Positions 1-64,000 of a DNA stretch of 64,000 bases are shown one piece after another. The stretch is taken from NCBI GenBank assembly GCA_040217195.1, contig JAVJNR010000005.1:512001-576000 (forward strand). The letters run 5' to 3'. Every line of letters starts with the position of its first letter. Position 1 is the stretch's first letter. Origin of the DNA: Leptospiraceae bacterium. Lineage in GTDB: Bacteria; Spirochaetota; Leptospiria; Leptospirales; Leptonemataceae. The translations under genes and the position numbers were made by a program. The notes below the pieces were generated by a model, which saw only the letters and a list, made by a program, of their open reading frames with translations, did no database searches and was not told where the DNA came from.

Positions 1-804
1 CCCATTGTTCGCATATTCATTCTGGGCTGCAATATATAGTGAAGTAGTCATGATCTGGGCTGTACACAAGCCCAGGGCCAGAGCTACGGTGAGGATTCGC
101 ATACTCAGGGAAACTCGAAAGTCCGCATAGGTCACAAAAAATACGAAGAAGAAGAAGAATCCCAGGGTTGCGAAGCCTGCCATGCCAATACTGAAACCGG
201 CTGCATCCAGTGTACCTACGCGATAGAGTGCCAGCAAGACCATGGGAACGGTAAGCTGAAGCAAATAGGCCAGTATGGCACTGATTGCAGCCAGGAGCCT
301 CTTTCCGCTCAGTCGAAAGGCCTGCCACAGGCCGGTAACCAGACAAAATAGATTAAGCGCAAGAAGAAGAATGGCCACACTCTTTCCTGCAGTTTCTGCT
401 TTTAAATCCCAGAAATGGCCGGAAAGTCGGAAGAATAGTGGAGCATCGAAAGTCTCGAAAAAGAACACTACTGCAACGCCAACAGCCAGAATTATTTCAG
501 TCAGAAAAATGGCTCTCTGATAACGCTGCAATCGACTGGTTTGAAATAGTAAGAAGAACTGATGAAAGAATATGATTGTGCTCAATGTACTTGGGACAGT
601 GACCCAGCGATGGTACGCTCCCAGGTTTCTGGTCTCGGCAGAAGTGTAGACCACCGCCGCATAGAAGATAGCCATAGATAAGAAGGCAATCTCCAATGAA
701 CGAAGGGCCGGTCCACGATTTCGAATCACCCGGCAATAGACCATGGCCACCACGCAAAAGAGCATTGCAATAGCGGTAGATAGTGTTATCGGCTGTAGAT
801 ACAT
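1..804 (-). CDS. Multi-TM membrane protein, probably the N-terminal sensor region of a signalling protein (e.g. SpoIIE/PP2C or cyclase); truncated at the window edge
   Basis: Absent from the ORF track. Manual translation from ATG 804 is open to base 1: MYLQPITLSTAIAMLFCVVAMVY...GAYHRWVTVP... with about 7 hydrophobic helices, resembling Leptospira membrane sensor N-termini. The output domain is outside the window. Confidence 0.7.
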   Translation of the reverse strand, partial: MYLQPITLSTAIAMLFCVVAMVYCRVIRNRGPALRSLEIAFLSMAIFYAAVVYTSAETRNLGAYHRWVTVPSTLSTIIFFHQFFLLFQTSRLQRYQRAIFLTEIILAVGVAVVFFFETFDAPLFFRLSGHFWDLKAETAGKSVAILLLALNLFCLVTGLWQAFRLSGKRLLAAISAILAYLLQLTVPMVLLALYRVGTLDAAGFSIGMAGFATLGFFFFFVFFVTYADFRVSLSMRILTVALALGLCTAQIMTTSLYIAAQNEYANNG

Positions 805-997
805 TTTGACCTGGGTATTTTCCTTGAGCCTGTAGCTCCGGCAAGATTGAGCAACTGAAATTTAAAAAATCCCCGGACAACTCGGAGGGGTTGCCGGGGT
901 TCATTTAAAAGTTCATTCGCACCGACTGCAATCTGGTTTTGCCGACGGACTTATGCGGGTTGCCTGACCCTGTGGTCTTAAGAATACTCCATAAGAC

Positions 998-2026
998 TTA
1001 ACGAAGAAAGGACTGTAACCTCTGTTCGATATTGCGACGAATATCCATATAGAAAAGTGAGTAGTCCGCTACATGGTAGTTTTCCTTCTCTCCGCGTTTG
1101 GGACCGTATCCGGCTTCGTCAGGTACCTTTACCCATAGCATGTCACCCTGACAACGGGCACTGACCATGTTCCTGTCGGCCCGATCAAAATCAAAGTTAA
1201 TGGCTCCCAGATGAGACGATGGATCTACAGTTCTGTCATCCATAGCCCAGCTGATCGGATTTATACAGATACCATCCGTGTATCGGGTCGCTGGAATCGC
1301 GAAGTCCTCTGGTTTTGATCCCCATTTTTTGGAGTTCCAGGAAATGTAACATCCTGTATCAGTGGCGCTCATACATGGCTTCAGTCTCTTAAACCTATCT
1401 GGCTTAACAGCCCAACCTGGAAGATAGGCAGCAACAAAGTTCGGATTCTTATTTGAATCCAGGTACTCGGCCAGCACATCAATCAGCAACATGGAACCCT
1501 GGCTATGACCGGCCAGAAAGAACGGTCTACCGTTATTATGATGCTTTAAATAGTACTGAAAGGCCTTAAGAACATCTTCTCTGGCTACAGAAAAAGCCTG
1601 TCTGGAGTTCGAAGTATTGTCCACAAAGGAATAGAGGGTAGCCTGACGATATCGCGGAGCAAATACCCGGGCACTTCCGTTAAACACGGAAGCCTGCAAC
1701 TTTAATGGAGAAAGACCGTACACATTGACGCTTGCTGAGTATGGTGCATTCCAACCATCGGAGCTAAGATAGGTAGTGGGATGAACAAAGAAAACATCCG
1801 CCCGCGCAGTGGACTGAGAATTCTTCAAGTCAGTGTTTAAAGGAACATTGTCTGCATCATCTTCCATTTCGGGTAATGCAGCCCAGGCCTCTCTCTGTGA
1901 ATAGTCCGGAGCCTCCGGTACTGATTCCATCTGAAAATCAGAAGATGGCTCAATCCAGAATAGTAGCAAAGTGGTACATTGACCGAGTAACAATATTGAT
2001 AGAATCGGAATTATCCGTCGCAGCAT
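998..2026 (-). CDS. DUF3089-family alpha/beta hydrolase (exported, lipase-like)
   Basis: Motifs ADVFFVHPTTY, APRYRQAT, GHSQGS nucleophile elbow and YHVADYSLFY; N-terminal hydrophobic leader. ATG 2026 preferred over 2095. Confidence 0.85.
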   Translation of the reverse strand: MLRRIIPILSILLLGQCTTLLLFWIEPSSDFQMESVPEAPDYSQREAWAALPEMEDDADNVPLNTDLKNSQSTARADVFFVHPTTYLSSDGWNAPYSASVNVYGLSPLKLQASVFNGSARVFAPRYRQATLYSFVDNTSNSRQAFSVAREDVLKAFQYYLKHHNNGRPFFLAGHSQGSMLLIDVLAEYLDSNKNPNFVAAYLPGWAVKPDRFKRLKPCMSATDTGCYISWNSKKWGSKPEDFAIPATRYTDGICINPISWAMDDRTVDPSSHLGAINFDFDRADRNMVSARCQGDMLWVKVPDEAGYGPKRGEKENYHVADYSLFYMDIRRNIEQRLQSFLR

Positions 2027-2152
2027 TTTATAACCTCCCGTTCCGCCTGAAGCTGGATACGTTATCCGATTGGATGCAAAGATCATGCCTGGCAATGAAC
2101 CAGGGCATATGAGATTAAGATAGGTTTTAGACTGTTACAGTGGCGAAGACCG

Positions 2153-2203
2153 GGGCAATCAACTGAAATCAATCGATTGCCCGGAGTAAGGCGATTGATT
2201 TCA
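2153..2203. promoter_or_regulatory. Overlapping inverted repeats in a divergent intergenic region (candidate operator)
   Basis: TGAAATCAATCG (2164-2175) pairs perfectly with CGATTGATTTCA (2192-2203); GGGCAATC (2153-2160) pairs with GATTGCCC (2175-2182). Confidence 0.45.
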
Positions 2204-2532
2204 ATCAATACCTTCCGATGCCCCTTTCAGGCATTTCACCAAATGATTACCCGGGTTTCAAATGGAAAAGGCTGGCTCCCTGTTTCCTGGCTGTTTGTTC
2301 CAGATGCCAGGATCGATAGTCCAGATTGCCTGTATCGGTAGTTTCGAGGCATTTTAGAGCAATCTAACACCGCACGGCTTCAGGGGGCTTCCTTCCCCGC
2401 CCAGGACTCACTCAGATTGCCGAATGCTCCACTTTATCTGCGAAGCCCACTCTTCTTACCAACGCTGGCATGCATATTGCTTAGAAGTATCGGGCCCATA
2501 AAAATAAATCATGCGAGGGCCCGGGGGGAAAA

Positions 2533-3366
2533 ATGATCAAAACTATAAAAAACAAAACTCAATGGATGATAGTTCTGGCTGTGGCCGGCATCCTGAGTAC
2601 AGCAGGAACCCTGGAAGCTTCCAGATGCAGGACGTCTGGATGGTTCATAAAAACCACCAGTTGCACCTATCAGCAGACCAGGATCCAGGCAAGGCCAGGA
2701 ATCTATAGAGATGTAAGGTTTCAGGTTCCAGAAGGAAGCCCACCTCCAGGAGGGTGGCCGGTAGTAGTAATGTACCAGGGCTCATTCTTCCCGGTTGAGT
2801 TTTCCAGAAACCAGCTGGCACCATTCGGTGGATACTACGAAGTGAAGGTAATAGAAAAGCTACTGAACAATGGTTTTGCAGTTATCGCTCCAGATGCAGG
2901 TATCGATCTATTCTGGGAAACCAATCTTCCCGTCATCTATGAGTTCACTGCTGACTACATATTCTTGAACAATCTGTTCAATGCGATTCGCAGCGGTCAC
3001 TTTGGGCCTATCAATGACAACAAGAAGTTTGCCACCGGGATTTCTAGCGGCGGATACAATACAAGTCGAATGGCCGTCTCTTATCCGGGTGAATTCAAAG
3101 CTCTGGTTGTACAGTCCGGTTCCTATGCAACCTGTTCCGGACCTCTTTGCATTGTGCCTTCATCGCTTCCAAATGACCATCCACCTACCTATTTCCTGCA
3201 TGGTTTTCTGGATCTGGTAGTTCCGTGGTGGAGTATGGATCTGTACTACGATAGGCTTCGCTCAGAAGGGGTGCCCACGGGTAGATACACGGATTATACA
3301 GCGGACCATGAGTGGTTCTCTGCATCACCTGGAAAAGTGTATAGCTGGTTCAATCAGTACCGCTAA
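2533..3366 (+). CDS. phaZ: Extracellular medium-chain-length polyhydroxyalkanoate depolymerase
   Basis: Signal peptide followed by ASRC; GWPVVVMYQGSFFP, PFGGYYE, lipase box GISSGG, HGFLDLVVPWWSMDLYYDRL and HEWF, all closely matching Pseudomonas fluorescens GK13 PhaZ as I recall it; similar length (277 aa). Confidence 0.88.
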   Translation: MIKTIKNKTQWMIVLAVAGILSTAGTLEASRCRTSGWFIKTTSCTYQQTRIQARPGIYRDVRFQVPEGSPPPGGWPVVVMYQGSFFPVEFSRNQLAPFGGYYEVKVIEKLLNNGFAVIAPDAGIDLFWETNLPVIYEFTADYIFLNNLFNAIRSGHFGPINDNKKFATGISSGGYNTSRMAVSYPGEFKALVVQSGSYATCSGPLCIVPSSLPNDHPPTYFLHGFLDLVVPWWSMDLYYDRLRSEGVPTGRYTDYTADHEWFSASPGKVYSWFNQYR

Positions 3367-3381
3367 TTCCTTTCTCAATTG

Positions 3382-3414
3382 GACCTCTGTTCGCTCAGTT
3401 GAACAGAGGTCTTT
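3382..3414 (+). terminator. Probable intrinsic terminator after phaZ
   Basis: 11-bp perfect stem GACCTCTGTTC/GAACAGAGGTC with an 8-nt loop and a short T tract. Confidence 0.6.
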
Positions 3415-3435
3415 ACCTGCGTACGAGGGACTAAC

Positions 3436-3978
3436 ATGAACCTGGAAAAAATGAAATCAAGGCTGCCGAACTTAGAAATTCTCATCACCCCCGCTGCGAA
3501 TCATGGACCATGGAGTCCAGGTCGCAGAAAAAGCGAAATCCGGTCATCATTCATTAAATCGATAATTACAATACTGGCCTTTCTGCTACTGAGTTGTTCC
3601 GAAAAAGAGTCCAGCGAGCCCTGCAGTGGCGACCTGGATCCAGCTGCGCTATCAACGATTCAAGGACTCTGGGCCCCGGATGCCAGAAACCTTCCCGATG
3701 GACTCAACGAGCGCGGCCAGACTCAGCTTCTTAAGAGTCGTATTCAATTCAGCAAAGCTGGATATGGTTATCATGCGGACGGCCGCCCCATCCATAGAGT
3801 TCCACTCAGCGGTCTTTCCAGAGACGGAAAAACAGTACATGTCTTTCTCAGATCTGGAAACGGCCAATGCGAAGAAATGAAAATTGAACTTCTGGATAGA
3901 AATTCCATTCGCTTAATTCTTAGCGAAGATTATCCGGTCATTCGATATAAACGGGAAAAGAATCATGAAACGCTCTAA
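3436..3978 (+). CDS. Hypothetical lipoprotein
   Basis: Hydrophobic stretch ending LLLSC (lipobox); start codon uncertain; overlaps the next gene. Confidence 0.55.
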   Translation: MNLEKMKSRLPNLEILITPAANHGPWSPGRRKSEIRSSFIKSIITILAFLLLSCSEKESSEPCSGDLDPAALSTIQGLWAPDARNLPDGLNERGQTQLLKSRIQFSKAGYGYHADGRPIHRVPLSGLSRDGKTVHVFLRSGNGQCEEMKIELLDRNSIRLILSEDYPVIRYKREKNHETL

Positions 3979-4600
3979 TATAATATTCCTTTCGATTTTT
4001 TCACTTAACCTGGCAGGACTGCTTCTTCTATTTCTATCCCCCTGCTCCATGGAGCCTGTGCAGGAACCCGACCAGGCGAGCTCGAATTATTCGGATTCCT
4101 ATTTGGCCGCTTCAGAGGAGAACACCTTGCCTGAAGTCTCAGAACCCGAGGAATCGAAGCAACCGGAGCAGGCAGAGCTTGCACTGTATGAGATGGATCT
4201 TCGAATTCTGGACATTCACAATAGCGCAATCGAACTATACAGGCAGCGAACGACTCTAATTCATGAATTGTTTCAGAATCAAAACGTTTCAAATAGCCTG
4301 GTTCCAGGTTCCCAACCGGAAAACCAGATTGCCATGCACCAGAGAATGGATGAGCTGCAAGCTCTGGCCAGCGCTAATGAGCTGAGTCGATTAGAACAGA
4401 TCGAATTTCTGGAGCTTCAAGTTCGAAAAAAGAAAGACCAACTTGCTATTCAGCGCCGAGTAGCCGGGCTTTATTCAGATCAAGCTCACCTGGGTCCGGA
4501 AGGCGATTATAAGAAACACATAAAAAATCTGGAGTCTGAGATCCAGCAACTGGAAGAAAAACTCAATCGAGTCCAGAGTTCCGGATATCGCATAGATTAA
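3965..4600 (+). CDS. Hypothetical membrane-anchored coiled-coil protein
   Basis: N-terminal hydrophobic helix, acidic linker and heptad-rich C-terminal half. Confidence 0.65.
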   Translation: MKRSNIIFLSIFSLNLAGLLLLFLSPCSMEPVQEPDQASSNYSDSYLAASEENTLPEVSEPEESKQPEQAELALYEMDLRILDIHNSAIELYRQRTTLIHELFQNQNVSNSLVPGSQPENQIAMHQRMDELQALASANELSRLEQIEFLELQVRKKKDQLAIQRRVAGLYSDQAHLGPEGDYKKHIKNLESEIQQLEEKLNRVQSSGYRID

Positions 4601-4719
4601 AATTACGTTTCCGGGCTGCAGGCAGCTGCAGCTTCGACAGCCCGAAACAGATCTGTGGCCCGGTACTCACTTCTGTCCTGCCCCTGTCCTGCGAACCAGT
4701 AAGGGTAACTCAGCTCCTT

Positions 4720-4783
4720 TCTGTATCATTCCTGCTTTTCTCTCATCTGTATCATTCATGCTTTTCTATCGTCGGTATGATTT
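4720..4783. repeat. 26-bp-period short tandem repeat (2 good copies plus 1 degenerate)
   Basis: TCTGTATCATTCCTGCTTTTCT (4720-4741), TCTGTATCATTCATGCTTTTCT (4746-4767) and partial TCGGTATGATTT at 4772. Confidence 0.7.
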
Positions 4784-4790
4784 TACCTGC

Positions 4791-7700
4791 TCATGAGTAA
4801 CTGGGCTCAATGGATTTTCTTTTCAGAAAGACGTCACCTTTCCATCTGGCAGTGCGATTCTCTGCGACATCGAAACCGCGAATAATGGAATCCCTCAGAT
4901 CTATAGCGTCGACCACTTCATCCAGAGCTCCACTTCCCAGGGCATCCTGGTCTGCCCGAAAACGAGCCCGGTAATCGTCTAGATACTCCGACCTGAGCTT
5001 TCGGGCTTCATGAATTCTTTCTTCGCGTAGTAGCTTCTGGTATTCCTTTTGTTTGAACAGTTCGAAGGCAGCTTCCGCTCCCATGACGGCCATAGTTGCA
5101 TCCCGAAGGGCAATAGAGTAAATGCCTGGTCTGAGGAATCGACTGAATGCATGAATCTGTCGGCCTCCATAATTCTGACGCAGAACCACCGATACGATGG
5201 GAATACTGGAAAGCACATTTACGTCCAGGGACTCCCCACCAATTTGCTGGATTCGCAGTCTTTCCTGTTGCGTTCCAGGTAAGAATCCGGGTGCATTGGA
5301 CAACATCAGCAATGGAAGACCCCGGACATCTATCCTTTCCACAAATTGACGAAACCTTTCTGTACCACGGGCATCCGGCACTCCACCCCGGACCGGCTGA
5401 TCTGCGATTATTGCGATGGACTTTCCATTTAGCCTGGCTGTGGCAGTAATCAGGTTCGGCTCAGGCCTGGAATCCTGCCAGAACATCAGGGTCCGGGAAT
5501 CCACAATACCGCGAAGTATTTCCTTCATATCAAATGGTTGCGATGCCTCGGGTAACTGAAGTTCCAATTCAGGTGGCGTCCCGGTTCGCATAGCAGACAA
5601 TGCATTTATTTCGCTGATTCGCATAAAAGCACTGAAAATGCTGCTCTCCTGAAAATCCGCCGGGCTTTCTGCTTCTATGTCAGGATCCTTATCAGGACTG
5701 ACCAGGATGATGGCCTCCGCATTCTGATTTAGAGCCACACGATTCAGGCCTTCCGGATCCAGCACCATATGGTATGTGGAGCTGCGAAGATTGGCACAGG
5801 TTCGCAGGAAATCCATCCTTGCCCGGATTCGCTCCGTAGCTTCCGTTTCCGGTCCAGGGCGATACCAGTGCTTGCCAAAAAAAAGGATTACTGGAAGGGC
5901 CAATCGATCCGCCGCTCTGAGAAGATCTCTGGCCTTATGGATGGCCGCAATAGATCGAATGCCAGCTTCTCCTGGACCCATGATCAAATACGGCTGACCT
6001 TGAATCCTACCCAGCCAGGCACCCAGAGCCCCCGCGGCGGAATAATTCTCCTTCAACGAGATCAACTCGCCGCCTGTGCAGAAATCCAACAATGCATGGG
6101 TAACATAGCTCCCGAACATAGAATCCGTTTGACCATTGTTTCTCAATGCAGCAGAATCCGGCAGCGAATACGATAATGACTTTTCCTTTTCTGGTTTTTC
6201 CGCGGTCCGCATCAGCCGATGAATTTTTCGAATCTCAAGTATTAACTCCGATTTGTCCCGCGCTATCCTATCAACTGTACCTGTAAATCCCATGACCGGA
6301 GCACCACCGATTTCGTAGTTCGTCAGATCTTCGCCGGTAACGCTACGAATTACATTGGATCCAGTCAGAACTCTAAAAGAACCCGGCTCATCGAGCATAA
6401 CCTGGATCGGGGCCTGGGAAGAGCCGTATACATCCAATCCAGTTGAAGAGCCCATACCTACGGCGGCCAGAAAGAAGGATTCTGGCTGGATTTTTCCATC
6501 GGATTCCACCATGGATTCCACATCTGAAAGAAGTTCATGAATTTCCGGATCCTGGATCTCTGTACACCTTCGAAAGTATTCATCGTATTTCGGACGGTTA
6601 GAGGTCAGTGCATTAAAGAAGAACCCCTCGGCAGCACGATTTAATGCAATCATACCTTCTTTAATATTAGCGCCTGCACCATCGTTCCAGATATAGATAG
6701 GGGTATCCGAGAGATAGGCATAATGCAAAGAGGCAACATACATCTGACCTTCCAGATTTCCCGTTGCGCCACCATTAACCCGCGAATCCTTGATGTAGAA
6801 TAGACAGTCCTGGTTATGCATTTCACCGGCAAACAACCTGCTCCCTATTCGCCTAAGCCGGTTCGGTAAATTGGCCTTCTGGTTTTCACCATCTAATTCC
6901 AGCATCGCTTCGAGACGAGGAAATCGAATTTCCCTGATCGTACCGGGGTCGAAGGTTTCTCGTGCCCAGATCTCTGGAGTCCACTTACCCTTTTCCAGCA
7001 ATCCACGTGTGGCATCGTCAATGTCCGCCGAACCATTCGGATGCACCGGGTCCTCTTCTGGAACCATTTCCAGCCGGGCCTGGCCATTCAGTGCAGAGAT
7101 TCGAAAGAGTCTGCGTTTTGTACTACCCGAATACTCCCTGGTTAAATAATCTGCGATTACTGAATCCACCGGAAGCGGCAAATAATGAACCACCAGCCTG
7201 CGAATCACTTTCATTATACTTTCGTATTGCGAATAGCCATGGATGGATCTAAAGTCCATGGCGGCAATCTGTCCATGCCCAAGTATATGTAACTTCCAGC
7301 GAACCGCTGGATAATCAGACTGCAACTTCTTTAGAGCTTTACTTGCAGACCTGGCAGCCCTTTCCAGATCCGGAATACCCGTATCGTCTCTTAAAACGGA
7401 TTCTGCATTGGTGGAATCATCGTCCAGCCAGACCATACAGTAGCCCGGCTTTCCCTGTTTATGAACATATGTGGCCACATTCCGATGTCCGGAGTCAATT
7501 CGCACCCAGTTCTGTTCATACCTGGAATGCTCTGCACCGGAGATATCCCTTTGATCCAGATCTTCCTTCACAGAATCCAGTTCCAGAAGACGTTCAATCT
7601 CCATGCGTACGAAATCTGGCCATTCAGGTTGCAGGTAATTCTGGATCTGATTTTCACTAATAGGAAGTTGACCAGGATCTAAAGACCGAGAAGATTCCAA

Positions 7701-10616
7701 TGGAACTTTTCGCAACAAGGCGCGGGCACAGCGAGCCAGCCCGGTATCTGTCAGAGAACTCTGTTTCTGCAACCGAACCAGAGCGAATTGCATTTCTTTA
7801 TTTAAGGATACATCGTTCAACCCCTTTAAGAGGGAGACCAGAATACGCCGAATGTCCGGGAATTGTACTCGAGCCCGAATCATATGATACAGGGCCACTC
7901 TCTTCTCTGGCGTTCTTCCTGAATTCGCATCCAGGCCATACCGACGTAACATTCGCGCAGCCGCAGATCTAAAAAAAAGCGAGGGCTGGTATTCCGGATC
8001 ATCCCAGTTTTGAATCAGTCTGTTTAGTTGCCCGAAGTAGGTCTGATCCTTTTCCTTTAATGGTGAAAATAAGAGGTCCAGTGTTGCAAAATCCTGGATC
8101 AATGCAGCCAGGCACTTCTGCTCATTCTCGTCTGGATTCCATTGCCGCCCGGACTGAATACTTGCATCCAGTAAATCTACAACAGGGCCATCCTGCTGAT
8201 AGCCATGGATGAGTGTTCCAGTCAAATGCAGAACTTCCTCTGCTTTGATGGAAGGTTCTTCCATAAGAAAGAGCTCCTTCGGTCCGCTGAAGTAATCTGG
8301 CGGCGTAGCTTCTAATAAATTCTGCTTACCCTCGTCCGGCGAATCCTCTCCGCTTACGCGGAACAATTGTTCTCCCTCGGAGATCGATCTCCCCAGCACC
8401 AGACCATCCGCTGTTTTACCTTTAATCAATTTGTCTTCTTCGCCGTTTTCCAGCAGGAATTCTATCGTTCCATCTCTATCGGCCACAATCTGACATTCCA
8501 TTTTCATGGCAGATATTACAAGTAAGCAGTCCCCTTTACGAACTCCAATTCCAGGTTGCAGCGAGTTTCCGTTTGAGTCCTTACCGAGTTGAACGAATGT
8601 GGCTGCAAAAGGGGCCCGCACGGTGCCTGGTAGGTCCAGTTCCGCTTCCGTGCCCACAGGCTCAATTTGCATCCGATAGTACCGAATACGGCGATCCCTC
8701 TCCATAATTCGAATAGACCGAAATCCGGCGCGATGATCAATTCGAACTGGGGAGCTATATCCATCTCGAATAACCAGAAGGTCATCCATAGAATCCAGTC
8801 TGTTTTGAACTTTCAATTCGCAGTATGGAGTACCATTCACGTATGCATAGTACACTCCTGTACCTTTCCGAAGAAGATCAACAGGAATGGCACCTCCTGC
8901 CATACGCACCCTGTATCCACGGGGCAATTTCTGAGCCTGGATTCGCTCCAGCGCATCACCCAGATCCTGGCATCGAAAGGTTTCTTCTAGATCTCTCTTT
9001 AGCCTGGATTCAAAATCTCCTACGGCCGCAAAGACTGCGGCCTGAACCGGATCCTTTTCTTCCATTCGCTGAAGCTCTTCATTCTGGGTCAGAATCAAGT
9101 TCGAATAGTTACCTTCCACAAAGGATGGATGTCGCACAATGGCCAGGAGCTGATCTACATTTGAAGTGAGTCCTGCAACATATAGCTCGCTCAAAGCCCT
9201 TTCCAGTCTGGAAATAGCTTCATTGCGATCCTTGCCCCGAACGATCAGCTTCCCGATCATGGGGTCATAGTCTGGAAGCACTCGGTCTCCCTGACGAAAT
9301 CCAAAGTCGCAGCGAACACCATTGAAGGTTGGAAGATCCAGTTCGAGAATTCTTCCAGGTGCAGGCGCGAAATCATTCCAGGGATCCTCCGCATAGATTC
9401 TACATTCAATGGCATGTTCCTTCTCTGCAAACCTTAGCCGGAATACTCTTTCGTATGGAATCTCAATTTCCCTGCCATCGTAGTAGAGTAACTGCCATTT
9501 CGCCAGATCTATCTGGAGCGATTGGTCCGTTACTGGATATTCTACCTGTAACCGGGTATTCATCTCCAGAAATCCGAACTGGCCGGTATTGGCATCCAGA
9601 AGAAATTCCACCGTGCCAGCGCCACCTCCCTCGCGATAGCCCGAGCAATGGGCCATGGTTTCCGCCTCCGCCAGAAGTTTCAGCCGGGTATGGTGATCCA
9701 GGAAAGCATCGCCGGACTCTTCGATAATCTTCTGATTTCTGCGCTGAACGGCGCATTTCCGAATTCCGATGGCATGTCCGTTGAAAATCTGAACCTCAAT
9801 GTGCACCGGTACTTCCACCAGCTTTTCCAGGTAGCAATCGCTATTTCCATAGTTCTGCTGACCGATTCGCCTGGCAGACTCCAGGGCCCGGGAAAGCTCA
9901 GATGGATGTTCCACCGCAAACATCCCTTTACCACCTCCACCGGCATCAAGTTTCAATATTACAGGAAAACCTATCCGCTCTGCCTCCTCTTTCGCATGAT
10001 TTTCATCTTTAAGGATGGCGCTTCCTTCGAACAGAGCCACACCATTTTCTCGCGCAAGTCTGCGAGCATCGATCTTATTGCTCACGCGACGCATGGTCTT
10101 TGATCCTGGGCCCATGAACATTAGCCCATCGTTCGTTACCGAGGATACATCCGCATCCTGGTTCAGAAAGCCAGGATGCATTTTAGAATCCGCGGAGGGC
10201 GATTTTTCATGCTCATCCAGTGGAAATTCCGTTTCGTTATTGGCTTCCTCCAGAGCTTCCACAAATCGAAAGTCCTCGGATAGGAAGCCGTACCCTGGGT
10301 AAATTGCATTGGCACCGGTTAGTTTTGCAGCGGCGATGATGGTTGCCGGGTCTGCATAGTTTCGTGCTTCTCCGATGTAGACAACCTGATTGGCAAATTC
10401 AAACCAGGATTGCTGCCGGTCCACATCCGTAACTACAGCGACGGAAGGAATCCCTTCCTCTTTAAGCAAGAAGAAGAATCTTCGAGCTATTTCACCTCGG
10501 TTGGCTACAAGAACCTTCTGCAGTCTTCCCTTTCGTTTGCCCACGGTGGGATCGGTGCACACCGCAGGGTTCAGAACCCTTAGATTTTCCAGAGCAACGG
10601 CAATTTCCTTTTTCAT
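4791..10616 (-). CDS. Single-chain biotin-dependent acyl-CoA (probably acetyl-CoA) carboxylase: BC, BCCP, central region and CT
   Basis: BC motifs ANRGEIA, PGYGFLSE, GGGGKGM, QRRNQKIIEE, FLEMNTRLQVEYP and YDPMIGKL; biotinylation motif AMKM (8499-8510); CT motifs GAGANIKEG, TGSNVIRSVTGE, PGFLPG and AVMGAEAA. Confidence 0.93.
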   Translation of the reverse strand: MKKEIAVALENLRVLNPAVCTDPTVGKRKGRLQKVLVANRGEIARRFFFLLKEEGIPSVAVVTDVDRQQSWFEFANQVVYIGEARNYADPATIIAAAKLTGANAIYPGYGFLSEDFRFVEALEEANNETEFPLDEHEKSPSADSKMHPGFLNQDADVSSVTNDGLMFMGPGSKTMRRVSNKIDARRLARENGVALFEGSAILKDENHAKEEAERIGFPVILKLDAGGGGKGMFAVEHPSELSRALESARRIGQQNYGNSDCYLEKLVEVPVHIEVQIFNGHAIGIRKCAVQRRNQKIIEESGDAFLDHHTRLKLLAEAETMAHCSGYREGGGAGTVEFLLDANTGQFGFLEMNTRLQVEYPVTDQSLQIDLAKWQLLYYDGREIEIPYERVFRLRFAEKEHAIECRIYAEDPWNDFAPAPGRILELDLPTFNGVRCDFGFRQGDRVLPDYDPMIGKLIVRGKDRNEAISRLERALSELYVAGLTSNVDQLLAIVRHPSFVEGNYSNLILTQNEELQRMEEKDPVQAAVFAAVGDFESRLKRDLEETFRCQDLGDALERIQAQKLPRGYRVRMAGGAIPVDLLRKGTGVYYAYVNGTPYCELKVQNRLDSMDDLLVIRDGYSSPVRIDHRAGFRSIRIMERDRRIRYYRMQIEPVGTEAELDLPGTVRAPFAATFVQLGKDSNGNSLQPGIGVRKGDCLLVISAMKMECQIVADRDGTIEFLLENGEEDKLIKGKTADGLVLGRSISEGEQLFRVSGEDSPDEGKQNLLEATPPDYFSGPKELFLMEEPSIKAEEVLHLTGTLIHGYQQDGPVVDLLDASIQSGRQWNPDENEQKCLAALIQDFATLDLLFSPLKEKDQTYFGQLNRLIQNWDDPEYQPSLFFRSAAARMLRRYGLDANSGRTPEKRVALYHMIRARVQFPDIRRILVSLLKGLNDVSLNKEMQFALVRLQKQSSLTDTGLARCARALLRKVPLESSRSLDPGQLPISENQIQNYLQPEWPDFVRMEIERLLELDSVKEDLDQRDISGAEHSRYEQNWVRIDSGHRNVATYVHKQGKPGYCMVWLDDDSTNAESVLRDDTGIPDLERAARSASKALKKLQSDYPAVRWKLHILGHGQIAAMDFRSIHGYSQYESIMKVIRRLVVHYLPLPVDSVIADYLTREYSGSTKRRLFRISALNGQARLEMVPEEDPVHPNGSADIDDATRGLLEKGKWTPEIWARETFDPGTIREIRFPRLEAMLELDGENQKANLPNRLRRIGSRLFAGEMHNQDCLFYIKDSRVNGGATGNLEGQMYVASLHYAYLSDTPIYIWNDGAGANIKEGMIALNRAAEGFFFNALTSNRPKYDEYFRRCTEIQDPEIHELLSDVESMVESDGKIQPESFFLAAVGMGSSTGLDVYGSSQAPIQVMLDEPGSFRVLTGSNVIRSVTGEDLTNYEIGGAPVMGFTGTVDRIARDKSELILEIRKIHRLMRTAEKPEKEKSLSYSLPDSAALRNNGQTDSMFGSYVTHALLDFCTGGELISLKENYSAAGALGAWLGRIQGQPYLIMGPGEAGIRSIAAIHKARDLLRAADRLALPVILFFGKHWYRPGPETEATERIRARMDFLRTCANLRSSTYHMVLDPEGLNRVALNQNAEAIILVSPDKDPDIEAESPADFQESSIFSAFMRISEINALSAMRTGTPPELELQLPEASQPFDMKEILRGIVDSRTLMFWQDSRPEPNLITATARLNGKSIAIIADQPVRGGVPDARGTERFRQFVERIDVRGLPLLMLSNAPGFLPGTQQERLRIQQIGGESLDVNVLSSIPIVSVVLRQNYGGRQIHAFSRFLRPGIYSIALRDATMAVMGAEAAFELFKQKEYQKLLREERIHEARKLRSEYLDDYRARFRADQDALGSGALDEVVDAIDLRDSIIRGFDVAENRTARWKGDVFLKRKSIEPSYS

Positions 10617-11014
10617 ACCATTCTCTCCATGGAAACCTGTGCGATTGCATAATCTACAGAGTGACTCAATGATACTCTGCTTCTTAGTTCATTTGATCTC
10701 ACGAATTGATCGGTTTGGCCGCTAAACTGGAAGAACGGTCTGCCATACTCATCCTTACAGATAGATGCTTCCCGGTATTGAAAGTTAAAGGCAGCCGGGC
10801 TGCTGATTCTTGCTCCATCCAGTGCCTTTAAACAGGCTTCCTTCGCAGCGTACCGAACAGCAAATCTCTGAGCCTGCTGCTGAGGGGCTGCATTCATACA
10901 ATAATCGAATTCTAAGTTCGAAAAGTAATCCTTGAAGAAGGAGGTACCCGGCTCTGCCAGAGCTGCTGCAAATTCAGGTACATGCACGATGTCGACTCCA
11001 ATCCCGTAGATCAT
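10613..11014 (-). CDS. acpS: Holo-ACP synthase (AcpS-type 4'-phosphopantetheinyl transferase)
   Basis: MIYGIGVDIV, RFAVRYAAKEACLKAL, GRP and VSLSH motifs; ATGA overlaps with both neighbours. Confidence 0.93.
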   Translation of the reverse strand: MIYGIGVDIVHVPEFAAALAEPGTSFFKDYFSNLEFDYCMNAAPQQQAQRFAVRYAAKEACLKALDGARISSPAAFNFQYREASICKDEYGRPFFQFSGQTDQFVRSNELRSRVSLSHSVDYAIAQVSMERMV

Positions 11015-14000
11015 TTCGCCACCTCCCTGGTTTCGAAACGACCTTCAGTAGCATTCCAGCGACTATCGGAATTCAGTAGCATTTCTGCTTCTTCGCTTAG
11101 TTCCCGGGGTTCTGGAACCCTTCGCACAAACAGGGGATTCTGTAACCCGGTTCTCATTTCATGAAGTCTTCTCACAATTGAACGGGATCGTTTCTGTAAT
11201 TTGCTTCTATATAGCTTTTTCTCTTCCTGAGTCAAAAAGCTTTCAAACAACACTCCGGAGATTAGCAGGCCCATGGCCCCCACATGTCCAAATCCCAGAG
11301 TACTGAAAAGACCGGCTTTAATTCTACCTTCGCCCAGATGAATCGTTTCATCCGTAAAAAGTAGATGCGAAAATTCGTTCATGGCCCGGTCCACGTTTTG
11401 AAGGCTACGGTTCCCGGGAATTATGCCTGAGTGCATGCATTGTAGCAAACCTATCATCTGCCAGCTGGCCGCCCCGGCCTTGGAATGCCCTGTGTAGGAC
11501 TTCTGCGACACCACCGGAAGTGGATTTCCGGGATGCCGACCCAGCTGTTTCTGTATTGTTTCGTGGAGACGGTTTTCGTTTACATCGTTCGCCTTCGTGG
11601 ATGTATCATGTTTGTAAATGACACCTATGTCATCCGCACCCAGTCCGAAATTTGCAAGCGCCTCTCCCAGCGGGGAACGGCTCTGACAGGTATCACTTGC
11701 AGCCGGGCCAGATACTTCATTTCCTGTCTTTATATCAGAAACGCTTGAATGCGCTGCTTTCGCCTCCGGTCCCGCTACGGACTCCCGGGCTATGGAAAGC
11801 AATCCCTGACCGGGGGCTGGAATGGACATATGTAATCCATCTGAATGGGTAGCTGACATGCCCACCATGCCATACACCGGCAGGCCCATTTCGAATGCCA
11901 GGTCTCCCCGGGCCAGAAGTAGCAACCCTCCACCATGACTTTCAACGAATCCCCCTCTTCTAGAATCGTTGGGTCGTGACATTCTTGCCGGCTCAATCCC
12001 TCGGTCCAGCATCTCATTGGTCTTCGCAGTGGCTTCCATATCGCCAAAGCCAATCATTCCCTGGGCACTTATTTCATCGAAACCTCCGGCCATCAAAAAC
12101 TTGGCCTTTCCGGACTGAAATAGATTCATAGCCATGTCCAGAGATACCCCTCCAGTGGCACATGCAGCTACTGGAGTTTGTATGGGCCCGGTTGAACCCA
12201 GGTAGGCTGTTACTGCGTAGGCTACAGTTACGTTGATTAGAGTTTCCTGCAATGCATCGTTCTGTCTTGTGCGATTGAGCAAATGATCTGTGAAAACCGA
12301 GTTCAGCCTGGAAGTGCCTCCCAGGCCCCCTCCCACTGTGCTGCCTGCATCCGATGGATGAATGTATTCGAAGAGCTCCGACGGTTCCATGCCGGCCTGC
12401 AAAAAGGCCTCCGCTGTGGAAATAAGATTAAACAGAGTCACCCGATCTACCTGTCGGATCAGCTCCCTGGATAAACCGTAACGCTCCGGATCCCATCCAT
12501 CCGGGATCTGTCCGGCCACAAAGCGGTCCAGTCCCACACTCTTAAGCACTCGAATGGTAGTTCCTGCTTTTCTGCGTATAAACCAGCGATCCTTTTGCGA
12601 ATCATGATAGACATCTGTGTCCTCTGGAAGAGCGTCCTGAAATTCTCTGCCTTCGCCTTCATCGGCCACAGGAATATAGAAATCCTCTTCCAGAACAATT
12701 TCGGAATAAACTGGCTGATGGCCAGGATCAAATCCAGTCACCTCCGGGTTTACTAATCTAATTCCGGTGCCGCTTCGAAATCGATCTCCGTATTTTCGAG
12801 AAACTTCCGCTGCGTTAACAATTTCTCCTGATTCCGTATCGACCCAGAAGTAGCCTTCGCCCGTATTCTTATACTCAATCAGTCCCATGGTCCAGGCAAG
12901 CTCCACCGAAGCTTCCAGAGAAAGGTCCCCTCCTTGCTCCAGCTCCCATCGAGTCCTGGTGCTACCTCCCGGGCTCACTTCACCGAATCCAACCACGCAT
13001 ACAATGTCCTCCAGTGACAGGTTGGATTTAATTTCCGTCTGTTCAACCGGTCCGAGCGCTATACTGGAACTATACAGTTCCAGAGGTTTCACCGTTCTTA
13101 CCGACTGTTTCTCCTCGATGTTCAGTTCGAGGGCATAGAGAGCTCGAGCCCTGGTAGATTTTCTTAGAAGCTCTTCGCGAATGGATTGCACTTTTTCGCG
13201 GAGTCCGGTAAGATTTGTTAGTCCACCGGTCAGATCTGCCATCAAGGGCGATGGATCACTCCAGGCATTGAAGCCCATTATACTGGTTATCAGCTCTGCC
13301 ATTTCCTGACTGTGAAAGGTGCGAATCCCATGTACTTTTTCCATCTCAGGGGCTACCACATCGTTCAGTGCCATCAGGCCTGTGCTTCGCACCCAGCCGA
13401 TTCGCACAGCTTTCAATGAACAATAGCGTCCCCACTGTTCGTATTCCGAGTACCACTTTCGCAACATCACTTCCAGAGCCAATTTCGACTCAGCATAAAG
13501 TCCATCTTTGCCGAAGGCTCCATGGTTTGGTGACAGAGGCAGAATAAACTGAAAAGGTCCCTTCAGAAATCGCTTCCTGTACTGCTCCACCACTTCAGCA
13601 AGCAAAGACTGAACTCCCAAAAGCATAACTCGAATACCGGCAAGGCTATCTGGTCCTACAGAAGCCAGGTCCCCTTCCTCCCCTATGGCTCCAAAGGGCA
13701 GAATAGTATCTGGTATCCAATCCTGGTCAAAGCAATACTCCACCAGATCCCGGATGTCTGAAAGCGAGCCCTGGGAAAAAGGGATTACTATTAGGCTGGA
13801 ATCCTTTGAAGCAGAGATCTGATACACATCCTTGTAAAACTCCAACCGATCATCCGAGTAGGTGCTTGTTCCCAGAATCACCGTGGCGCCGGAACTGAGT
13901 AGATTTCGCACTATATCAAGAGCTATTGAGCCCGGACCAGCTCCGGTCACCAGGATGCAACGACCGGACAGGTTCATTGGATTGCTTGATGATGGTAATT

Positions 14001-17000
14001 GTTTCAAAAACTCTTCAACTGAACAATCATAGTCCTGAAAGCTCTGGCCTTCATCATTGCTTCGTCGAAAGGATGCATGGCCGGAGTCAAAAAGTTCCGG
14101 AATTACATTTCCAGGCTCTTCGATGGATCGCAGGTTTAGACTTCCGTCCCTGGATATCTCGGTTTCGCATTGGATCCGTCCGTGTATAGAATAGTATCCG
14201 CTGCTGGCTATCTGTAGATCCTCTTTGAGTTCCTGAACTCTAATCTCTACATCTGGATTTCTATGGTGGGCCTTACGCTCCATGTAGCCAAGCAAGGATT
14301 CAAGACTATCTGCACAGCTGCGGCTCTGACGCTTCAGGCTTTCGCTGAAATGGGGTCGATTTCCGGTCATTAGTTCCCAGAATTCGCAATAAAGATTCTT
14401 ACGAATCCAGGGCAGGGGGTTGTCGAAATGAACTACCTTCCGAGAGTCAAACCTTGATTCCAGTATGGACTTGTATTGTTTACCATGCTCTTTGTCGCTT
14501 GTTACGGAAGCATTTGCCAGAGTTGTTCGATCCTGAACGATGAGTGGCTCAAAGGGATCCTGTCCCAGTAGTTGCTGGCTTGTAGCCCGAATCAGTCGAG
14601 CAAAGCTACCTTCCAATCCAAAGTACCTGGCTTCCAGTTCCGCCAGAGCGGCTGAATCCACGGCCACTGCTCCTGTCCGGGAATCATCGCTCTGGATTTG
14701 AATTCCCTTTTCCTGGGCAAGGCTGTGCAGGGCCTTTTCCAGCCATTGATCGGCCTGATCTTTGCTTGAGAATCTCTTATCCACAGGCAGAGAACCCAGA
14801 TTTCCATCCCGGATGGACGGACCACTGCGGGCCATTAATGGAAACCTCACAGTTGCCAGAATGATTAAACCTTCTGGCGCAGACTTTGATCTAAGAAATT
14901 CCAGCACTTCCGGTCGATTTCGCCCGGGGGGCATAAATTCTTTTAGAAAATTCTCAAATGCAGCTCGAAGATAAGGCCCAGGTCCACCGTAGGAAACCTT
15001 TCGCCTCAATAGATCAATTACATCGCTGAGCCTCTTTTCTTGAACTCCTTCCAGTTCAGATGTATTGAACTCAGACGCCAGATCTGCAAGAACCTGATTT
15101 CTCTTACTCGAATTACCTCCGAAGATTTCATCAATGGTTTCCGATTCCTGAATTTGTTCTGCTCTAAGCTCAGCCTTCCAGGCAAGAAGCGCAAAAAGCC
15201 CCTCCTTCGCATCCATCAATTTTCCAGGATCAGCGCTTTCAGACTGAATTTGTTTTGTCCCTTTCTCGCTTAAATCCTTCGCGTCAGGTTCCTCTTGCCC
15301 CACAGATGCTGATGGGCGGCTTACCTTTGACTCCGGCTTATCGCTTTGGCTGATTTCCATTTTCGTTTCAGATTCAACCGGTGCCTTCGCCTCGTCCAAC
15401 TCCGATTCAGACCGAGCAATTGCCGATTCGGCGGACTCTTTACTTCTATGGTCTTCGTAAAGATCAAATGCATCTTCCATTCTCTGGAAAACCCGGGCTT
15501 CATCCTCTTCTACGTGCAGAACCTCCACAGCATGAGGCAGATCCATTTGTTTCAGAGTCTGACGTGCCATACCGGCCAGGTCCCCCCTTGCTCCGATATC
15601 GATTACTCGGCGAATACCCTTTTCCTGAAACAGATAATCCTGGGTTTGAATCCACAACACTGGCTGCGCGAACTGATAAGCCAATAGCTCAATTAGCAAA
15701 AGCTTTCTGGCCTCTGCCAGAGGGATGGAACTATCCTGGATTTCTCTTATCGCAGAGGAACCGGTCTTACTCTGCACAGCCCTTAAGAATTCATCTGTCA
15801 GAGTAAAGGGTTGAGCTACCAGGTTGGGAATATAGCGTCCGTCCAGTGTTTCCAGACCGTTAACGGAATTCAGGTTTTGCTGAAGCACTTCCCGGAACGC
15901 TGAAACTCCCGGCAATAGAATACTTGAATGAAAAGGTACATCGATTCCCGGAATTCGCACAAAGGTCTTATGACCTCCGGATACTTTCCGCAAATCAGCC
16001 TCCAGTGCTTCAATAGCATCAATGTGTCCTGTGACTGAATACTGACGATCTCGAATATTGAAGTTTACAATCTCCAGGGGCTTATCCACTTTAGCCCGCG
16101 TTTCAGCCACCAGTTCTTCAATTCGCATTTCTGAAAGTCCGGCCTTTTTGTTTCCCAGAACCACAGTCATGCGATAGGGACTATTTCCATGCTCGTCGCG
16201 CTCCACCAGAGACTGCATCGTAAGACCACGATGGTATACGATTCGAATAACCGATTCCAGCGGAAGTATACCCTGACTGGCCAGAGCCGCGTACTCTCCC
16301 AGAGAATGTCCGGCAAAGCAAGCATCCCGGGATAACAAGCCGTTTTCTCTGAGGATAGCCCAGTCTGCCATGGCTTTGGCAACCAATCCGACCTGAGTGA
16401 ACTGAGTAAGATTCAATACGCCCTTTGGGTGTCGGAATTTTTCATGCCCAATGCGAACCTCCTCGGGATTGTTTCTAACTATGTCCAGGATGGAAAATCC
16501 AAGCTCCTCTGTTGTTACCACTTCTGCTTGATCCCAGACTTGCCGGGCGGATGCGTACCGGTCATAGAATGCCATACCCATTCCCTGGGACTGAGACCCC
16601 TGGCCGGTAAATACATAGGCCGTGGGCACCTGCTCTATGGTTGCCTGTCCCAGGTATACCTGAACTCCACTCTCGGTTATCGCCTCCACTCTAAGGTTTT
16701 TCCTTCCTCTTGAGTTGGACACATGATAGGTGCGGATGAAGAATTCCTGTCCCGGGTGCAGGGGCGCCTGAAACTGAGATTTGAGCGAAGTAACCCTGGA
16801 TGCATCCCCGGCTGCCACATTTCGCACCAGAGAGTCCAGGATTCGCGCAGATGTCCACATGCCGTGAACTATGGGACTGGAGAACCCGGCCTCCAGGGCC
16901 ATATGCGAATCCAGATGAATTGGATTCAGATCACCGGAAGCATTTGCATAATCGTTCATGCTTGATGGGCTCTCATCTTTTTCAGAGTAGATCAGTACAG

Positions 17001-20000
17001 GCTTTTCCAGGGTCACTTCTTCGGAGCTCACCGGAAACAGATTCAGTAGCTTTTCCAGTGGACTGTTTTTACCCTTCCAGTCCAGGTTCACTCGACCCAC
17101 AGGTAGTCCCTGTTGATTCAATTTTCCTTGCACAATCCAATGGGAAGTTCCATCCACCCGGCGCTTAATAATGGCTTTTTCTGGATGGATGGAGACTCTC
17201 CAACCAGGTCCGATTGTTCCGCATTTAAGAAAATCCAGGCCCCTTAAAAATGAAACCGATGCATCGTCTGGCGGTAGAAATTCCAGAGTTTCAGGCCGGT
17301 ATATCTCTGTATTCTCAGTTGGCGCTTCGCCGCGAATCAAGAATCCAGAAACGAAGGATAGAATCACATCCTGCGTTTGATTTCGCAGTTCTCCTCGGAT
17401 TTGAACTTCTTTGCCACTTGCGTTCCAGAGGATTCGCTCTATCCGGGCTCTTGCCTGCACCCTTTCGCCGGTTTTCCATTGAAAGTATCCCTTACCCCAT
17501 TTGAACTCTTGAAATAAATGCACAAGTTGCATTACATCGCCGGCTGCTTCGGGCTCGAATAGGGAGCGAAGCATGGGTTTCCAGCCAGCCACGATGGCGA
17601 AGGAACTCAGAGCACTGCTCTGTCCGTCCACAGCTGCGCGAAACGATTCCAATTGCCTGTCATCCAGGATAAATGAGTACTCCTGGCCTCCGGGGCTAGC
17701 TTCTTGCAAGTCCCAGAGAGATTGATAAAAATCCTGGGAGGTTTTTACAGGAGAGCTGAGTTCCAGAAATCGGGCCCAGGGAAGCCCACTATCCTGAAAT
17801 TGACGCAAAAAGGCAGGACCACCAGACAGAGGAAAGCGGCGAAACAGTATTGAATCACCTTCCAGACTGAGCTCTGCCATAACATGCTTTTTGCCTCTGA
17901 CTCCGGTTCTATAGGCGGTGAGCGCAACCAGGCTACCATCCTTTCCAAGATCCCAGCCCAGACTCATCCCTTCCTCGAGAGCAAAGGCCTGCGGTATTGT
18001 AGAGAGTATCTTTTTATGACCTCGAACCACGAAACGAGCCTTTAGAAGAGTGCAAAGTATGCCCCTGCTTTGAAGACACAATTCGGAAAGCTTATCCAGT
18101 CCGTCTGCGATTGCAGCGTGGGCGGTTTCAGATTCTGAGAGATGGAGTACTTCGTCGGAAGGTTTGCTAGATGCGAAGACCGCCTGCTCAAAGCTCTTGA
18201 GTATCTCTACGACTGGCTCATTCGCTTTTTGAATTCCTGCAACTGCAACTGGTCCAGGAATCCAGGCGCACTGGTCTGGATCAACTCCTTCGCAATGGGA
18301 GTACCAGAGAGAATCCGACCGATACCATTTCAGAAGAGATTCATCCAGGTAAGGAATAAAATTTACCGGCTTACCCGGTTTACGACAAACCTCATAGAAA
18401 TATTGCACATCTTCGGGAAGTACCGGGAGATCAGAAATGCCCGGATGATCAGAGCGAAGTGATTCAATAAAATCAGCAGGACTATTTGAATCGCGCTGCA
18501 GAACAGATTCCTCTTCGGTCTCAGCAAATCTACTCTGTACTCTTTCCAGAAGATTATGAAATCTATCTCTAAATGAGACATCGATAAAAGGCTCATCTGG
18601 CCAGAGACCTTCCGGAGCCTTTAATCGATCACCGGGGGCAGTAAGCTCCAGAAACCTGCGAAGCATCTGTTCATAAGTCATTTCCTCGACGTCACCAAAG
18701 TATGGTTTCACCGTTGCATTTAAAGACTCAATAATGCGAAGGCGATTTTCGGCGATTATTTGATTCGCTTTCTCTCCACCGGCATCGGACAGAAGCTTTT
18801 CCAGATAGCTGGAAGTAGCAGACCAATGATTGGAAGCGTAATAGATATCTGCCCCCAGACCGGAACGACCGGAGACCACATCGGAACCTTTCTGATTCTT
18901 TCGAACATCAGACCAATCGCTTCCGGACAGATTGACCAGTGCTTCCTTAACAGTATTGCTAGTGGCCGCCTCCCTGGCTGCCATCAGTCGGGTGCCAAGA
19001 AAGACTCCATCCACCGGCATGCATGTCTCTGACCAGGTCCCCTGTAGCCATTGATTGGCCTGCTCCGGACTATGAATCCCTCCCCCCACTGTAAGGATTA
19101 CATTCTCTCTGGAGCGAATCCTCGAATAGTTTCGCTCGATTAGTTCCTCAAGATTCTCCCAGCTATGATGCCCGCCGGCCGCTCCACCTTCTACCTGCAT
19201 AATGAGCTTTCGTTCCGGTTTTTCAGCTGCGATTTCCAGAACCTGTGCGATCTGCTTATGGGTGCCTGGCTTAAAGGAGTTAATACAGATACCGACGGAT
19301 TCCAATCCGTCCAGAATTTCCAGAGCTTCTTTTTTGTCCGGAATACCTGCAGATATGGTTACTCCATCGATGGGATAACCTTCCTGTTTTAGTTTGCGCA
19401 CCAGAGGATACTGCAGATTCCAGAGATAAGCATCCAGATACAGTAGATTGACAATAATTCCCTGACCGGACGGTAATTGATTTGCCTGACGCTGAATTCG
19501 CTGTCTGAATATCGCCTCCGTTACCTGGCCTCCTCCGGCCCACTCTACAATTCTTCCTTCGCAGGCAGCAGAAAGCACAATATCAATTTCTGCAGTAGTA
19601 GGCGTCATACCACCGCCAAAAATAGGTGGCCTTCCGGTAAACCTGGAATACGCGTTCAATGCGATGCAACTTCCATCTGGAAGTTTACCCTGCACTGGGG
19701 CATAATCCTTCCAGGGCCTGGTGCGGCGAAAAGATCCGTTTATCAGTTTATCAATTCCGGATTTCTTATGTAAACCTGGTTGAATCGCACCCACCGGCTC
19801 CAGATAGGGCCTACTTATGGCGCGAATGCTTTCCCCGGGACCAAAGCTAAGACAGTAAGAGGCCCCCAGACCGGCTGCTTTTTGCATCAGTCTGTGCCAA
19901 TCCACCTTTCGAATAGTCGAAGCTTCTACCACATATTGTTCCAGATCACCTACTTCCTGCAGATTACGGCCATTCAAAGGATCCAAAACCGGAATCTTGA

Positions 20001-20901
20001 GGTTCTGACCTTTTAAATGCAGTCCGATTCGCCCCACATCGTCGGCCAGTCGGTCCACTGCTTTTTGCATAAAAGACGAATGATAGGGGCCAGAAACATT
20101 GAGGAAATCCAGAGCATTGGCCAGGTCCTCATGCTTTCTCGACAGGTACGAAGCAAATCGCGCCATGGATGCAGTATGACCGGAAATAATAAAAGAATCT
20201 GCACCGTTTCTTAGACCAACCTCTAACGGTATTTCTATTCCGTTGAGCTTCTGAAAATCATCCAGCACGGTATCCAGACGCTCCGGGCTTTCGCATCGAA
20301 TGGAAGCCATGGGAGTAGGTCTTGGTCCCTGCCAGCCAGAAAGCAAATCGTGCCCCAGTTTCACTGGAGCGAAAGCTTCTCTGGTGCGATACCCCTGCCA
20401 GAATAGTAAACGGATCAGATCCGAGAATGCTTTGAGAAAGTCCGTTCCTTCCAGACCCTGGGCAACCAGCAAAGCTCCATGAATGCCCTGGGAATGACCC
20501 ACCGCAGCCACGGTATTCTGTAGCAATGAGTTCTGATCGATGCCTGAGTTCAGGAATCTGAGGTAGTGAGCTACTTGAGTCGCCAGGATCAATGGTCCGG
20601 AGTACACACCCTGGGCCAGTGCCGGTTCATTGGTTCGAATGGAACCTTCCAGCCAGCTCTTTAGATCATAGCCCAGACTGAACCATTCCGGATTCAATTG
20701 CCGGGCATCGGAGTATTCCTTGTTTAATGTTTCAAATAAACAGTTAAAGAATTCCCCCAGTTCTGGAGAATATTGCTGATATACCTGCTTTAGTTCTCCT
20801 AGATAGCCGGCCCCCTGGCCGCCAAACTGAATTAGAAAGGAGGCCTGCCCCTTTTCAATTTCTCGGGTTAATGTATTCGATTGAATTTGTGCTTCTTTCA
20901 T
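11011..20901 (-). CDS. fas: Type I fatty acid synthase, mycobacterial/fungal (CMN-FAS) architecture AT-ER-DH-MPT-ACP-KR-KS
   Basis: AT: FGGQG, GHSQG. FMN-dependent ER: GMTPTT, AGGHHSWE. MaoC DH: YANASGDLNPIH, HGMWT. MPT: FTGQGSQ, GHSLGEY. ACP: GNSSKRNQ. KR: VTGAGPGSI, YAESK. KS: PVAACATG, HDTST, GHSKAGA. ATG 20901 preferred over TTG 20952. Confidence 0.95.
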   Translation of the reverse strand: MKEAQIQSNTLTREIEKGQASFLIQFGGQGAGYLGELKQVYQQYSPELGEFFNCLFETLNKEYSDARQLNPEWFSLGYDLKSWLEGSIRTNEPALAQGVYSGPLILATQVAHYLRFLNSGIDQNSLLQNTVAAVGHSQGIHGALLVAQGLEGTDFLKAFSDLIRLLFWQGYRTREAFAPVKLGHDLLSGWQGPRPTPMASIRCESPERLDTVLDDFQKLNGIEIPLEVGLRNGADSFIISGHTASMARFASYLSRKHEDLANALDFLNVSGPYHSSFMQKAVDRLADDVGRIGLHLKGQNLKIPVLDPLNGRNLQEVGDLEQYVVEASTIRKVDWHRLMQKAAGLGASYCLSFGPGESIRAISRPYLEPVGAIQPGLHKKSGIDKLINGSFRRTRPWKDYAPVQGKLPDGSCIALNAYSRFTGRPPIFGGGMTPTTAEIDIVLSAACEGRIVEWAGGGQVTEAIFRQRIQRQANQLPSGQGIIVNLLYLDAYLWNLQYPLVRKLKQEGYPIDGVTISAGIPDKKEALEILDGLESVGICINSFKPGTHKQIAQVLEIAAEKPERKLIMQVEGGAAGGHHSWENLEELIERNYSRIRSRENVILTVGGGIHSPEQANQWLQGTWSETCMPVDGVFLGTRLMAAREAATSNTVKEALVNLSGSDWSDVRKNQKGSDVVSGRSGLGADIYYASNHWSATSSYLEKLLSDAGGEKANQIIAENRLRIIESLNATVKPYFGDVEEMTYEQMLRRFLELTAPGDRLKAPEGLWPDEPFIDVSFRDRFHNLLERVQSRFAETEEESVLQRDSNSPADFIESLRSDHPGISDLPVLPEDVQYFYEVCRKPGKPVNFIPYLDESLLKWYRSDSLWYSHCEGVDPDQCAWIPGPVAVAGIQKANEPVVEILKSFEQAVFASSKPSDEVLHLSESETAHAAIADGLDKLSELCLQSRGILCTLLKARFVVRGHKKILSTIPQAFALEEGMSLGWDLGKDGSLVALTAYRTGVRGKKHVMAELSLEGDSILFRRFPLSGGPAFLRQFQDSGLPWARFLELSSPVKTSQDFYQSLWDLQEASPGGQEYSFILDDRQLESFRAAVDGQSSALSSFAIVAGWKPMLRSLFEPEAAGDVMQLVHLFQEFKWGKGYFQWKTGERVQARARIERILWNASGKEVQIRGELRNQTQDVILSFVSGFLIRGEAPTENTEIYRPETLEFLPPDDASVSFLRGLDFLKCGTIGPGWRVSIHPEKAIIKRRVDGTSHWIVQGKLNQQGLPVGRVNLDWKGKNSPLEKLLNLFPVSSEEVTLEKPVLIYSEKDESPSSMNDYANASGDLNPIHLDSHMALEAGFSSPIVHGMWTSARILDSLVRNVAAGDASRVTSLKSQFQAPLHPGQEFFIRTYHVSNSRGRKNLRVEAITESGVQVYLGQATIEQVPTAYVFTGQGSQSQGMGMAFYDRYASARQVWDQAEVVTTEELGFSILDIVRNNPEEVRIGHEKFRHPKGVLNLTQFTQVGLVAKAMADWAILRENGLLSRDACFAGHSLGEYAALASQGILPLESVIRIVYHRGLTMQSLVERDEHGNSPYRMTVVLGNKKAGLSEMRIEELVAETRAKVDKPLEIVNFNIRDRQYSVTGHIDAIEALEADLRKVSGGHKTFVRIPGIDVPFHSSILLPGVSAFREVLQQNLNSVNGLETLDGRYIPNLVAQPFTLTDEFLRAVQSKTGSSAIREIQDSSIPLAEARKLLLIELLAYQFAQPVLWIQTQDYLFQEKGIRRVIDIGARGDLAGMARQTLKQMDLPHAVEVLHVEEDEARVFQRMEDAFDLYEDHRSKESAESAIARSESELDEAKAPVESETKMEISQSDKPESKVSRPSASVGQEEPDAKDLSEKGTKQIQSESADPGKLMDAKEGLFALLAWKAELRAEQIQESETIDEIFGGNSSKRNQVLADLASEFNTSELEGVQEKRLSDVIDLLRRKVSYGGPGPYLRAAFENFLKEFMPPGRNRPEVLEFLRSKSAPEGLIILATVRFPLMARSGPSIRDGNLGSLPVDKRFSSKDQADQWLEKALHSLAQEKGIQIQSDDSRTGAVAVDSAALAELEARYFGLEGSFARLIRATSQQLLGQDPFEPLIVQDRTTLANASVTSDKEHGKQYKSILESRFDSRKVVHFDNPLPWIRKNLYCEFWELMTGNRPHFSESLKRQSRSCADSLESLLGYMERKAHHRNPDVEIRVQELKEDLQIASSGYYSIHGRIQCETEISRDGSLNLRSIEEPGNVIPELFDSGHASFRRSNDEGQSFQDYDCSVEEFLKQLPSSSNPMNLSGRCILVTGAGPGSIALDIVRNLLSSGATVILGTSTYSDDRLEFYKDVYQISASKDSSLIVIPFSQGSLSDIRDLVEYCFDQDWIPDTILPFGAIGEEGDLASVGPDSLAGIRVMLLGVQSLLAEVVEQYRKRFLKGPFQFILPLSPNHGAFGKDGLYAESKLALEVMLRKWYSEYEQWGRYCSLKAVRIGWVRSTGLMALNDVVAPEMEKVHGIRTFHSQEMAELITSIMGFNAWSDPSPLMADLTGGLTNLTGLREKVQSIREELLRKSTRARALYALELNIEEKQSVRTVKPLELYSSSIALGPVEQTEIKSNLSLEDIVCVVGFGEVSPGGSTRTRWELEQGGDLSLEASVELAWTMGLIEYKNTGEGYFWVDTESGEIVNAAEVSRKYGDRFRSGTGIRLVNPEVTGFDPGHQPVYSEIVLEEDFYIPVADEGEGREFQDALPEDTDVYHDSQKDRWFIRRKAGTTIRVLKSVGLDRFVAGQIPDGWDPERYGLSRELIRQVDRVTLFNLISTAEAFLQAGMEPSELFEYIHPSDAGSTVGGGLGGTSRLNSVFTDHLLNRTRQNDALQETLINVTVAYAVTAYLGSTGPIQTPVAACATGGVSLDMAMNLFQSGKAKFLMAGGFDEISAQGMIGFGDMEATAKTNEMLDRGIEPARMSRPNDSRRGGFVESHGGGLLLLARGDLAFEMGLPVYGMVGMSATHSDGLHMSIPAPGQGLLSIARESVAGPEAKAAHSSVSDIKTGNEVSGPAASDTCQSRSPLGEALANFGLGADDIGVIYKHDTSTKANDVNENRLHETIQKQLGRHPGNPLPVVSQKSYTGHSKAGAASWQMIGLLQCMHSGIIPGNRSLQNVDRAMNEFSHLLFTDETIHLGEGRIKAGLFSTLGFGHVGAMGLLISGVLFESFLTQEEKKLYRSKLQKRSRSIVRRLHEMRTGLQNPLFVRRVPEPRELSEEAEMLLNSDSRWNATEGRFETREVAK

Positions 20902-20976
20902 GATTCTTTCCGTGTCAAAAGAATCATTGCATGCTTTTAATCTGCAACTCAATGGTCCAGGCGAACATTGATGGGA

Positions 20977-21009
20977 TGCGACAAATGATTGGTTAACTGC
21001 GCCAAAGCA
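20977..21009 (-). promoter_or_regulatory. Candidate AraC-type operator upstream of fas
   Basis: TGCGACAAATGA (20977) and TGCGCCAAAGCA (20998) form a direct repeat with a 21-bp period, next to an AraC gene. Confidence 0.4.
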
Positions 21010-21166
21010 CTGTTTCGATTAGGGATTGGGGCCTGGGCGCATTTCGCGACTATCGTAATGCGATTTCTAACTCTCAGAAAATTGGCTGTATTACGAATTC
21101 GGGGGATGGATCCTTAGAGGCATTACTAGAAATACGAAGAAAGGAACAAGAAAACTGTTGGGGACG

Positions 21167-22213
21167 TTACTGTTCTTTCAAAGTCTTTCGGTAGGAACCG
21201 GGAGTAGAACCGAACCAGCCCTGGAATGCATGCTGAAAGGAACTTGCATCCGAAAAACCTAAAAGATGAGCAATTTCTATCATTCGGATATCTTCTTTAA
21301 TATAATGTTGAACCAGAGTCTTTCGTGTTTCTTCCAGAAGATCCCGAAAGCTGGTTCCTTCTGCCTTTAGCTTACGCTGAAGAGTACGACGATCCATAAA
21401 AAGCTGATCCGCCACATCATCAATACCGGTCTTTCCCTCGGGAAGGAGCCTGAGTAGCAATTCCTGCACTTGGTGCCCCAGACCGGTGCGTACTTCCAGT
21501 TGCTGTAGAAGTTGTTCAGCTCTGCCTTCCATATATCGCTGAATATAGGAGTTGGCCGTATTCAATTCACAGGATAAATATTTTCGATCCAAAACCAGCC
21601 CAGTATCAGGCTGCTTGAACTTGATTTCCGTTTGAAAGATTTCTTCGTATTTCTTCTTATAGCCTGGATCCGCATGTGCGTATCTAACCTCGTTCAGCTC
21701 GATACGTTTGCCGGTAAATTTCTTGATATAATGGTAGCATTGAACCGTATAATGCTCGGACATCCAGCGGTTCTGGTGGGCCACGGATGTGTTAATATAG
21801 TGAATACCGGCTGTTTTCTGACCTTCTCTAAATTCAAAGCGATCTGTCTCGCAGACCAGACGGGCAAATCTAGCCCAGTGACGAAGTGCTGCTCGCAAAT
21901 TGGAACAGAGCATTACGATGTGGGTCACAAAGTGCATTTGCGAATCCCCGTAATGAGAAAATAAATCCAATCCCAGAGAGGGGTTATCGGTGCGCTCCAC
22001 AGCCAATTGCCATAGATCCAGGCATTGGCGCAGGCCAATTCGCATATCCGGATCATCGAAGGAGAAGTCCTGCAGCCCAATATTCTGGCAGATTTCCTGC
22101 AACTCCATGCCATTCTTCTGTAGAAGTGCAATGAGAACTGGATTGACCATGGATGAGGTGGTGGGCTGCACGCTATGCTGAGAATTCTTTTCGTCGCTTG
22201 AAATGGCCTTCAT
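21167..22213 (-). CDS. AraC-family transcriptional regulator (long ligand-binding N-domain, OruR-like)
   Basis: C-terminal double HTH: MDRRTLQRKLKAEGTSF...IAHLLGFSDASSFQHAFQGWFGSTPGSYR. Confidence 0.92.
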   Translation of the reverse strand: MKAISSDEKNSQHSVQPTTSSMVNPVLIALLQKNGMELQEICQNIGLQDFSFDDPDMRIGLRQCLDLWQLAVERTDNPSLGLDLFSHYGDSQMHFVTHIVMLCSNLRAALRHWARFARLVCETDRFEFREGQKTAGIHYINTSVAHQNRWMSEHYTVQCYHYIKKFTGKRIELNEVRYAHADPGYKKKYEEIFQTEIKFKQPDTGLVLDRKYLSCELNTANSYIQRYMEGRAEQLLQQLEVRTGLGHQVQELLLRLLPEGKTGIDDVADQLFMDRRTLQRKLKAEGTSFRDLLEETRKTLVQHYIKEDIRMIEIAHLLGFSDASSFQHAFQGWFGSTPGSYRKTLKEQ

Positions 22214-22311
22214 AGAATACCGTGAGAGCTTAACCCTGAATGGGGCCTCACATCAGTAAACCAGAAAATCCAGAGACGATTAATGCCAGCTTCGTATTTG
22301 CTCAACCTACG

Positions 22312-22557
22312 CTAACGGGATTTGCTTTGCACTTGATGACTCAAGATTTCGGACAGACCGGCTGCCGCTTCTGCACTCATACGAACGTTGGTTCCGCCCT
22401 TTACGAGCCCATCGGAATCCACCAGGAGATGACGAATCTCCACTTCGTAGTTCGTAGCGCGCACCTGAACAGTGTTAGAATAGAATTCACCAAGCTGCAA
22501 TTCATTGCCGGCAGAATCCCTGGGAAATTTTAGTCGAGTGGTCTGATTCTTCTTCAT
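22312..22557 (-). CDS. Small hypothetical protein, DUF3467-like
   Basis: Strong GGAGG RBS before ATG 22557; the pattern YSNTVQV...VRMSAEAAAGL resembles DUF3467. Confidence 0.55.
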   Translation of the reverse strand: MKKNQTTRLKFPRDSAGNELQLGEFYSNTVQVRATNYEVEIRHLLVDSDGLVKGGTNVRMSAEAAAGLSEILSHQVQSKSR

Positions 22558-22691
22558 GATTGATCCTCCCACTCTATGTGTCTTGAGAAGCTGTTCCGTT
22601 CGAAAAAAGGAACCACCATCGCCCCTGAATTGGAAAGTAATTCATACTGTTTTGCTAAATCTCCGGGCCATTTTCAGTTTACCTGTTCCTT

Positions 22692-23270
22692 CTACTTGCT
22701 CATTCGGTTTTCTTCTGCGCGCTTCCTGGCTTCTTCGATCAACTCCCAGTCCGGCTCTTTCTGCCACCATTTGCGATTGTTCGGCCAATCCTTCAGATCC
22801 ACCTTCTCCAGGTTGGGACTGTTCGCAAGGATCGCTTCCATTAGATCACCACCACTGACGACGCCCACCCCGAACTCCAGGCTTCTTTTCGGGTCCTTGC
22901 TCCGCACCTTCACTATGCCTCCCAGGGCAAGGGCTTTATGCACGGCGACGATCTCATCGTAGTTGATACGGACCCAGTGTCGGAAAATCCGTTTACCTTC
23001 AATACCCTCTGCATCGCGCATTACCAGGTTTGATGTTTTAAACAATCCTAATAGGAAATCTCCGGTAAAGATAACCCCTCCCGCACCAAAAACGAAGAAT
23101 CCGAAGGTCCAGAAATTGGTCGGCTCCCTTATGAAATTGAGCGCTGAATGATAGATAATCGCCCAGCCCAATCCGAAAAACCATACAGAAACCACCGTTC
23201 CTACGATCAGGGAAATAGCGTTCCCGCCCACATTTCGGTGTCTTGCCGGTCTCATTGTATTCTTGGCCAT
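22692..23270 (-). CDS. 2-TM membrane protein with a soluble (bacterial PH-like) C-domain; candidate immunity protein
   Basis: GGAGG RBS lies inside the end of the giant gene, 19-bp overlap; two hydrophobic helices followed by ...WVRINYDEIVAV.... The immunity role is inferred from context. Confidence 0.6.
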   Translation of the reverse strand: MAKNTMRPARHRNVGGNAISLIVGTVVSVWFFGLGWAIIYHSALNFIREPTNFWTFGFFVFGAGGVIFTGDFLLGLFKTSNLVMRDAEGIEGKRIFRHWVRINYDEIVAVHKALALGGIVKVRSKDPKRSLEFGVGVVSGGDLMEAILANSPNLEKVDLKDWPNNRKWWQKEPDWELIEEARKRAEENRMSK

Positions 23271-26200
23271 GCTACCTCCCAGAATGCATCGTTCGCCAGG
23301 TCAAAGGGCATTGGCGTTACTGTGCCCTGAAGCCAATCGTTTGCCTGTCTTCCTTTATAAGAGTATTCGAATCGGGTCAGAGGCGCCGACCCTCGCGTTC
23401 CATAGATGCCAAGGGCCTGACTTCCCATGCCAAAGCCAGCTTGAATGAGTGTTCGGGTGAACCTTTCACTGCCCATTCCCCAGCCGTGTTCAGGCATTGT
23501 CTGATAGATCTCGTTTAATCCAAGGAACGCACCATTCCCAATAATCTTCCCCGTATCGTTCAACAATCGAGTACCACCGATAGCAGAAGAACCAGCGCCG
23601 GTAAAGAATCCCTGGCCAAACGAACTATAGGCATCACTCAATGTATATTCCTCGCCTTGCATCGATGCAACTGTCATGTCCAGAGGAATTTTTGCCGCAC
23701 CAGACGTTGCTCCGTTGATGGCCATGGAATTCAGAGTATATTTGTTTCTATAGACTTTGTTAAGGATGGCTCGTCCGGGTGCCGTGCTGCCAATCCTGGC
23801 TGCCATGCTGGATTTTCGGAACTTGTTGAATGCTCCCATTCCCAGGCGCAACTTATGGGCATTACTTCCCAATCTGGCTGCCTTATAGCCACGATAGGCC
23901 AACTTTCCTGCTGTAAATGCCTTCATTGCTCCCAGGGTTATCAACTCCGTGGTTACCATTTCCGCAATTTCATAATGAACCATTCCTCGTTTGTACCGAG
24001 TCTGAATCTCCGCACCCAGGATCGCACCAGTTTCCAGTCCATTTCCTTTTAGGACAGTGGCTATCTTCGCTCTAAGCCTTTCCTTTCGATCGGCAGCCTT
24101 TTGATCGAGCCTGGCTTCAAAAGCTTTCTGCTCTCGGGTTATCTGATCCCAGGATTTGTCGTTAACAAGGTATTTAGTCCTCTGAATGCCTTCGCGGAGC
24201 CAATATTTTAAGAAGCGTTCCGTCCCCTTGAATCGATCCTTAAAGCCATGCGCCTGGAAGCCTTCACCCAGATCGTATCGGTCAAGAGCCTCCTGCATGT
24301 GCTTTCTATAAATCAGATATTCCTGGTAACTTCCTTTGCCAAAGCGTTTATTCATGGATTTACGCAACCTATCTCGCATTCGCTCTTTTAGCTGATAGGC
24401 ATGGGATTGGCCCACTTTCGCAGGTGCATAAATATTCGTACCCTGGTAAAGAAACTCTGTTTTCTTGGCTCCATAGTGCTTGTGCATTTGTTTTGCACGC
24501 ACAATCCGCGCCAGAGGATGGGAGGAATCCACGCCTACTGAATCGCCACCTTCCTTGATACCACTTTGAATCGCTCCAAATGTCTCCCATGGACCCGGCT
24601 GCCTGCCCACTGTATCTGGTGCAGGTCCGGTCATTAGATCAGACCATTCTTTGTCCATTGCACCCAGGTTTTGAAGATTCTGTTCACTGAGCACCCGAGT
24701 TGGATCGCCACCGTATTTACGGATGACCAGTTCCGTTGCCTCTGCCACGGACATGCCGGCAGCCTGGGAAAGACGATCGATTTCAATGTAGCATTCCTCT
24801 TGAATGTTTCTATCCCCATGCTTGACTATTTCCGCAGCAGCCACATCTGCTGCAGAACTGAGCTTACCTTCCCTGGAGGATCTTCCCAATTGGCGGCTTC
24901 TAACCTTGATTGCTTTACGAACACTGGCTTTTCCATATGCTTCATTGAATCTCCTGGCCAGTTTCCGGGCCTTTTCTTCGTCCCTGGTTGCTCCCAGAAA
25001 AATGTCCAGTACCGTTTGTTTTCCCGATTCATCCCTGGTCCTCTTCGCTTCCTTCCAGGCTTTTCTAAGCCTTTTCTCCTTGTCTCTATTGGCTTGCGCT
25101 TTGAGTTCTTGGCCCAATCCAGCGTTCAGTGCACCTCCAACTATGCTTGTCCAGCTTTTCAATCCCGGGCTAACGCTGGCATTATAACTATGGTCCAGTC
25201 CCAGGCTCCGCCGCCCCAGTTCCCAGGTAGAATCCACCAAGCTTCCAGTCATGGAATTCAGAATGGAGTTGCGAAAGCCCGTTCCAAAACCATTTTCGCT
25301 TCCTTGAATCAAAGGCTTGGAACCAGTCATTTGATTACCGCTAGCTGCTGCGCTTATTCCGTAGGAGGTTAGCCCCGAAAGGATGCCTTTGCCCAGAGCA
25401 CGACCATCATGGTTTCCTCGCTGATATTCAGCCCGCGCTGCACCAATTCCGGCTCCCAGTGCTGAAGCCACCTGAGCCCAGCCTTTTGGCACAAGAGAAG
25501 ATCCCATTTCAGAAGCTCTGGCAACCAGGTCTCCGGTGGTAAATTCATAGGTTGAACGGCCAGTCCGAACGTCTGCTTTGATACCGGCGGTGAGTATTCC
25601 CGCCCCGGCAGAATACAGGCCCAGACTGGCGCCACCGTCCAGATATATGGCGCCGGCCTGGACTGCGGTGGCACCCAGGACCAGTCCACCGGCACGTATC
25701 AGCTTACCCCGATTTCTACCATAGACTCTGGTGCCCACTTCTAAATCATGATAGGCCTGCACAGAGCCCAGCTGCGCCTTGTTCATCGCCCCGGTAATAG
25801 GATCGATGAAAGGTCCGCGCTTCGCAATATTTTCAGAGCTCTTTCTGGATACCTGCTCATTCATAAACTTCATCTGTAGATAAAACCCCGGTATACCTGG
25901 CTGGCCTGGACGACTTTCTCCTCCCAGCTCTCCCAGCCCTCCGGCGAACTGATGGATCATCGCTGTAACTCCGGAATGCTGATTCGCCGCATGGTAGGAG
26001 CTAACGTCCTTGCCGGCCATCTGATCAGCCATCAAAGATGCCTTGCCATCCGGCGCTCTTCCCATCCAGCATCCGAAATCTCCGAGCACATCACAGTCCC
26101 GGGACCGGGCTCGAGAAACTTTTTCTCTAGTACTGCCAGCGATGCCCTGCATCCAATTCTGAGCTTTTAGTTTCTCTGTATGTAGTATGGCATCGAACTC

Positions 26201-29200
26201 GGGCTTCGAAACAGAATTCATCAAGGTGCGAAACTCTGGCCGGGACGAAAAAATCTCACTGTCTGCTTTGAAGCGATCTGCCTTCCCCTGAATGTCAAAA
26301 GGATTCACCGGATTGACCAGACCTACATTCCGCCCACCAAGCCCCTTCTTAAGAAAGACTCCATCCATCCTTACAAACCCGGAAGAGAGAGCCGCAGACT
26401 CCGTTCGATTCCTATAGGATTTATTTCGCTTCTGAATGGACTCAACAAATTTATCGATTAGATTTCTATACTCCTCCAGGACTTGAATTCGAGCCAATAC
26501 CTTCATCCTATTATTATGGTGATCCAGTTCTTGACGAAAATCCTTCATCAGATCAAAAGTATCTGGAGCTCCCAGCCCTCTTGATTCCATTTGAAGTTTA
26601 ACGTTGCTATCAAAACGTTCAATGCTTTCGTTGATTGATTCCAGGGATTCGCGATTCAAGGATTGGCGACTAACTTCTTCCACAGCATCATTGATGGTCG
26701 CTGCGCGATCAATTGTTGGTAAGTCGCTTTTCAGGGAGGAACGATGACTTCGAATCTGAGCATTCAATTCATCGATTTCTGCACCCAGATTTTCTCTAAT
26801 GGTCTTTTTTGCCAGTTCTTTGCGAAGCCGGTTTTCCCAGGCCGCCTTTTCAGCATGATGATTTTCAATCCGTGTATTCCATCGGTCTTCGGCAACTCTT
26901 ATCCTCTGTTCTTCCTCGCTTCGTGCATCATGCCACCTTGCCAGAAAGGCATTCTCTGCGGTAGCCCACTGATCCTGACCCCGGTCCATAATAGTCTCCA
27001 TTCTTTGTTCCCAGAGCTCTTTTGTGTGTTTCAGGGATTCTTCGCGCGCTTTCCAGCTCTCCTTTTGCAGTTTGCTCCTCTGCTCCAATTCCCGCTGCTG
27101 GATGGACTTTGCATTCTCCAGCTGATCCTGAAAAACTGTACGAAAACCCTGAAACTCTCGTCCGCCGTGCGATTTCCCGGTAGCTATTATACCTGAACCA
27201 GAGGCCCATTTCAGTAGCTTATGGATGGTACGGGAACGTTCAGAGAGTGCGAACTGGGGCTCGGCAGTCCTACCTTTTTCAATGTACTGTGATTTAGCTT
27301 CACTGCGAAGTGCATTGCCGTGACGAACCATGCTGGAAAGTAGCCGACCAAGGTTGTAAACCTCCTCCGTTTCCGCTTCCGCTGAAATTTCCGGGCGCTG
27401 CGTGGCCTGGCTTTCGAGATTGATTTGCACATTTGGCTGAATAACCTGCACCCCATCACCGGTGAGATCGTTCTCATGTAATCCCCCTTCCTTGGAGTTC
27501 GTTGAATCGCAAGAATGTCGTCTGCCGGTGGAACCGAAGCATTTTGCCTGCTCACTCAGTTTGGAAATATTAAGGGCATCATCTTGATCGTCCGGATTTA
27601 AAGAGGCCTGGTTCGGATCGGAGTCGTACAGATAGTTTAGTTCACCTTCGGTGATTTCGTAACCCAGAACATTTCCGAAGTCCCGGAGTCTTTTTTTCAT
27701 AATTCTAAGATTCGGTGCTTTTGTAAGATAATCCAGATTTGCCTGAGCTCGTTGATATCGCAACTCAGCCCTGCGAACTTCAGCTACCTTTGTATTATCG
27801 CCGACACGGCCTACATTTAGACTGGCTACCACTGAATTGATCTGCTGCAATACCAGCCTGGCTTCGCCCTGGGATAGCATCTTTGCAGCCTGTCGGTAAA
27901 CTGCCACACTGTGACTGGAGCCCACAAAGGCGCCCAGAACCGCTTCTGTGGCGGACTTATAGAGTACCGGAAGCCAGATGCTTCTAGTAATCTGGTTTTC
28001 CTTGATTGCCCGATCCAGGTGGCCAAGACTTTGTAGCCAATTCATATGTACCGGAACGTAGTTTTCGTATCCCAGAGCGGTAGCGCCTCCTGCTTTCATC
28101 CAGGTGCGAATCGCTTCTCTTTCCTTTGCACTCTTGCTTTCCCAACGGCTCAATCCCGTAGCAGCCACTAATTGTTGCATGGAGCTCCATTGGTACTGGG
28201 TCGGATCCAGATTGCCTCCCCAGATGGATCGATTGATTTCTCTGGCCACGGTGCCTGCGCCGTAGAACCAGGACGAGTACTCAGCTCCCAGATTCACAAC
28301 CACTTCAGAATCGCCATCGGGATCCAGGGGAGGAAGTTCATTTGAAATCATTCGATAAACGAAGTCCCGGGCATTCTTGCGCTCTCCATCGCTTCCAGGA
28401 CCAGTCATATCGCCGAAGTTCTGATTGAGCTTTTCCTGAAACCTGGCCTTTGCTTTTTGAACTACCGCCTTGCGCTTATCGATTTCGGCCTGAACCAATG
28501 TGGCCGCCTTTTCCAGTCTTACAGTGCGCTGAGTATGGAAAATATATTCTGCTCTTGCATCTATGAGTTCGCCGTAACGCTCATTCAGATCGCGCAGTGT
28601 CAAAAGGTATAATTCTGCTTCTTCGGCAATCTGCCACTCCGGAGCATCCTCTTCATCGTCCGAGTCCAGAAATCCCGGGTTGAATCCGTGGATTTCTTCC
28701 AGCTCTTCTCGATATTGCTCCAGTCCGTCCGAAAGCTCCCAGTCATCGGGATCGGCTCCCAGTTCGGCAATCTCCTGTAATTGCTCTATGCTAAGTTGTC
28801 CAAAGAGTTCTCGAATCACTTCGTAAGGCTGATGCCCTTCAAAATCGGAATGCTTGGACTCCTGGAGCTCTGTCAGCCTTTCCTGGTCCTCTTCTTCCAG
28901 TTCATCGTCCAGTAGATCGTTTCCATCTTTACGAAGTTGGGCTACTCTTGAGAAATCATCCAGATCATCCTGCAAAAGAACATCAAATCCAGCTTCTTTG
29001 AATTGTCGCTGGGTGGAGTTGTAGGCAGCCAGAGCGCGTTCAAATGCTTCGTCTGCATCCTCCGAGTGTAATTCATAGGCATCTATGGACTCTCCGGAGA
29101 CTTCTTCCGACTCATCGCCGGCTTCCTCTATGCCCCCCTCCGCTGAGTATTCCGTATTTGATGATCCATAACCGTTGGCTACACTCGAATCGGCAGATGC

Positions 29201-32200
29201 ATAAAGATACGGAGTATTCGCATATTCCTGGACTCGACTTCTAGTATCCAGTTCTTGCTGCGATGCATTCACCTTCTCGAAAAGGCCTGACATCTGATCC
29301 AGGGTGGAGGTATGGTCTTCCATAGCCTCCTGATACCTATCCCGCAGTTCATTGGCCTGCTCTTCTGCCTGCTCGTAGTCCGTTCGGGCTTCTTCATAGT
29401 CCTGTTCGACGGCTACCATAACAGTATTGAAATAGTCCCTCACTGCTCGATCCTGAGACTCCTGTCTTCTGCCGGCCTGAGCATATTCCTTCTGGGCCTT
29501 GCTCCTTGCAGAGAGGGCACTTTGATAAACCTGCTCCGCATTGACCCGATCCTGGGTAAGTCCATCAATCTGGCCTGTGAGAGCTGCATCCCTGACTTCC
29601 AGAGCATTCTTCAGATCCGCAACGTTTTCTTCGTTCTCCAGCAGGGTTTTAAGCTCTTCGTAATCCAGGTTCTCAAAATTATCTGAATTAATGGCCGCAG
29701 TCTCGTCGCCCGCCTCCAGATTCTCTTCGGATTCCACAAGCGCCTCAACGATTGCATCGCTCATCTCCGTTTCCAGAAGTGCATCCTGTTGGTCCTGTGT
29801 TGCCTGTGCCTGACCCAATACAGTTCTCAATGCATTGTGCAATTCGGATACATGGTCCAGGTAGTTGTTCGCCAGGTTCGCATAGTACACACGCTTCATA
29901 TCTTCCAGGCTTTCTACCTCACGACCGTTGTAAGGCATTACAGCCCGGATTGCCGGAGACCGGACTTCCAGGTCTGTGTCTTCACCGTTTTCCCAGATAC
30001 GACTATCGTCTACTGTCTCTGGATCCGCGCCCTGGGAAGGTGGATCGCTGGCAAGGATCTCCTCCCAACCATCCGAATCAAACAGGTTGTCCATGTTTCG
30101 GCCCTGAAGATCTACTTCTTCTACTTCAATGACAGCCGTTCCGGTCAGGTCTGCGAATTGCTGGAACTCCGTATAATCTTCCGGCTGCCCAACCGTAAGA
30201 CTGAGATGATCGGGCAATCCATCTTCAGCCGCAGCATCCCAGGAAGACTCTGCACGAATTTCTGGAGGACCCAGTCCATCTTTTGGAATCCAAACCGTTT
30301 CGCCGGCAGCCACCTTTTCCGTAATAGCGTCCAGAATTGGTCGGTCATTTCCTTCCAGATCCACAAAGATTCCAGGATTGTAGCTGCGCAGATAGTCGCG
30401 ATAGGAATTCAGCTGAGACTGACGTTCGGCCCCCACATAGGTTCTATAGTTCACAAAGCGATTCACTGTAAGATTTTCTTCGCCGTTGGAATCTGTAATC
30501 GATCCCCGAAGATCCGCAAACTCCGAAAGCCTGCTTGCAATCTTAAAATCTCTATCCGCCTGCCTGGCCAGACTCTCCAGTGCTTTGGTATCACTTCGAA
30601 GGTAGCCTCCCATGATCTCCATAATAAATGCAGAACCTTTGCCGGATTCGTCCAGACGCTCCTGCATTAAATCCACGCCACTTGTGGTTCCGGAGGACAG
30701 ATCCACTCGCAGGCGATTCTGTTTACCCTGACTGTTCTCAATCAGGGAATCCAGTTCGTCGCGCTTCGCATCGCTGATTGCATATTCGCCCATATAGGTT
30801 CGCCACAGAGATGCCTGATCCAGTATCCCCGCTTTGAACTGCGGGCCAAGACGGGAAATAAGATACTGAATTCCGTCCGCCACATCGGCACTGGAGAGTA
30901 TAGCTGGCAATCCTCCAGAAAGAGCTGCCTCATCCCCGCTTTCGAGAATGGCAGAAATCAAAGCTCGCCCCAGAGCCTGACGATTCTCTTTGAGAAGTTC
31001 AAAGTCCGCATCGCTCAACCTCTGAGAGAAATATCCCAGAGCCATGGAACTCATAGCCGGGATGGTTCCGGACTGAGCCAGATTCTGCATGGCCGAATGA
31101 TTCAGTGAGGTGGCTGCCTTATCGCTTCGTAGCTGAAGTTCTTCAGTTAAAAGCTCATCCTCATGCAGCACAGTCTTCAGTTCATCAAAGTCAGATTTCT
31201 CTTCAGCGCTGAGACTGTTGTAGAAATCGCTGTTTGCTCCGGAAGCTTTTTCAAGCAGACTCTGGACCAGATCGCCTCTCTGATTCAAATAATACGTAAA
31301 CAGCGGACTATCTTTGAAATCTGGATTTCCTTCCAGAGCCTGAGACACAGCGCCGCTAAGAGCATTTAGATCCCCCCCATGATCTTCTAAGAAGGCCTGA
31401 TGAATGAGCAGATCTCCCTCGGTGGGAAAGAAGTCCTCTGTAATGGCAGCTCTTTCTGTTTCTACGATAGCTGTCTGTAGATCGGCTCCGCCCACACTCT
31501 GATACGCAATATCCTGATTAATGTAGGATCGCACAAAACTCAGGGCCGGTTCGTTTAGGTGTTCGTAGCCAGTATCGGCCAGAATGCGATCCGTCAGTAG
31601 ACTATTCGCTAACTCGGATTTGCCATAGGTAATATCTGATACCGGGTGTCCGCCGGTTTCGAGAAGTGCAAGGATCTCTACAAAGTTCTCTTCGCCTCCC
31701 GAATCCGCCTGCGAAGAATCTGTAAGGGCCTCAGCCATAGCCAGATAATCCGAATGATTGGCCAGTATGTCTGCGAATTCATCTGGCAGCACATTGAATT
31801 CATCTGGCACAGGATCGTTTAATTCACCGTCCAGGAACCTCTGATACAGGGCTCCCGGAAGAAGAGAGTTCGCCTCCAGCTCCTGTCGCTGAATCTCAAA
31901 ACCCAGGTCTTCTAGGTAGGCTGTTTCATCTGTAGAGGCGATTCTCTCTCGCAGGCTTTTTCCATTTACGGAATAGGCCGGATCATCCAGAAACTGCTGG
32001 AATAGTACTGCGAAGGACTCCTTCTGTTCGGCTATGGTAGAGCCGGTAACGGTCTTATCTGCCAGAAAGTCCTTCAGTCGAAGACCAAAGATGTAATCCT
32101 GAAAATCTGCGCTGTATTCGCTTTCATCTGCCTCCAGCAGATTGTCTGGAAAGTCCGTGCCGGCCCTTGCATCTGCCTCGGCCTTCATTTCATTCCACTG

Positions 32201-35200
32201 GCGAACGGCCAGAATCTCATTTAGCAGGCCTGTTTGACGGGGCTCCATCTTTCTGGATTCAAAATAGGCCCCCAGGATTTCACTGTTCGAGAATCCAGAA
32301 AGACTGCTGAAAGCATCGAAGTCAGTTAGCGCAGAAGCATTATCCAGAAATGCATGAAAGTCCCGGGCCAGAATCTGCTTTTGAAAGAATACAGGGATTC
32401 CGTTCAGGTTAAGTCCAGGTCGTTCTTCCTCAGATACACTACCCGGTAGATCCTGTCCTTCCAGAAAATCCTGATAGCGCTTTTCGGCCAGCTCGCTGCC
32501 CCGAACCACCAGTAGATTGACGAATTCCTCTGGATAGCTTTCTGGATTGAAAGCCTCTTTGCTGGATTCGGAGTTAAAGCTTTGCAGCGCTATGATAAAG
32601 GCTTTCTCTTTCTGAGTATCGGTGAGCGCAGCCAGTTCCCCATCCCAGGCCCCGTTCTTTCCGTCTTCACCTTTGAGATACGAAAAGAGCATCTGAGCGG
32701 TGAGAGCCGCCTGCATCATTTCATCCAGGGAGGAAGTCAGACTAGACTTCGCATCGTTCAATTCTTGAATGAGAGCAGCCTTCAGAGCATCGCCAGTGAG
32801 TTCCGGCTCATTTACCATTATTTCCATGATAATGCTTCTGGACAGGGAACCAGAAGCCAGTTCCGGAAGTTTAGCCGTAAGCAGACTTCGCAAAGTCTCA
32901 TCGCTGTCTGGATCGCTGGGCGATTCTTCCTGCCCCTCGGACTCCTTCAATGTCTCCAGGGAGCCGCTATCCGCCAGATTTTCAATCCTGGATATGGCAA
33001 TTTCAAAGTCCACATTCTGACTCTGATTCAGATAGTACTCTGGATCTCTTTCTGCTTCAAAGTCATTGCTCGGGTTCAGCTCTGCCTGAAGCTGTGATTG
33101 AAAACTGGACAATGCAGAAGCCAGAACTTGATCCGCTTTATAATTTCTCAGTAGCTCATGGGCATCTTCGTAAAGCGAAAGCCTTTGCGCTATGGCTTCC
33201 GGCACATCTGTTTTCTCATCTCCGTCTACATTTCTACGAGCTTCTTCTTCCAGAAGCTCAAAGTTCTCCTGAGAATCCAGAATCGCAAGTATGGCCGATG
33301 GAGAGGCACCGTTTTGCAATGCTTCCATTAGCTGATCTTCAAAGCCTTTCCAGGCAGGAAGGACTTCCTGAAGATGAGCGGAGTTTCGCTTCATGCGATC
33401 CGCCCGATCTTTGATCTCTTCCACAGAAGAGTCCCGCATATCTATGATTTCACGAGCCGCAGCCACCTCGATTAGATGCCCCTGAAGCATCATGATGGCC
33501 GCCTGCATCTCCTCAGACAGGCGTCCGCTGTTGTCTGGATTGGATGCATAGTCCAACAGGTTCTCGGACAGAGCTTCCAGAACAGGCCCTGGCAGGCTTT
33601 CATTCAAGACACCTGCAATATCATCGATGGACTCAACATCGGTGAGTCCCAGAGATGCGAAATCATCAGATATCAGAAAGGTATCGCCGCTCTTGCGTGC
33701 CTCGCCGCGAATATCAGGAACAAAAACTCCCAGAGCCAGTCCCAGGGTTTCAATTACAGGAACTGGGTCCTGATTCTGATTATTGTCCTGATCAAGAATC
33801 TGTCTTTTCTGCTGATCCTCGTTCAGTTGCTTCATTTCCTCTTCGAAGAAACCGCTAACTGCATTCATGAACTGAGAGCTACTGCCTTTTCCCTGCTTCA
33901 GTTCCTGTAGATAAGCACTCAGCCTGCGAATCTCAGCCTGACGAGCCTCCACATCTGGCTTCGCTGCATCGATTATATCCTGGAGTTCCTCTATGCGCTC
34001 TTCCAGAACGGCCATGTCGGAAGCATACTTCGCTTCCAGGTTCCCTCGTTCTGTGGCATCGGCAGCGCCATCGATTGCTTCGCGCATTTCCAGAAGTTGA
34101 GTGCGAAGAAGATTGATCCTGGCCTGAGTTTCCCCGTATTCCGGATGGGCTTCCGCCAGTTCTTTTTGAGCTTTATGAATCCGGCGGGTTAGATTCTTCG
34201 CTTCTTCTCTTTCAAAAATGAGTTCGAAATCTGTGTCCAGTTGATCCAGGTCTCTTTGAATTAAATCTCGAATCTGATTTAAATCTCTTCTTAGATAAGT
34301 GCTGTTGCCAGTGCGAATTCCACTGTAGCCCAGTAACAGTTCTCGCTCATCGGTATTGAGTCCGTAAAAAACATCTTCTATGTTTGCATCATCCGAACTC
34401 AAAACAGTATCCAGAGTATCCCGTAGATCTTCTCGTTCGGTTCTAAACTCCGTTACCCAGGCATCGCCGCTGGATTCTGGCTTGCTGTTTTCGAACTCCA
34501 GCCAGTAAGTGGAGCTCTCTTCCACACGATCCAGTTGTGCAAGCAATGCATCCCACCGTTTTTCTTTGGGTGTGGGATCATCCGAGTCCGGCTCTTCGTT
34601 GGCCGCATCGATCAGATCCCGGCTGTCTATGATCCAATCCTTACTGAATCTAAGAGAGGCGACGGTTTCGCTTGCTTCCGGATCCTCTCCGTCTGCGGTA
34701 ACATCGGTCACAGCGGTAGCGATGTCGGAGTCGCTGGCTGCAATCATGGCGCTGTAGGAATTCCCGCGATGATCTGTAAGGAATTGCTTTAAATCACCGG
34801 CAACGAGTTCTGCAAATTCCAGCATATCATCTCGAAGCTCTTCGCTTCGATCCTTCAATTCATCATTTGTGGGAACCTCGCTTTCGTCCGGCTCTCGATC
34901 CAGCTTTTTGAGTAGCGCCAGCCGAACAGCCTCCTCTGTAGACTTTAGAACGTCCTGAAGTCGGGTGATGTCCTTCTCCAGATCCGCAAGAGCTCGCTGC
35001 TTCTGGTCCTCGGCATGGGCTTTTTCTTCCGCATTCACATCTTCGTCGTCGATGGTTTCTTGAAGAGACTCCAGAAGGTCCAGGCGGCCCTGAAGCGAAC
35101 TGAGTGCGCTGGAGACCGTAGGACTTGCTGCTTTTGCAATATCCTCTTTGATCTCCAGAATAGCCTCGGCCCGGGCCTGAACATTTTCCGGCGCAGGGGC

Positions 35201-38200
35201 TCCCTGGGGATAGTCCTCCGAGCTTTGCAGATCTCGCAGGGCTTCACCGGCTTGCACGGTATTGTTCAAAGCTTCTACAAGTCCCAGTGCCTGCCTGGTT
35301 TGCTCTCGATTGTAGGCGCTTTCGTTCTTCTCACGAATGGTATCAAAATAATCGTCTTTCGCGGATTCCACCTGAGTTTGTAGAGGTATATCTGCTGCAT
35401 CCTCTACACTTTTCATCTGAGTCATCACAGCTCCCAGAGCACTGGCTGCGTTTCGCAGCTCTATCTGGATCAGTTCCTGAGCTTCGCCAGAATTCTGAAT
35501 CTCCAGATCTATTCTGGCCTGCTTGTAAGCTTCCCTGGATTCATTCAGGCGCTCTTCTGCCAGACGGAGAGTATCCGTAGTGGATTCCAGATCGTCTTTC
35601 AGATCTCCCAGGGCATCACTTCTCTGCTTTAGATTGGGCTGCGAAAGAGCGGTCCGAATAAGCTCCCGCTCTTCTGAATAGTTAAACTCTCCGGCCAGCT
35701 TTTCCATTTCCAGAGACAGAGCACGGGCCGTTCCATGCAGAGCTTTCCATCGGTTGGCAAGTGTGGATGCACTTGCATTTCCGGATAGTATCTCATCTCG
35801 AAAGGATTGCAGTCGGGAGCGAAACGGAAGCAATGGATGGGCGGAAGCATCGTCGCCACTGAACTCAGCCAGTAGAGTTCCGAGCTCTGCCAGCATTTCG
35901 TTTACATCATCTACGTCCGGAACCGTTTCTGCATCCAGTCCAGCCACATCGGAGATAAAGTCTGAACTGGACTGTAGATTTTCGCCTCTGGCTGCATACA
36001 GCTCAAAGTCTGTTTGTTCTTGAATAAGTTGTTCAATTAGTGCTTCATAAGCTGCTGGATCTGCGTCCGGATCCATGCCCTGGAGCTGAAGGGCCAGAGC
36101 TCCCGCTTCCCCGGCCGTTACATCATAGGCCAGCTGAAGTAGATCTGTTTTTGTCTTACTGGCCTGTACTCTCCAGTCTGTAACCGCAGCCATTTCCAGG
36201 CCGGCTCCGTGTTTTTCGGCTATATCTGCGTAATGTTTTACTCTACGAGCTCGCTCCAGTCTCTGAGCCTGACGATCCCGTTCCCGACGAAGGACTTCCC
36301 ATTCGTATTTCGCATCGGTCATCAAGTAGGGATCATTGGCATTACCCGTAATGTGCTGCCGATACAGTCCATCTTCCAGTTTTCCCAGGATCAGTTCCCG
36401 AAGACGCAGATCCTCCTCTGTGGACTTGTTGAAGAACTCGCTAGCTATGGCTGTTTTGATATCTGCCAGTGCTTGCTCTCGTAATTGCTTCGCAGCCTGA
36501 TCTTGCGCGGATCCTTCTTCTACATCTTCCGGCCAGAGTTCTTCTGCTCCGCCTTTCTGCTTGATAATGTCATTGATGAGCTTCGTGATTTCAATACCAT
36601 GTTCCAGATATTCCTTATCTAGACCGGCAACCAGCTCACGTATCTCCTGGATGCTGTCCATAGCTTCATAATTGAAGTCCTGGCTGTTCTGTAGCTCCTG
36701 CGCTCGCTCTACAAAGAGTCTGTTGGAGCGAATGTCGCTTTCCATGTCTCGCACATACAGAGCGTAGTTGGTTCGATTCTCTTCGTTCGCGAGCCAGTTC
36801 AGGAGCTTTTCTCGAAACGTCTCTTCGTCGAACTCTTCCAGTTCCTCTCTTAAATCCTCACCGAACTGCCGCTGATCATTCAGTAATCCAGAGGAAGAGT
36901 CTTCCGAATACAGAGTTCCATGCAATTCTTCCTGGGCTCGAAGCAGAATCAATTCGAATCGATCGATGGACTCAGCCATCTCCTGCTCTTCCTCTGTATA
37001 GAAATCCTTGAGTCGATCATTGTTCGTGGATGAGTCTCCCAGTAGCTCCAGAAGCTCCTGGTAATAGGCCTGGGCCTCCTTCGCTTCCAGAAGAGCTGCT
37101 CCGCCTCCGCGAACCATACTTGCCAGCTGTTCGGAAGAACCATTCCAGCGATCCCTTTCCTGATCTATGTAATCCTGAAGATCTGCCTCGGCCTGTGCAC
37201 GATTCTCCTCGAATTCCTGATATTTCGCTGCGTATTTCGCCCGGCCTTCTTCGATCTTTGTTCGTACAGCCTCAAGCCAGTCATCTCTCGCGCTTTTGAG
37301 CTTCTCGTGTTCTTCTTTCCAGATTTCTTCGGCTTCTGCGCGAGAGGTCTTTGTGGCTTCCATCCAGACAAGCCGATCCTGATACAGATCTTCTTCTGCT
37401 TCTTCGAATACCTGAAGCCCCTGGCTGATAATCTCCTCAACCTGTCTCTGATACTCCAGAGGATCCGGACTGCCTTCTTGAGAATTCAGAGCTTCTTCGC
37501 TCTGCTCCAGCAGGGCTGCGGTTTGCTCTTCTACCTGGATTTGCGCATTTTCTATAGCCTGATCGCCAATCTCTTCTGCGGAACCGGATTCGCTCTGCAC
37601 TTTAGCGCTGAGATCATCCGATCGTTTCAGAGCTATGTAGCGGTTCTTGGCTTTAAGAAGATAGAAATGCTCACGCATCTCAAACTTATTTCGAATCTCC
37701 GCTTCTTTCTCTGCAATGGCCTGGTCCAGAGCTTCAATCTGGGTATCGTCCAGAGGACCTATGTTGTCTCTTGCTTCCGCAATCCTGGCTTCCAGGTCCG
37801 TTTCAAAAGCCTCAACAAGGCTTTCATTCAATCCTTCTACAAGACTCTCCCAGCTATCCAGCTCCAGTTCCGGATTATTCTCGAAGGCAGCCTCCGCGGT
37901 GGAAATGATCTCTTGATACTCCTGTTCCGATATCTCAAGGCCTTCGATATTCTCTTGCTTTACACGAAAATCCGCTTCCCGTTCTAATATTAGCTGCGAA
38001 GCTTCCGTTTCCCAGTCTATACGGGCTGTTTCATATTCTGTATCCAGAGCATCCAGTTCTTCTTCTTGCTCATCCTCATCCAGATCGTCTTCACGAATAC
38101 GATCCTGGCGATCCTGAATCTCCTCAGCCGCATCTTCTTCCCAGTCTGCTTTTAGTGATATGAGACCTGCCTGTACATAGCTCCGCCACTGATCCAGATC

Positions 38201-38359
38201 CTGCATATTTGTGGCGCGATTCAGATAGCTTTCCAGAGCCTTCTTATCTTCGCCATCGAAGTCTCGGAATGGTTCAGCAACGAGGCCGGGAGGGAAAACA
38301 AAGATGGTAAGAAAATTAAGGATCAACCAGAAGCTTATGGATTTTTGAATCCAGTTCAT
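23252..38359 (-). CDS. Giant secreted alpha-helical protein (5035 aa), TIGR04388-like; candidate polymorphic toxin carrier
   Basis: 15.1-kb ORF; Sec-type leader MNWIQKSISFWLILNFLTIFVFPPGLVA; long acidic coiled-coil regions; Gly/Ala-rich hydrophobic and basic C-terminal part. The family label comes from recalled N-terminal similarity only. Confidence 0.75.
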   Translation of the reverse strand: MNWIQKSISFWLILNFLTIFVFPPGLVAEPFRDFDGEDKKALESYLNRATNMQDLDQWRSYVQAGLISLKADWEEDAAEEIQDRQDRIREDDLDEDEQEEELDALDTEYETARIDWETEASQLILEREADFRVKQENIEGLEISEQEYQEIISTAEAAFENNPELELDSWESLVEGLNESLVEAFETDLEARIAEARDNIGPLDDTQIEALDQAIAEKEAEIRNKFEMREHFYLLKAKNRYIALKRSDDLSAKVQSESGSAEEIGDQAIENAQIQVEEQTAALLEQSEEALNSQEGSPDPLEYQRQVEEIISQGLQVFEEAEEDLYQDRLVWMEATKTSRAEAEEIWKEEHEKLKSARDDWLEAVRTKIEEGRAKYAAKYQEFEENRAQAEADLQDYIDQERDRWNGSSEQLASMVRGGGAALLEAKEAQAYYQELLELLGDSSTNNDRLKDFYTEEEQEMAESIDRFELILLRAQEELHGTLYSEDSSSGLLNDQRQFGEDLREELEEFDEETFREKLLNWLANEENRTNYALYVRDMESDIRSNRLFVERAQELQNSQDFNYEAMDSIQEIRELVAGLDKEYLEHGIEITKLINDIIKQKGGAEELWPEDVEEGSAQDQAAKQLREQALADIKTAIASEFFNKSTEEDLRLRELILGKLEDGLYRQHITGNANDPYLMTDAKYEWEVLRRERDRQAQRLERARRVKHYADIAEKHGAGLEMAAVTDWRVQASKTKTDLLQLAYDVTAGEAGALALQLQGMDPDADPAAYEALIEQLIQEQTDFELYAARGENLQSSSDFISDVAGLDAETVPDVDDVNEMLAELGTLLAEFSGDDASAHPLLPFRSRLQSFRDEILSGNASASTLANRWKALHGTARALSLEMEKLAGEFNYSEERELIRTALSQPNLKQRSDALGDLKDDLESTTDTLRLAEERLNESREAYKQARIDLEIQNSGEAQELIQIELRNAASALGAVMTQMKSVEDAADIPLQTQVESAKDDYFDTIREKNESAYNREQTRQALGLVEALNNTVQAGEALRDLQSSEDYPQGAPAPENVQARAEAILEIKEDIAKAASPTVSSALSSLQGRLDLLESLQETIDDEDVNAEEKAHAEDQKQRALADLEKDITRLQDVLKSTEEAVRLALLKKLDREPDESEVPTNDELKDRSEELRDDMLEFAELVAGDLKQFLTDHRGNSYSAMIAASDSDIATAVTDVTADGEDPEASETVASLRFSKDWIIDSRDLIDAANEEPDSDDPTPKEKRWDALLAQLDRVEESSTYWLEFENSKPESSGDAWVTEFRTEREDLRDTLDTVLSSDDANIEDVFYGLNTDERELLLGYSGIRTGNSTYLRRDLNQIRDLIQRDLDQLDTDFELIFEREEAKNLTRRIHKAQKELAEAHPEYGETQARINLLRTQLLEMREAIDGAADATERGNLEAKYASDMAVLEERIEELQDIIDAAKPDVEARQAEIRRLSAYLQELKQGKGSSSQFMNAVSGFFEEEMKQLNEDQQKRQILDQDNNQNQDPVPVIETLGLALGVFVPDIRGEARKSGDTFLISDDFASLGLTDVESIDDIAGVLNESLPGPVLEALSENLLDYASNPDNSGRLSEEMQAAIMMLQGHLIEVAAAREIIDMRDSSVEEIKDRADRMKRNSAHLQEVLPAWKGFEDQLMEALQNGASPSAILAILDSQENFELLEEEARRNVDGDEKTDVPEAIAQRLSLYEDAHELLRNYKADQVLASALSSFQSQLQAELNPSNDFEAERDPEYYLNQSQNVDFEIAISRIENLADSGSLETLKESEGQEESPSDPDSDETLRSLLTAKLPELASGSLSRSIIMEIMVNEPELTGDALKAALIQELNDAKSSLTSSLDEMMQAALTAQMLFSYLKGEDGKNGAWDGELAALTDTQKEKAFIIALQSFNSESSKEAFNPESYPEEFVNLLVVRGSELAEKRYQDFLEGQDLPGSVSEEERPGLNLNGIPVFFQKQILARDFHAFLDNASALTDFDAFSSLSGFSNSEILGAYFESRKMEPRQTGLLNEILAVRQWNEMKAEADARAGTDFPDNLLEADESEYSADFQDYIFGLRLKDFLADKTVTGSTIAEQKESFAVLFQQFLDDPAYSVNGKSLRERIASTDETAYLEDLGFEIQRQELEANSLLPGALYQRFLDGELNDPVPDEFNVLPDEFADILANHSDYLAMAEALTDSSQADSGGEENFVEILALLETGGHPVSDITYGKSELANSLLTDRILADTGYEHLNEPALSFVRSYINQDIAYQSVGGADLQTAIVETERAAITEDFFPTEGDLLIHQAFLEDHGGDLNALSGAVSQALEGNPDFKDSPLFTYYLNQRGDLVQSLLEKASGANSDFYNSLSAEEKSDFDELKTVLHEDELLTEELQLRSDKAATSLNHSAMQNLAQSGTIPAMSSMALGYFSQRLSDADFELLKENRQALGRALISAILESGDEAALSGGLPAILSSADVADGIQYLISRLGPQFKAGILDQASLWRTYMGEYAISDAKRDELDSLIENSQGKQNRLRVDLSSGTTSGVDLMQERLDESGKGSAFIMEIMGGYLRSDTKALESLARQADRDFKIASRLSEFADLRGSITDSNGEENLTVNRFVNYRTYVGAERQSQLNSYRDYLRSYNPGIFVDLEGNDRPILDAITEKVAAGETVWIPKDGLGPPEIRAESSWDAAAEDGLPDHLSLTVGQPEDYTEFQQFADLTGTAVIEVEEVDLQGRNMDNLFDSDGWEEILASDPPSQGADPETVDDSRIWENGEDTDLEVRSPAIRAVMPYNGREVESLEDMKRVYYANLANNYLDHVSELHNALRTVLGQAQATQDQQDALLETEMSDAIVEALVESEENLEAGDETAAINSDNFENLDYEELKTLLENEENVADLKNALEVRDAALTGQIDGLTQDRVNAEQVYQSALSARSKAQKEYAQAGRRQESQDRAVRDYFNTVMVAVEQDYEEARTDYEQAEEQANELRDRYQEAMEDHTSTLDQMSGLFEKVNASQQELDTRSRVQEYANTPYLYASADSSVANGYGSSNTEYSAEGGIEEAGDESEEVSGESIDAYELHSEDADEAFERALAAYNSTQRQFKEAGFDVLLQDDLDDFSRVAQLRKDGNDLLDDELEEEDQERLTELQESKHSDFEGHQPYEVIRELFGQLSIEQLQEIAELGADPDDWELSDGLEQYREELEEIHGFNPGFLDSDDEEDAPEWQIAEEAELYLLTLRDLNERYGELIDARAEYIFHTQRTVRLEKAATLVQAEIDKRKAVVQKAKARFQEKLNQNFGDMTGPGSDGERKNARDFVYRMISNELPPLDPDGDSEVVVNLGAEYSSWFYGAGTVAREINRSIWGGNLDPTQYQWSSMQQLVAATGLSRWESKSAKEREAIRTWMKAGGATALGYENYVPVHMNWLQSLGHLDRAIKENQITRSIWLPVLYKSATEAVLGAFVGSSHSVAVYRQAAKMLSQGEARLVLQQINSVVASLNVGRVGDNTKVAEVRRAELRYQRAQANLDYLTKAPNLRIMKKRLRDFGNVLGYEITEGELNYLYDSDPNQASLNPDDQDDALNISKLSEQAKCFGSTGRRHSCDSTNSKEGGLHENDLTGDGVQVIQPNVQINLESQATQRPEISAEAETEEVYNLGRLLSSMVRHGNALRSEAKSQYIEKGRTAEPQFALSERSRTIHKLLKWASGSGIIATGKSHGGREFQGFRTVFQDQLENAKSIQQRELEQRSKLQKESWKAREESLKHTKELWEQRMETIMDRGQDQWATAENAFLARWHDARSEEEQRIRVAEDRWNTRIENHHAEKAAWENRLRKELAKKTIRENLGAEIDELNAQIRSHRSSLKSDLPTIDRAATINDAVEEVSRQSLNRESLESINESIERFDSNVKLQMESRGLGAPDTFDLMKDFRQELDHHNNRMKVLARIQVLEEYRNLIDKFVESIQKRNKSYRNRTESAALSSGFVRMDGVFLKKGLGGRNVGLVNPVNPFDIQGKADRFKADSEIFSSRPEFRTLMNSVSKPEFDAILHTEKLKAQNWMQGIAGSTREKVSRARSRDCDVLGDFGCWMGRAPDGKASLMADQMAGKDVSSYHAANQHSGVTAMIHQFAGGLGELGGESRPGQPGIPGFYLQMKFMNEQVSRKSSENIAKRGPFIDPITGAMNKAQLGSVQAYHDLEVGTRVYGRNRGKLIRAGGLVLGATAVQAGAIYLDGGASLGLYSAGAGILTAGIKADVRTGRSTYEFTTGDLVARASEMGSSLVPKGWAQVASALGAGIGAARAEYQRGNHDGRALGKGILSGLTSYGISAAASGNQMTGSKPLIQGSENGFGTGFRNSILNSMTGSLVDSTWELGRRSLGLDHSYNASVSPGLKSWTSIVGGALNAGLGQELKAQANRDKEKRLRKAWKEAKRTRDESGKQTVLDIFLGATRDEEKARKLARRFNEAYGKASVRKAIKVRSRQLGRSSREGKLSSAADVAAAEIVKHGDRNIQEECYIEIDRLSQAAGMSVAEATELVIRKYGGDPTRVLSEQNLQNLGAMDKEWSDLMTGPAPDTVGRQPGPWETFGAIQSGIKEGGDSVGVDSSHPLARIVRAKQMHKHYGAKKTEFLYQGTNIYAPAKVGQSHAYQLKERMRDRLRKSMNKRFGKGSYQEYLIYRKHMQEALDRYDLGEGFQAHGFKDRFKGTERFLKYWLREGIQRTKYLVNDKSWDQITREQKAFEARLDQKAADRKERLRAKIATVLKGNGLETGAILGAEIQTRYKRGMVHYEIAEMVTTELITLGAMKAFTAGKLAYRGYKAARLGSNAHKLRLGMGAFNKFRKSSMAARIGSTAPGRAILNKVYRNKYTLNSMAINGATSGAAKIPLDMTVASMQGEEYTLSDAYSSFGQGFFTGAGSSAIGGTRLLNDTGKIIGNGAFLGLNEIYQTMPEHGWGMGSERFTRTLIQAGFGMGSQALGIYGTRGSAPLTRFEYSYKGRQANDWLQGTVTPMPFDLANDAFWEVAWPRIQ

Positions 38360-38470
38360 GAGACGCTCTCCAAAAAAGAATTATTATCGAGCGTCGCTAT
38401 ACGAGCGAATGTTGAGCCTAAATGGCAAAAGAGCGAAAAGGGCAGGATTCGAGCGCAGTGGCTCGACTTC

Positions 38471-39058
38471 TCAGGGCCGCATACGATTTTTCCCGGTCAC
38501 CTTCTCATCGGATGAACTGGCCGACGTTTGTTTCTGTGAAAGCAACCTGGACAGCAGGATTCTCAACCCTTCCATTATATCGGACCGATTCACCGACTTC
38601 AATTCTTCCTGATGCAACGATCCTTGAGCAACCGTAGAGCCCCGAACTAGATCCAGAATCTCAAGAGAAATAGTAATCGAAAACGTTCTGCGAATCAAAG
38701 TCTCCTCTGGTCGAATGTCTAATTCGCCGCGCAACCAGTATCGACCAATGTAACTTCGATTAAGCATCAATAGCCCCTTTCTGTTAAGAAAACCATCAGA
38801 AGTTCGAAACCGATCCATATTCGCATCCAGAACCCGGGGATCCACTCCGCGTCGGCGCAGGGAAAAAATTAAACTGGATAAAAGAGAGGATCTATCAATA
38901 AACCTGGACGAAAGGCCTTGCATGGCGATATTTCCCAGACCGATTCTTCTGGTCTCCGGCGGGTTGTCCGAAAACCAGAATCGGGAATTCCAGTCCCGAC
39001 ATCCAATCATCAAAAAAACGCATAGCAATGACAGAACGATTCGCTTTAGTGACAACAT
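38471..39058 (-). CDS. Lipoprotein, possibly CsgG/LpoB/TolB-N-like fold
   Basis: Lipobox LMIGC; alpha/beta pattern ending ITISLEILDLVRGSTV; overlaps the upstream gene. Confidence 0.6.
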   Translation of the reverse strand: MLSLKRIVLSLLCVFLMIGCRDWNSRFWFSDNPPETRRIGLGNIAMQGLSSRFIDRSSLLSSLIFSLRRRGVDPRVLDANMDRFRTSDGFLNRKGLLMLNRSYIGRYWLRGELDIRPEETLIRRTFSITISLEILDLVRGSTVAQGSLHQEELKSVNRSDIMEGLRILLSRLLSQKQTSASSSDEKVTGKNRMRP

Positions 39059-39597
39059 CGCACTCCCAGTCTGGGACTTTCCTTTTGGGGAGAGACTCTG
39101 CGAAACGTAAAGCAGTCAGCCATTCCTATGATGACCGGATCCCCTTCGGGCCCGGATACCCATTCGGCAGCATTACCCGCCATATCCGAAGGTGCATTTG
39201 GACTTCCGGAGCAGGCAGCACCTGTTGGCAAAATCCCGGACCTATCGGAGCAGGCCTTTGATTGTTGAGCTTCAGCGGCCTTGCAGGCCCATATCCATTC
39301 CCGGTAGTTGCAAATCCGAGCAGCGGATGCAGAACACAGCCTTTTTGCTTCTTCATAATTAATATTTGTAAGCGGTATCAGTCCCTGTCCTCCAGGGGAT
39401 TTGGAAGCACTCTTCGCACGTTCAAAACGTTCTATTCCATAATTCACTCCAAACAACTGAAGGTAACTCACATAGGGTACATCTACCTTTCTTTCAGAAG
39501 TATGCACCCTCCGATCTCTGCCTTCCTTCGTAGAGATTCTACAATTTGACAAGGAAATGGAAAGAATGCAAATGCCTGCGATAATCAAAAGACGCAT
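39046..39597 (-). CDS. Short FGE-sulfatase (SUMF1)-like domain lipoprotein
   Basis: Lipobox LSNC; NINYEEAKRLC, REWIWACK, DMAGNAAEWV and LGVRCC motifs. Confidence 0.75.
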   Translation of the reverse strand: MRLLIIAGICILSISLSNCRISTKEGRDRRVHTSERKVDVPYVSYLQLFGVNYGIERFERAKSASKSPGGQGLIPLTNINYEEAKRLCSASAARICNYREWIWACKAAEAQQSKACSDRSGILPTGAACSGSPNAPSDMAGNAAEWVSGPEGDPVIIGMADCFTFRRVSPQKESPRLGVRCCH

Positions 39598-40220
39598 CAA
39601 GACCTTCCCCCAATTCGTCCAGGTTTGTCTGACAGAAACCTTACTTCCTTTAGAATCCGCTCTTTTCCGGACGGACCGCCCAGACTATGATCGGCGATTC
39701 CCCGAAATCTTTGCCCGGGTGCACGGAAAGAAATTCGTTTCCATATCTGGCCTTCGCAAACTCCCCGAATCAGGTCCTTTTCAGTCCCCGGGTTCTTTAG
39801 AGTAATTTCACAGACTACTGGATGCCGAAACTCCGCACCAGATCTATCATCCGACAATTCTTTGAATCGGATCGAACGCAGAGCATCGATTCGAAACTCT
39901 CGATTGGCTCCGGACTGAACCACCACTATCTTCCTGGCAGGCAATGCAAGCAATCCTTCGAATCTAGCATCCGAGAATCGAATCAGAGCACTTTGAATTA
40001 ACCTTTGATTTTTCTGTGCCGACGCCTTCTTTACATCCTGCGTACCAGGCGGCAATATCTCTAATTCCGCGCGCATCTCATTCAGGATTTCTGAGGGCTC
40101 TTTATCATCTGTAAGAAAATCTTCGCCCTGAATTGCTCTGACCGAAAGGATGGCAATGACGAGAATCGAGGCTCTGGCAAAACGGGTGTAAAGGTACTCT
40201 GGTTTACTTTTGACGCACAT
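39597..40220 (-). CDS. Hypothetical exported protein
   Basis: ORF with a hydrophobic leader (ASILVIAILSVRA) abutting the next gene; start uncertain (40220 vs 40355). Confidence 0.55.
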   Translation of the reverse strand: MCVKSKPEYLYTRFARASILVIAILSVRAIQGEDFLTDDKEPSEILNEMRAELEILPPGTQDVKKASAQKNQRLIQSALIRFSDARFEGLLALPARKIVVVQSGANREFRIDALRSIRFKELSDDRSGAEFRHPVVCEITLKNPGTEKDLIRGVCEGQIWKRISFRAPGQRFRGIADHSLGGPSGKERILKEVRFLSDKPGRIGGRS

Positions 40221-40466
40221 CGCCCCTTCATGTCTCCAGTGGAACCCCCGTTGCGCTTTTTTTCTGGCCCCGCAGGTTCTTGCCGAGAAACTGAGGAAAG
40301 TGTGGTACGAGACCAGGCGGACTCTTAGTAAGGAAATTATTTTGCGCCGGGCCAAAACCGGGGCAGATTCATTCAGCCATTTGGCAAGAATTGCGTTGCA
40401 GGGTTAAAAAGCTGGTAGAGTACAGATACCCGTTCAATTCAATTTATTATAGAAAGGAAAAAGCAA

Positions 40467-40787
40467 ATGAAAGATCGGATTTTTAGATATATTCTCATCG
40501 CCATCGCAGCAGGATTCACTCTCTTTTTCTTTTACTATGTAATCCCACCAGCCCTTTCCCCATTCGATCCTCTGGGGGCCATCCTCGGTGGATTCGTGAA
40601 CCCATTCGCATCTGGTTACTCTACCGATGTAATTCTGTGCTGGCTGATTCTGGTTGCCTGGATATTGTATGAAAGGGACCGGGTCCGACATGGATGGGTG
40701 TGCATCATTCTTGGAGCTATCCCTGGAGTAGCCGTGGGCTTTGCACTCTATCTGATTCTACGATTGGAACAACATGCAAAAGTTTAA
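40467..40787 (+). CDS. Small membrane protein, DUF2834-like
   Basis: 3-4 TM helices; FVNPFASGYSTDV and GVAVGFALYL motifs; AAGGAA RBS. Confidence 0.7.
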   Translation: MKDRIFRYILIAIAAGFTLFFFYYVIPPALSPFDPLGAILGGFVNPFASGYSTDVILCWLILVAWILYERDRVRHGWVCIILGAIPGVAVGFALYLILRLEQHAKV

Positions 40788-40862
40788 TTGACCTGCGGCC
40801 AAAGGCCTAGTCCCGCACCGGACCGATTTCGATTCCAGGCCAATCCTGCGACGCGCACCGAC

Positions 40863-41099
40863 CCCCGAGTTCGCTTCTGCCCGCCAAGCCGCTTTAAGGC
40901 GAACCCGCGCCGCAAAAAGCAATCTGCCCCGAGTTCGCTTTTGACCACCAATCCGCTTTAAGGCGAACCCGCGCCGCAAAAAGCAACCAACCCCCGAGTT
41001 CGCTTCTGACCACCAATCCGTTTTAAGGCGAACCCGCGCCGCAAAAAAGCACCATCACCCGAGTTCGCTTCTAACCACCAAGCCGTTTTAGGGCGAACC
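40863..41099. repeat. Tandem array of four ~65-bp palindromic units (REP/BIME-like) between convergent genes
   Basis: GAGTTCGCTT begins at 40867, 40931, 40996 and 41061. Each unit is GAGTTCGC..GCGAACCCGCGCCGCAAAAAGC with an internal GTTCGC/GCGAAC inverted repeat; the last unit is partial. Confidence 0.9.
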
Positions 41100-41126
41100 T
41101 GACTGAATTGCGGCTGCTATCCCACT

Positions 41127-42161
41127 TTATTCAACGTCAATCCATTCACCTACACGGACGTACCGGTAGCCTTTTCCAAAGGCCCGAGCGAACTGTTCTA
41201 TGACTTCGTCTGAACTATCGTGAGTTCCCAGAGCCACCAGTGCTGGACTTAATTCACGAATCAGGCGCAGATCATTATTGACATCTTCCTGGCTCAAAGG
41301 CTGTAGGGGACCATTTCCGGAAGCGAGCCAACGCTGGGCATTGATTCCCAGAGGATTCATACGTCCCTGAGGCACTGGAAGATGCAAATCGCCCACAATG
41401 CCGTATATCTTCTGCGGGAAGGTTCTCTGGACCTGGTCCAGCAGTCGAGACACAGTCTGATGTCCGCAGCCCACCACGATTACCAGGCCTTTGCCCTGAA
41501 CGTTAATGACCAGGGCCTGCTCTTCAATGTATCCTATGAATAGTTGCCTGGGAATTCCGCCCGTTGTGGCCATTCCAGGAAGGATTCGCTTAGCCTTCGG
41601 GGTAAATCTTACATCCAGCGCTCCGGCACCGGAACGACTCAGAAATTCATCGAGAGGTTTCAGATCCAGAGCCTGAGGAGTAAAAATGGGGATGCTGCGC
41701 TGCGACTGAGCCAGATAATCGAACATTGGACTGTTTCGTGTATCCAGTTCGCCCACATGATCAAAGTGAGTATGCGAAATGAATATCGCATCCAGGGATT
41801 CCCAGGATATCCCCAGATTTTCCATGTTTTCTACAAGTGCTGATGGATTCTCCTTTGCCGGATTGTGGCCAAGGTCGAATAGCACTGTTCCTCGGTTTGT
41901 GCGAATTAAATAGGAAACTCCTACCTCGGCACGAAGGTGCGGCATACCTGCGTCGGATCGATCCCGGGCTGGATGAAAGTTTACCAGGGGCAAGATGGAA
42001 AGCTCTTGAACTTCATCCAGATCCCGCACAAGTGCTGCTCCGGGTATCCAGTCATTGTCCACGGCTTTCGCATTAAAGTAGTGATAGACCAGGACGCCGG
42101 AAATTGTAGTCAGAATCACCAGCGCTCCAATGATCCATTTCTTGCCGTTTCTCATGATCAA
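41127..42161 (-). CDS. Membrane-anchored MBL-fold metallo-hydrolase (COG1237-like)
   Basis: VLFDLG, SHTHFDHVG, EQALV, VGCGH and GDLHL motifs; N-terminal TM helix. Confidence 0.85.
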   Translation of the reverse strand: MIMRNGKKWIIGALVILTTISGVLVYHYFNAKAVDNDWIPGAALVRDLDEVQELSILPLVNFHPARDRSDAGMPHLRAEVGVSYLIRTNRGTVLFDLGHNPAKENPSALVENMENLGISWESLDAIFISHTHFDHVGELDTRNSPMFDYLAQSQRSIPIFTPQALDLKPLDEFLSRSGAGALDVRFTPKAKRILPGMATTGGIPRQLFIGYIEEQALVINVQGKGLVIVVGCGHQTVSRLLDQVQRTFPQKIYGIVGDLHLPVPQGRMNPLGINAQRWLASGNGPLQPLSQEDVNNDLRLIRELSPALVALGTHDSSDEVIEQFARAFGKGYRYVRVGEWIDVE

Positions 42162-42514
42162 CTCAGAAAGGGTTCCAGATCTTCGGGTACAGGCATGGGG
42201 CGCACCGGGCTAACATTCGAGCCTCCAGTGTTTCCAATCGGCACCCAGAGTCTGGAGACTACCAGTGAGGCCAGGATGCGAAATAGCTGTCCAATCATTT
42301 CGCGCAGGTCACCTCTGTGATAGCCAATCTTGAACATCCACCAGTGGGATTGGGTATGAGCAATCATGTAGGATTGGCTCAGTATATGTACCCGTTCCAA
42401 TCGATAGAAAGCTCGGTCCCATTCTTTTCTTCCGTAGAAGTCCAGGGCTAGTTTCATCTCTTCGTTTAGCTTTTCCATTTGCCTTGAAGGCATCTTCCAT
42501 GTTGTAAGATTCAT
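42158..42514 (-). CDS. DUF3703-family protein
   Basis: LERVHILSQ, H..SH..M and PIGNTGGSNVSPVRPMPVPEDL motifs. Confidence 0.85.
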   Translation of the reverse strand: MNLTTWKMPSRQMEKLNEEMKLALDFYGRKEWDRAFYRLERVHILSQSYMIAHTQSHWWMFKIGYHRGDLREMIGQLFRILASLVVSRLWVPIGNTGGSNVSPVRPMPVPEDLEPFLS

Positions 42515-42766
42515 GATATTATTCTAGTCCTCTTGATTCTGGAAAACTTGAAGAAACTGGCTATCGGCCTTAAAATTCGGAACATTGGTATTTGCTTCCC
42601 TTGCTGCCATTTCGAAACCGGAAACAGACTTCCCGGGTATAAAAATACAAACCCGGTCTTCACCTTGCTGTGAAACTATTTCCTTTTGAGCAATCATGGG
42701 TAGATCATTAGGATTTGACTGTGGACCGGCGGAAAAAACAATTCAGCCGGGAGTGAGACGTCCAGA

Positions 42767-43522
42767 ATGACTGAAAGAAATTTATTTCTATTTCCGGATC
42801 GCTCGCTGTTTGTAGGGCCCCTCACCGACAACGGAATGCATTCCCATCATGCACTGCAAATTGTGTATTCTCCAGGACCGGTAACCGTTGAACTTGAGAA
42901 GCAGGTCCTGAAGTCTTCGCTTACTGTTATCGGGCCCAACGTCAAACATGCTGTCACGGGAAACCATCCATTGCAGTGTATCCTCCTTCTGGATGGAGAG
43001 AGTTCACTTTGTCAGTCCATCGTCCGCAACTGCCTGGAGAATAAGGAAGTTCTTTCTCTGAGTCTATCCTCCCATGTTCCATTTGATGTATCCAATGGCG
43101 ATTCCCCTTCCAGGTGGATTGAAGGACTTATGACTTTCTTGCCTGGACAGCCACTCCGCGAAAAGACCGTTGCTCTGGATGAGCGAATCGCATCTGCATG
43201 TACCTACATTCAGAATGATCGGGATCTACGGGCTTCCCTGATTGAACTTGCTCAGCATACCGGCTTATCCGAGGGTCGATTTACCCATCTTTTCAAAGAA
43301 CAGATGGGTATTCCACTTCGAAGGTACATACTATGGTTGCGAATCAGGCGAGCCATAGAAGCACTGAAAGAAGGACTGTCCCTCACCGATGCAGCCTATG
43401 AAGCAGGATTCGCGGATCAAGCTCATATGAGCCGGAGTTTTAAGGAGAGTTTCGGTTCCAGTCCCGCTGAACTATTGACAGCCCGGGGAAATGTCAGAAT
43501 TACATTCTGCGCTCCTTCCTGA
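42767..43522 (+). CDS. AraC-family transcriptional regulator
   Basis: HSHHALQI cupin motif; LSEGRFTHLFKEQMG and AGFADQAHMSRSF HTH motifs. Confidence 0.92.
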   Translation: MTERNLFLFPDRSLFVGPLTDNGMHSHHALQIVYSPGPVTVELEKQVLKSSLTVIGPNVKHAVTGNHPLQCILLLDGESSLCQSIVRNCLENKEVLSLSLSSHVPFDVSNGDSPSRWIEGLMTFLPGQPLREKTVALDERIASACTYIQNDRDLRASLIELAQHTGLSEGRFTHLFKEQMGIPLRRYILWLRIRRAIEALKEGLSLTDAAYEAGFADQAHMSRSFKESFGSSPAELLTARGNVRITFCAPS

Positions 43523-43569
43523 ATCGTTACTCTAATGGTTTCCGCAGGTTGCTGACACAAAATTGTTCG

Positions 43570-44097
43570 TTAGATGGTGGAACCGGCTTTGAATCCTTTC
43601 GTCTGGTTTCTGGCTATCCTTTTGCTGTGAGCTCTGGAGGTGCCGATTTTCGAGTCAGTGGATTCCCTGGTATTGTTCATTCCAATGTTTGCAGTCTTGC
43701 CTTCCATTGATTGCACCAGTTCTTTAATCCCTTCAGTTCCTTTATGAGGGTTGCTTCTACAGTGATTCAGCAAAGCATTTACATTCTCTCTAATTACCTG
43801 CAGTGAACGAATCTTCGCATCCAGCTGCTCACTTTTTAAGGCCATTTTCCTTTCCATGGCTTCGGAAGCCTCTTTTCTGGACCGGCCCAGCAATTCCAGA
43901 AACTCTCGGATTTCATACAGACTGAAACCCAGCTTCTTTACCTGATCTACAAAAATCAGAGAATACATGGCCTGCTCGCCGTATTCCTTATAGCTATTCT
44001 CCCGGCGCTGATCGGCACGAATTAATCCATACTTCTCATAATAACGAATTGTATGCCTGCTTATGCCAGTGCGTCTAGATAGCTCCAGAATCAACAT
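43570..44097 (-). CDS. MerR-family transcriptional regulator
   Basis: ELSRRTGISRHTIRYYEKYGLI, YKEY and LGFSLYEI motifs; coiled-coil dimerisation helix. Confidence 0.92.
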   Translation of the reverse strand: MLILELSRRTGISRHTIRYYEKYGLIRADQRRENSYKEYGEQAMYSLIFVDQVKKLGFSLYEIREFLELLGRSRKEASEAMERKMALKSEQLDAKIRSLQVIRENVNALLNHCRSNPHKGTEGIKELVQSMEGKTANIGMNNTRESTDSKIGTSRAHSKRIARNQTKGFKAGSTI

Positions 44098-44173
44098 TTG
44101 GTTCTCCTGGCCAAACAGTAACGTCTGCCCTCCCAGGGGTCAGTGATTTTTTTTGTTTTTTACCGGCCGGCCC

Positions 44174-44205
44174 TTGACATTAGAGTTAGCTCTAAGGTAT
44201 AGAAT
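44174..44205 (+). promoter_or_regulatory. MerR-type promoter with a long spacer and dyad operator
   Basis: TTGACA (44174-44179), 20-bp spacer, TAGAAT (44200-44205); dyad ACATTAGAG-TTAG-CTCTAAGGT overlaps the spacer. Confidence 0.85.
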
Positions 44206-44289
44206 GTATTCCTGTATCCCGGGCCCGCGGTCATACCCTGTAGAGGGTATCGTTGTGGTGCCGAATCCCTTGGGGATCAGGAGGAATTC

Positions 44290-45243
44290 ATGACTCAGTC
44301 AGATAAGAAGGGCGCAGCCCCGAAAATGGAGCATATGCGAAGTAAGTTAATCGGAATCAATCCGCGGGATGCCATCCCGGGTAGCGAGCCAGGGCTGCCG
44401 ACCTTTAGTTCGAAGAAACGTGCCAGGAGGCGCGTCCAGATGTTTACAGTTGCGGTCACTTTGTGCGCCCTTCTGGGAGTAGCCTGCAGTAACCAGGTCC
44501 TGGGCCAGCCAACCGTGAAAAATAGTCCGGCGCGCGAGGCTCTGGGAAATAAAAAGGTGCTCATCGTAATCTCTGCTTATCCGAAGTACGGCGAATTAGA
44601 TGAGCCCACCGGATACTGGCTTTCCGAAATTACCCATTTCTATCATGTACTGGCCCGGCATGGCATTGAAATGGACATCGCTTCGCCCGGCGGAAAACCA
44701 GGTGTGATGGATCCGCGAAGCGATGATATGGATGATCCTCTGAATGCTGCTTTCTGGAACGATGTAGATTTGAAGTCTCAGCTAGATAATCCACTGGATC
44801 CAGCGGAACTTAATGCGGAAGACTACGGAGTTATCTACTTTGCCGGAGGACATGGAACCATGTGGGATTTCACCGATTCAAAACCACTGTCCCAACTTAC
44901 TGTCAGCATCTATGAAAACGATGGTATCGTTAGCGCCGTATGCCATGGTCCGGCCGGCCTGATCAATGTAAAACTCTCAAATGGCAGTTATCTGCTGCAG
45001 GGCCGTAATGTGACTGGATTCGCCAACTTCGAAGAGACTTTAATCGGAAAAACGGATATGGTGCCCTATCTTCTGGAGGACAAACTTAAAGAACGGGGAG
45101 GAATTTATTCCAATGCATTTATTCCTTTCACCTCATATGCAGTGACGGATGGACGTCTGGTTACAGGCCAGAATCCTTTTTCCACGGTCGATGTGGCCCA
45201 ACATGTCATTCAAGTGCTTTCCTCTCAATCGATGAAACAATGA
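44290..45243 (+). CDS. DJ-1/PfpI-family (Hsp31/glyoxalase III-like) protein with an N-terminal extension
   Basis: GYWLSEITH, AGGHGTMWDF, AVCHGPAGL and LVTGQNP motifs; AGGAGG RBS. Confidence 0.9.
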   Translation: MTQSDKKGAAPKMEHMRSKLIGINPRDAIPGSEPGLPTFSSKKRARRRVQMFTVAVTLCALLGVACSNQVLGQPTVKNSPAREALGNKKVLIVISAYPKYGELDEPTGYWLSEITHFYHVLARHGIEMDIASPGGKPGVMDPRSDDMDDPLNAAFWNDVDLKSQLDNPLDPAELNAEDYGVIYFAGGHGTMWDFTDSKPLSQLTVSIYENDGIVSAVCHGPAGLINVKLSNGSYLLQGRNVTGFANFEETLIGKTDMVPYLLEDKLKERGGIYSNAFIPFTSYAVTDGRLVTGQNPFSTVDVAQHVIQVLSSQSMKQ

Positions 45244-45370
45244 AAGCCGGGTTTCGCTTCAGATAGGCGTGACCCTGACTGAAAGAGATATGCTCAGGGT
45301 AATAAGAAAAAAGCCGGGGCAGGAAACTGGCGCACAACAATTTAGGCCGTGCAATGTATCCCCTGGACAG

Positions 45371-45396
45371 GCTCCGGACCCCTGGGGGCCCGGAGC
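45371..45396 (-). terminator. GC-rich hairpin just downstream of ahpF
   Basis: On the minus strand GCTCCGGGCCCC/GGGGTCCGGAGC pair with one G-U; no clear U tract follows. Confidence 0.4.
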
Positions 45397-45402
45397 GATC
45401 TG

Positions 45403-47091
45403 TCAGGCTGCTGCGCCGGCCTTCTCCCTGGCGGGCTTTGGCGCCGCATGTCGTATGAGGTAGTCGAATGCGCTCAAGGAAGCGGTAGCTCCATGCCCCA
45501 GAGCCACAACGATTTGCTTGTAGGGAACGTTTGTCACATCACCGCAGGCAAATACTCCCGGCACATTCGTCTGGCACTTTTCATCCACAAGGATTTCGCC
45601 CATTGTGTTTAGATTCAGAAATCCTTCTGCGAATCCGCTGTTGGGCAGCAATCCGATCTGGACAAATATTCCGTCCACTTTCAGTTCTCTGGTTTCGCCG
45701 GAATCTCGATCTGTATACTGCAAACCGGTAACTCCTTTTTCATCGGCAATCACTTCTGTAGTCATGGCAGACTTGATAACAGCAATGTTTTCCCGGTCCT
45801 CCATGCGAGATTGCAGAACCTGATCTGCCTTTAACTCCGGAGCAAACTCCAGCACAGTGACACTCTTGGTAATTCCAGCCAGGTCCAGGGCCGCTTCTAC
45901 CCCGGAGTTTCCTCCGCCTATAACCGCCACATCTTTTCCTTTGAAGAAAGGACCATCGCAGTGAGGACAGAAGGCAACGCCTCGACCCAGGTTTTCCATT
46001 TCTCCTGGAACGTTCATTTCCCGCCATCGGGCACCGGTAGCCACAATTACGGTTCGAGAGCGGACTTCACGGCCGGTATTTAGATGCAGGGATTTAGTAT
46101 CCCCCAGATCCTCCATTGATTCCACGCGAAGATGTTCGCGAACCACAACTCCGTGGGCCTTCAATTGCTCGGCCAGTGTACCGGACAATTTTGGTCCCGT
46201 GGTGCTGGGTATGGCCACTAGATTTTCAATGTCCATTGTATCTTTGACCTGTCCACCCAGGCGATCTGCGATAACGGTAACTTTCAGCCCTTTCCTTGCA
46301 CTGTAGATGGCCGCTGCAACTCCGCCTGGACCTCCACCAACGATGGCCACGTCGAACACTTCATTGGAGGCCCTGGTTGCTTCTGCATCCCTGGAAGACT
46401 CTTCACCGGCCACAGGAGACTTGCCGGATTTCGGTGGAACGGATGCAGAACTCTGGTTCGCGGCTCGTTCCATAAGCCTGGAGATAATGGTGGAAGCATC
46501 CACCTTACCCGAGCTGAACGGTTCTCCATTTAGGAAGACAGCGGGTACTCCCTGCACCTTGTATTTTTCCACAACCTCCGGATACAACGATCCATCAATC
46601 ATATCGTGACTTATGGCTCCACTGACCAGGCTCAATGAATTCAAAGTTTGAACCACATCTGGACAGTTATGGCAATCCAGAGAAACCACAGTTTCAAAAT
46701 GCAGCTCTCCGCCAAGCCGGGACATCATATCGATTACATCTTCATCCAGCCGAACCGGAACACCTCCGGCCTGCAGAATGGCCAGAATCAAAGAGTTGAA
46801 TTCATGGCCGCCGGGAACTCCACGAAAACGAATCCCGGTAGACTCTCCTGCAGAAAGTACATAAAAAGTTAAGCCATCAGAATTAGATTCGGTGTATCCG
46901 GAGCCGGAGAACTTTTCGCTGCTTTCAGCCTCTATAAGTTCTACCTTCGGCGAAGCAGAGGCCACACCCTGAAGCATTCCCATTAACTCCTGGCGCTTTT
47001 CATGTTCACCGGAATGCAAAACCAGGGTTACTTCCTTTTCCAGTCTTTCGAAATATTGCTTTAATTGCTCGATCAGTTGATTGTCTAACAT
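45403..47091 (-). CDS. ahpF: Alkyl hydroperoxide reductase subunit F
   Basis: [13 protein letters not shown]-domain CHNC, GGGPGG FAD motif, CPHCDG and GGGNSG motifs. Confidence 0.97.
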
Positions 47092-47235
47092 ACCGTCCTC
47101 CTCCAGTTTCTAACGCCGGCCCGAATAAAGTTTCGAACCGGGCTAGCGCTCTTAATCAAATTTAAATAATTGCAGGCCCGGGTATAGCCGCCCGGGCATC
47201 GGCTTAAAAATGGTTCAGATGCTCTTAAATGTATC

Positions 47236-47799
47236 TTAGATCTTGCCTACAAGGTCCAGACCGGGCTTAAGAGTTTCTTTTCCTGGCTGCCAATTTGCAG
47301 GGCATACTTCGCCGTCATTGGCTGCAACATACTGAGCTGCTTTCACTTTACGAACCAGCTCGTCAGCAGAACGACCAATTCCATCGCTGTGCACTTCGTA
47401 AGCGCGAACGATTCCTTCCGGATCCACTACAAAGCTTCCTCGGAAAGCCAGTCCCACTTCTTCATCCATCACGTCGAAACCTCGAGTAAGTTCCCCTTTG
47501 GGATCACCCAGCATTGGAAATTGAATCTTCTTGATGGTATCCGATGCTTCATGCCATGCTTTGTGCACGAAATGAGTGTCTGTGGACACCGAGTAAACTT
47601 CTACACCAGCGCTTTTAAGATCCTCATAGTGATCTGCTACATCACCCAGCTCAGTGGGGCATACGAAAGTGAAATCAGCCGGATAAAAGAAAAACACCGA
47701 CCATTTACCCTTCACATCCTCTGAAGTAATAGATTTGAATTCGCCTTCATGAAAGGCTTCCAGTTTGAAATGTGGAATTGCTTGATTGATTTTTGCCAT
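47236..47799 (-). CDS. ahpC: Alkyl hydroperoxide reductase subunit C (2-Cys peroxiredoxin)
   Basis: [14 protein letters not shown] and GEVCPANW motifs; AGGAGG RBS before ATG 47799. Confidence 0.97.
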
Positions 47800-47822
47800 T
47801 TGGCTACCTCCTAACTGCACTC

Positions 47823-47887
47823 AGTATACATCAGAAGGACGCATTTACAAAATATATTGTATCAATCAATACATAGCTAAAATCAAT
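47823..47887 (-). promoter_or_regulatory. ahpC promoter with a candidate OxyR operator
   Basis: Minus strand: ATTG-N7-CTAT-GT-ATTG-N7-CAAT immediately upstream of TTGTAA-16 bp-TATACT. Confidence 0.6.
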
Positions 47888-48064
47888 ACAGAGGCAGAGG
47901 CAATGCCAGGATTCCACCTCAGAGACTGATTGGATGTGTATTGGGGAAAGGCCGTTCCTCCGGGCATTAGTCCGGCCCTTGAATGTGTCCACAGTTGATC
48001 AAGGAGGTCGTGCCAGGAGTAGTAATTACCTCGGCCACGGCCAGGACTGCAAAGAAGGTTCGTT

Positions 48065-48673
48065 TCAGTGCCTGCAGTATGCAAAAAATGGTAGAATCCA
48101 ATCCTCGCAAAAATTGATCAGGCCCAGTTGGATGGCCGAGCTGCCGGTGTTTATAAGACCAATCTGGATGCCTGCCCCAACATTCACCGGAGCAATGCTA
48201 ACGTAGGACCATCCGAAATTAATCAGTCCAAGCTGAAGAGCACTGCTGGCAGTTTCATTGTAAAGCCCCACATTCAGGCCAGATATAAGCGTCTGATTGA
48301 CCAGCCCAAGATTCAGCCCGGACATGGCCGACCGATTTACGGCTCCAGCACTGATAAAAGCGGCCCCGCTTTCGTTGTACCCACCAACATTTAGAACTGC
48401 GAATTCATTTTCTCCGGAAATCAGATTCAGTTGTAAAAAGCGTTCCCGTTTCTCTCTTTCCTGTGGAGGAATGGATAGCTCAACGTCCGAAATAATGGAA
48501 AATGCAATGCAATTTCCTGTGAGCCACATAGCGGCAAGGAGCAGGCCACCGCGAAGGCAGTAAAGGGTGGCTCGCTGCAAATCGACGTTTACGCTCTTTT
48601 TTGATTCTTGGATTTTGCATATTTCCAGTTCCTGGATTGTCCTCGAACAAAATTTCTCGGATCCTACCACCAT
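48065..48673 (-). CDS. LA_2272-like repeat surface (lipo)protein
   Basis: Repeats GLNLGLVN, GLNVGLYN, LQLGLIN and GIQIGLIN; possible lipobox LTGNC; the true start is probably downstream of 48673. Confidence 0.75.
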   Translation of the reverse strand: MVVGSEKFCSRTIQELEICKIQESKKSVNVDLQRATLYCLRGGLLLAAMWLTGNCIAFSIISDVELSIPPQEREKRERFLQLNLISGENEFAVLNVGGYNESGAAFISAGAVNRSAMSGLNLGLVNQTLISGLNVGLYNETASSALQLGLINFGWSYVSIAPVNVGAGIQIGLINTGSSAIQLGLINFCEDWILPFFAYCRH

Positions 48674-48682
48674 CGATAAATA

Positions 48683-49600
48683 TCAGTCCAGCACATCTTC
48701 GGCACCGATGAGCTTTCGATCCTTTTGCTGATGCAGATCCTCCGGAACATTGGCCAGGATGGTTTCCTGAAGAGCCTTCAATAGTCGGCTTTTATAGAAT
48801 GATTTTCCATGAATGATTCCAATCTCTCGAACCGGCTCTGGATCCTGAAATCGCACAACTCGATCGCTTTTAAGGTTGGCCGAAAGTAACGGTAGAAGCG
48901 TGGCCCCCATTCCCTGATCGACCATTTTCTTAATCGTATCCAGGCTGCCACATTCGATTTTGCCTGCATTACCCTGGCCGCATAATTTCAATGATTGGTG
49001 GCGAAAACAGTGCTCCTCGCCCAGAAGAATCATATCGGTTCCCTGAAGATCATCCAGTGCAATTCGCTTCTCAGGTACTTTCGCATCTGGCGGGAAATAC
49101 ACTACAAAAGGCTCATAGTAGAGCGGAAGCTCATCGATCATTCGCTCATTCAAAGGCGTGGCCAGAATCCCAAGGTCCAATTCTTCATTTTGAATCTTCT
49201 GTAAAATCTGGCTGGTGGGCAGTTCATGGATATAGAACTCGGCTTCAGGATATTTCACCTTTAACTTCTTGAATATTTTTGGCAGCAAGTAGGAAGAAAC
49301 CGTGGGAATAATGCCGAGTCTGATTTTCCCGCGAAGAGCTCCTGTATCATCTTCAAATTCCTCAAGCAATGAATCCGCTTCGTCCAGTATTCGACGAGCA
49401 TAGGCCTCCACCTTCTTTCCAGGCTCGGTCAGTCGGATGGGACTCTTCTTTCGATCAAATATTTCTATGCCCAGTTCTTGCTCCAGTTTTTGAATCTGAA
49501 TGCTTAGAGTGGGTTGCGCCACCAGACTGTGTTGTGCGGCCTTACCAAAGCTTCCGTGCCGTGCCAGAGCCAGCACGTATCTCAACTGCGTAAGGGTCAT
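48683..49600 (-). CDS. oxyR: Hydrogen peroxide-inducible LysR regulator OxyR
   Basis: LysR HTH with VAQPTLS; redox motif EEHCFRHQSLKLC (C-X8-C); close to ahpCF. Confidence 0.9.
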   Translation of the reverse strand: MTLTQLRYVLALARHGSFGKAAQHSLVAQPTLSIQIQKLEQELGIEIFDRKKSPIRLTEPGKKVEAYARRILDEADSLLEEFEDDTGALRGKIRLGIIPTVSSYLLPKIFKKLKVKYPEAEFYIHELPTSQILQKIQNEELDLGILATPLNERMIDELPLYYEPFVVYFPPDAKVPEKRIALDDLQGTDMILLGEEHCFRHQSLKLCGQGNAGKIECGSLDTIKKMVDQGMGATLLPLLSANLKSDRVVRFQDPEPVREIGIIHGKSFYKSRLLKALQETILANVPEDLHQQKDRKLIGAEDVLD

Positions 49601-49760
49601 GGTTCAGAAAAACCGGACCGGCCCCGTGCAGACCAGCCATTTCTAAACCGGAATCTTTACCAGAAATCTCATTTTCTTCCCCGCTTTAAAATCCAGGTCC
49701 AATCATATGAACTATGTCATTCCTTCGATCGGGTACTCCGGTCTAAGCGATTGACAGTAA

Positions 49761-50681
49761 ATGCATGCGAGCTTCAATGCTATCATGAGCATTCGTTTCA
49801 GAAATTGGGCACCATTGACTGTACTAATTGCAGCCCTACTTCTTCCCAGCCCGGATTCGGCCAGGGCCGAGGACCTGCCAGGTCATGTTAGTTACAGTTC
49901 TCTTTGCTGCCTGATCGAAACGTTGAAGTCTGATGGTATCAAGTTCACATTTGAAACCGGGGAGATCCAGCAACTGGATGATAAGGCCATCTCCCATTGG
50001 GAAGGCCGTACCTTCTTATTTATGAAGCCTGAAAACGCCAGACAGTTGTTTTCCATGAAAATTCAATCCGCGCGCCAACGGTTGCAGAGGCAGCATCTAG
50101 AACATACAACGGTTGAGTTTCAAAGATTGAGATTGGGGAAAAGAAGCTTTCTACTAAGTGTTTATAGCACAAGTCCCGTAAGCCGTGCCACAGCGGTATG
50201 GACTTCCAATGCAGAGTTTAGATTCAGCGTACAGGGTGATCTGCTGGCTGTCGATCCTCCGAACTGGAAACGCAAGACTTTCCGACTCTATTTCTGGAAT
50301 CCTACAGGTTCTGACCTGGCAATCGTTGATTATACTCCTGAGAAGGGAATTTTCGATCCCATCCTTGCAGTATTTCATTCTGATGGGACCTTTAGCGATG
50401 GTAGCAAGAACGATCCATTTATTCCGGTAATGCGCAAGCAGTACAATCTGGAAGAGTCCATAGAACTATTTGATCATTTTAGCAGTTTTCGCCAGGCGAA
50501 GGGAACTTTGAAAGCCAGAACAAATTTCTGGCTTCTGGCCAATCAGAAGGAATGGAATTTAATCGCCTACAGGATGCAGCCTGATCCATCCAGGAATGAA
50601 AAAGAGGCTGTCTTTCAGCCAGAGACATTTTTTGCAGAAGTGCTATTTACAACGGCCTGGATTCGCAAAGATCTGGATTAG
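49761..50681 (+). CDS. Hypothetical exported protein
   Basis: 306-aa ORF with a signal-peptide-like segment ending ARA; no family recognised. Confidence 0.6.
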   Translation: MHASFNAIMSIRFRNWAPLTVLIAALLLPSPDSARAEDLPGHVSYSSLCCLIETLKSDGIKFTFETGEIQQLDDKAISHWEGRTFLFMKPENARQLFSMKIQSARQRLQRQHLEHTTVEFQRLRLGKRSFLLSVYSTSPVSRATAVWTSNAEFRFSVQGDLLAVDPPNWKRKTFRLYFWNPTGSDLAIVDYTPEKGIFDPILAVFHSDGTFSDGSKNDPFIPVMRKQYNLEESIELFDHFSSFRQAKGTLKARTNFWLLANQKEWNLIAYRMQPDPSRNEKEAVFQPETFFAEVLFTTAWIRKDLD

Positions 50682-50690
50682 ACTGAGGGA

Positions 50691-51671
50691 TTAATCGAGC
50701 CAGCGATACCCCGGCACTCTTAAAAAATTCTTTTCAACCATTGCCTGGGCCACCTCAATTTGCTGCTCATGGCCGTATCTATACGTAGTCAGCTTGCCCC
50801 GAAATCGACCACCCAGCTCCGACTCTACGATCTTCAGAAATGCCATCACATCGATCAGTTCATGCAGAATGAATTCATAATTATGTCCATTCCATTCAAA
50901 TGATTCCCGGGGATTTCTCAGACCATTTACATCGGCAAATAATACATTGGATTCGCTTACAGGAAATGGCAATGCGCCGGCACGAGCACCGCGAATAATG
51001 TCATCCGTCTCCTGCACAGAACGGAAAGAGGGTGTACGAGCTCTTGCAAGGAAAAAGAAAAACTGAGGATTGATTTCTACCTGGATGCGCTGCCGGCCCA
51101 GAACACCGGGGTAGTCAATTTCATGATCAATAAATAGTGCTCGATCATCCGGTTCAATCAAACAATAACCGGTTTCGAATCTGAAGGCCACCGGCGCAGC
51201 TACCGTGAAATGGCTGGCTCTACGACGGGTCTTTCGCACGTGATGCAAAAGAGCATCAAGAAAAGGACCGTTACAGTCATCGAATGTGGGGAAACTGGAC
51301 AGAGTAATGCCTATGTCCACGTCCAGGTTCAATGCATGCATAAGAGCGATTGGATGTTCAATAATCTTGATGGGGCCAAGCTGAATATTGTTCGTACCAT
51401 GGATCAAATTTCTTGGTCGAAGAGCTCGTCCCCGGCTTTTTCCATCCTCCAGGTAGAACATGGGCCTGCTGCCCTTCTGGGGATAAAAGGTAATTCGCAC
51501 TGGAGCATTTTCGAAAGTAGCCGTTCCTTCCACGGAAAGTGGCTTCCGCACGGTCCAGACGATTCCGGGATCCCAGTCCACATCGGCTGCAAAATGCTCG
51601 GGCACCTGAATGGGCTCGCTGCGCCCGCGAATCATGGGATGCCACTGGGTCTTTTTGTGCAAAACTTCCAT
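50691..51671 (-). CDS. Divergent LpxC-like zinc deacetylase
   Basis: IEHPIA, PTFD, ARARTPSF, HELID (canonical HKxLD) and YGH occur in LpxC order. Confidence 0.65.
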   Translation of the reverse strand: MEVLHKKTQWHPMIRGRSEPIQVPEHFAADVDWDPGIVWTVRKPLSVEGTATFENAPVRITFYPQKGSRPMFYLEDGKSRGRALRPRNLIHGTNNIQLGPIKIIEHPIALMHALNLDVDIGITLSSFPTFDDCNGPFLDALLHHVRKTRRRASHFTVAAPVAFRFETGYCLIEPDDRALFIDHEIDYPGVLGRQRIQVEINPQFFFFLARARTPSFRSVQETDDIIRGARAGALPFPVSESNVLFADVNGLRNPRESFEWNGHNYEFILHELIDVMAFLKIVESELGGRFRGKLTTYRYGHEQQIEVAQAMVEKNFLRVPGYRWLD

Positions 51672-51822
51672 AGAAACAGGGCATTGTACCAAGCTGTCAT
51701 GTTCTGTCAGTGCTTTTCTAATTCCTTCTTAAAGTGTATTATTATGCCTGCAGCCAGAGAAAAAGGTGCGAACTAATTTCAATTCTGCTTGGCCCTGGCG
51801 AGCATTTGTAGATTCTGCGGCC

Positions 51823-52389
51823 ATGATTCGAAACGCTTTATTAATGGCTGCGGCCATAATGCTATCGCTCACTGTGTCCTGCGAAACAGAAGACAGCGCA
51901 ATAACTCTGTACGGTGGCGCTCCTTCCGGTTTAGTCATTCGCAGCGAACCGACTACTACAGGCGAAAAGCTGGGTTTACTAGAATTTGGAGAGCCGGCAG
52001 AAGTGGTGGAGCAAAAAGAAGAGTCTCTGACTATTCAGGGAAAAACAGGTAAATGGACCAAAATTCGACAGGGATCTGTAGAGGGCTGGGTCTTCGGTGG
52101 ATTCCTGCTGGCCAATCCCCCGGAACAGAAGAAGGGGCAAAAAGACCTTCCCACCGTCACTTCCCTGCAATCCGGAGACGTTGGATGCTACGTAGAATTG
52201 ACCTATCCGGATGGGAAAACGGAAACCTGGCTGGGCTATTTTGATGTATGCGAAGAGTCTATTCTTAATAAGAAGATAAAATTTACCATAAAGAAAGGTC
52301 AGGTCATGGCAGATTCCTGTATGGGCGACCCGGAATGCCCGGATACAGAGGAAGCGGATTTAATCAGCACTGTAACTGTCGTTGAATGA
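51823..52389 (+). CDS. SH3-domain lipoprotein
   Basis: Lipobox LTVSC; bacterial SH3 GLVIRSEP...GKWTKI...EGWVFGGFL; Cys-rich C-domain. Confidence 0.85.
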   Translation: MIRNALLMAAAIMLSLTVSCETEDSAITLYGGAPSGLVIRSEPTTTGEKLGLLEFGEPAEVVEQKEESLTIQGKTGKWTKIRQGSVEGWVFGGFLLANPPEQKKGQKDLPTVTSLQSGDVGCYVELTYPDGKTETWLGYFDVCEESILNKKIKFTIKKGQVMADSCMGDPECPDTEEADLISTVTVVE

Positions 52390-52560
52390 CCTTTCAAAAA
52401 TATAATTCAAGAAGATTACAGTCTGGCTTGCCGGGCACTACTCGACAGTGCTCCGGCGCAGGCCTTACTTCTGTTCTGTCGAAACCTTTTTCGGTATACT
52501 ATTTCAGGTTTTCAGAGATTTGAATTCCGCTGGTACAGGAAGTACGAGCTCAGGAAACAA

Positions 52561-53295
52561 TCATAGAGATTCCATCATTTTTAGAACAGTCCGCAAAACC
52601 TTGATTCTTGCAAATCTCTTATCATTTGCCTCGATCAAATTCCAGGGAGCAAAGTCTGTATCCGTTCTATCAAGCATCTCCTGAACAGCCTGCTCATATT
52701 CCGGCCACTTCTGCCTGTTTCGCACATCCTCTTCAGTGAACTTCCATTGCTTGAGCGGACTACTGGCACGGGCCTGAAACCGATTGGCCTGCTCATCCTG
52801 GTCAATGTGCAGCCAGAACTTGGCCAGGTGAGTTCCTGCGCGATGAAGGCTCAGTTCCATGGAATTAATCTCATCGTAGGCACGAGACCATTCTCTTGCA
52901 GATGCAAACCCTTCCACTCGCTCCACCAGAACTCGTCCATACCAGCTGCGATCAAAAATTGCAAGTCTGCCAGGCGGGGGCATCTGTCTCCAGAACCGCC
53001 ATAGATAATGGCGCTTTTTTTCAAAAGGTTCCGGCGCCGCGATGGGTATTACCCGGTAAAGGACCGGAGGCATGGATGATGTTAGCCGTCGAATAGCTCC
53101 TCCTTTTCCACCCGCATCCTTGCCTTCAAAAACCAGAACAACGGATGCTTTCTTTCTATACATTTTCAAAGCAGCTTTAATAAGATCGGTTTGAAGCTTT
53201 TTCAATTCGCGCTTGTATCGGTCCTGAGCTATGCTTTGAGTTAGATCTACGGTTCGTAGATCCTGCTTTTTGCGAAATTGTATAGATTCTGACAT
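52561..53295 (-). CDS. ppk2: Polyphosphate kinase 2 family protein
   Basis: FEGKDAGGKGG Walker A, HYLWRF, FDRSWYGRVLVERVEG and KFWLHI motifs. Confidence 0.92.
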   Translation of the reverse strand: MSESIQFRKKQDLRTVDLTQSIAQDRYKRELKKLQTDLIKAALKMYRKKASVVLVFEGKDAGGKGGAIRRLTSSMPPVLYRVIPIAAPEPFEKKRHYLWRFWRQMPPPGRLAIFDRSWYGRVLVERVEGFASAREWSRAYDEINSMELSLHRAGTHLAKFWLHIDQDEQANRFQARASSPLKQWKFTEEDVRNRQKWPEYEQAVQEMLDRTDTDFAPWNLIEANDKRFARIKVLRTVLKMMESL

Positions 53296-53322
53296 GAATG
53301 ATCCCTGTGAGCCCTGGAAGTT

Positions 53323-54081
53323 CTAGCCCTTCCCATCCTTATTTTTCTGCTCTTTTTCCAGTTTTCGCATAAGGGCCATGGCCTCATCATAAGAGGCAAC
53401 AGCCTGACGCGAATCTACGTTTAATGCCTCTTCCATGCGAGCTATGAGATAATCCATCACCAGCCCTCGCACTTCCTTTCCTTTCCCTTCGGGAGGTGTA
53501 AACCAGGGAGCCCGGGCCGAACCGGTTTCCAGTAGAAGTTTATCCATTTCCCTGGTATAATCCTTGTATTCATTGAGCAAGTATGTGGATCTTTTTCGCA
53601 GCAATGACGTCCTGGCTTTTAACTTCTTCTCCGACTTTAGTTCGGACTCCAATTCCCTGGGATTTCTCTGGAAGCGAATCTTCAGCACAAGATACTGGTT
53701 AGCCTCCAGGCTGGACTCGAAGCGATTGATGTCATCGATCCAGCCCTGCCGTTCTTTTCCGGAGATTTTTCCTTTAATGGTTCGCCGAACCAGTTCATGG
53801 TAATAGGAACCATCGAACATGGCCAGATCCCCGTACCTTGGCAGATGCATCCAATAATGGTGCAGAAATGGATCTTTTCTTTCCGGTGCTGTTTCATACC
53901 CCGGAAAATGATGAACTTCGAAGTGTCTGGGATCCAGGCAGGAGCTCAACTCATCCACAGTATAAACGATTCCAGCCAGGCCGGTACCTTCCAGAATCAG
54001 AAATACTCCGATTTGCTGGTTTTGAGCCGCCCGAAATAGCAGGGAGATTCTATCTGTCTTTTCCAGTTCGGGACTTTTCAC
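53323..54081 (-). CDS. Degenerate PPK2-like domain protein
   Basis: LDPR, PFLHHYWMHLPRYG, FDGSYY, INRFE and APW are retained, but Walker A is eroded (EGTGLAGI). Confidence 0.75.
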   Translation of the reverse strand: MKSPELEKTDRISLLFRAAQNQQIGVFLILEGTGLAGIVYTVDELSSCLDPRHFEVHHFPGYETAPERKDPFLHHYWMHLPRYGDLAMFDGSYYHELVRRTIKGKISGKERQGWIDDINRFESSLEANQYLVLKIRFQRNPRELESELKSEKKLKARTSLLRKRSTYLLNEYKDYTREMDKLLLETGSARAPWFTPPEGKGKEVRGLVMDYLIARMEEALNVDSRQAVASYDEAMALMRKLEKEQKNKDGKG

Positions 54082-54201
54082 AGGCGCCTGTAATACCCCT
54101 GCTCTGTTTTAGCCGCAAGCAATAAAGCGATGGAAAAATGCTTGTAGACCTGACAGCCGGGCAAAAGCTTTCCTATCGGAATAATAGGATTTTCTTTAAG
54201 A

Positions 54202-54495
54202 ATGGGAACCGGGGATAAAAACAGACAGAGAGAGAAGCAGGTGGGCACCGTAAATGGATCCCCAGTGGTGGAAAAGCATTACCGGAGCCTTTTGAAATCC
54301 ATTTCCTGGAGAGTCACCGGAACCCTGGATACAATGGTCGTTTCCTACATCATTACAGGCAGTTTTGCGCTGGCGGCTTCCATCGGATTTTTTGAGGTTT
54401 TCACGAAGATGGCCCTCTACTATGCTCATGAACGGATCTGGTCCAGACTCAAGGTAGGGCTGGAAGTGAAGCAGCCACCAGACTACAGTATCTAA
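54202..54495 (+). CDS. DUF2061-family membrane protein
   Basis: RSLLKSISWRVTGTLDT...LYYAHERIW motif. Confidence 0.85.
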   Translation: MGTGDKNRQREKQVGTVNGSPVVEKHYRSLLKSISWRVTGTLDTMVVSYIITGSFALAASIGFFEVFTKMALYYAHERIWSRLKVGLEVKQPPDYSI

Positions 54496-54573
54496 CTTTT
54501 GGGTCGACGGCATTCGATACGGTTTCCGAAAGCTTTGCATTGACCGCTACTCTGGCGGGAAATCTATACCTAC

Positions 54574-55353
54574 ATGGAAAGCGAGGAACGTAAGTCTCCA
54601 GGGACGGCTCTTGTTACTGGAGGGGCTATTCGTCTGGGTCGGGCTTTATGCATTGGTTTGGCCAGGAATGGTTATAACATTGTTTTACATTACAACAATA
54701 GCGAAGGCCCTGCCCGTAGCACAGCTGAGGAAATAGAAAGTCTTGGGGTTCAATGCAGAATCGTGCAGATGGATCTTAACAACAACCTTGATTCCGAAAA
54801 TCTGATCCAACAGGCGCAAAAGCCCTTCGGCAAACTCCAGGTACTTGTAAACAGTGCATCCGTTTACGACGGAGGAACGATCGCAGATACCACAGAGGCG
54901 ATGTTTGATCGCAACATACAGGTGAACTTGAAAGCTCCATTTTTTCTAAGTCGTGCTTTCCAGAATCAATGCGGATCCGGCAACATAGTGAACATTCTGG
55001 ATAATAAGATCTACTTTAATCAGTTCCACTATGCAGCATATTTGCTCTCCAAGAAAATGCTGGCTGAATTTACCTATCTGGCGGCCCTGGAGTTTGCTCC
55101 CAATATTCGAGTGAATGCAGTAGCACCAGGGGTAGTATTGCCAGCTTCCATTCGCAGCCCCGAGTACGTTGCCTGGAGACTTGAGGCGATTCCATTAAAA
55201 AAGCAAGGCAATACCGAACATATAGTAAAAGCATTGCATTACATCCTGGATAATGATTTTGTTTCCGGACAGGTATTGACTGTAGATGGAGCCGAAGGTA
55301 GAACTTCCATCGGTCGAAACGCTGAATCTTATCCCGGAGACAATAGCCAATGA
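54574..55353 (+). CDS. SDR oxidoreductase, pteridine reductase/FolM-like
   Basis: TGGAIRLG (Arg-type pterin reductase motif), LVNSAS, NILD and YLLSK motifs; coupled to folK. Confidence 0.85.
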   Translation: MESEERKSPGTALVTGGAIRLGRALCIGLARNGYNIVLHYNNSEGPARSTAEEIESLGVQCRIVQMDLNNNLDSENLIQQAQKPFGKLQVLVNSASVYDGGTIADTTEAMFDRNIQVNLKAPFFLSRAFQNQCGSGNIVNILDNKIYFNQFHYAAYLLSKKMLAEFTYLAALEFAPNIRVNAVAPGVVLPASIRSPEYVAWRLEAIPLKKQGNTEHIVKALHYILDNDFVSGQVLTVDGAEGRTSIGRNAESYPGDNSQ

Positions 55354-55742
55354 TTACAGCTATCATAGCCGTAGGTTCCAACATTGATCCGGAAAACAAC
55401 GTAGAAAAAACTATCGAATTGATGAAGAGGGACTTTCCTTTCGTTTACGCCTCTGATTTCATTAGTACAGAACCCGACGGTTATAAAGACCAGGCAGATT
55501 TTTTGAATGGCGCAATCTGTATTCGAACCTCTCTGACCAGGGAGCAACTGGAGCACTATTTAAAAAGTACAGAAATCAAACTTGGTAGAGTTAAGGGACC
55601 TATCAAGTCCGGCCCTCGCACAATCGACCTGGATCTGGCGATCTGGGACGGCAAGGTAGTTCATGATGATTATCGTGCAAAAAGCTACACTCAGATACCG
55701 GTGGATCAGCTCCTGAAAGAGCTAAACATGACAGTTGAGTAA
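55350..55742 (+). CDS. folK: 2-amino-4-hydroxy-6-hydroxymethyldihydropteridine diphosphokinase
   Basis: IAVGSNI, DFLNG, E.KLGR and GPRTIDLDL motifs; short C-terminus. Confidence 0.9.
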   Translation: MITAIIAVGSNIDPENNVEKTIELMKRDFPFVYASDFISTEPDGYKDQADFLNGAICIRTSLTREQLEHYLKSTEIKLGRVKGPIKSGPRTIDLDLAIWDGKVVHDDYRAKSYTQIPVDQLLKELNMTVE

Positions 55743-55867
55743 TTTTCCTTCTGGCCCATGCGAAAAGAACGATCCCTGGACACCTATGAAGATCCCGACC
55801 AGAGAATTCTTAAGCCGGACCCATAAGATGGGCCGGCCCATTAAGCAGCAACTGCAAGCAAATTGCA

Positions 55868-56038
55868 TTATTTTCGCAGACTTTTGAGGTAATCGCAAAA
55901 CTCCTTATCGTCCGGGTTTTCAGAAAAATGCTGAATCAGGGTATCCAGATTCTTCTGTACATAGTCCTGTTCATCGGCGCTTAATGCGGCCCTGTCCAGT
56001 AATTTGATCACGATTTCCTGCCAGCTAAATTCCGCCAT
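55868..56038 (-). CDS. Small 56-aa hypothetical protein absent from the ORF track
   Basis: AGGGGG RBS followed by MAEFSWQEIVIKLLDRAALSADEQDYVQKNLDTLIQHFSENPDDKEFCDYLKSLRK*. Confidence 0.6.
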   Translation of the reverse strand: MAEFSWQEIVIKLLDRAALSADEQDYVQKNLDTLIQHFSENPDDKEFCDYLKSLRK

Positions 56039-56203
56039 CACTGATCCCCCTGAATAAAATGAATTGAGCGTTCATCGCTGAAAAGAATCTTTTTTGCACT
56101 TATAACACTTGCCACAGCTCCCTGGACATTCTTGCCTCTATCGTAGATTATCGATTGACGATGTGTTTTATTATGCCCACCTTTAAGATTCTCGGATTCA
56201 ACT

Positions 56204-57616
56204 ATGTTTAGTTCTGAAAAAGAACAAATCCTGATTCAGCATATGGAAGAACTGGCTCGTATGGGAGCCTATGAGGTGGACCTGGCCAGAATGCGATGGA
56301 AGGCTTCCCATAACTTTCTGCGTTTATTTCATTTGCCGACCCAGTCTGAATTTACCTACCAGGATTTGCTGAATCTGATTCATCCAGACGATCTGGATCG
56401 AGTCAGGACGCATTTTGATCAATGCCTGGCCGGAGAAAACGAATATAATATTAGCTACCGTTGTATCATAGATGGACAGGAACGGTTTATTCAAACCAGA
56501 TCACGCATCGAACGGGAAGCCGATGGAACGCCAGTTAGACTTGTAGGGATCAAACGCGATATAACCGAGGAAAGCCAGCTACAGGCTTTATTCCAGGCTG
56601 CACCCAGCGGGATGTTGATGGTGGATCAAAAGAGACGGATCCTTATGGTAAATGCGGAGATCGAGCGAATTTTCGGATACGTTGCCAATGAGCTACAGGG
56701 AAAGGAAATCGAAGTTCTGCTACCCGAGCGTTATAGAATGGGTCATCCACAACTGGTGGAAATGTACATGAACTCTCCAGTGCCCCGAGCCATGGGCGAA
56801 GGCAGGGATCTCACGGCACAGAGAAAGGATGGAACGGAAGTTCCAGTAGAGATAGGACTTCATCCAATCTTCCTCAACAATCAGCTTTCTGTCATTTGCT
56901 CTGTAGTGGATATAACCGAAAGGCAGAAGATTGCAGAAAGGGAAGCCCGGCAAAAGCAGGAATTAAAAGATTTCGCCTACAGAATTGCCCACGATATTCG
57001 CAATCCACTGACAAACCTCAAGGCATTGCTGGAACTTAGCTCGGATGAAGACGGGGCTGCCATTTCGAACGAAGAGGCCCGTCAGATGATGTCCGGAATT
57101 ACCACTGACCTTCTGCAATTCGCCGAGGAAATTATCGGGGCTTCCCTTGCTGCTCCAGGGGAATCAGTACTTAAACCATTGAGATTCGATTCCATGAAGG
57201 ATCGAATCAATCAGCGTTTTAGCTTTCCTTTGCTGGAATGCGAAGGAAGTCTTAACTGGATCGAAGGACACTCTACATTGCCGCAGGTGCCTGTTGGATC
57301 TATGGAAGAAATAGTCGGAAACCTGGTTTCAAATTCTTTGCGGTATCGTCATCCAGAACGAGCACCGGCTATTCAGATTCGCACCGGCAATGAGGGGAGT
57401 ACATTCTGGCTGGCAGTGGAGGACAATGGCCGCGGGATTTCAGCAAAAAACAGGGATCGCATATTCGAGATGTTCGGTAAACTTCAGGATGAAGAAGGCA
57501 CGGGTCTGGGATTATATCTCGTCAAGGAAAACCTGAACCGATTGGGAGGCTCCATCGATTTCGAAAGTAGCGACCAGGGTTCACGTTTCCGGATTTCGTT
57601 ACCTCTGTTCCAATAA
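56204..57616 (+). CDS. Cytoplasmic PAS-PAS sensor histidine kinase
   Basis: Two PAS domains (IHPDD; RKDGTEVPVEI), H-box AHDIRNPL, N-box NLVSNS, DNGRGI and GTGLGL. Confidence 0.93.
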   Translation: MFSSEKEQILIQHMEELARMGAYEVDLARMRWKASHNFLRLFHLPTQSEFTYQDLLNLIHPDDLDRVRTHFDQCLAGENEYNISYRCIIDGQERFIQTRSRIEREADGTPVRLVGIKRDITEESQLQALFQAAPSGMLMVDQKRRILMVNAEIERIFGYVANELQGKEIEVLLPERYRMGHPQLVEMYMNSPVPRAMGEGRDLTAQRKDGTEVPVEIGLHPIFLNNQLSVICSVVDITERQKIAEREARQKQELKDFAYRIAHDIRNPLTNLKALLELSSDEDGAAISNEEARQMMSGITTDLLQFAEEIIGASLAAPGESVLKPLRFDSMKDRINQRFSFPLLECEGSLNWIEGHSTLPQVPVGSMEEIVGNLVSNSLRYRHPERAPAIQIRTGNEGSTFWLAVEDNGRGISAKNRDRIFEMFGKLQDEEGTGLGLYLVKENLNRLGGSIDFESSDQGSRFRISLPLFQ

Positions 57617-57671
57617 TCCCTTGCTTTGAACCTCCGAAGTACTGGCCGCTTATACTGATTATCTTGCCTGT

Positions 57672-58655
57672 CTATCTAGCGCCTCTACCTTTCTGGCTGG
57701 CCAGATATACATGTTTTCGAGCACGCATCACATCCCCCAGGGGTCGATGCTCGAATAATGCCTGCCAGGGGTCGAAGATTGCATTTTCAATGGTTTCCTG
57801 AATGGCCTCCAGCTCCTCCCCGGACTGGGCCGGAATGCTCAGCCGGCCCACAGTAACATAAGGTGCCTGTTTTTCCTTCCAGTCTACGGAAGCGTCTTCA
57901 ATGGGAGTATGCTTTTCATCGGTAAAGAATTGTAACTGAAGATCCATGTGGATGGGCCCGGCTTTCAGACGGTTCCTTATTTCATCACTCAGATCCATTG
58001 GTTTGGATGCACCTCTCTTTAGCCCAGGATCTGGAAGTAGACGGACTCGCACTGCATAGGGACCGCATGCAATGGGAGCTGCAGAAAAGAACCGTTCGGT
58101 AACGAATCCGGAGAATCGGCGATTTACGGAAGCGCCCAGTTTCTTCATTCGCATGAGTCCGCCCAGAAAGCCATAGGTGGATATCATATGCTTTAGCAAC
58201 GGTGCCGTTCCCTGAGCAGCCGCCTGGACCATCTGGACGAATTGTTCGCTTTTCGGAGAGGAAAAAGAAGGCAAATTGATTAACAGAAAATCCTGACAGT
58301 CCGTATTAATGCCCAGGGCCCCCGGACCATCCAGCCCGCGTACTTTGATCGCGAATCCACGGACATCACCTATATTATCTGGCTGAACATTTAAACTACC
58401 ATTGGAAAGTCGAATCCAGGCATCATGAAGTCCTGGAAAAGCGAAAAGACCGTGGCGAGCATGCTCGGGAATATCTCCCAGTACTTCCAGGGTTGCATTG
58501 AAGCCCAGAATCTGCTTTCGGTGCAGAGCCCGGCCCGGACCGAATTGCCTGGATTTCAGTTTTTGGAGTAAACCGAATTGTTTTGAGTATTTCTTAAACC
58601 TTTCTTCTTCATCGTCCGCTATTTCTTCTTTCCAGTCTGTTGAGGGTTGTTTCAT
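57672..58655 (-). CDS. Small catalase-like heme protein
   Basis: RALHRK distal His, WIRLSN, DVRGFAIK, QDFLLIN, HRPLG and RKHVY proximal Tyr. Confidence 0.82.
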   Translation of the reverse strand: MKQPSTDWKEEIADDEEERFKKYSKQFGLLQKLKSRQFGPGRALHRKQILGFNATLEVLGDIPEHARHGLFAFPGLHDAWIRLSNGSLNVQPDNIGDVRGFAIKVRGLDGPGALGINTDCQDFLLINLPSFSSPKSEQFVQMVQAAAQGTAPLLKHMISTYGFLGGLMRMKKLGASVNRRFSGFVTERFFSAAPIACGPYAVRVRLLPDPGLKRGASKPMDLSDEIRNRLKAGPIHMDLQLQFFTDEKHTPIEDASVDWKEKQAPYVTVGRLSIPAQSGEELEAIQETIENAIFDPWQALFEHRPLGDVMRARKHVYLASQKGRGAR

Positions 58656-59014
58656 CTAATCAGCCGATCCGGTGTATATTGTTTCAATTTCTATGTACTG
58701 CCTCTGGCCGGAATACTCCGCGAGGCATATCTCGGTCCGAAAGCAGTGACTAACCGTATCCCTGGGTACAATCCTGTAAAGTTAAACATGCCCTCTGAAA
58801 CCAACGTTAATTGCTGCCCTGCAATACCGTCTGCCAAGCCAATAGCCTGTTGCCCGGCAGTTCCTACGATCACTCCCATGTTGCGGGACGAACCTTGTGC
58901 TTTATTAGCCTGCCGGCCGATACGGTGGTTCTACCCTGCTCGCTGATAGTGACCATTCTTGCAGATTCGTAAAGAGGAAGAAGAATCCGAATAATCAGAT
59001 GGAACGGATACCTG

Positions 59015-59413
59015 CTAGTCCGAGCCCCAGGGGACCAGAGGTATGATAAAACCGGCCCAATCCGGAGGTCCGGCCAGATTTCCTCCTTCGGGAAAAGGAT
59101 CATGAATGGGTTCAAAGCCAGGTCCAGATGTCTGCGCCACGATGATGTGACGATGACTCCCTCTTGGACTTGGACCGGCCACCAGGCAGTAGATTCCGCT
59201 GGCAGAAGCAAATTCCAGTTGCCCGGAATGGAGCTTCACTTTGAGAAATGCAAGCCCACGAGGGTGAAGAAATTCATTAATTGCCACCAGGTAGTCCGGA
59301 AAATCAATGAAGTTGGGCACCGATTCCAATTCCAGGTTCAGAAGCGAAGCAATGCAGGCCTGCAATGCATTCCCCTTACCGTCCTCCCAGTGAGATTGCC
59401 AGACTGGATTCAT
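59015..59413 (-). CDS. Hypothetical protein with a papain/C39-like motif arrangement
   Basis: GNALQACIASLL..VPNF, G.SPRG..H.IV and HDP motifs; GGAGG RBS. Confidence 0.6.
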   Translation of the reverse strand: MNPVWQSHWEDGKGNALQACIASLLNLELESVPNFIDFPDYLVAINEFLHPRGLAFLKVKLHSGQLEFASASGIYCLVAGPSPRGSHRHIIVAQTSGPGFEPIHDPFPEGGNLAGPPDWAGFIIPLVPWGSD

Positions 59414-59626
59414 ATATTGCCTCCGGAAAACATCAGACCCTGGCTATTCTGGCCCTCTGTTGCCTGGTCCAGATGAAAATCCTGAACGTGCAGTCCAGGG
59501 GCTAATGCCCACAATATGTGTCAAAGAATACGCGATGCGAAAGAAGGCAATTATACCGGGACTTTCATACATCCAATGTTGAGATGCTTTTGTAGACGCA
59601 GAAATGCCAGTTTTTACAATTAATCC

Positions 59627-60739
59627 ATGAAGTGGTCCCTATTCGTCGGAAGACCTTTTGGAATTCGGGTATATCTGCATTGGACCTTTCTCATTCTGCT
59701 CGGTTGGGTTGTTGCTTCTCAGCTTGGACAACCTCTGTGGGATTTGATGGGCATCCTGCTTTTCATTGTAACCCTGTTTCTCTCGGTCCTGCTCCATGAG
59801 CTGGGCCATGCTCTGGTAGCGCGAAAATTTAAAGTCCGAACCAGAGATATTATCCTGCTTCCCATCGGTGGAATGGCCCGGCTTCGCAAAATGCCAGAAG
59901 AGCCCAGAGCTGAATTCATGATTGCTCTGGCAGGTCCTGCTGTGAATGCAATCATCGCTATAGCACTATACCTTACTCTTGTAGCCCTGGGTAGTATTCC
60001 GGCCATTCCGGAAAAACTCACACTTCTAGAAGGGCCCCATGCATTGTTGAAGAATCTGTTCTGGGCCAATACTCTTCTGGCTGGCTTCAATTTGATCCCC
60101 GCATTTCCCATGGATGGAGGAAGAGTACTGCGCGGACTGCTGGGCTTTCGCATGAGTCATGAGAAGGCCACCACCATTACAGCAGAGATTGGACAGGCTC
60201 TGGGAATTGTATTTGTAATACTTGGATTTATCTACAGTCTGGGGCTTCTATTTGTGGGAATCTTTGTTTTTCTGGGCGCTTCAGCAGAATCCTCATCGGA
60301 ACAGATTCGCAGTTCGCTTCGCTCCTATACAGTATCCAACATATTGATCAAACACTTCACGGCTCTTCGTCCTGAGCAGAGCATTATGGATGCCGTGGAG
60401 CAACTTCTGTCTGGACAGGAATCTGAATTTCTTGTTATGGAAGACAAAACGGTAGTGGGCGTACTTACGAAAAAAGAGATATTCAACGGTCTGGGCTCCC
60501 ATGGAAACCAGGTTTCCATAAGGAAAATCATGACCACTCATTTTCCTCATCTTCGCATGGATGCTACGCTGGAAGATGCGCTGCGCTCTCTACAGGAAAG
60601 CAAGGCATCCATTGCGCCGGTTTATCGAGGACGAAAACTGGTAGGCATCCTGGACAGGGAAAACATCGAAGAATTACTTACACTGAATAAGGCCATGCGT
60701 CAATACCTGGACTCTCCAATCAGAGATTCAAACCCATGA
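59627..60739 (+). CDS. Site-2 protease (M50) with C-terminal CBS pair
   Basis: HELGH, LLPIGG, AGPAVN and NLIPAFPMDGGR motifs; two CBS repeats. Confidence 0.93.
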   Translation: MKWSLFVGRPFGIRVYLHWTFLILLGWVVASQLGQPLWDLMGILLFIVTLFLSVLLHELGHALVARKFKVRTRDIILLPIGGMARLRKMPEEPRAEFMIALAGPAVNAIIAIALYLTLVALGSIPAIPEKLTLLEGPHALLKNLFWANTLLAGFNLIPAFPMDGGRVLRGLLGFRMSHEKATTITAEIGQALGIVFVILGFIYSLGLLFVGIFVFLGASAESSSEQIRSSLRSYTVSNILIKHFTALRPEQSIMDAVEQLLSGQESEFLVMEDKTVVGVLTKKEIFNGLGSHGNQVSIRKIMTTHFPHLRMDATLEDALRSLQESKASIAPVYRGRKLVGILDRENIEELLTLNKAMRQYLDSPIRDSNP

Positions 60740-61017
60740 AAGAATTCGCCAATCCGTCTGGAAACAGGGCTCCTGGTCAAAGTAAATCTACCTTCTGGAT
60801 CATTGGCGCTCTTGTTACGCTACTGGCCATTGCGCCTGTGGGGCAGGAACCGCATCTATGGCAAAAGTTAATACTACTCTGGCATGGCTGGCTTAAGACT
60901 CTTCTGGACTGGTTTGACCTGGCTATCCATGGCTTGCCGCTAATTTCTTTTATTGGTTATGCTATCTATGGAAAGCTTCGAAAGGAGTCCCGGAATAAAA
61001 CAAGCACCGACTTTTAA
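60736..61017 (+). CDS. Small 2-TM hypothetical protein
   Basis: ATGA overlap with the M50 gene; EPHLWQKL...DWFDL..HG motif. Confidence 0.7.
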   Translation: MKEFANPSGNRAPGQSKSTFWIIGALVTLLAIAPVGQEPHLWQKLILLWHGWLKTLLDWFDLAIHGLPLISFIGYAIYGKLRKESRNKTSTDF

Positions 61018-61537
61018 GTCTGGTCATCGTAGCTACGTCTGTTAGTATACTCCAGGCTAATCTGAGAAGAACGTCGCCCCAATTGGCCCACCAATCCCGA
61101 AACAACGTCTTCCCATCGCTAGAAAAAGGTATAAGAATCCTCCGCCTTTGCGAATCCCGCGGAGGTTGGCCTGGCTAGACCATAAGGTCCAGTAAATCGG
61201 AATAGAGCCGCTGGCTATTGGCCCCATTTAATAGCTGAATCTCCTCATCTGTGAGAGAGGCCCGTGCCCAGCAATCCAGGGAGATAGTGAAATAGAAGAG
61301 ATGCATTTTCTTAACCTGTGCCCTATGGCTCTCTGCTTTCGGAGCACACAGAAGGCTACCCGGCAATGGGAATCCTTGACGGCTCTTTAATCATTGGACG
61401 GATAAAATGTGTTTCAGGTAAAAACTTTCCTCCAATGCCGGAGATCTGTTTTACTCCCTGGACCTTAGAAATAGCGGCCGGAGGGCCGATAATATCCTTC
61501 GACGCCTCTAAAGCGAACTCTGAATCAGGAATCGAAA

Positions 61538-62683
61538 ATGCATAGAACTGGCATCCTGCTAATTTCCGCTCTACTACTCACCTGCCAGCAAAACACCAGC
61601 CAGGTCGAAAAACAAAACCCTGAAGAACTGGAACGATCGGAATGGCATGATCGGGCCCTGTTTCTGGCCGGACTTCCCACATCTCAGAAATTCCAGAAGA
61701 GACCGGAGATTGCCAGAATTCTGAAGCTTCCGCACTATGAAGATCATCGCAGGCAGATGAATGCGTTCTGGTCCACTGTAGATCGCCAGAGGGTAAAGCC
61801 CATGACTGCCTGGTGGAGATCCGAGCTATCTCCTCGGATGGATGGTGTAAAAACCAGAACAGCTCTTTATCCCCTCAGTGGAGGCGATCTACTGAACTTT
61901 AAATTGATGTACCCGGATGCAAAGAAATATGTAATGATAGCCATGGAGAAGCCGGGCAGCATGCCGGACCCCACTTCCATGACCGATCCTCAGCTGCAGG
62001 AAGGATTGTACTCTGTGCGAAAGATGCTGGGAAACATTGCTCTTACAGGTTACTTCTTTTCCAGGTGGATGAACTGGTACATGAATCCAGAAAAATATGG
62101 GTTCTTTGGAACACTTCCCACAGTTTCTGTATTTCTTGTTCGCCTGGGTCATGAAATACGAACCGTGGACGAAACTTGCGTCAATGAAGCCGGAAAACTT
62201 GTATTTGAAAACACTACTCCCTGCTATCTACCAGGATACAGAATTACATTTCGCGACGGCAATACCGATGAGCAAAAGGAACTCTACTACCACTCCACGC
62301 GAATTGACAATGCTTTATTCTCTGAAAGCACAGCCAGGGGCAAATACATTCAAAGTCTGGGAAAAGTAGCTGTGATGATGAAAGCAGCAGTGTATCTTTT
62401 TCACAGACAGGCACATGCTGCAGGTGCTCAGTATCTTATGGAGAATTCTGAGGTAATCGTTCAAGATGATTCCGGCATTCCCTACCGATATTTCTCTGCT
62501 TCTAACTGGGACATCACCCTTTACGGTACCTATCGCTACCCGCTTCCGGGGATGGGAGTATACCCTCAACAGGATCTGATTCGAGCATACAATGCAGGCA
62601 GTGAGCATCTACCATTTGCCTTCGGCTATGGTCCAAAAACCGCAGCCCGGGCATCTGGACTGATGGTGGCCTTCAGTAATTAA
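61538..62683 (+). CDS. Conserved hypothetical lipoprotein
   Basis: Lipobox LLTC; YPLSGGD, KAAVYL.H, QDDSGIP and LPFAFGY motifs. Confidence 0.75.
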   Translation: MHRTGILLISALLLTCQQNTSQVEKQNPEELERSEWHDRALFLAGLPTSQKFQKRPEIARILKLPHYEDHRRQMNAFWSTVDRQRVKPMTAWWRSELSPRMDGVKTRTALYPLSGGDLLNFKLMYPDAKKYVMIAMEKPGSMPDPTSMTDPQLQEGLYSVRKMLGNIALTGYFFSRWMNWYMNPEKYGFFGTLPTVSVFLVRLGHEIRTVDETCVNEAGKLVFENTTPCYLPGYRITFRDGNTDEQKELYYHSTRIDNALFSESTARGKYIQSLGKVAVMMKAAVYLFHRQAHAAGAQYLMENSEVIVQDDSGIPYRYFSASNWDITLYGTYRYPLPGMGVYPQQDLIRAYNAGSEHLPFAFGYGPKTAARASGLMVAFSN

Positions 62684-62723
62684 AAGCCCGAGCCAACCTG
62701 GAGGATCAAACCAGGGCGCCTTC

Positions 62724-63104
62724 CTAATTCTGGAACGCTGTAGCGCGGCCGGATTGGCTTTCCAGGGCTAATAGGCGCTTTTCCAATTTCAGTATACGCG
62801 CTTCCAGTTCCTGGATTTGCTTCTGCGCTGCCCGGGCTTCCTGTAATCCCTTGATCTGCACCTTTCCGTCACGAACAATCAATTCATCACCTACAGTAAG
62901 TGGGCCCTTTATATAGACCATACCGTCCGCAGCTACTATCAGACTTGCACGGGCACCTATATGAACATCCCCGGACGGACTCACTTCCAGAACCATACCG
63001 TCGGTCATTCGAGTAGCTGAATATTCAGGACTGGCTGATGATGCATCGTCGCAGCCAGTCATAAATACTGGAATCAGAATTATCAAAACGGATAGTAGTT
63101 TCAT
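62724..63104 (-). CDS. Hypothetical lipoprotein with beta-repeat and C-terminal coiled coil
   Basis: AGGAGA RBS, MKLLSVLIILIPVFMTGC lipobox, repeated DG.V.I.G and a heptad tail. Confidence 0.7.
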   Translation of the reverse strand: MKLLSVLIILIPVFMTGCDDASSASPEYSATRMTDGMVLEVSPSGDVHIGARASLIVAADGMVYIKGPLTVGDELIVRDGKVQIKGLQEARAAQKQIQELEARILKLEKRLLALESQSGRATAFQN

Positions 63105-63144
63105 TGTTTCTCCTTTGTTTGCCCTTTGTTTCGCATCTGGATAT

Positions 63145-63999
63145 TTATTCGGTTTCCTGAATCGAAATGGAACCAAAGGGTGCGCGTATGCGAAGAGGCC
63201 GATTGGGAATCTGCAACTCCTTCATACTATAATGGCCCGGAACCACATTGATTTCTCCGCCATGCTCCACATTGTCTAGCGCATCCTGCATACTTTTAAA
63301 GGGAGCCTCTATACCACCTGTGGATGGCTGTTGCATTGGACCGATGGAATCCAGGTATATTGTTGGACTTCCATTGGCATTGTTCAGCGCTTTCAGAAAT
63401 CCAGGATTCAAAACCGATGTGGCGATGTTGGGGCAACCTCCTCCCCGATGCGTACCGTAGGCATACAAGCTTCCGGAGCTCTCTTGATAGAGCGGAGATC
63501 CGGAGCTTCCCATGTGAGTATCCGCATAATGTATCAAATATCCAGGGCTGTTATGAGCTGTGGCAACACTGCTTTGCATGGTTCGATTTCGTTTTTTGCA
63601 GCCATCGAAGGTGCGTAATTCAACGCCAAAGCCTGTATTCTTTAGACTCTTTGACTCCTTTGCATCGATTCTATGGTTACTGAGTCTGAAGAAATTTCCT
63701 TCTATGAAATAAGAGGGCATCCCCTGAGCATTTGGCTGGATGCGAAATATAGCCCAATCCTGGGTAGTCGGCAGATCGACTTTCAATTTCAGGGATTCCT
63801 GTAGTATCTGAAATCTGTCAGAGTCAGCGGGCAGCTGAATCTCACCTTTGCAGCTGGAGGCCGGAACCTGAAATTGCACTTCATCGAATCTATAGTACCC
63901 CGATGCACAATGTCCGGCGGTGACCAGCCATCCGTTGGGAGCAATCCAGGCAGTGCAGATAGCTTCTTCTCTTTCATTGAAATATAGGCGACCGACTGG
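63145..63999 (-). CDS. Trypsin-like (S1) serine protease with a DUF1565-like C-terminal module; N-terminus outside the window
   Basis: The frame is open to the edge: WLVTAGHC (His), QDWAIF (Asp) and GSSGSP (Ser); tail APFKSMQDAL...PGHY. Confidence 0.85.
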   Translation of the reverse strand, partial: PVGRLYFNEREEAICTAWIAPNGWLVTAGHCASGYYRFDEVQFQVPASSCKGEIQLPADSDRFQILQESLKLKVDLPTTQDWAIFRIQPNAQGMPSYFIEGNFFRLSNHRIDAKESKSLKNTGFGVELRTFDGCKKRNRTMQSSVATAHNSPGYLIHYADTHMGSSGSPLYQESSGSLYAYGTHRGGGCPNIATSVLNPGFLKALNNANGSPTIYLDSIGPMQQPSTGGIEAPFKSMQDALDNVEHGGEINVVPGHYSMKELQIPNRPLRIRAPFGSISIQETE

Positions 64000-64000
64000 A

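Follow-up and report, generated by a model that had tools for sequence, protein, structure and literature searches.

A probable interbacterial polymorphic toxin system with a giant carrier protein and a candidate RND-TolC export route in a Leptospiraceae bacterium

What purpose a signal-peptide-bearing protein of 5035 amino acids might serve, how it could leave the cell, and what its far end might do to a neighbour are questions raised by a cluster of six genes in a marine Leptospiraceae bacterium (GenBank assembly GCA_040217195.1, contig JAVJNR010000005.1). The window, i.e. the whole stretch of DNA analysed, comprises 64,000 nucleotides. An original prediction had read the cluster as a contact-dependent antagonism system. 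Our computational analysis leads us to regard an interbacterial polymorphic toxin system, with a giant carrier, an exchangeable tip, a coupled gene for a protein with two transmembrane helices (2-TM) and RND-TolC export, as a reasonably probable reading of the locus. Its features, in window coordinates, are:

39597..40220, minus strand: exported accessory protein that belongs to no known family; first of a conserved trio (open reading frame, open from 40355)
39046..39600, minus strand: FGE/sulfatase-modifier-like Cys-rich lipoprotein, second of the trio (weak PF03781, alignment, synteny)
38471..39058, minus strand: lipoprotein with a predicted PelC/CsgG-type fold (AF2, Foldseek, structural alignment)
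23252..38359, minus strand: 5035-aa carrier, whole gene (open reading frame, homologue comparison)
38276..38359, minus strand: predicted Sec signal peptide, aa 1-28 (hydrophobic stretch, conserved cleavage region)
36680..38272, minus strand: family-defining N-terminal domain, aa 30-560 (alignment A8, invariant Trp)
27560..36679, minus strand: acidic stalk, aa 560-3600, predicted mostly helical (composition, periodicity)
25100..27559, minus strand: second conserved block, aa 3600-4100, then a Gly/Ala-rich hydrophobic segment at about aa 4200-4420
24500..24560, minus strand: allele-exchange breakpoint near aa 4600 (identity drop in P0014)
23255..23932, minus strand: tip domain, aa 4810-5035, Gly-rich, amphipathic, no known family
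22692..23270, minus strand: 2-TM protein of the inner membrane, 192 aa, its C-terminal domain soluble (two hydrophobic helices)
22312..22557, minus strand: small DUF3467-like protein, 81 aa (DUF3467 in two homologues only)

The six co-oriented genes had been placed correctly, both in strand and in position. The predicted 2-TM gene likewise stands: it encodes two hydrophobic helices, shares 19 bp with the giant gene and has a GGAGG site. Pfam searches of both halves of the carrier gave no match to RHS, haemagglutinin, RTX or HINT domains, which bears out the absence of the first three noted earlier. The locus had no match among plasmids, and no RNA run was listed among public runs as containing it. 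Contigs of four marine runs jointly cover most of the locus; none spans the whole, and no tip-swap joint was listed among them.

A conserved N-terminus with variable C-termini and variable downstream genes, the pattern proposed as a check by the original prediction, was found among the homologues. The carrier's N-terminal 500 aa match in 23 of 41 relatives and its C-terminal 500 aa in 5 of 41, all from its own genus. Across the Spirochaetota, the family conserves the signal peptide and a helical N-terminus and bears exchangeable tips, with 20 tip classes among 33 rows that are partly redundant (2 partial, at least 4 repeating other rows). Between the paralogues G005b and G002_C20, identity is 83-95% in aa 1-400 and 0-19% in the last 535 aa, and the genes that follow them differ. 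Downstream genes of a full carrier and an orphan are also swapped between G035 and both G032 and G029. Pfam matches were obtained for 10 of 27 tips in one scan, leaving 17 without, and 16 of 18 tips had no match in another. Domains found at the tips of relatives include Ntox30 (E 9e-26), PT-HINT with Peptidase_M91, C39, Lipase_3 and M23, as well as a Tox-PL-like tip, below cut-off, that is followed by Imm35. Imm35, ankyrin, HEAT and LRR proteins are encoded after tips, and the cell-wall-type tips (M23, C39) precede exported partners. Orphan tip/immunity cassettes occur in the carrier's own genome (contig C10) and in G014, G024, G027, G029, G032 and G035. A scan of genome contigs with one distant carrier found only 2 loci.

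A conserved N-terminus with an export signal, variable tips (some of them known toxin domains), a coupled, tip-linked downstream gene and orphan cassettes are all present, and the carrier family as a whole is very probably a polymorphic toxin system. We consider it very unlikely that the carriers are instead fibres of the cell surface, structural or adhesive, or else act on protists or fungi as effectors, with chaperones encoded downstream. Carrier size and Ig-like lipoprotein partners would suit such roles, and a Leptospiraceae-specific toxin domain, PT8, is reported to be active against fungi and bacteria (10.1101/2021.10.19.465003); the M23 and C39 tips with exported partners, the named toxin-immunity pairs, the orphan arrays and the swapped cassettes point to conflict of bacterium against bacterium.

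Several established systems share parts of this architecture. In CDI, pore-forming tips are paired with membrane immunity proteins, and CdiA/CdiB resembles the carrier in its giant Sec-exported stalk, its tip and its cognate immunity protein. The carrier differs in being helical rather than beta-helical and in having no adjacent TpsB, and CDI or two-partner secretion was rejected on the absence of a TPS domain and haemagglutinin repeats from both halves in Pfam; TpsB (PF03865) had no match in the genome, in a search whose controls gave no match either. An Rhs or T6SS effector was rejected as well, with no RHS/YD repeats or PAAR found in the carrier by Pfam, and the VgrG-type PF05954 was not found in this 94%-complete genome, by a search whose controls were positive in 2 of 14 cases. 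Neisseria Maf systems have an upstream lipoprotein gene and orphan cassettes. MafB resembles the carrier in its signal peptide, lineage-specific N-terminal domain and polymorphic tips (PMC3482391). Compared with MafA/MafB/MafI, the carrier is about ten times longer and has a linked RND-TolC operon; MafB membership was rejected, as Pfam gave no DUF1020/MafB-N match. With polymorphic toxins in general, as presented in PMC3482391, the carrier family shares the signal peptide, the conserved N-terminus, variable C-terminal toxins, coupled immunity and orphan cassettes, together with the HINT domain in some relatives; it differs in its predicted helical stalk, without RHS or FilH repeats. Within 300,000 of the 357,715 characters of that text, there is no mention of Leptospir-, TolC, RND or T1SS. 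L. interrogans LA_3725 (LIC10502), considered here together with the TIGR04388 family, is described as bearing PT-HINT (PMC4751964), and its locus number lies six from that of TolC LIC10496 (PMC2387172, PMC5406399). The carrier itself has no HINT, unlike LA_3725 as described.

The signal peptide of the carrier, predicted earlier, is Sec-type and was upheld by its cleavage region, which is kept in 20 of the 21 homologue rows aligned; the one row without it is the second fragment of a split gene. The N-terminal domain that follows (aa 30-560) is rich in invariant Trp and had no match in a PDB sequence search. A check against the TIGR04388 (Lepto_longest) model, also suggested originally, established N-terminal homology (E 2.7e-6 over aa 38-204) but not membership, which was rejected at 25.2 bits, and 28.7 bits in another test, against a curated cut-off of 45 bits. 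A reciprocal profile of the carrier N-terminus matches TIGR04388-type proteins at 1e-9 to 1e-13. The carriers form a sister clade of TIGR04388 with the first ~200 aa weakly common to both; a sister TolC-RND cluster adjoins a TIGR04388 gene, and the carrier clade reaches 3800-5100 aa in Leptospirales versus mostly 1800-3200 aa for TIGR04388.

The coiled-coil stalk of the original prediction survives in part. Heptad periodicity exceeds that of shuffled sequences at aa 401-1600, 2801-3200 and 3601-4000 and not elsewhere, and since a fatty-acid-synthase-like control protein gives similar values, this periodicity indicates amphipathic helices and not a single continuous coiled coil. Similarity of the stalk to other genera is patchy, the carrier showed no internal repeats, and an SMC match (E 5e-4) was dismissed as generic helical similarity. 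The block at aa 3600-4100 is common to distant carriers and orphan cassettes, and a comparable hydrophobic segment is present in 10 of 10 full carriers examined; block and Gly/Ala-rich segment together are predicted to form a membrane-crossing module.

How might such a protein be exported? The route had been called unknown, and T1SS genes had been reported as not visible. The latter is true within the window, but elsewhere in the genome, on contig C10 and so apart from the carrier's contig, a TolC-adaptor-RND operon of the carrier-linked type now provides a specific candidate. Carrier-linked operons of this type run in the order TPR, TolC, adaptor, two Ig and two RND genes, with inner-membrane parts that are AcrB-type and not ABC; in view of this, the Sec signal and the lack of RTX, a type I secretion substrate was rejected. 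MdtABC-TolC is a paired-RND pump with TolC, an adaptor and two tandem AcrB-type permeases, all of which the linked operon has. It differs from MdtABC-TolC and type I systems in the additional TPR protein, the pair of Big_5 lipoproteins and the lipoprotein with a predicted PelC fold, in RND rather than ABC components, and in the Sec signal of its cargo.

The TolC of this operon was matched (E<1e-35) in 39 of 40 carrier genomes versus 2 of 99 others, at a cut-off chosen after a score gap had been seen (33/40 at 1e-40, 40/40 at 1e-30) and with counts that are inflated by mobile-island linkage and include kin that are not independent. The match lies within 30 kb of the carrier in 21 of 39 genomes, and the 33 TolCs from such clusters group in a single clade (support 99), to which the 7 other TolCs of the carrier's own genome do not belong. 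In loci from other orders, the TolC-RND operon is found no more than 20 kb upstream of the carrier in 12 of 20 cases, and outside the order the Ig-lipoprotein is matched in 48 of 55 carrier genomes versus 23 of 255 others. Two genomes, G011 and G055, show the TolC match and lack a long carrier. The co-occurrence of the TolC clade and its upstream linkage argue for the RND-TolC operon as the likely export route, and on balance we lean towards a carrier that passes through this machine, although protein transport is not known for pumps of the AcrB type. Alternatively, the toxin might leave the periplasm by the general T2SS, and the operon might act otherwise, in folding, anchoring or retraction, in taking up incoming carriers or in exporting a small molecule. 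The secretin GspD scores above cut-off in this genome, export by the operon would require a TolC channel to pass a 5000-aa substrate, and signal-peptide toxins are treated as T2SS/Sec by default in Zhang et al. 2012 (PMC3482391). A housekeeping route would leave the dedicated, carrier-tracking TolC clade unexplained, however, and it sits poorly with the two TolC copies of three genus relatives with two carriers and with the direct adjacency of RND and carrier in G284, G319, G351 and G365; we therefore judge T2SS export unlikely, while giving it more weight than the other alternatives discussed here.

Upstream of the carrier lies the trio, whose lipoproteins may assist export through the RND-TolC machine. 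A profile of the first protein (39597-40220) matches in 16 of 41 relatives; in every locus read, the matching gene has the other two trio members as neighbours. The protein itself matched nothing in Pfam or NCBIfam and had no significant PDB sequence match. The second was rightly predicted to be FGE-like, with PF03781 weak here (E 0.012) and clear in homologues (3e-6 to 2e-12). For the third lipoprotein (38471-39058), an AF2 model (pLDDT 86) found PelC as its best Foldseek match (E 2.5e-8), and VIA-align gave Z 14.4 against PelC (rmsd 3.3, 146 aligned) and Z 11.8 against the curli complex (rmsd 4.9, 128 aligned). As the PelC sequence match was unstable between alignments (E 9e-4 with one, 0.4 with a deeper one), we relied on the fold search alone, which predicts a PelC/CsgG-type fold; identity to these ring lipoproteins is 11-21%, and their function is not implied by the fold. 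NF033169 matches a homologue at E 9e-5, suggesting a distant relative of the LIC10494 family, and an envelope or export accessory is the predicted role.

The tip and its partner bear on what would be delivered. The close relative P0014 is 95% identical over aa 1-3000 and 98-100% identical over aa 4301-4600, and only 34-50% over aa 4601-4800, a switch of allele near aa 4600; P0005, on a contig of the same size, is 75% identical to the 2-TM protein. The tip (aa 4810-5035) had no Pfam and no significant PDB sequence match, and a search of 1.84 billion representatives returned 5 matches, one being an unrelated repeat protein. All four syntenic genus orthologues have the same tip class at 68-80% identity and under purifying selection, a pattern that also fits a recognition or anchoring role. 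The tip is modestly hydrophobic (Kyte-Doolittle mean of 0.84 in its best 19-residue stretch), and AF2 models the last 450 aa of the carrier as all helix at pLDDT 44. ESM Atlas placed the tip at 0.90-0.91 to unnamed clusters, with recognition below threshold, and the 2-TM protein at 0.94 to unnamed and DUF5381 clusters, both as leads only. A PDB sequence search with the 2-TM protein yielded nothing significant.

The predicted complex of tip and 2-TM protein reached an ipSAE of 0.69 (best of 3 controls 0.00). Of solved pairs, 116 of 157 attain the mark, against 2 of 215 mismatched ones, figures that serve as a rough guide, given that our own alignment was used. At least 83% of contacts were common to runs, with a partner pLDDT of at least 84, and both helices of the 2-TM protein face tip aa 4919-4974, so that the two are predicted to bind via membrane helices. 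Such binding fits a membrane-acting toxin with membrane immunity. The 2-TM gene accompanies this tip class, including in an orphan cassette of tip, 2-TM and small gene in the same genome (C10:286390-288220), and occurs alone in G004, like orphan immunity genes. We consider it likely that the tip is a membrane-acting toxin, with the 2-TM protein as its predicted cognate immunity protein. Proteus IdsD/IdsE is an allele-specific kin-recognition pair, and tip and 2-TM protein could instead form such a pair, or a membrane-anchoring one, within a family that includes toxins. The shared tip class, the modest hydrophobicity and the absence of a known toxin family or fold are in keeping with this reading, which we nonetheless hold improbable: the same carriers bear nuclease, peptidase and lipase-like tips in that position, and the pair and the lone 2-TM gene recur as orphans. 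The 81-aa gene is present as predicted, its DUF3467 likeness being confined to two homologues at E ~0.016. Found in 9 of 139 genomes, all carrier-positive, it comes in the cassettes read after either the 2-TM gene or a gene for some other membrane protein, and its product is a cassette passenger.

Returning to the toxin reading, the carrier would enter the periplasm by Sec, be exported by the linked RND-adaptor-TolC machine with lipoprotein helpers, and be displayed at the surface on its helical stalk. Delivered by contact, the tip would damage the inner membrane of a rival, save where the 2-TM protein were present to bind it and confer immunity. Sequence comparison shows the conserved N-terminus, variable tips, coupled genes, orphan cassettes, allele exchange and the co-occurrence and linkage of RND-TolC. 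More tentatively, and at somewhat less than even odds, we propose a phylum-wide spirochaete system for protein secretion, built from a paired-RND pump, an adaptor and TolC together with lipoproteins of the Ig-like, TPR and PelC-fold kinds. It would bring Sec-exported helical proteins of 2000-5000 aa out of the periplasm and display them as toxin-tipped fibres, so that secretion driven by RND pumps would serve a new class of weapon between bacteria.

Our literature searches found no description of this system, no RND-type export route for such carriers and nothing on toxin-immunity systems acting between bacteria in Leptospira. No function has been assigned to the longest Leptospira proteins; our analysis offers one, widens the family to further orders of spirochaetes and points to an export machine for the carriers that can be tested. 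If the RND machine does secrete them, AcrB-type pumps would move giant proteins besides small molecules, and the studied vaccine candidate TolC LIC10496 and its neighbour LIC10494 would likely be parts of a competition system. The exchangeable tips also open a pool of unannotated antibacterial domains.

Judged from its sequence, the giant carrier appears to work like a polymorphic toxin system, of an apparently undescribed carrier type. Reading the open reading frames of the window (G000:C4:512001-576000; host genome 4.6 Mb, 94% complete) confirmed all six co-oriented genes of the original prediction:

22312-22557 (-), small DUF3467-like gene
22692-23270 (-), 2-TM protein, the predicted cognate immunity protein
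23252-38359 (-), 5035-aa carrier, whose tip is aa 4810-5035
38471-39058 (-), second lipoprotein
39046-39600 (-), FGE-like lipoprotein
39597-40220 (-), exported protein

The giant ORF starts with a predicted signal peptide, and a Pfam scan of the protein found no significant domain. Its first 3600 aa are acidic (net charge -17 to -67 per 400 aa) and its last 1000 aa basic. Of the coiled-coil stalk that had been proposed, the mostly helical character was supported but a continuous coiled coil was not, because helical periodicity is uneven along the protein and in places does not exceed that of a control enzyme. The suggested search with TIGR04388, a family of long Leptospira proteins, matched aa 38-204, but weakly and under the 45-bit cut-off; the carrier is a divergent sister of this family. 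Homologues are labeled Spirochaetaceae bacterium or Leptospiraceae bacterium, and marine metagenome runs contain sequence related to the locus. Upstream of the locus, an intergenic tandem array (window 40857-41099) holds 3.8 copies of a 65-bp GC-rich unit with 88% matches. Window 4791-22213 encodes a 3313-aa type I fatty-acid-synthase-like protein, a 1941-aa carboxylase-like protein (both labels read by eye) and an AraC regulator, a set that is syntenic in the relatives G005 and G002 and replaced in G004.

The polymorphic toxin interpretation is supported by variable tips, coupled partner genes, orphan cassettes and predicted binding. The first 500 aa of the carrier have a match in 23 of 41 relatives and the last 500 aa in 5 of 41, all of its own genus, and partner genes differ, which is the conserved N-terminus with variable C-termini and downstream genes that had been named as a check. 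The tip (68-80% over aa 4801-5035) and the 2-TM gene (71-78%) are both retained in three syntenic orthologues. In the paralogues G005b and G002_C20, identity is 83-95% over aa 1-400, with unrelated ends and a different gene downstream. When clustered by their last 200 aa, 33 rows, 2 marked partial by the source and at least 4 duplicating others, fell into 20 tip classes. Pfam matches were found in 10 of the 27 tips scanned, and the HINT domain is absent from the own carrier copy. Tip domains among the homologues included:

Ntox30 (E 9e-26), then a HEAT protein gene
Tox-PL-like, below cut-off, then Imm35
PT-HINT with Peptidase_M91 (Pfam)
C39 (Pfam)
Lipase_3, then ankyrins
UPF0102 (Pfam)

In genomes G014, G024, G027, G029, G032 and G035, carrier fragments, each with its own downstream gene, come after full carriers. 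Comparing G035 with G032/G029 shows the full carrier and the orphan with each other's partner genes. The own genome holds an orphan cassette (C10:286390-288220) composed of a piece of the conserved block (aa ~3600-4100), a 28%-identical tip and paralogues of the 2-TM and small genes. Beside it (G000:C10:288236-289213) lies a gene resembling an Rpn-type recombinase, and in G004 (L076:9389-11456) a 2-TM paralogue standing alone also adjoins such a gene. One genome, G024 (C1), carries 3 long carriers plus roughly 10 of the TIGR04388 type, several of them with orphan arrays. In G003 (L083:600-3118), a carrier fragment with another Gly-rich tip precedes a gene for a 181-aa membrane protein laid out like the 2-TM gene, and in G342 a Gly-rich tip precedes DUF6585.

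Homologue P0014 is 94.9% identical to the carrier over aa 1-3000 and 98-100% over aa 4301-4600; identity then falls to 34-50% in aa 4601-4800 and is 69.5% in the tip. P0005, its candidate contig-mate, and the 2-TM protein are 75% identical. From the drop near aa 4600 and the P0005 value, we infer that the tip-plus-immunity cassette was recently exchanged. G005 (C4, L018-L019) and G002 (C20, L020-L021) share a second carrier locus with 97.9% identity across 24 kb, whereas neighboring core genes of these two species are about 70% identical; recent horizontal transfer of the locus is therefore likely.

The tip itself gave no family match and no PDB match, and its profile had 5 matches among 1.84 billion representatives, one of them an unrelated repeat protein. 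It is Gly-rich and only moderately hydrophobic, its model is helical but of low confidence, and it evolves under purifying selection (dN 0.18-0.22; dS 1.8-3.0, near saturation). Co-folding with the 2-TM protein gave an ipSAE of 0.69, while the highest of three controls reached 0.00. In calibration, 116 of 157 solved pairs and 2 of 215 mismatched ones attained the mark, which is only rough for user-built alignments such as ours. Runs had at least 83% of contacts in common and a partner pLDDT of at least 84, with both TM helices predicted to lie against tip aa 4919-4974. These models support predicted binding. Immunity to colicin-type pore-formers works by binding within the membrane. The tip probably acts on the rival's inner membrane, where the 2-TM protein would shield kin.

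The original prediction called the export route unknown; a candidate can now be named. The upstream trio of exported protein and two lipoproteins is found across the carrier family, often adjoining an operon of TPR lipoprotein, TolC, adaptor, two Big_5 lipoproteins and two AcrB-type permeases, sometimes accompanied by Yip1 and LIC10494-family genes. The second lipoprotein is modeled confidently (pLDDT 86), with PelC as best fold match, then CsgG and FlgT. An interval of about 31 kb separates the own-genome operon (C10:319013-331944) from the orphan cassette. Both permeases of long-carrier operons retain a TM4 aspartate. In two TIGR04388-linked operons examined (L142:2170-5097, L143:15426-18584) the second permease is degenerate: unlike in long-carrier operons, its proton-relay motifs are gone.

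Of the order's 139 genomes with 90% completeness or more, 40 encode a long carrier (E<1e-70). The operon TolC was matched at E<1e-35 in 39 of these 40 vs 2 of the 99 others, with the cut-off picked from a score gap (40/40 carrier genomes at 1e-30, 33/40 at 1e-40) and with non-independent kin and linkage inflating such co-occurrence counts. Of the 39 matches, 21 are no more than 30 kb from a carrier (a partial one in 2 cases), 2 are distant and 16, including the own genome's, are on a different contig. In the tree, 33 cluster TolCs form one clade (FastTree support 99), separate from the own genome's 7 other TolCs and including a subclade beside TIGR04388 proper. TolC and Ig-lipoprotein matches without a detected long carrier occur at G011:C1:121871 and G055:C43, where the machine may serve another cargo or be orphaned, or the carrier gene may be unassembled.

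Phylum-wide, the N-terminal profile matches 100 of 401 genomes, 55 of them outside the order. In 12 of 20 such loci, selected for longer contigs, TolC and RND genes lie within 20 kb upstream of the carrier, and in G284, G319, G351 and G365 the second RND gene immediately precedes the co-oriented carrier; in the remaining 8, a match to TolC or the Ig-lipoprotein lies elsewhere or is partly adjacent. The Ig-lipoprotein was matched in 48 of the 55 out-of-order carrier genomes vs 23 of 255 others, counts to which the caveats on kinship and linkage also apply. Tips differ again here; M23 and C39 were identified, 16 of 18 tips had no named domain, and most have exported LRR, SH3, F5/8-like or unnamed proteins downstream.

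We propose that Sec would take the carrier to the periplasm, from where two proton-driven RND permeases facing the periplasm, joined by adaptor and TolC and aided by the lipoproteins, would export or display it. This route is slightly favored; its rival has a T2SS exporting the carrier in place of RND-TolC. The helical stalk would present the C-terminal part, and a Gly/Ala-rich segment common to carriers likely assists membrane crossing.

In the parts of earlier reports covered, L. interrogans LA_3725 has a PT-HINT domain and polymorphic toxins are mentioned (PMC4751964), LA3725 equals LIC10502 and LA3733 equals LIC10496 (PMC2387172), and LIC10496 is termed TolC-like (PMC5406399). The Leptospiraceae-specific toxin domain PT8 has been validated, with no export route named in the main-text parts covered (10.1101/2021.10.19.465003), and the covered portion of the PMC3482391 main text does not mention Leptospira, TolC or RND. 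Our literature search, with subscription journals mostly outside its coverage, found the system described nowhere. What is new is an apparently undescribed carrier type, together with a candidate RND-TolC export route for a polymorphic toxin system.
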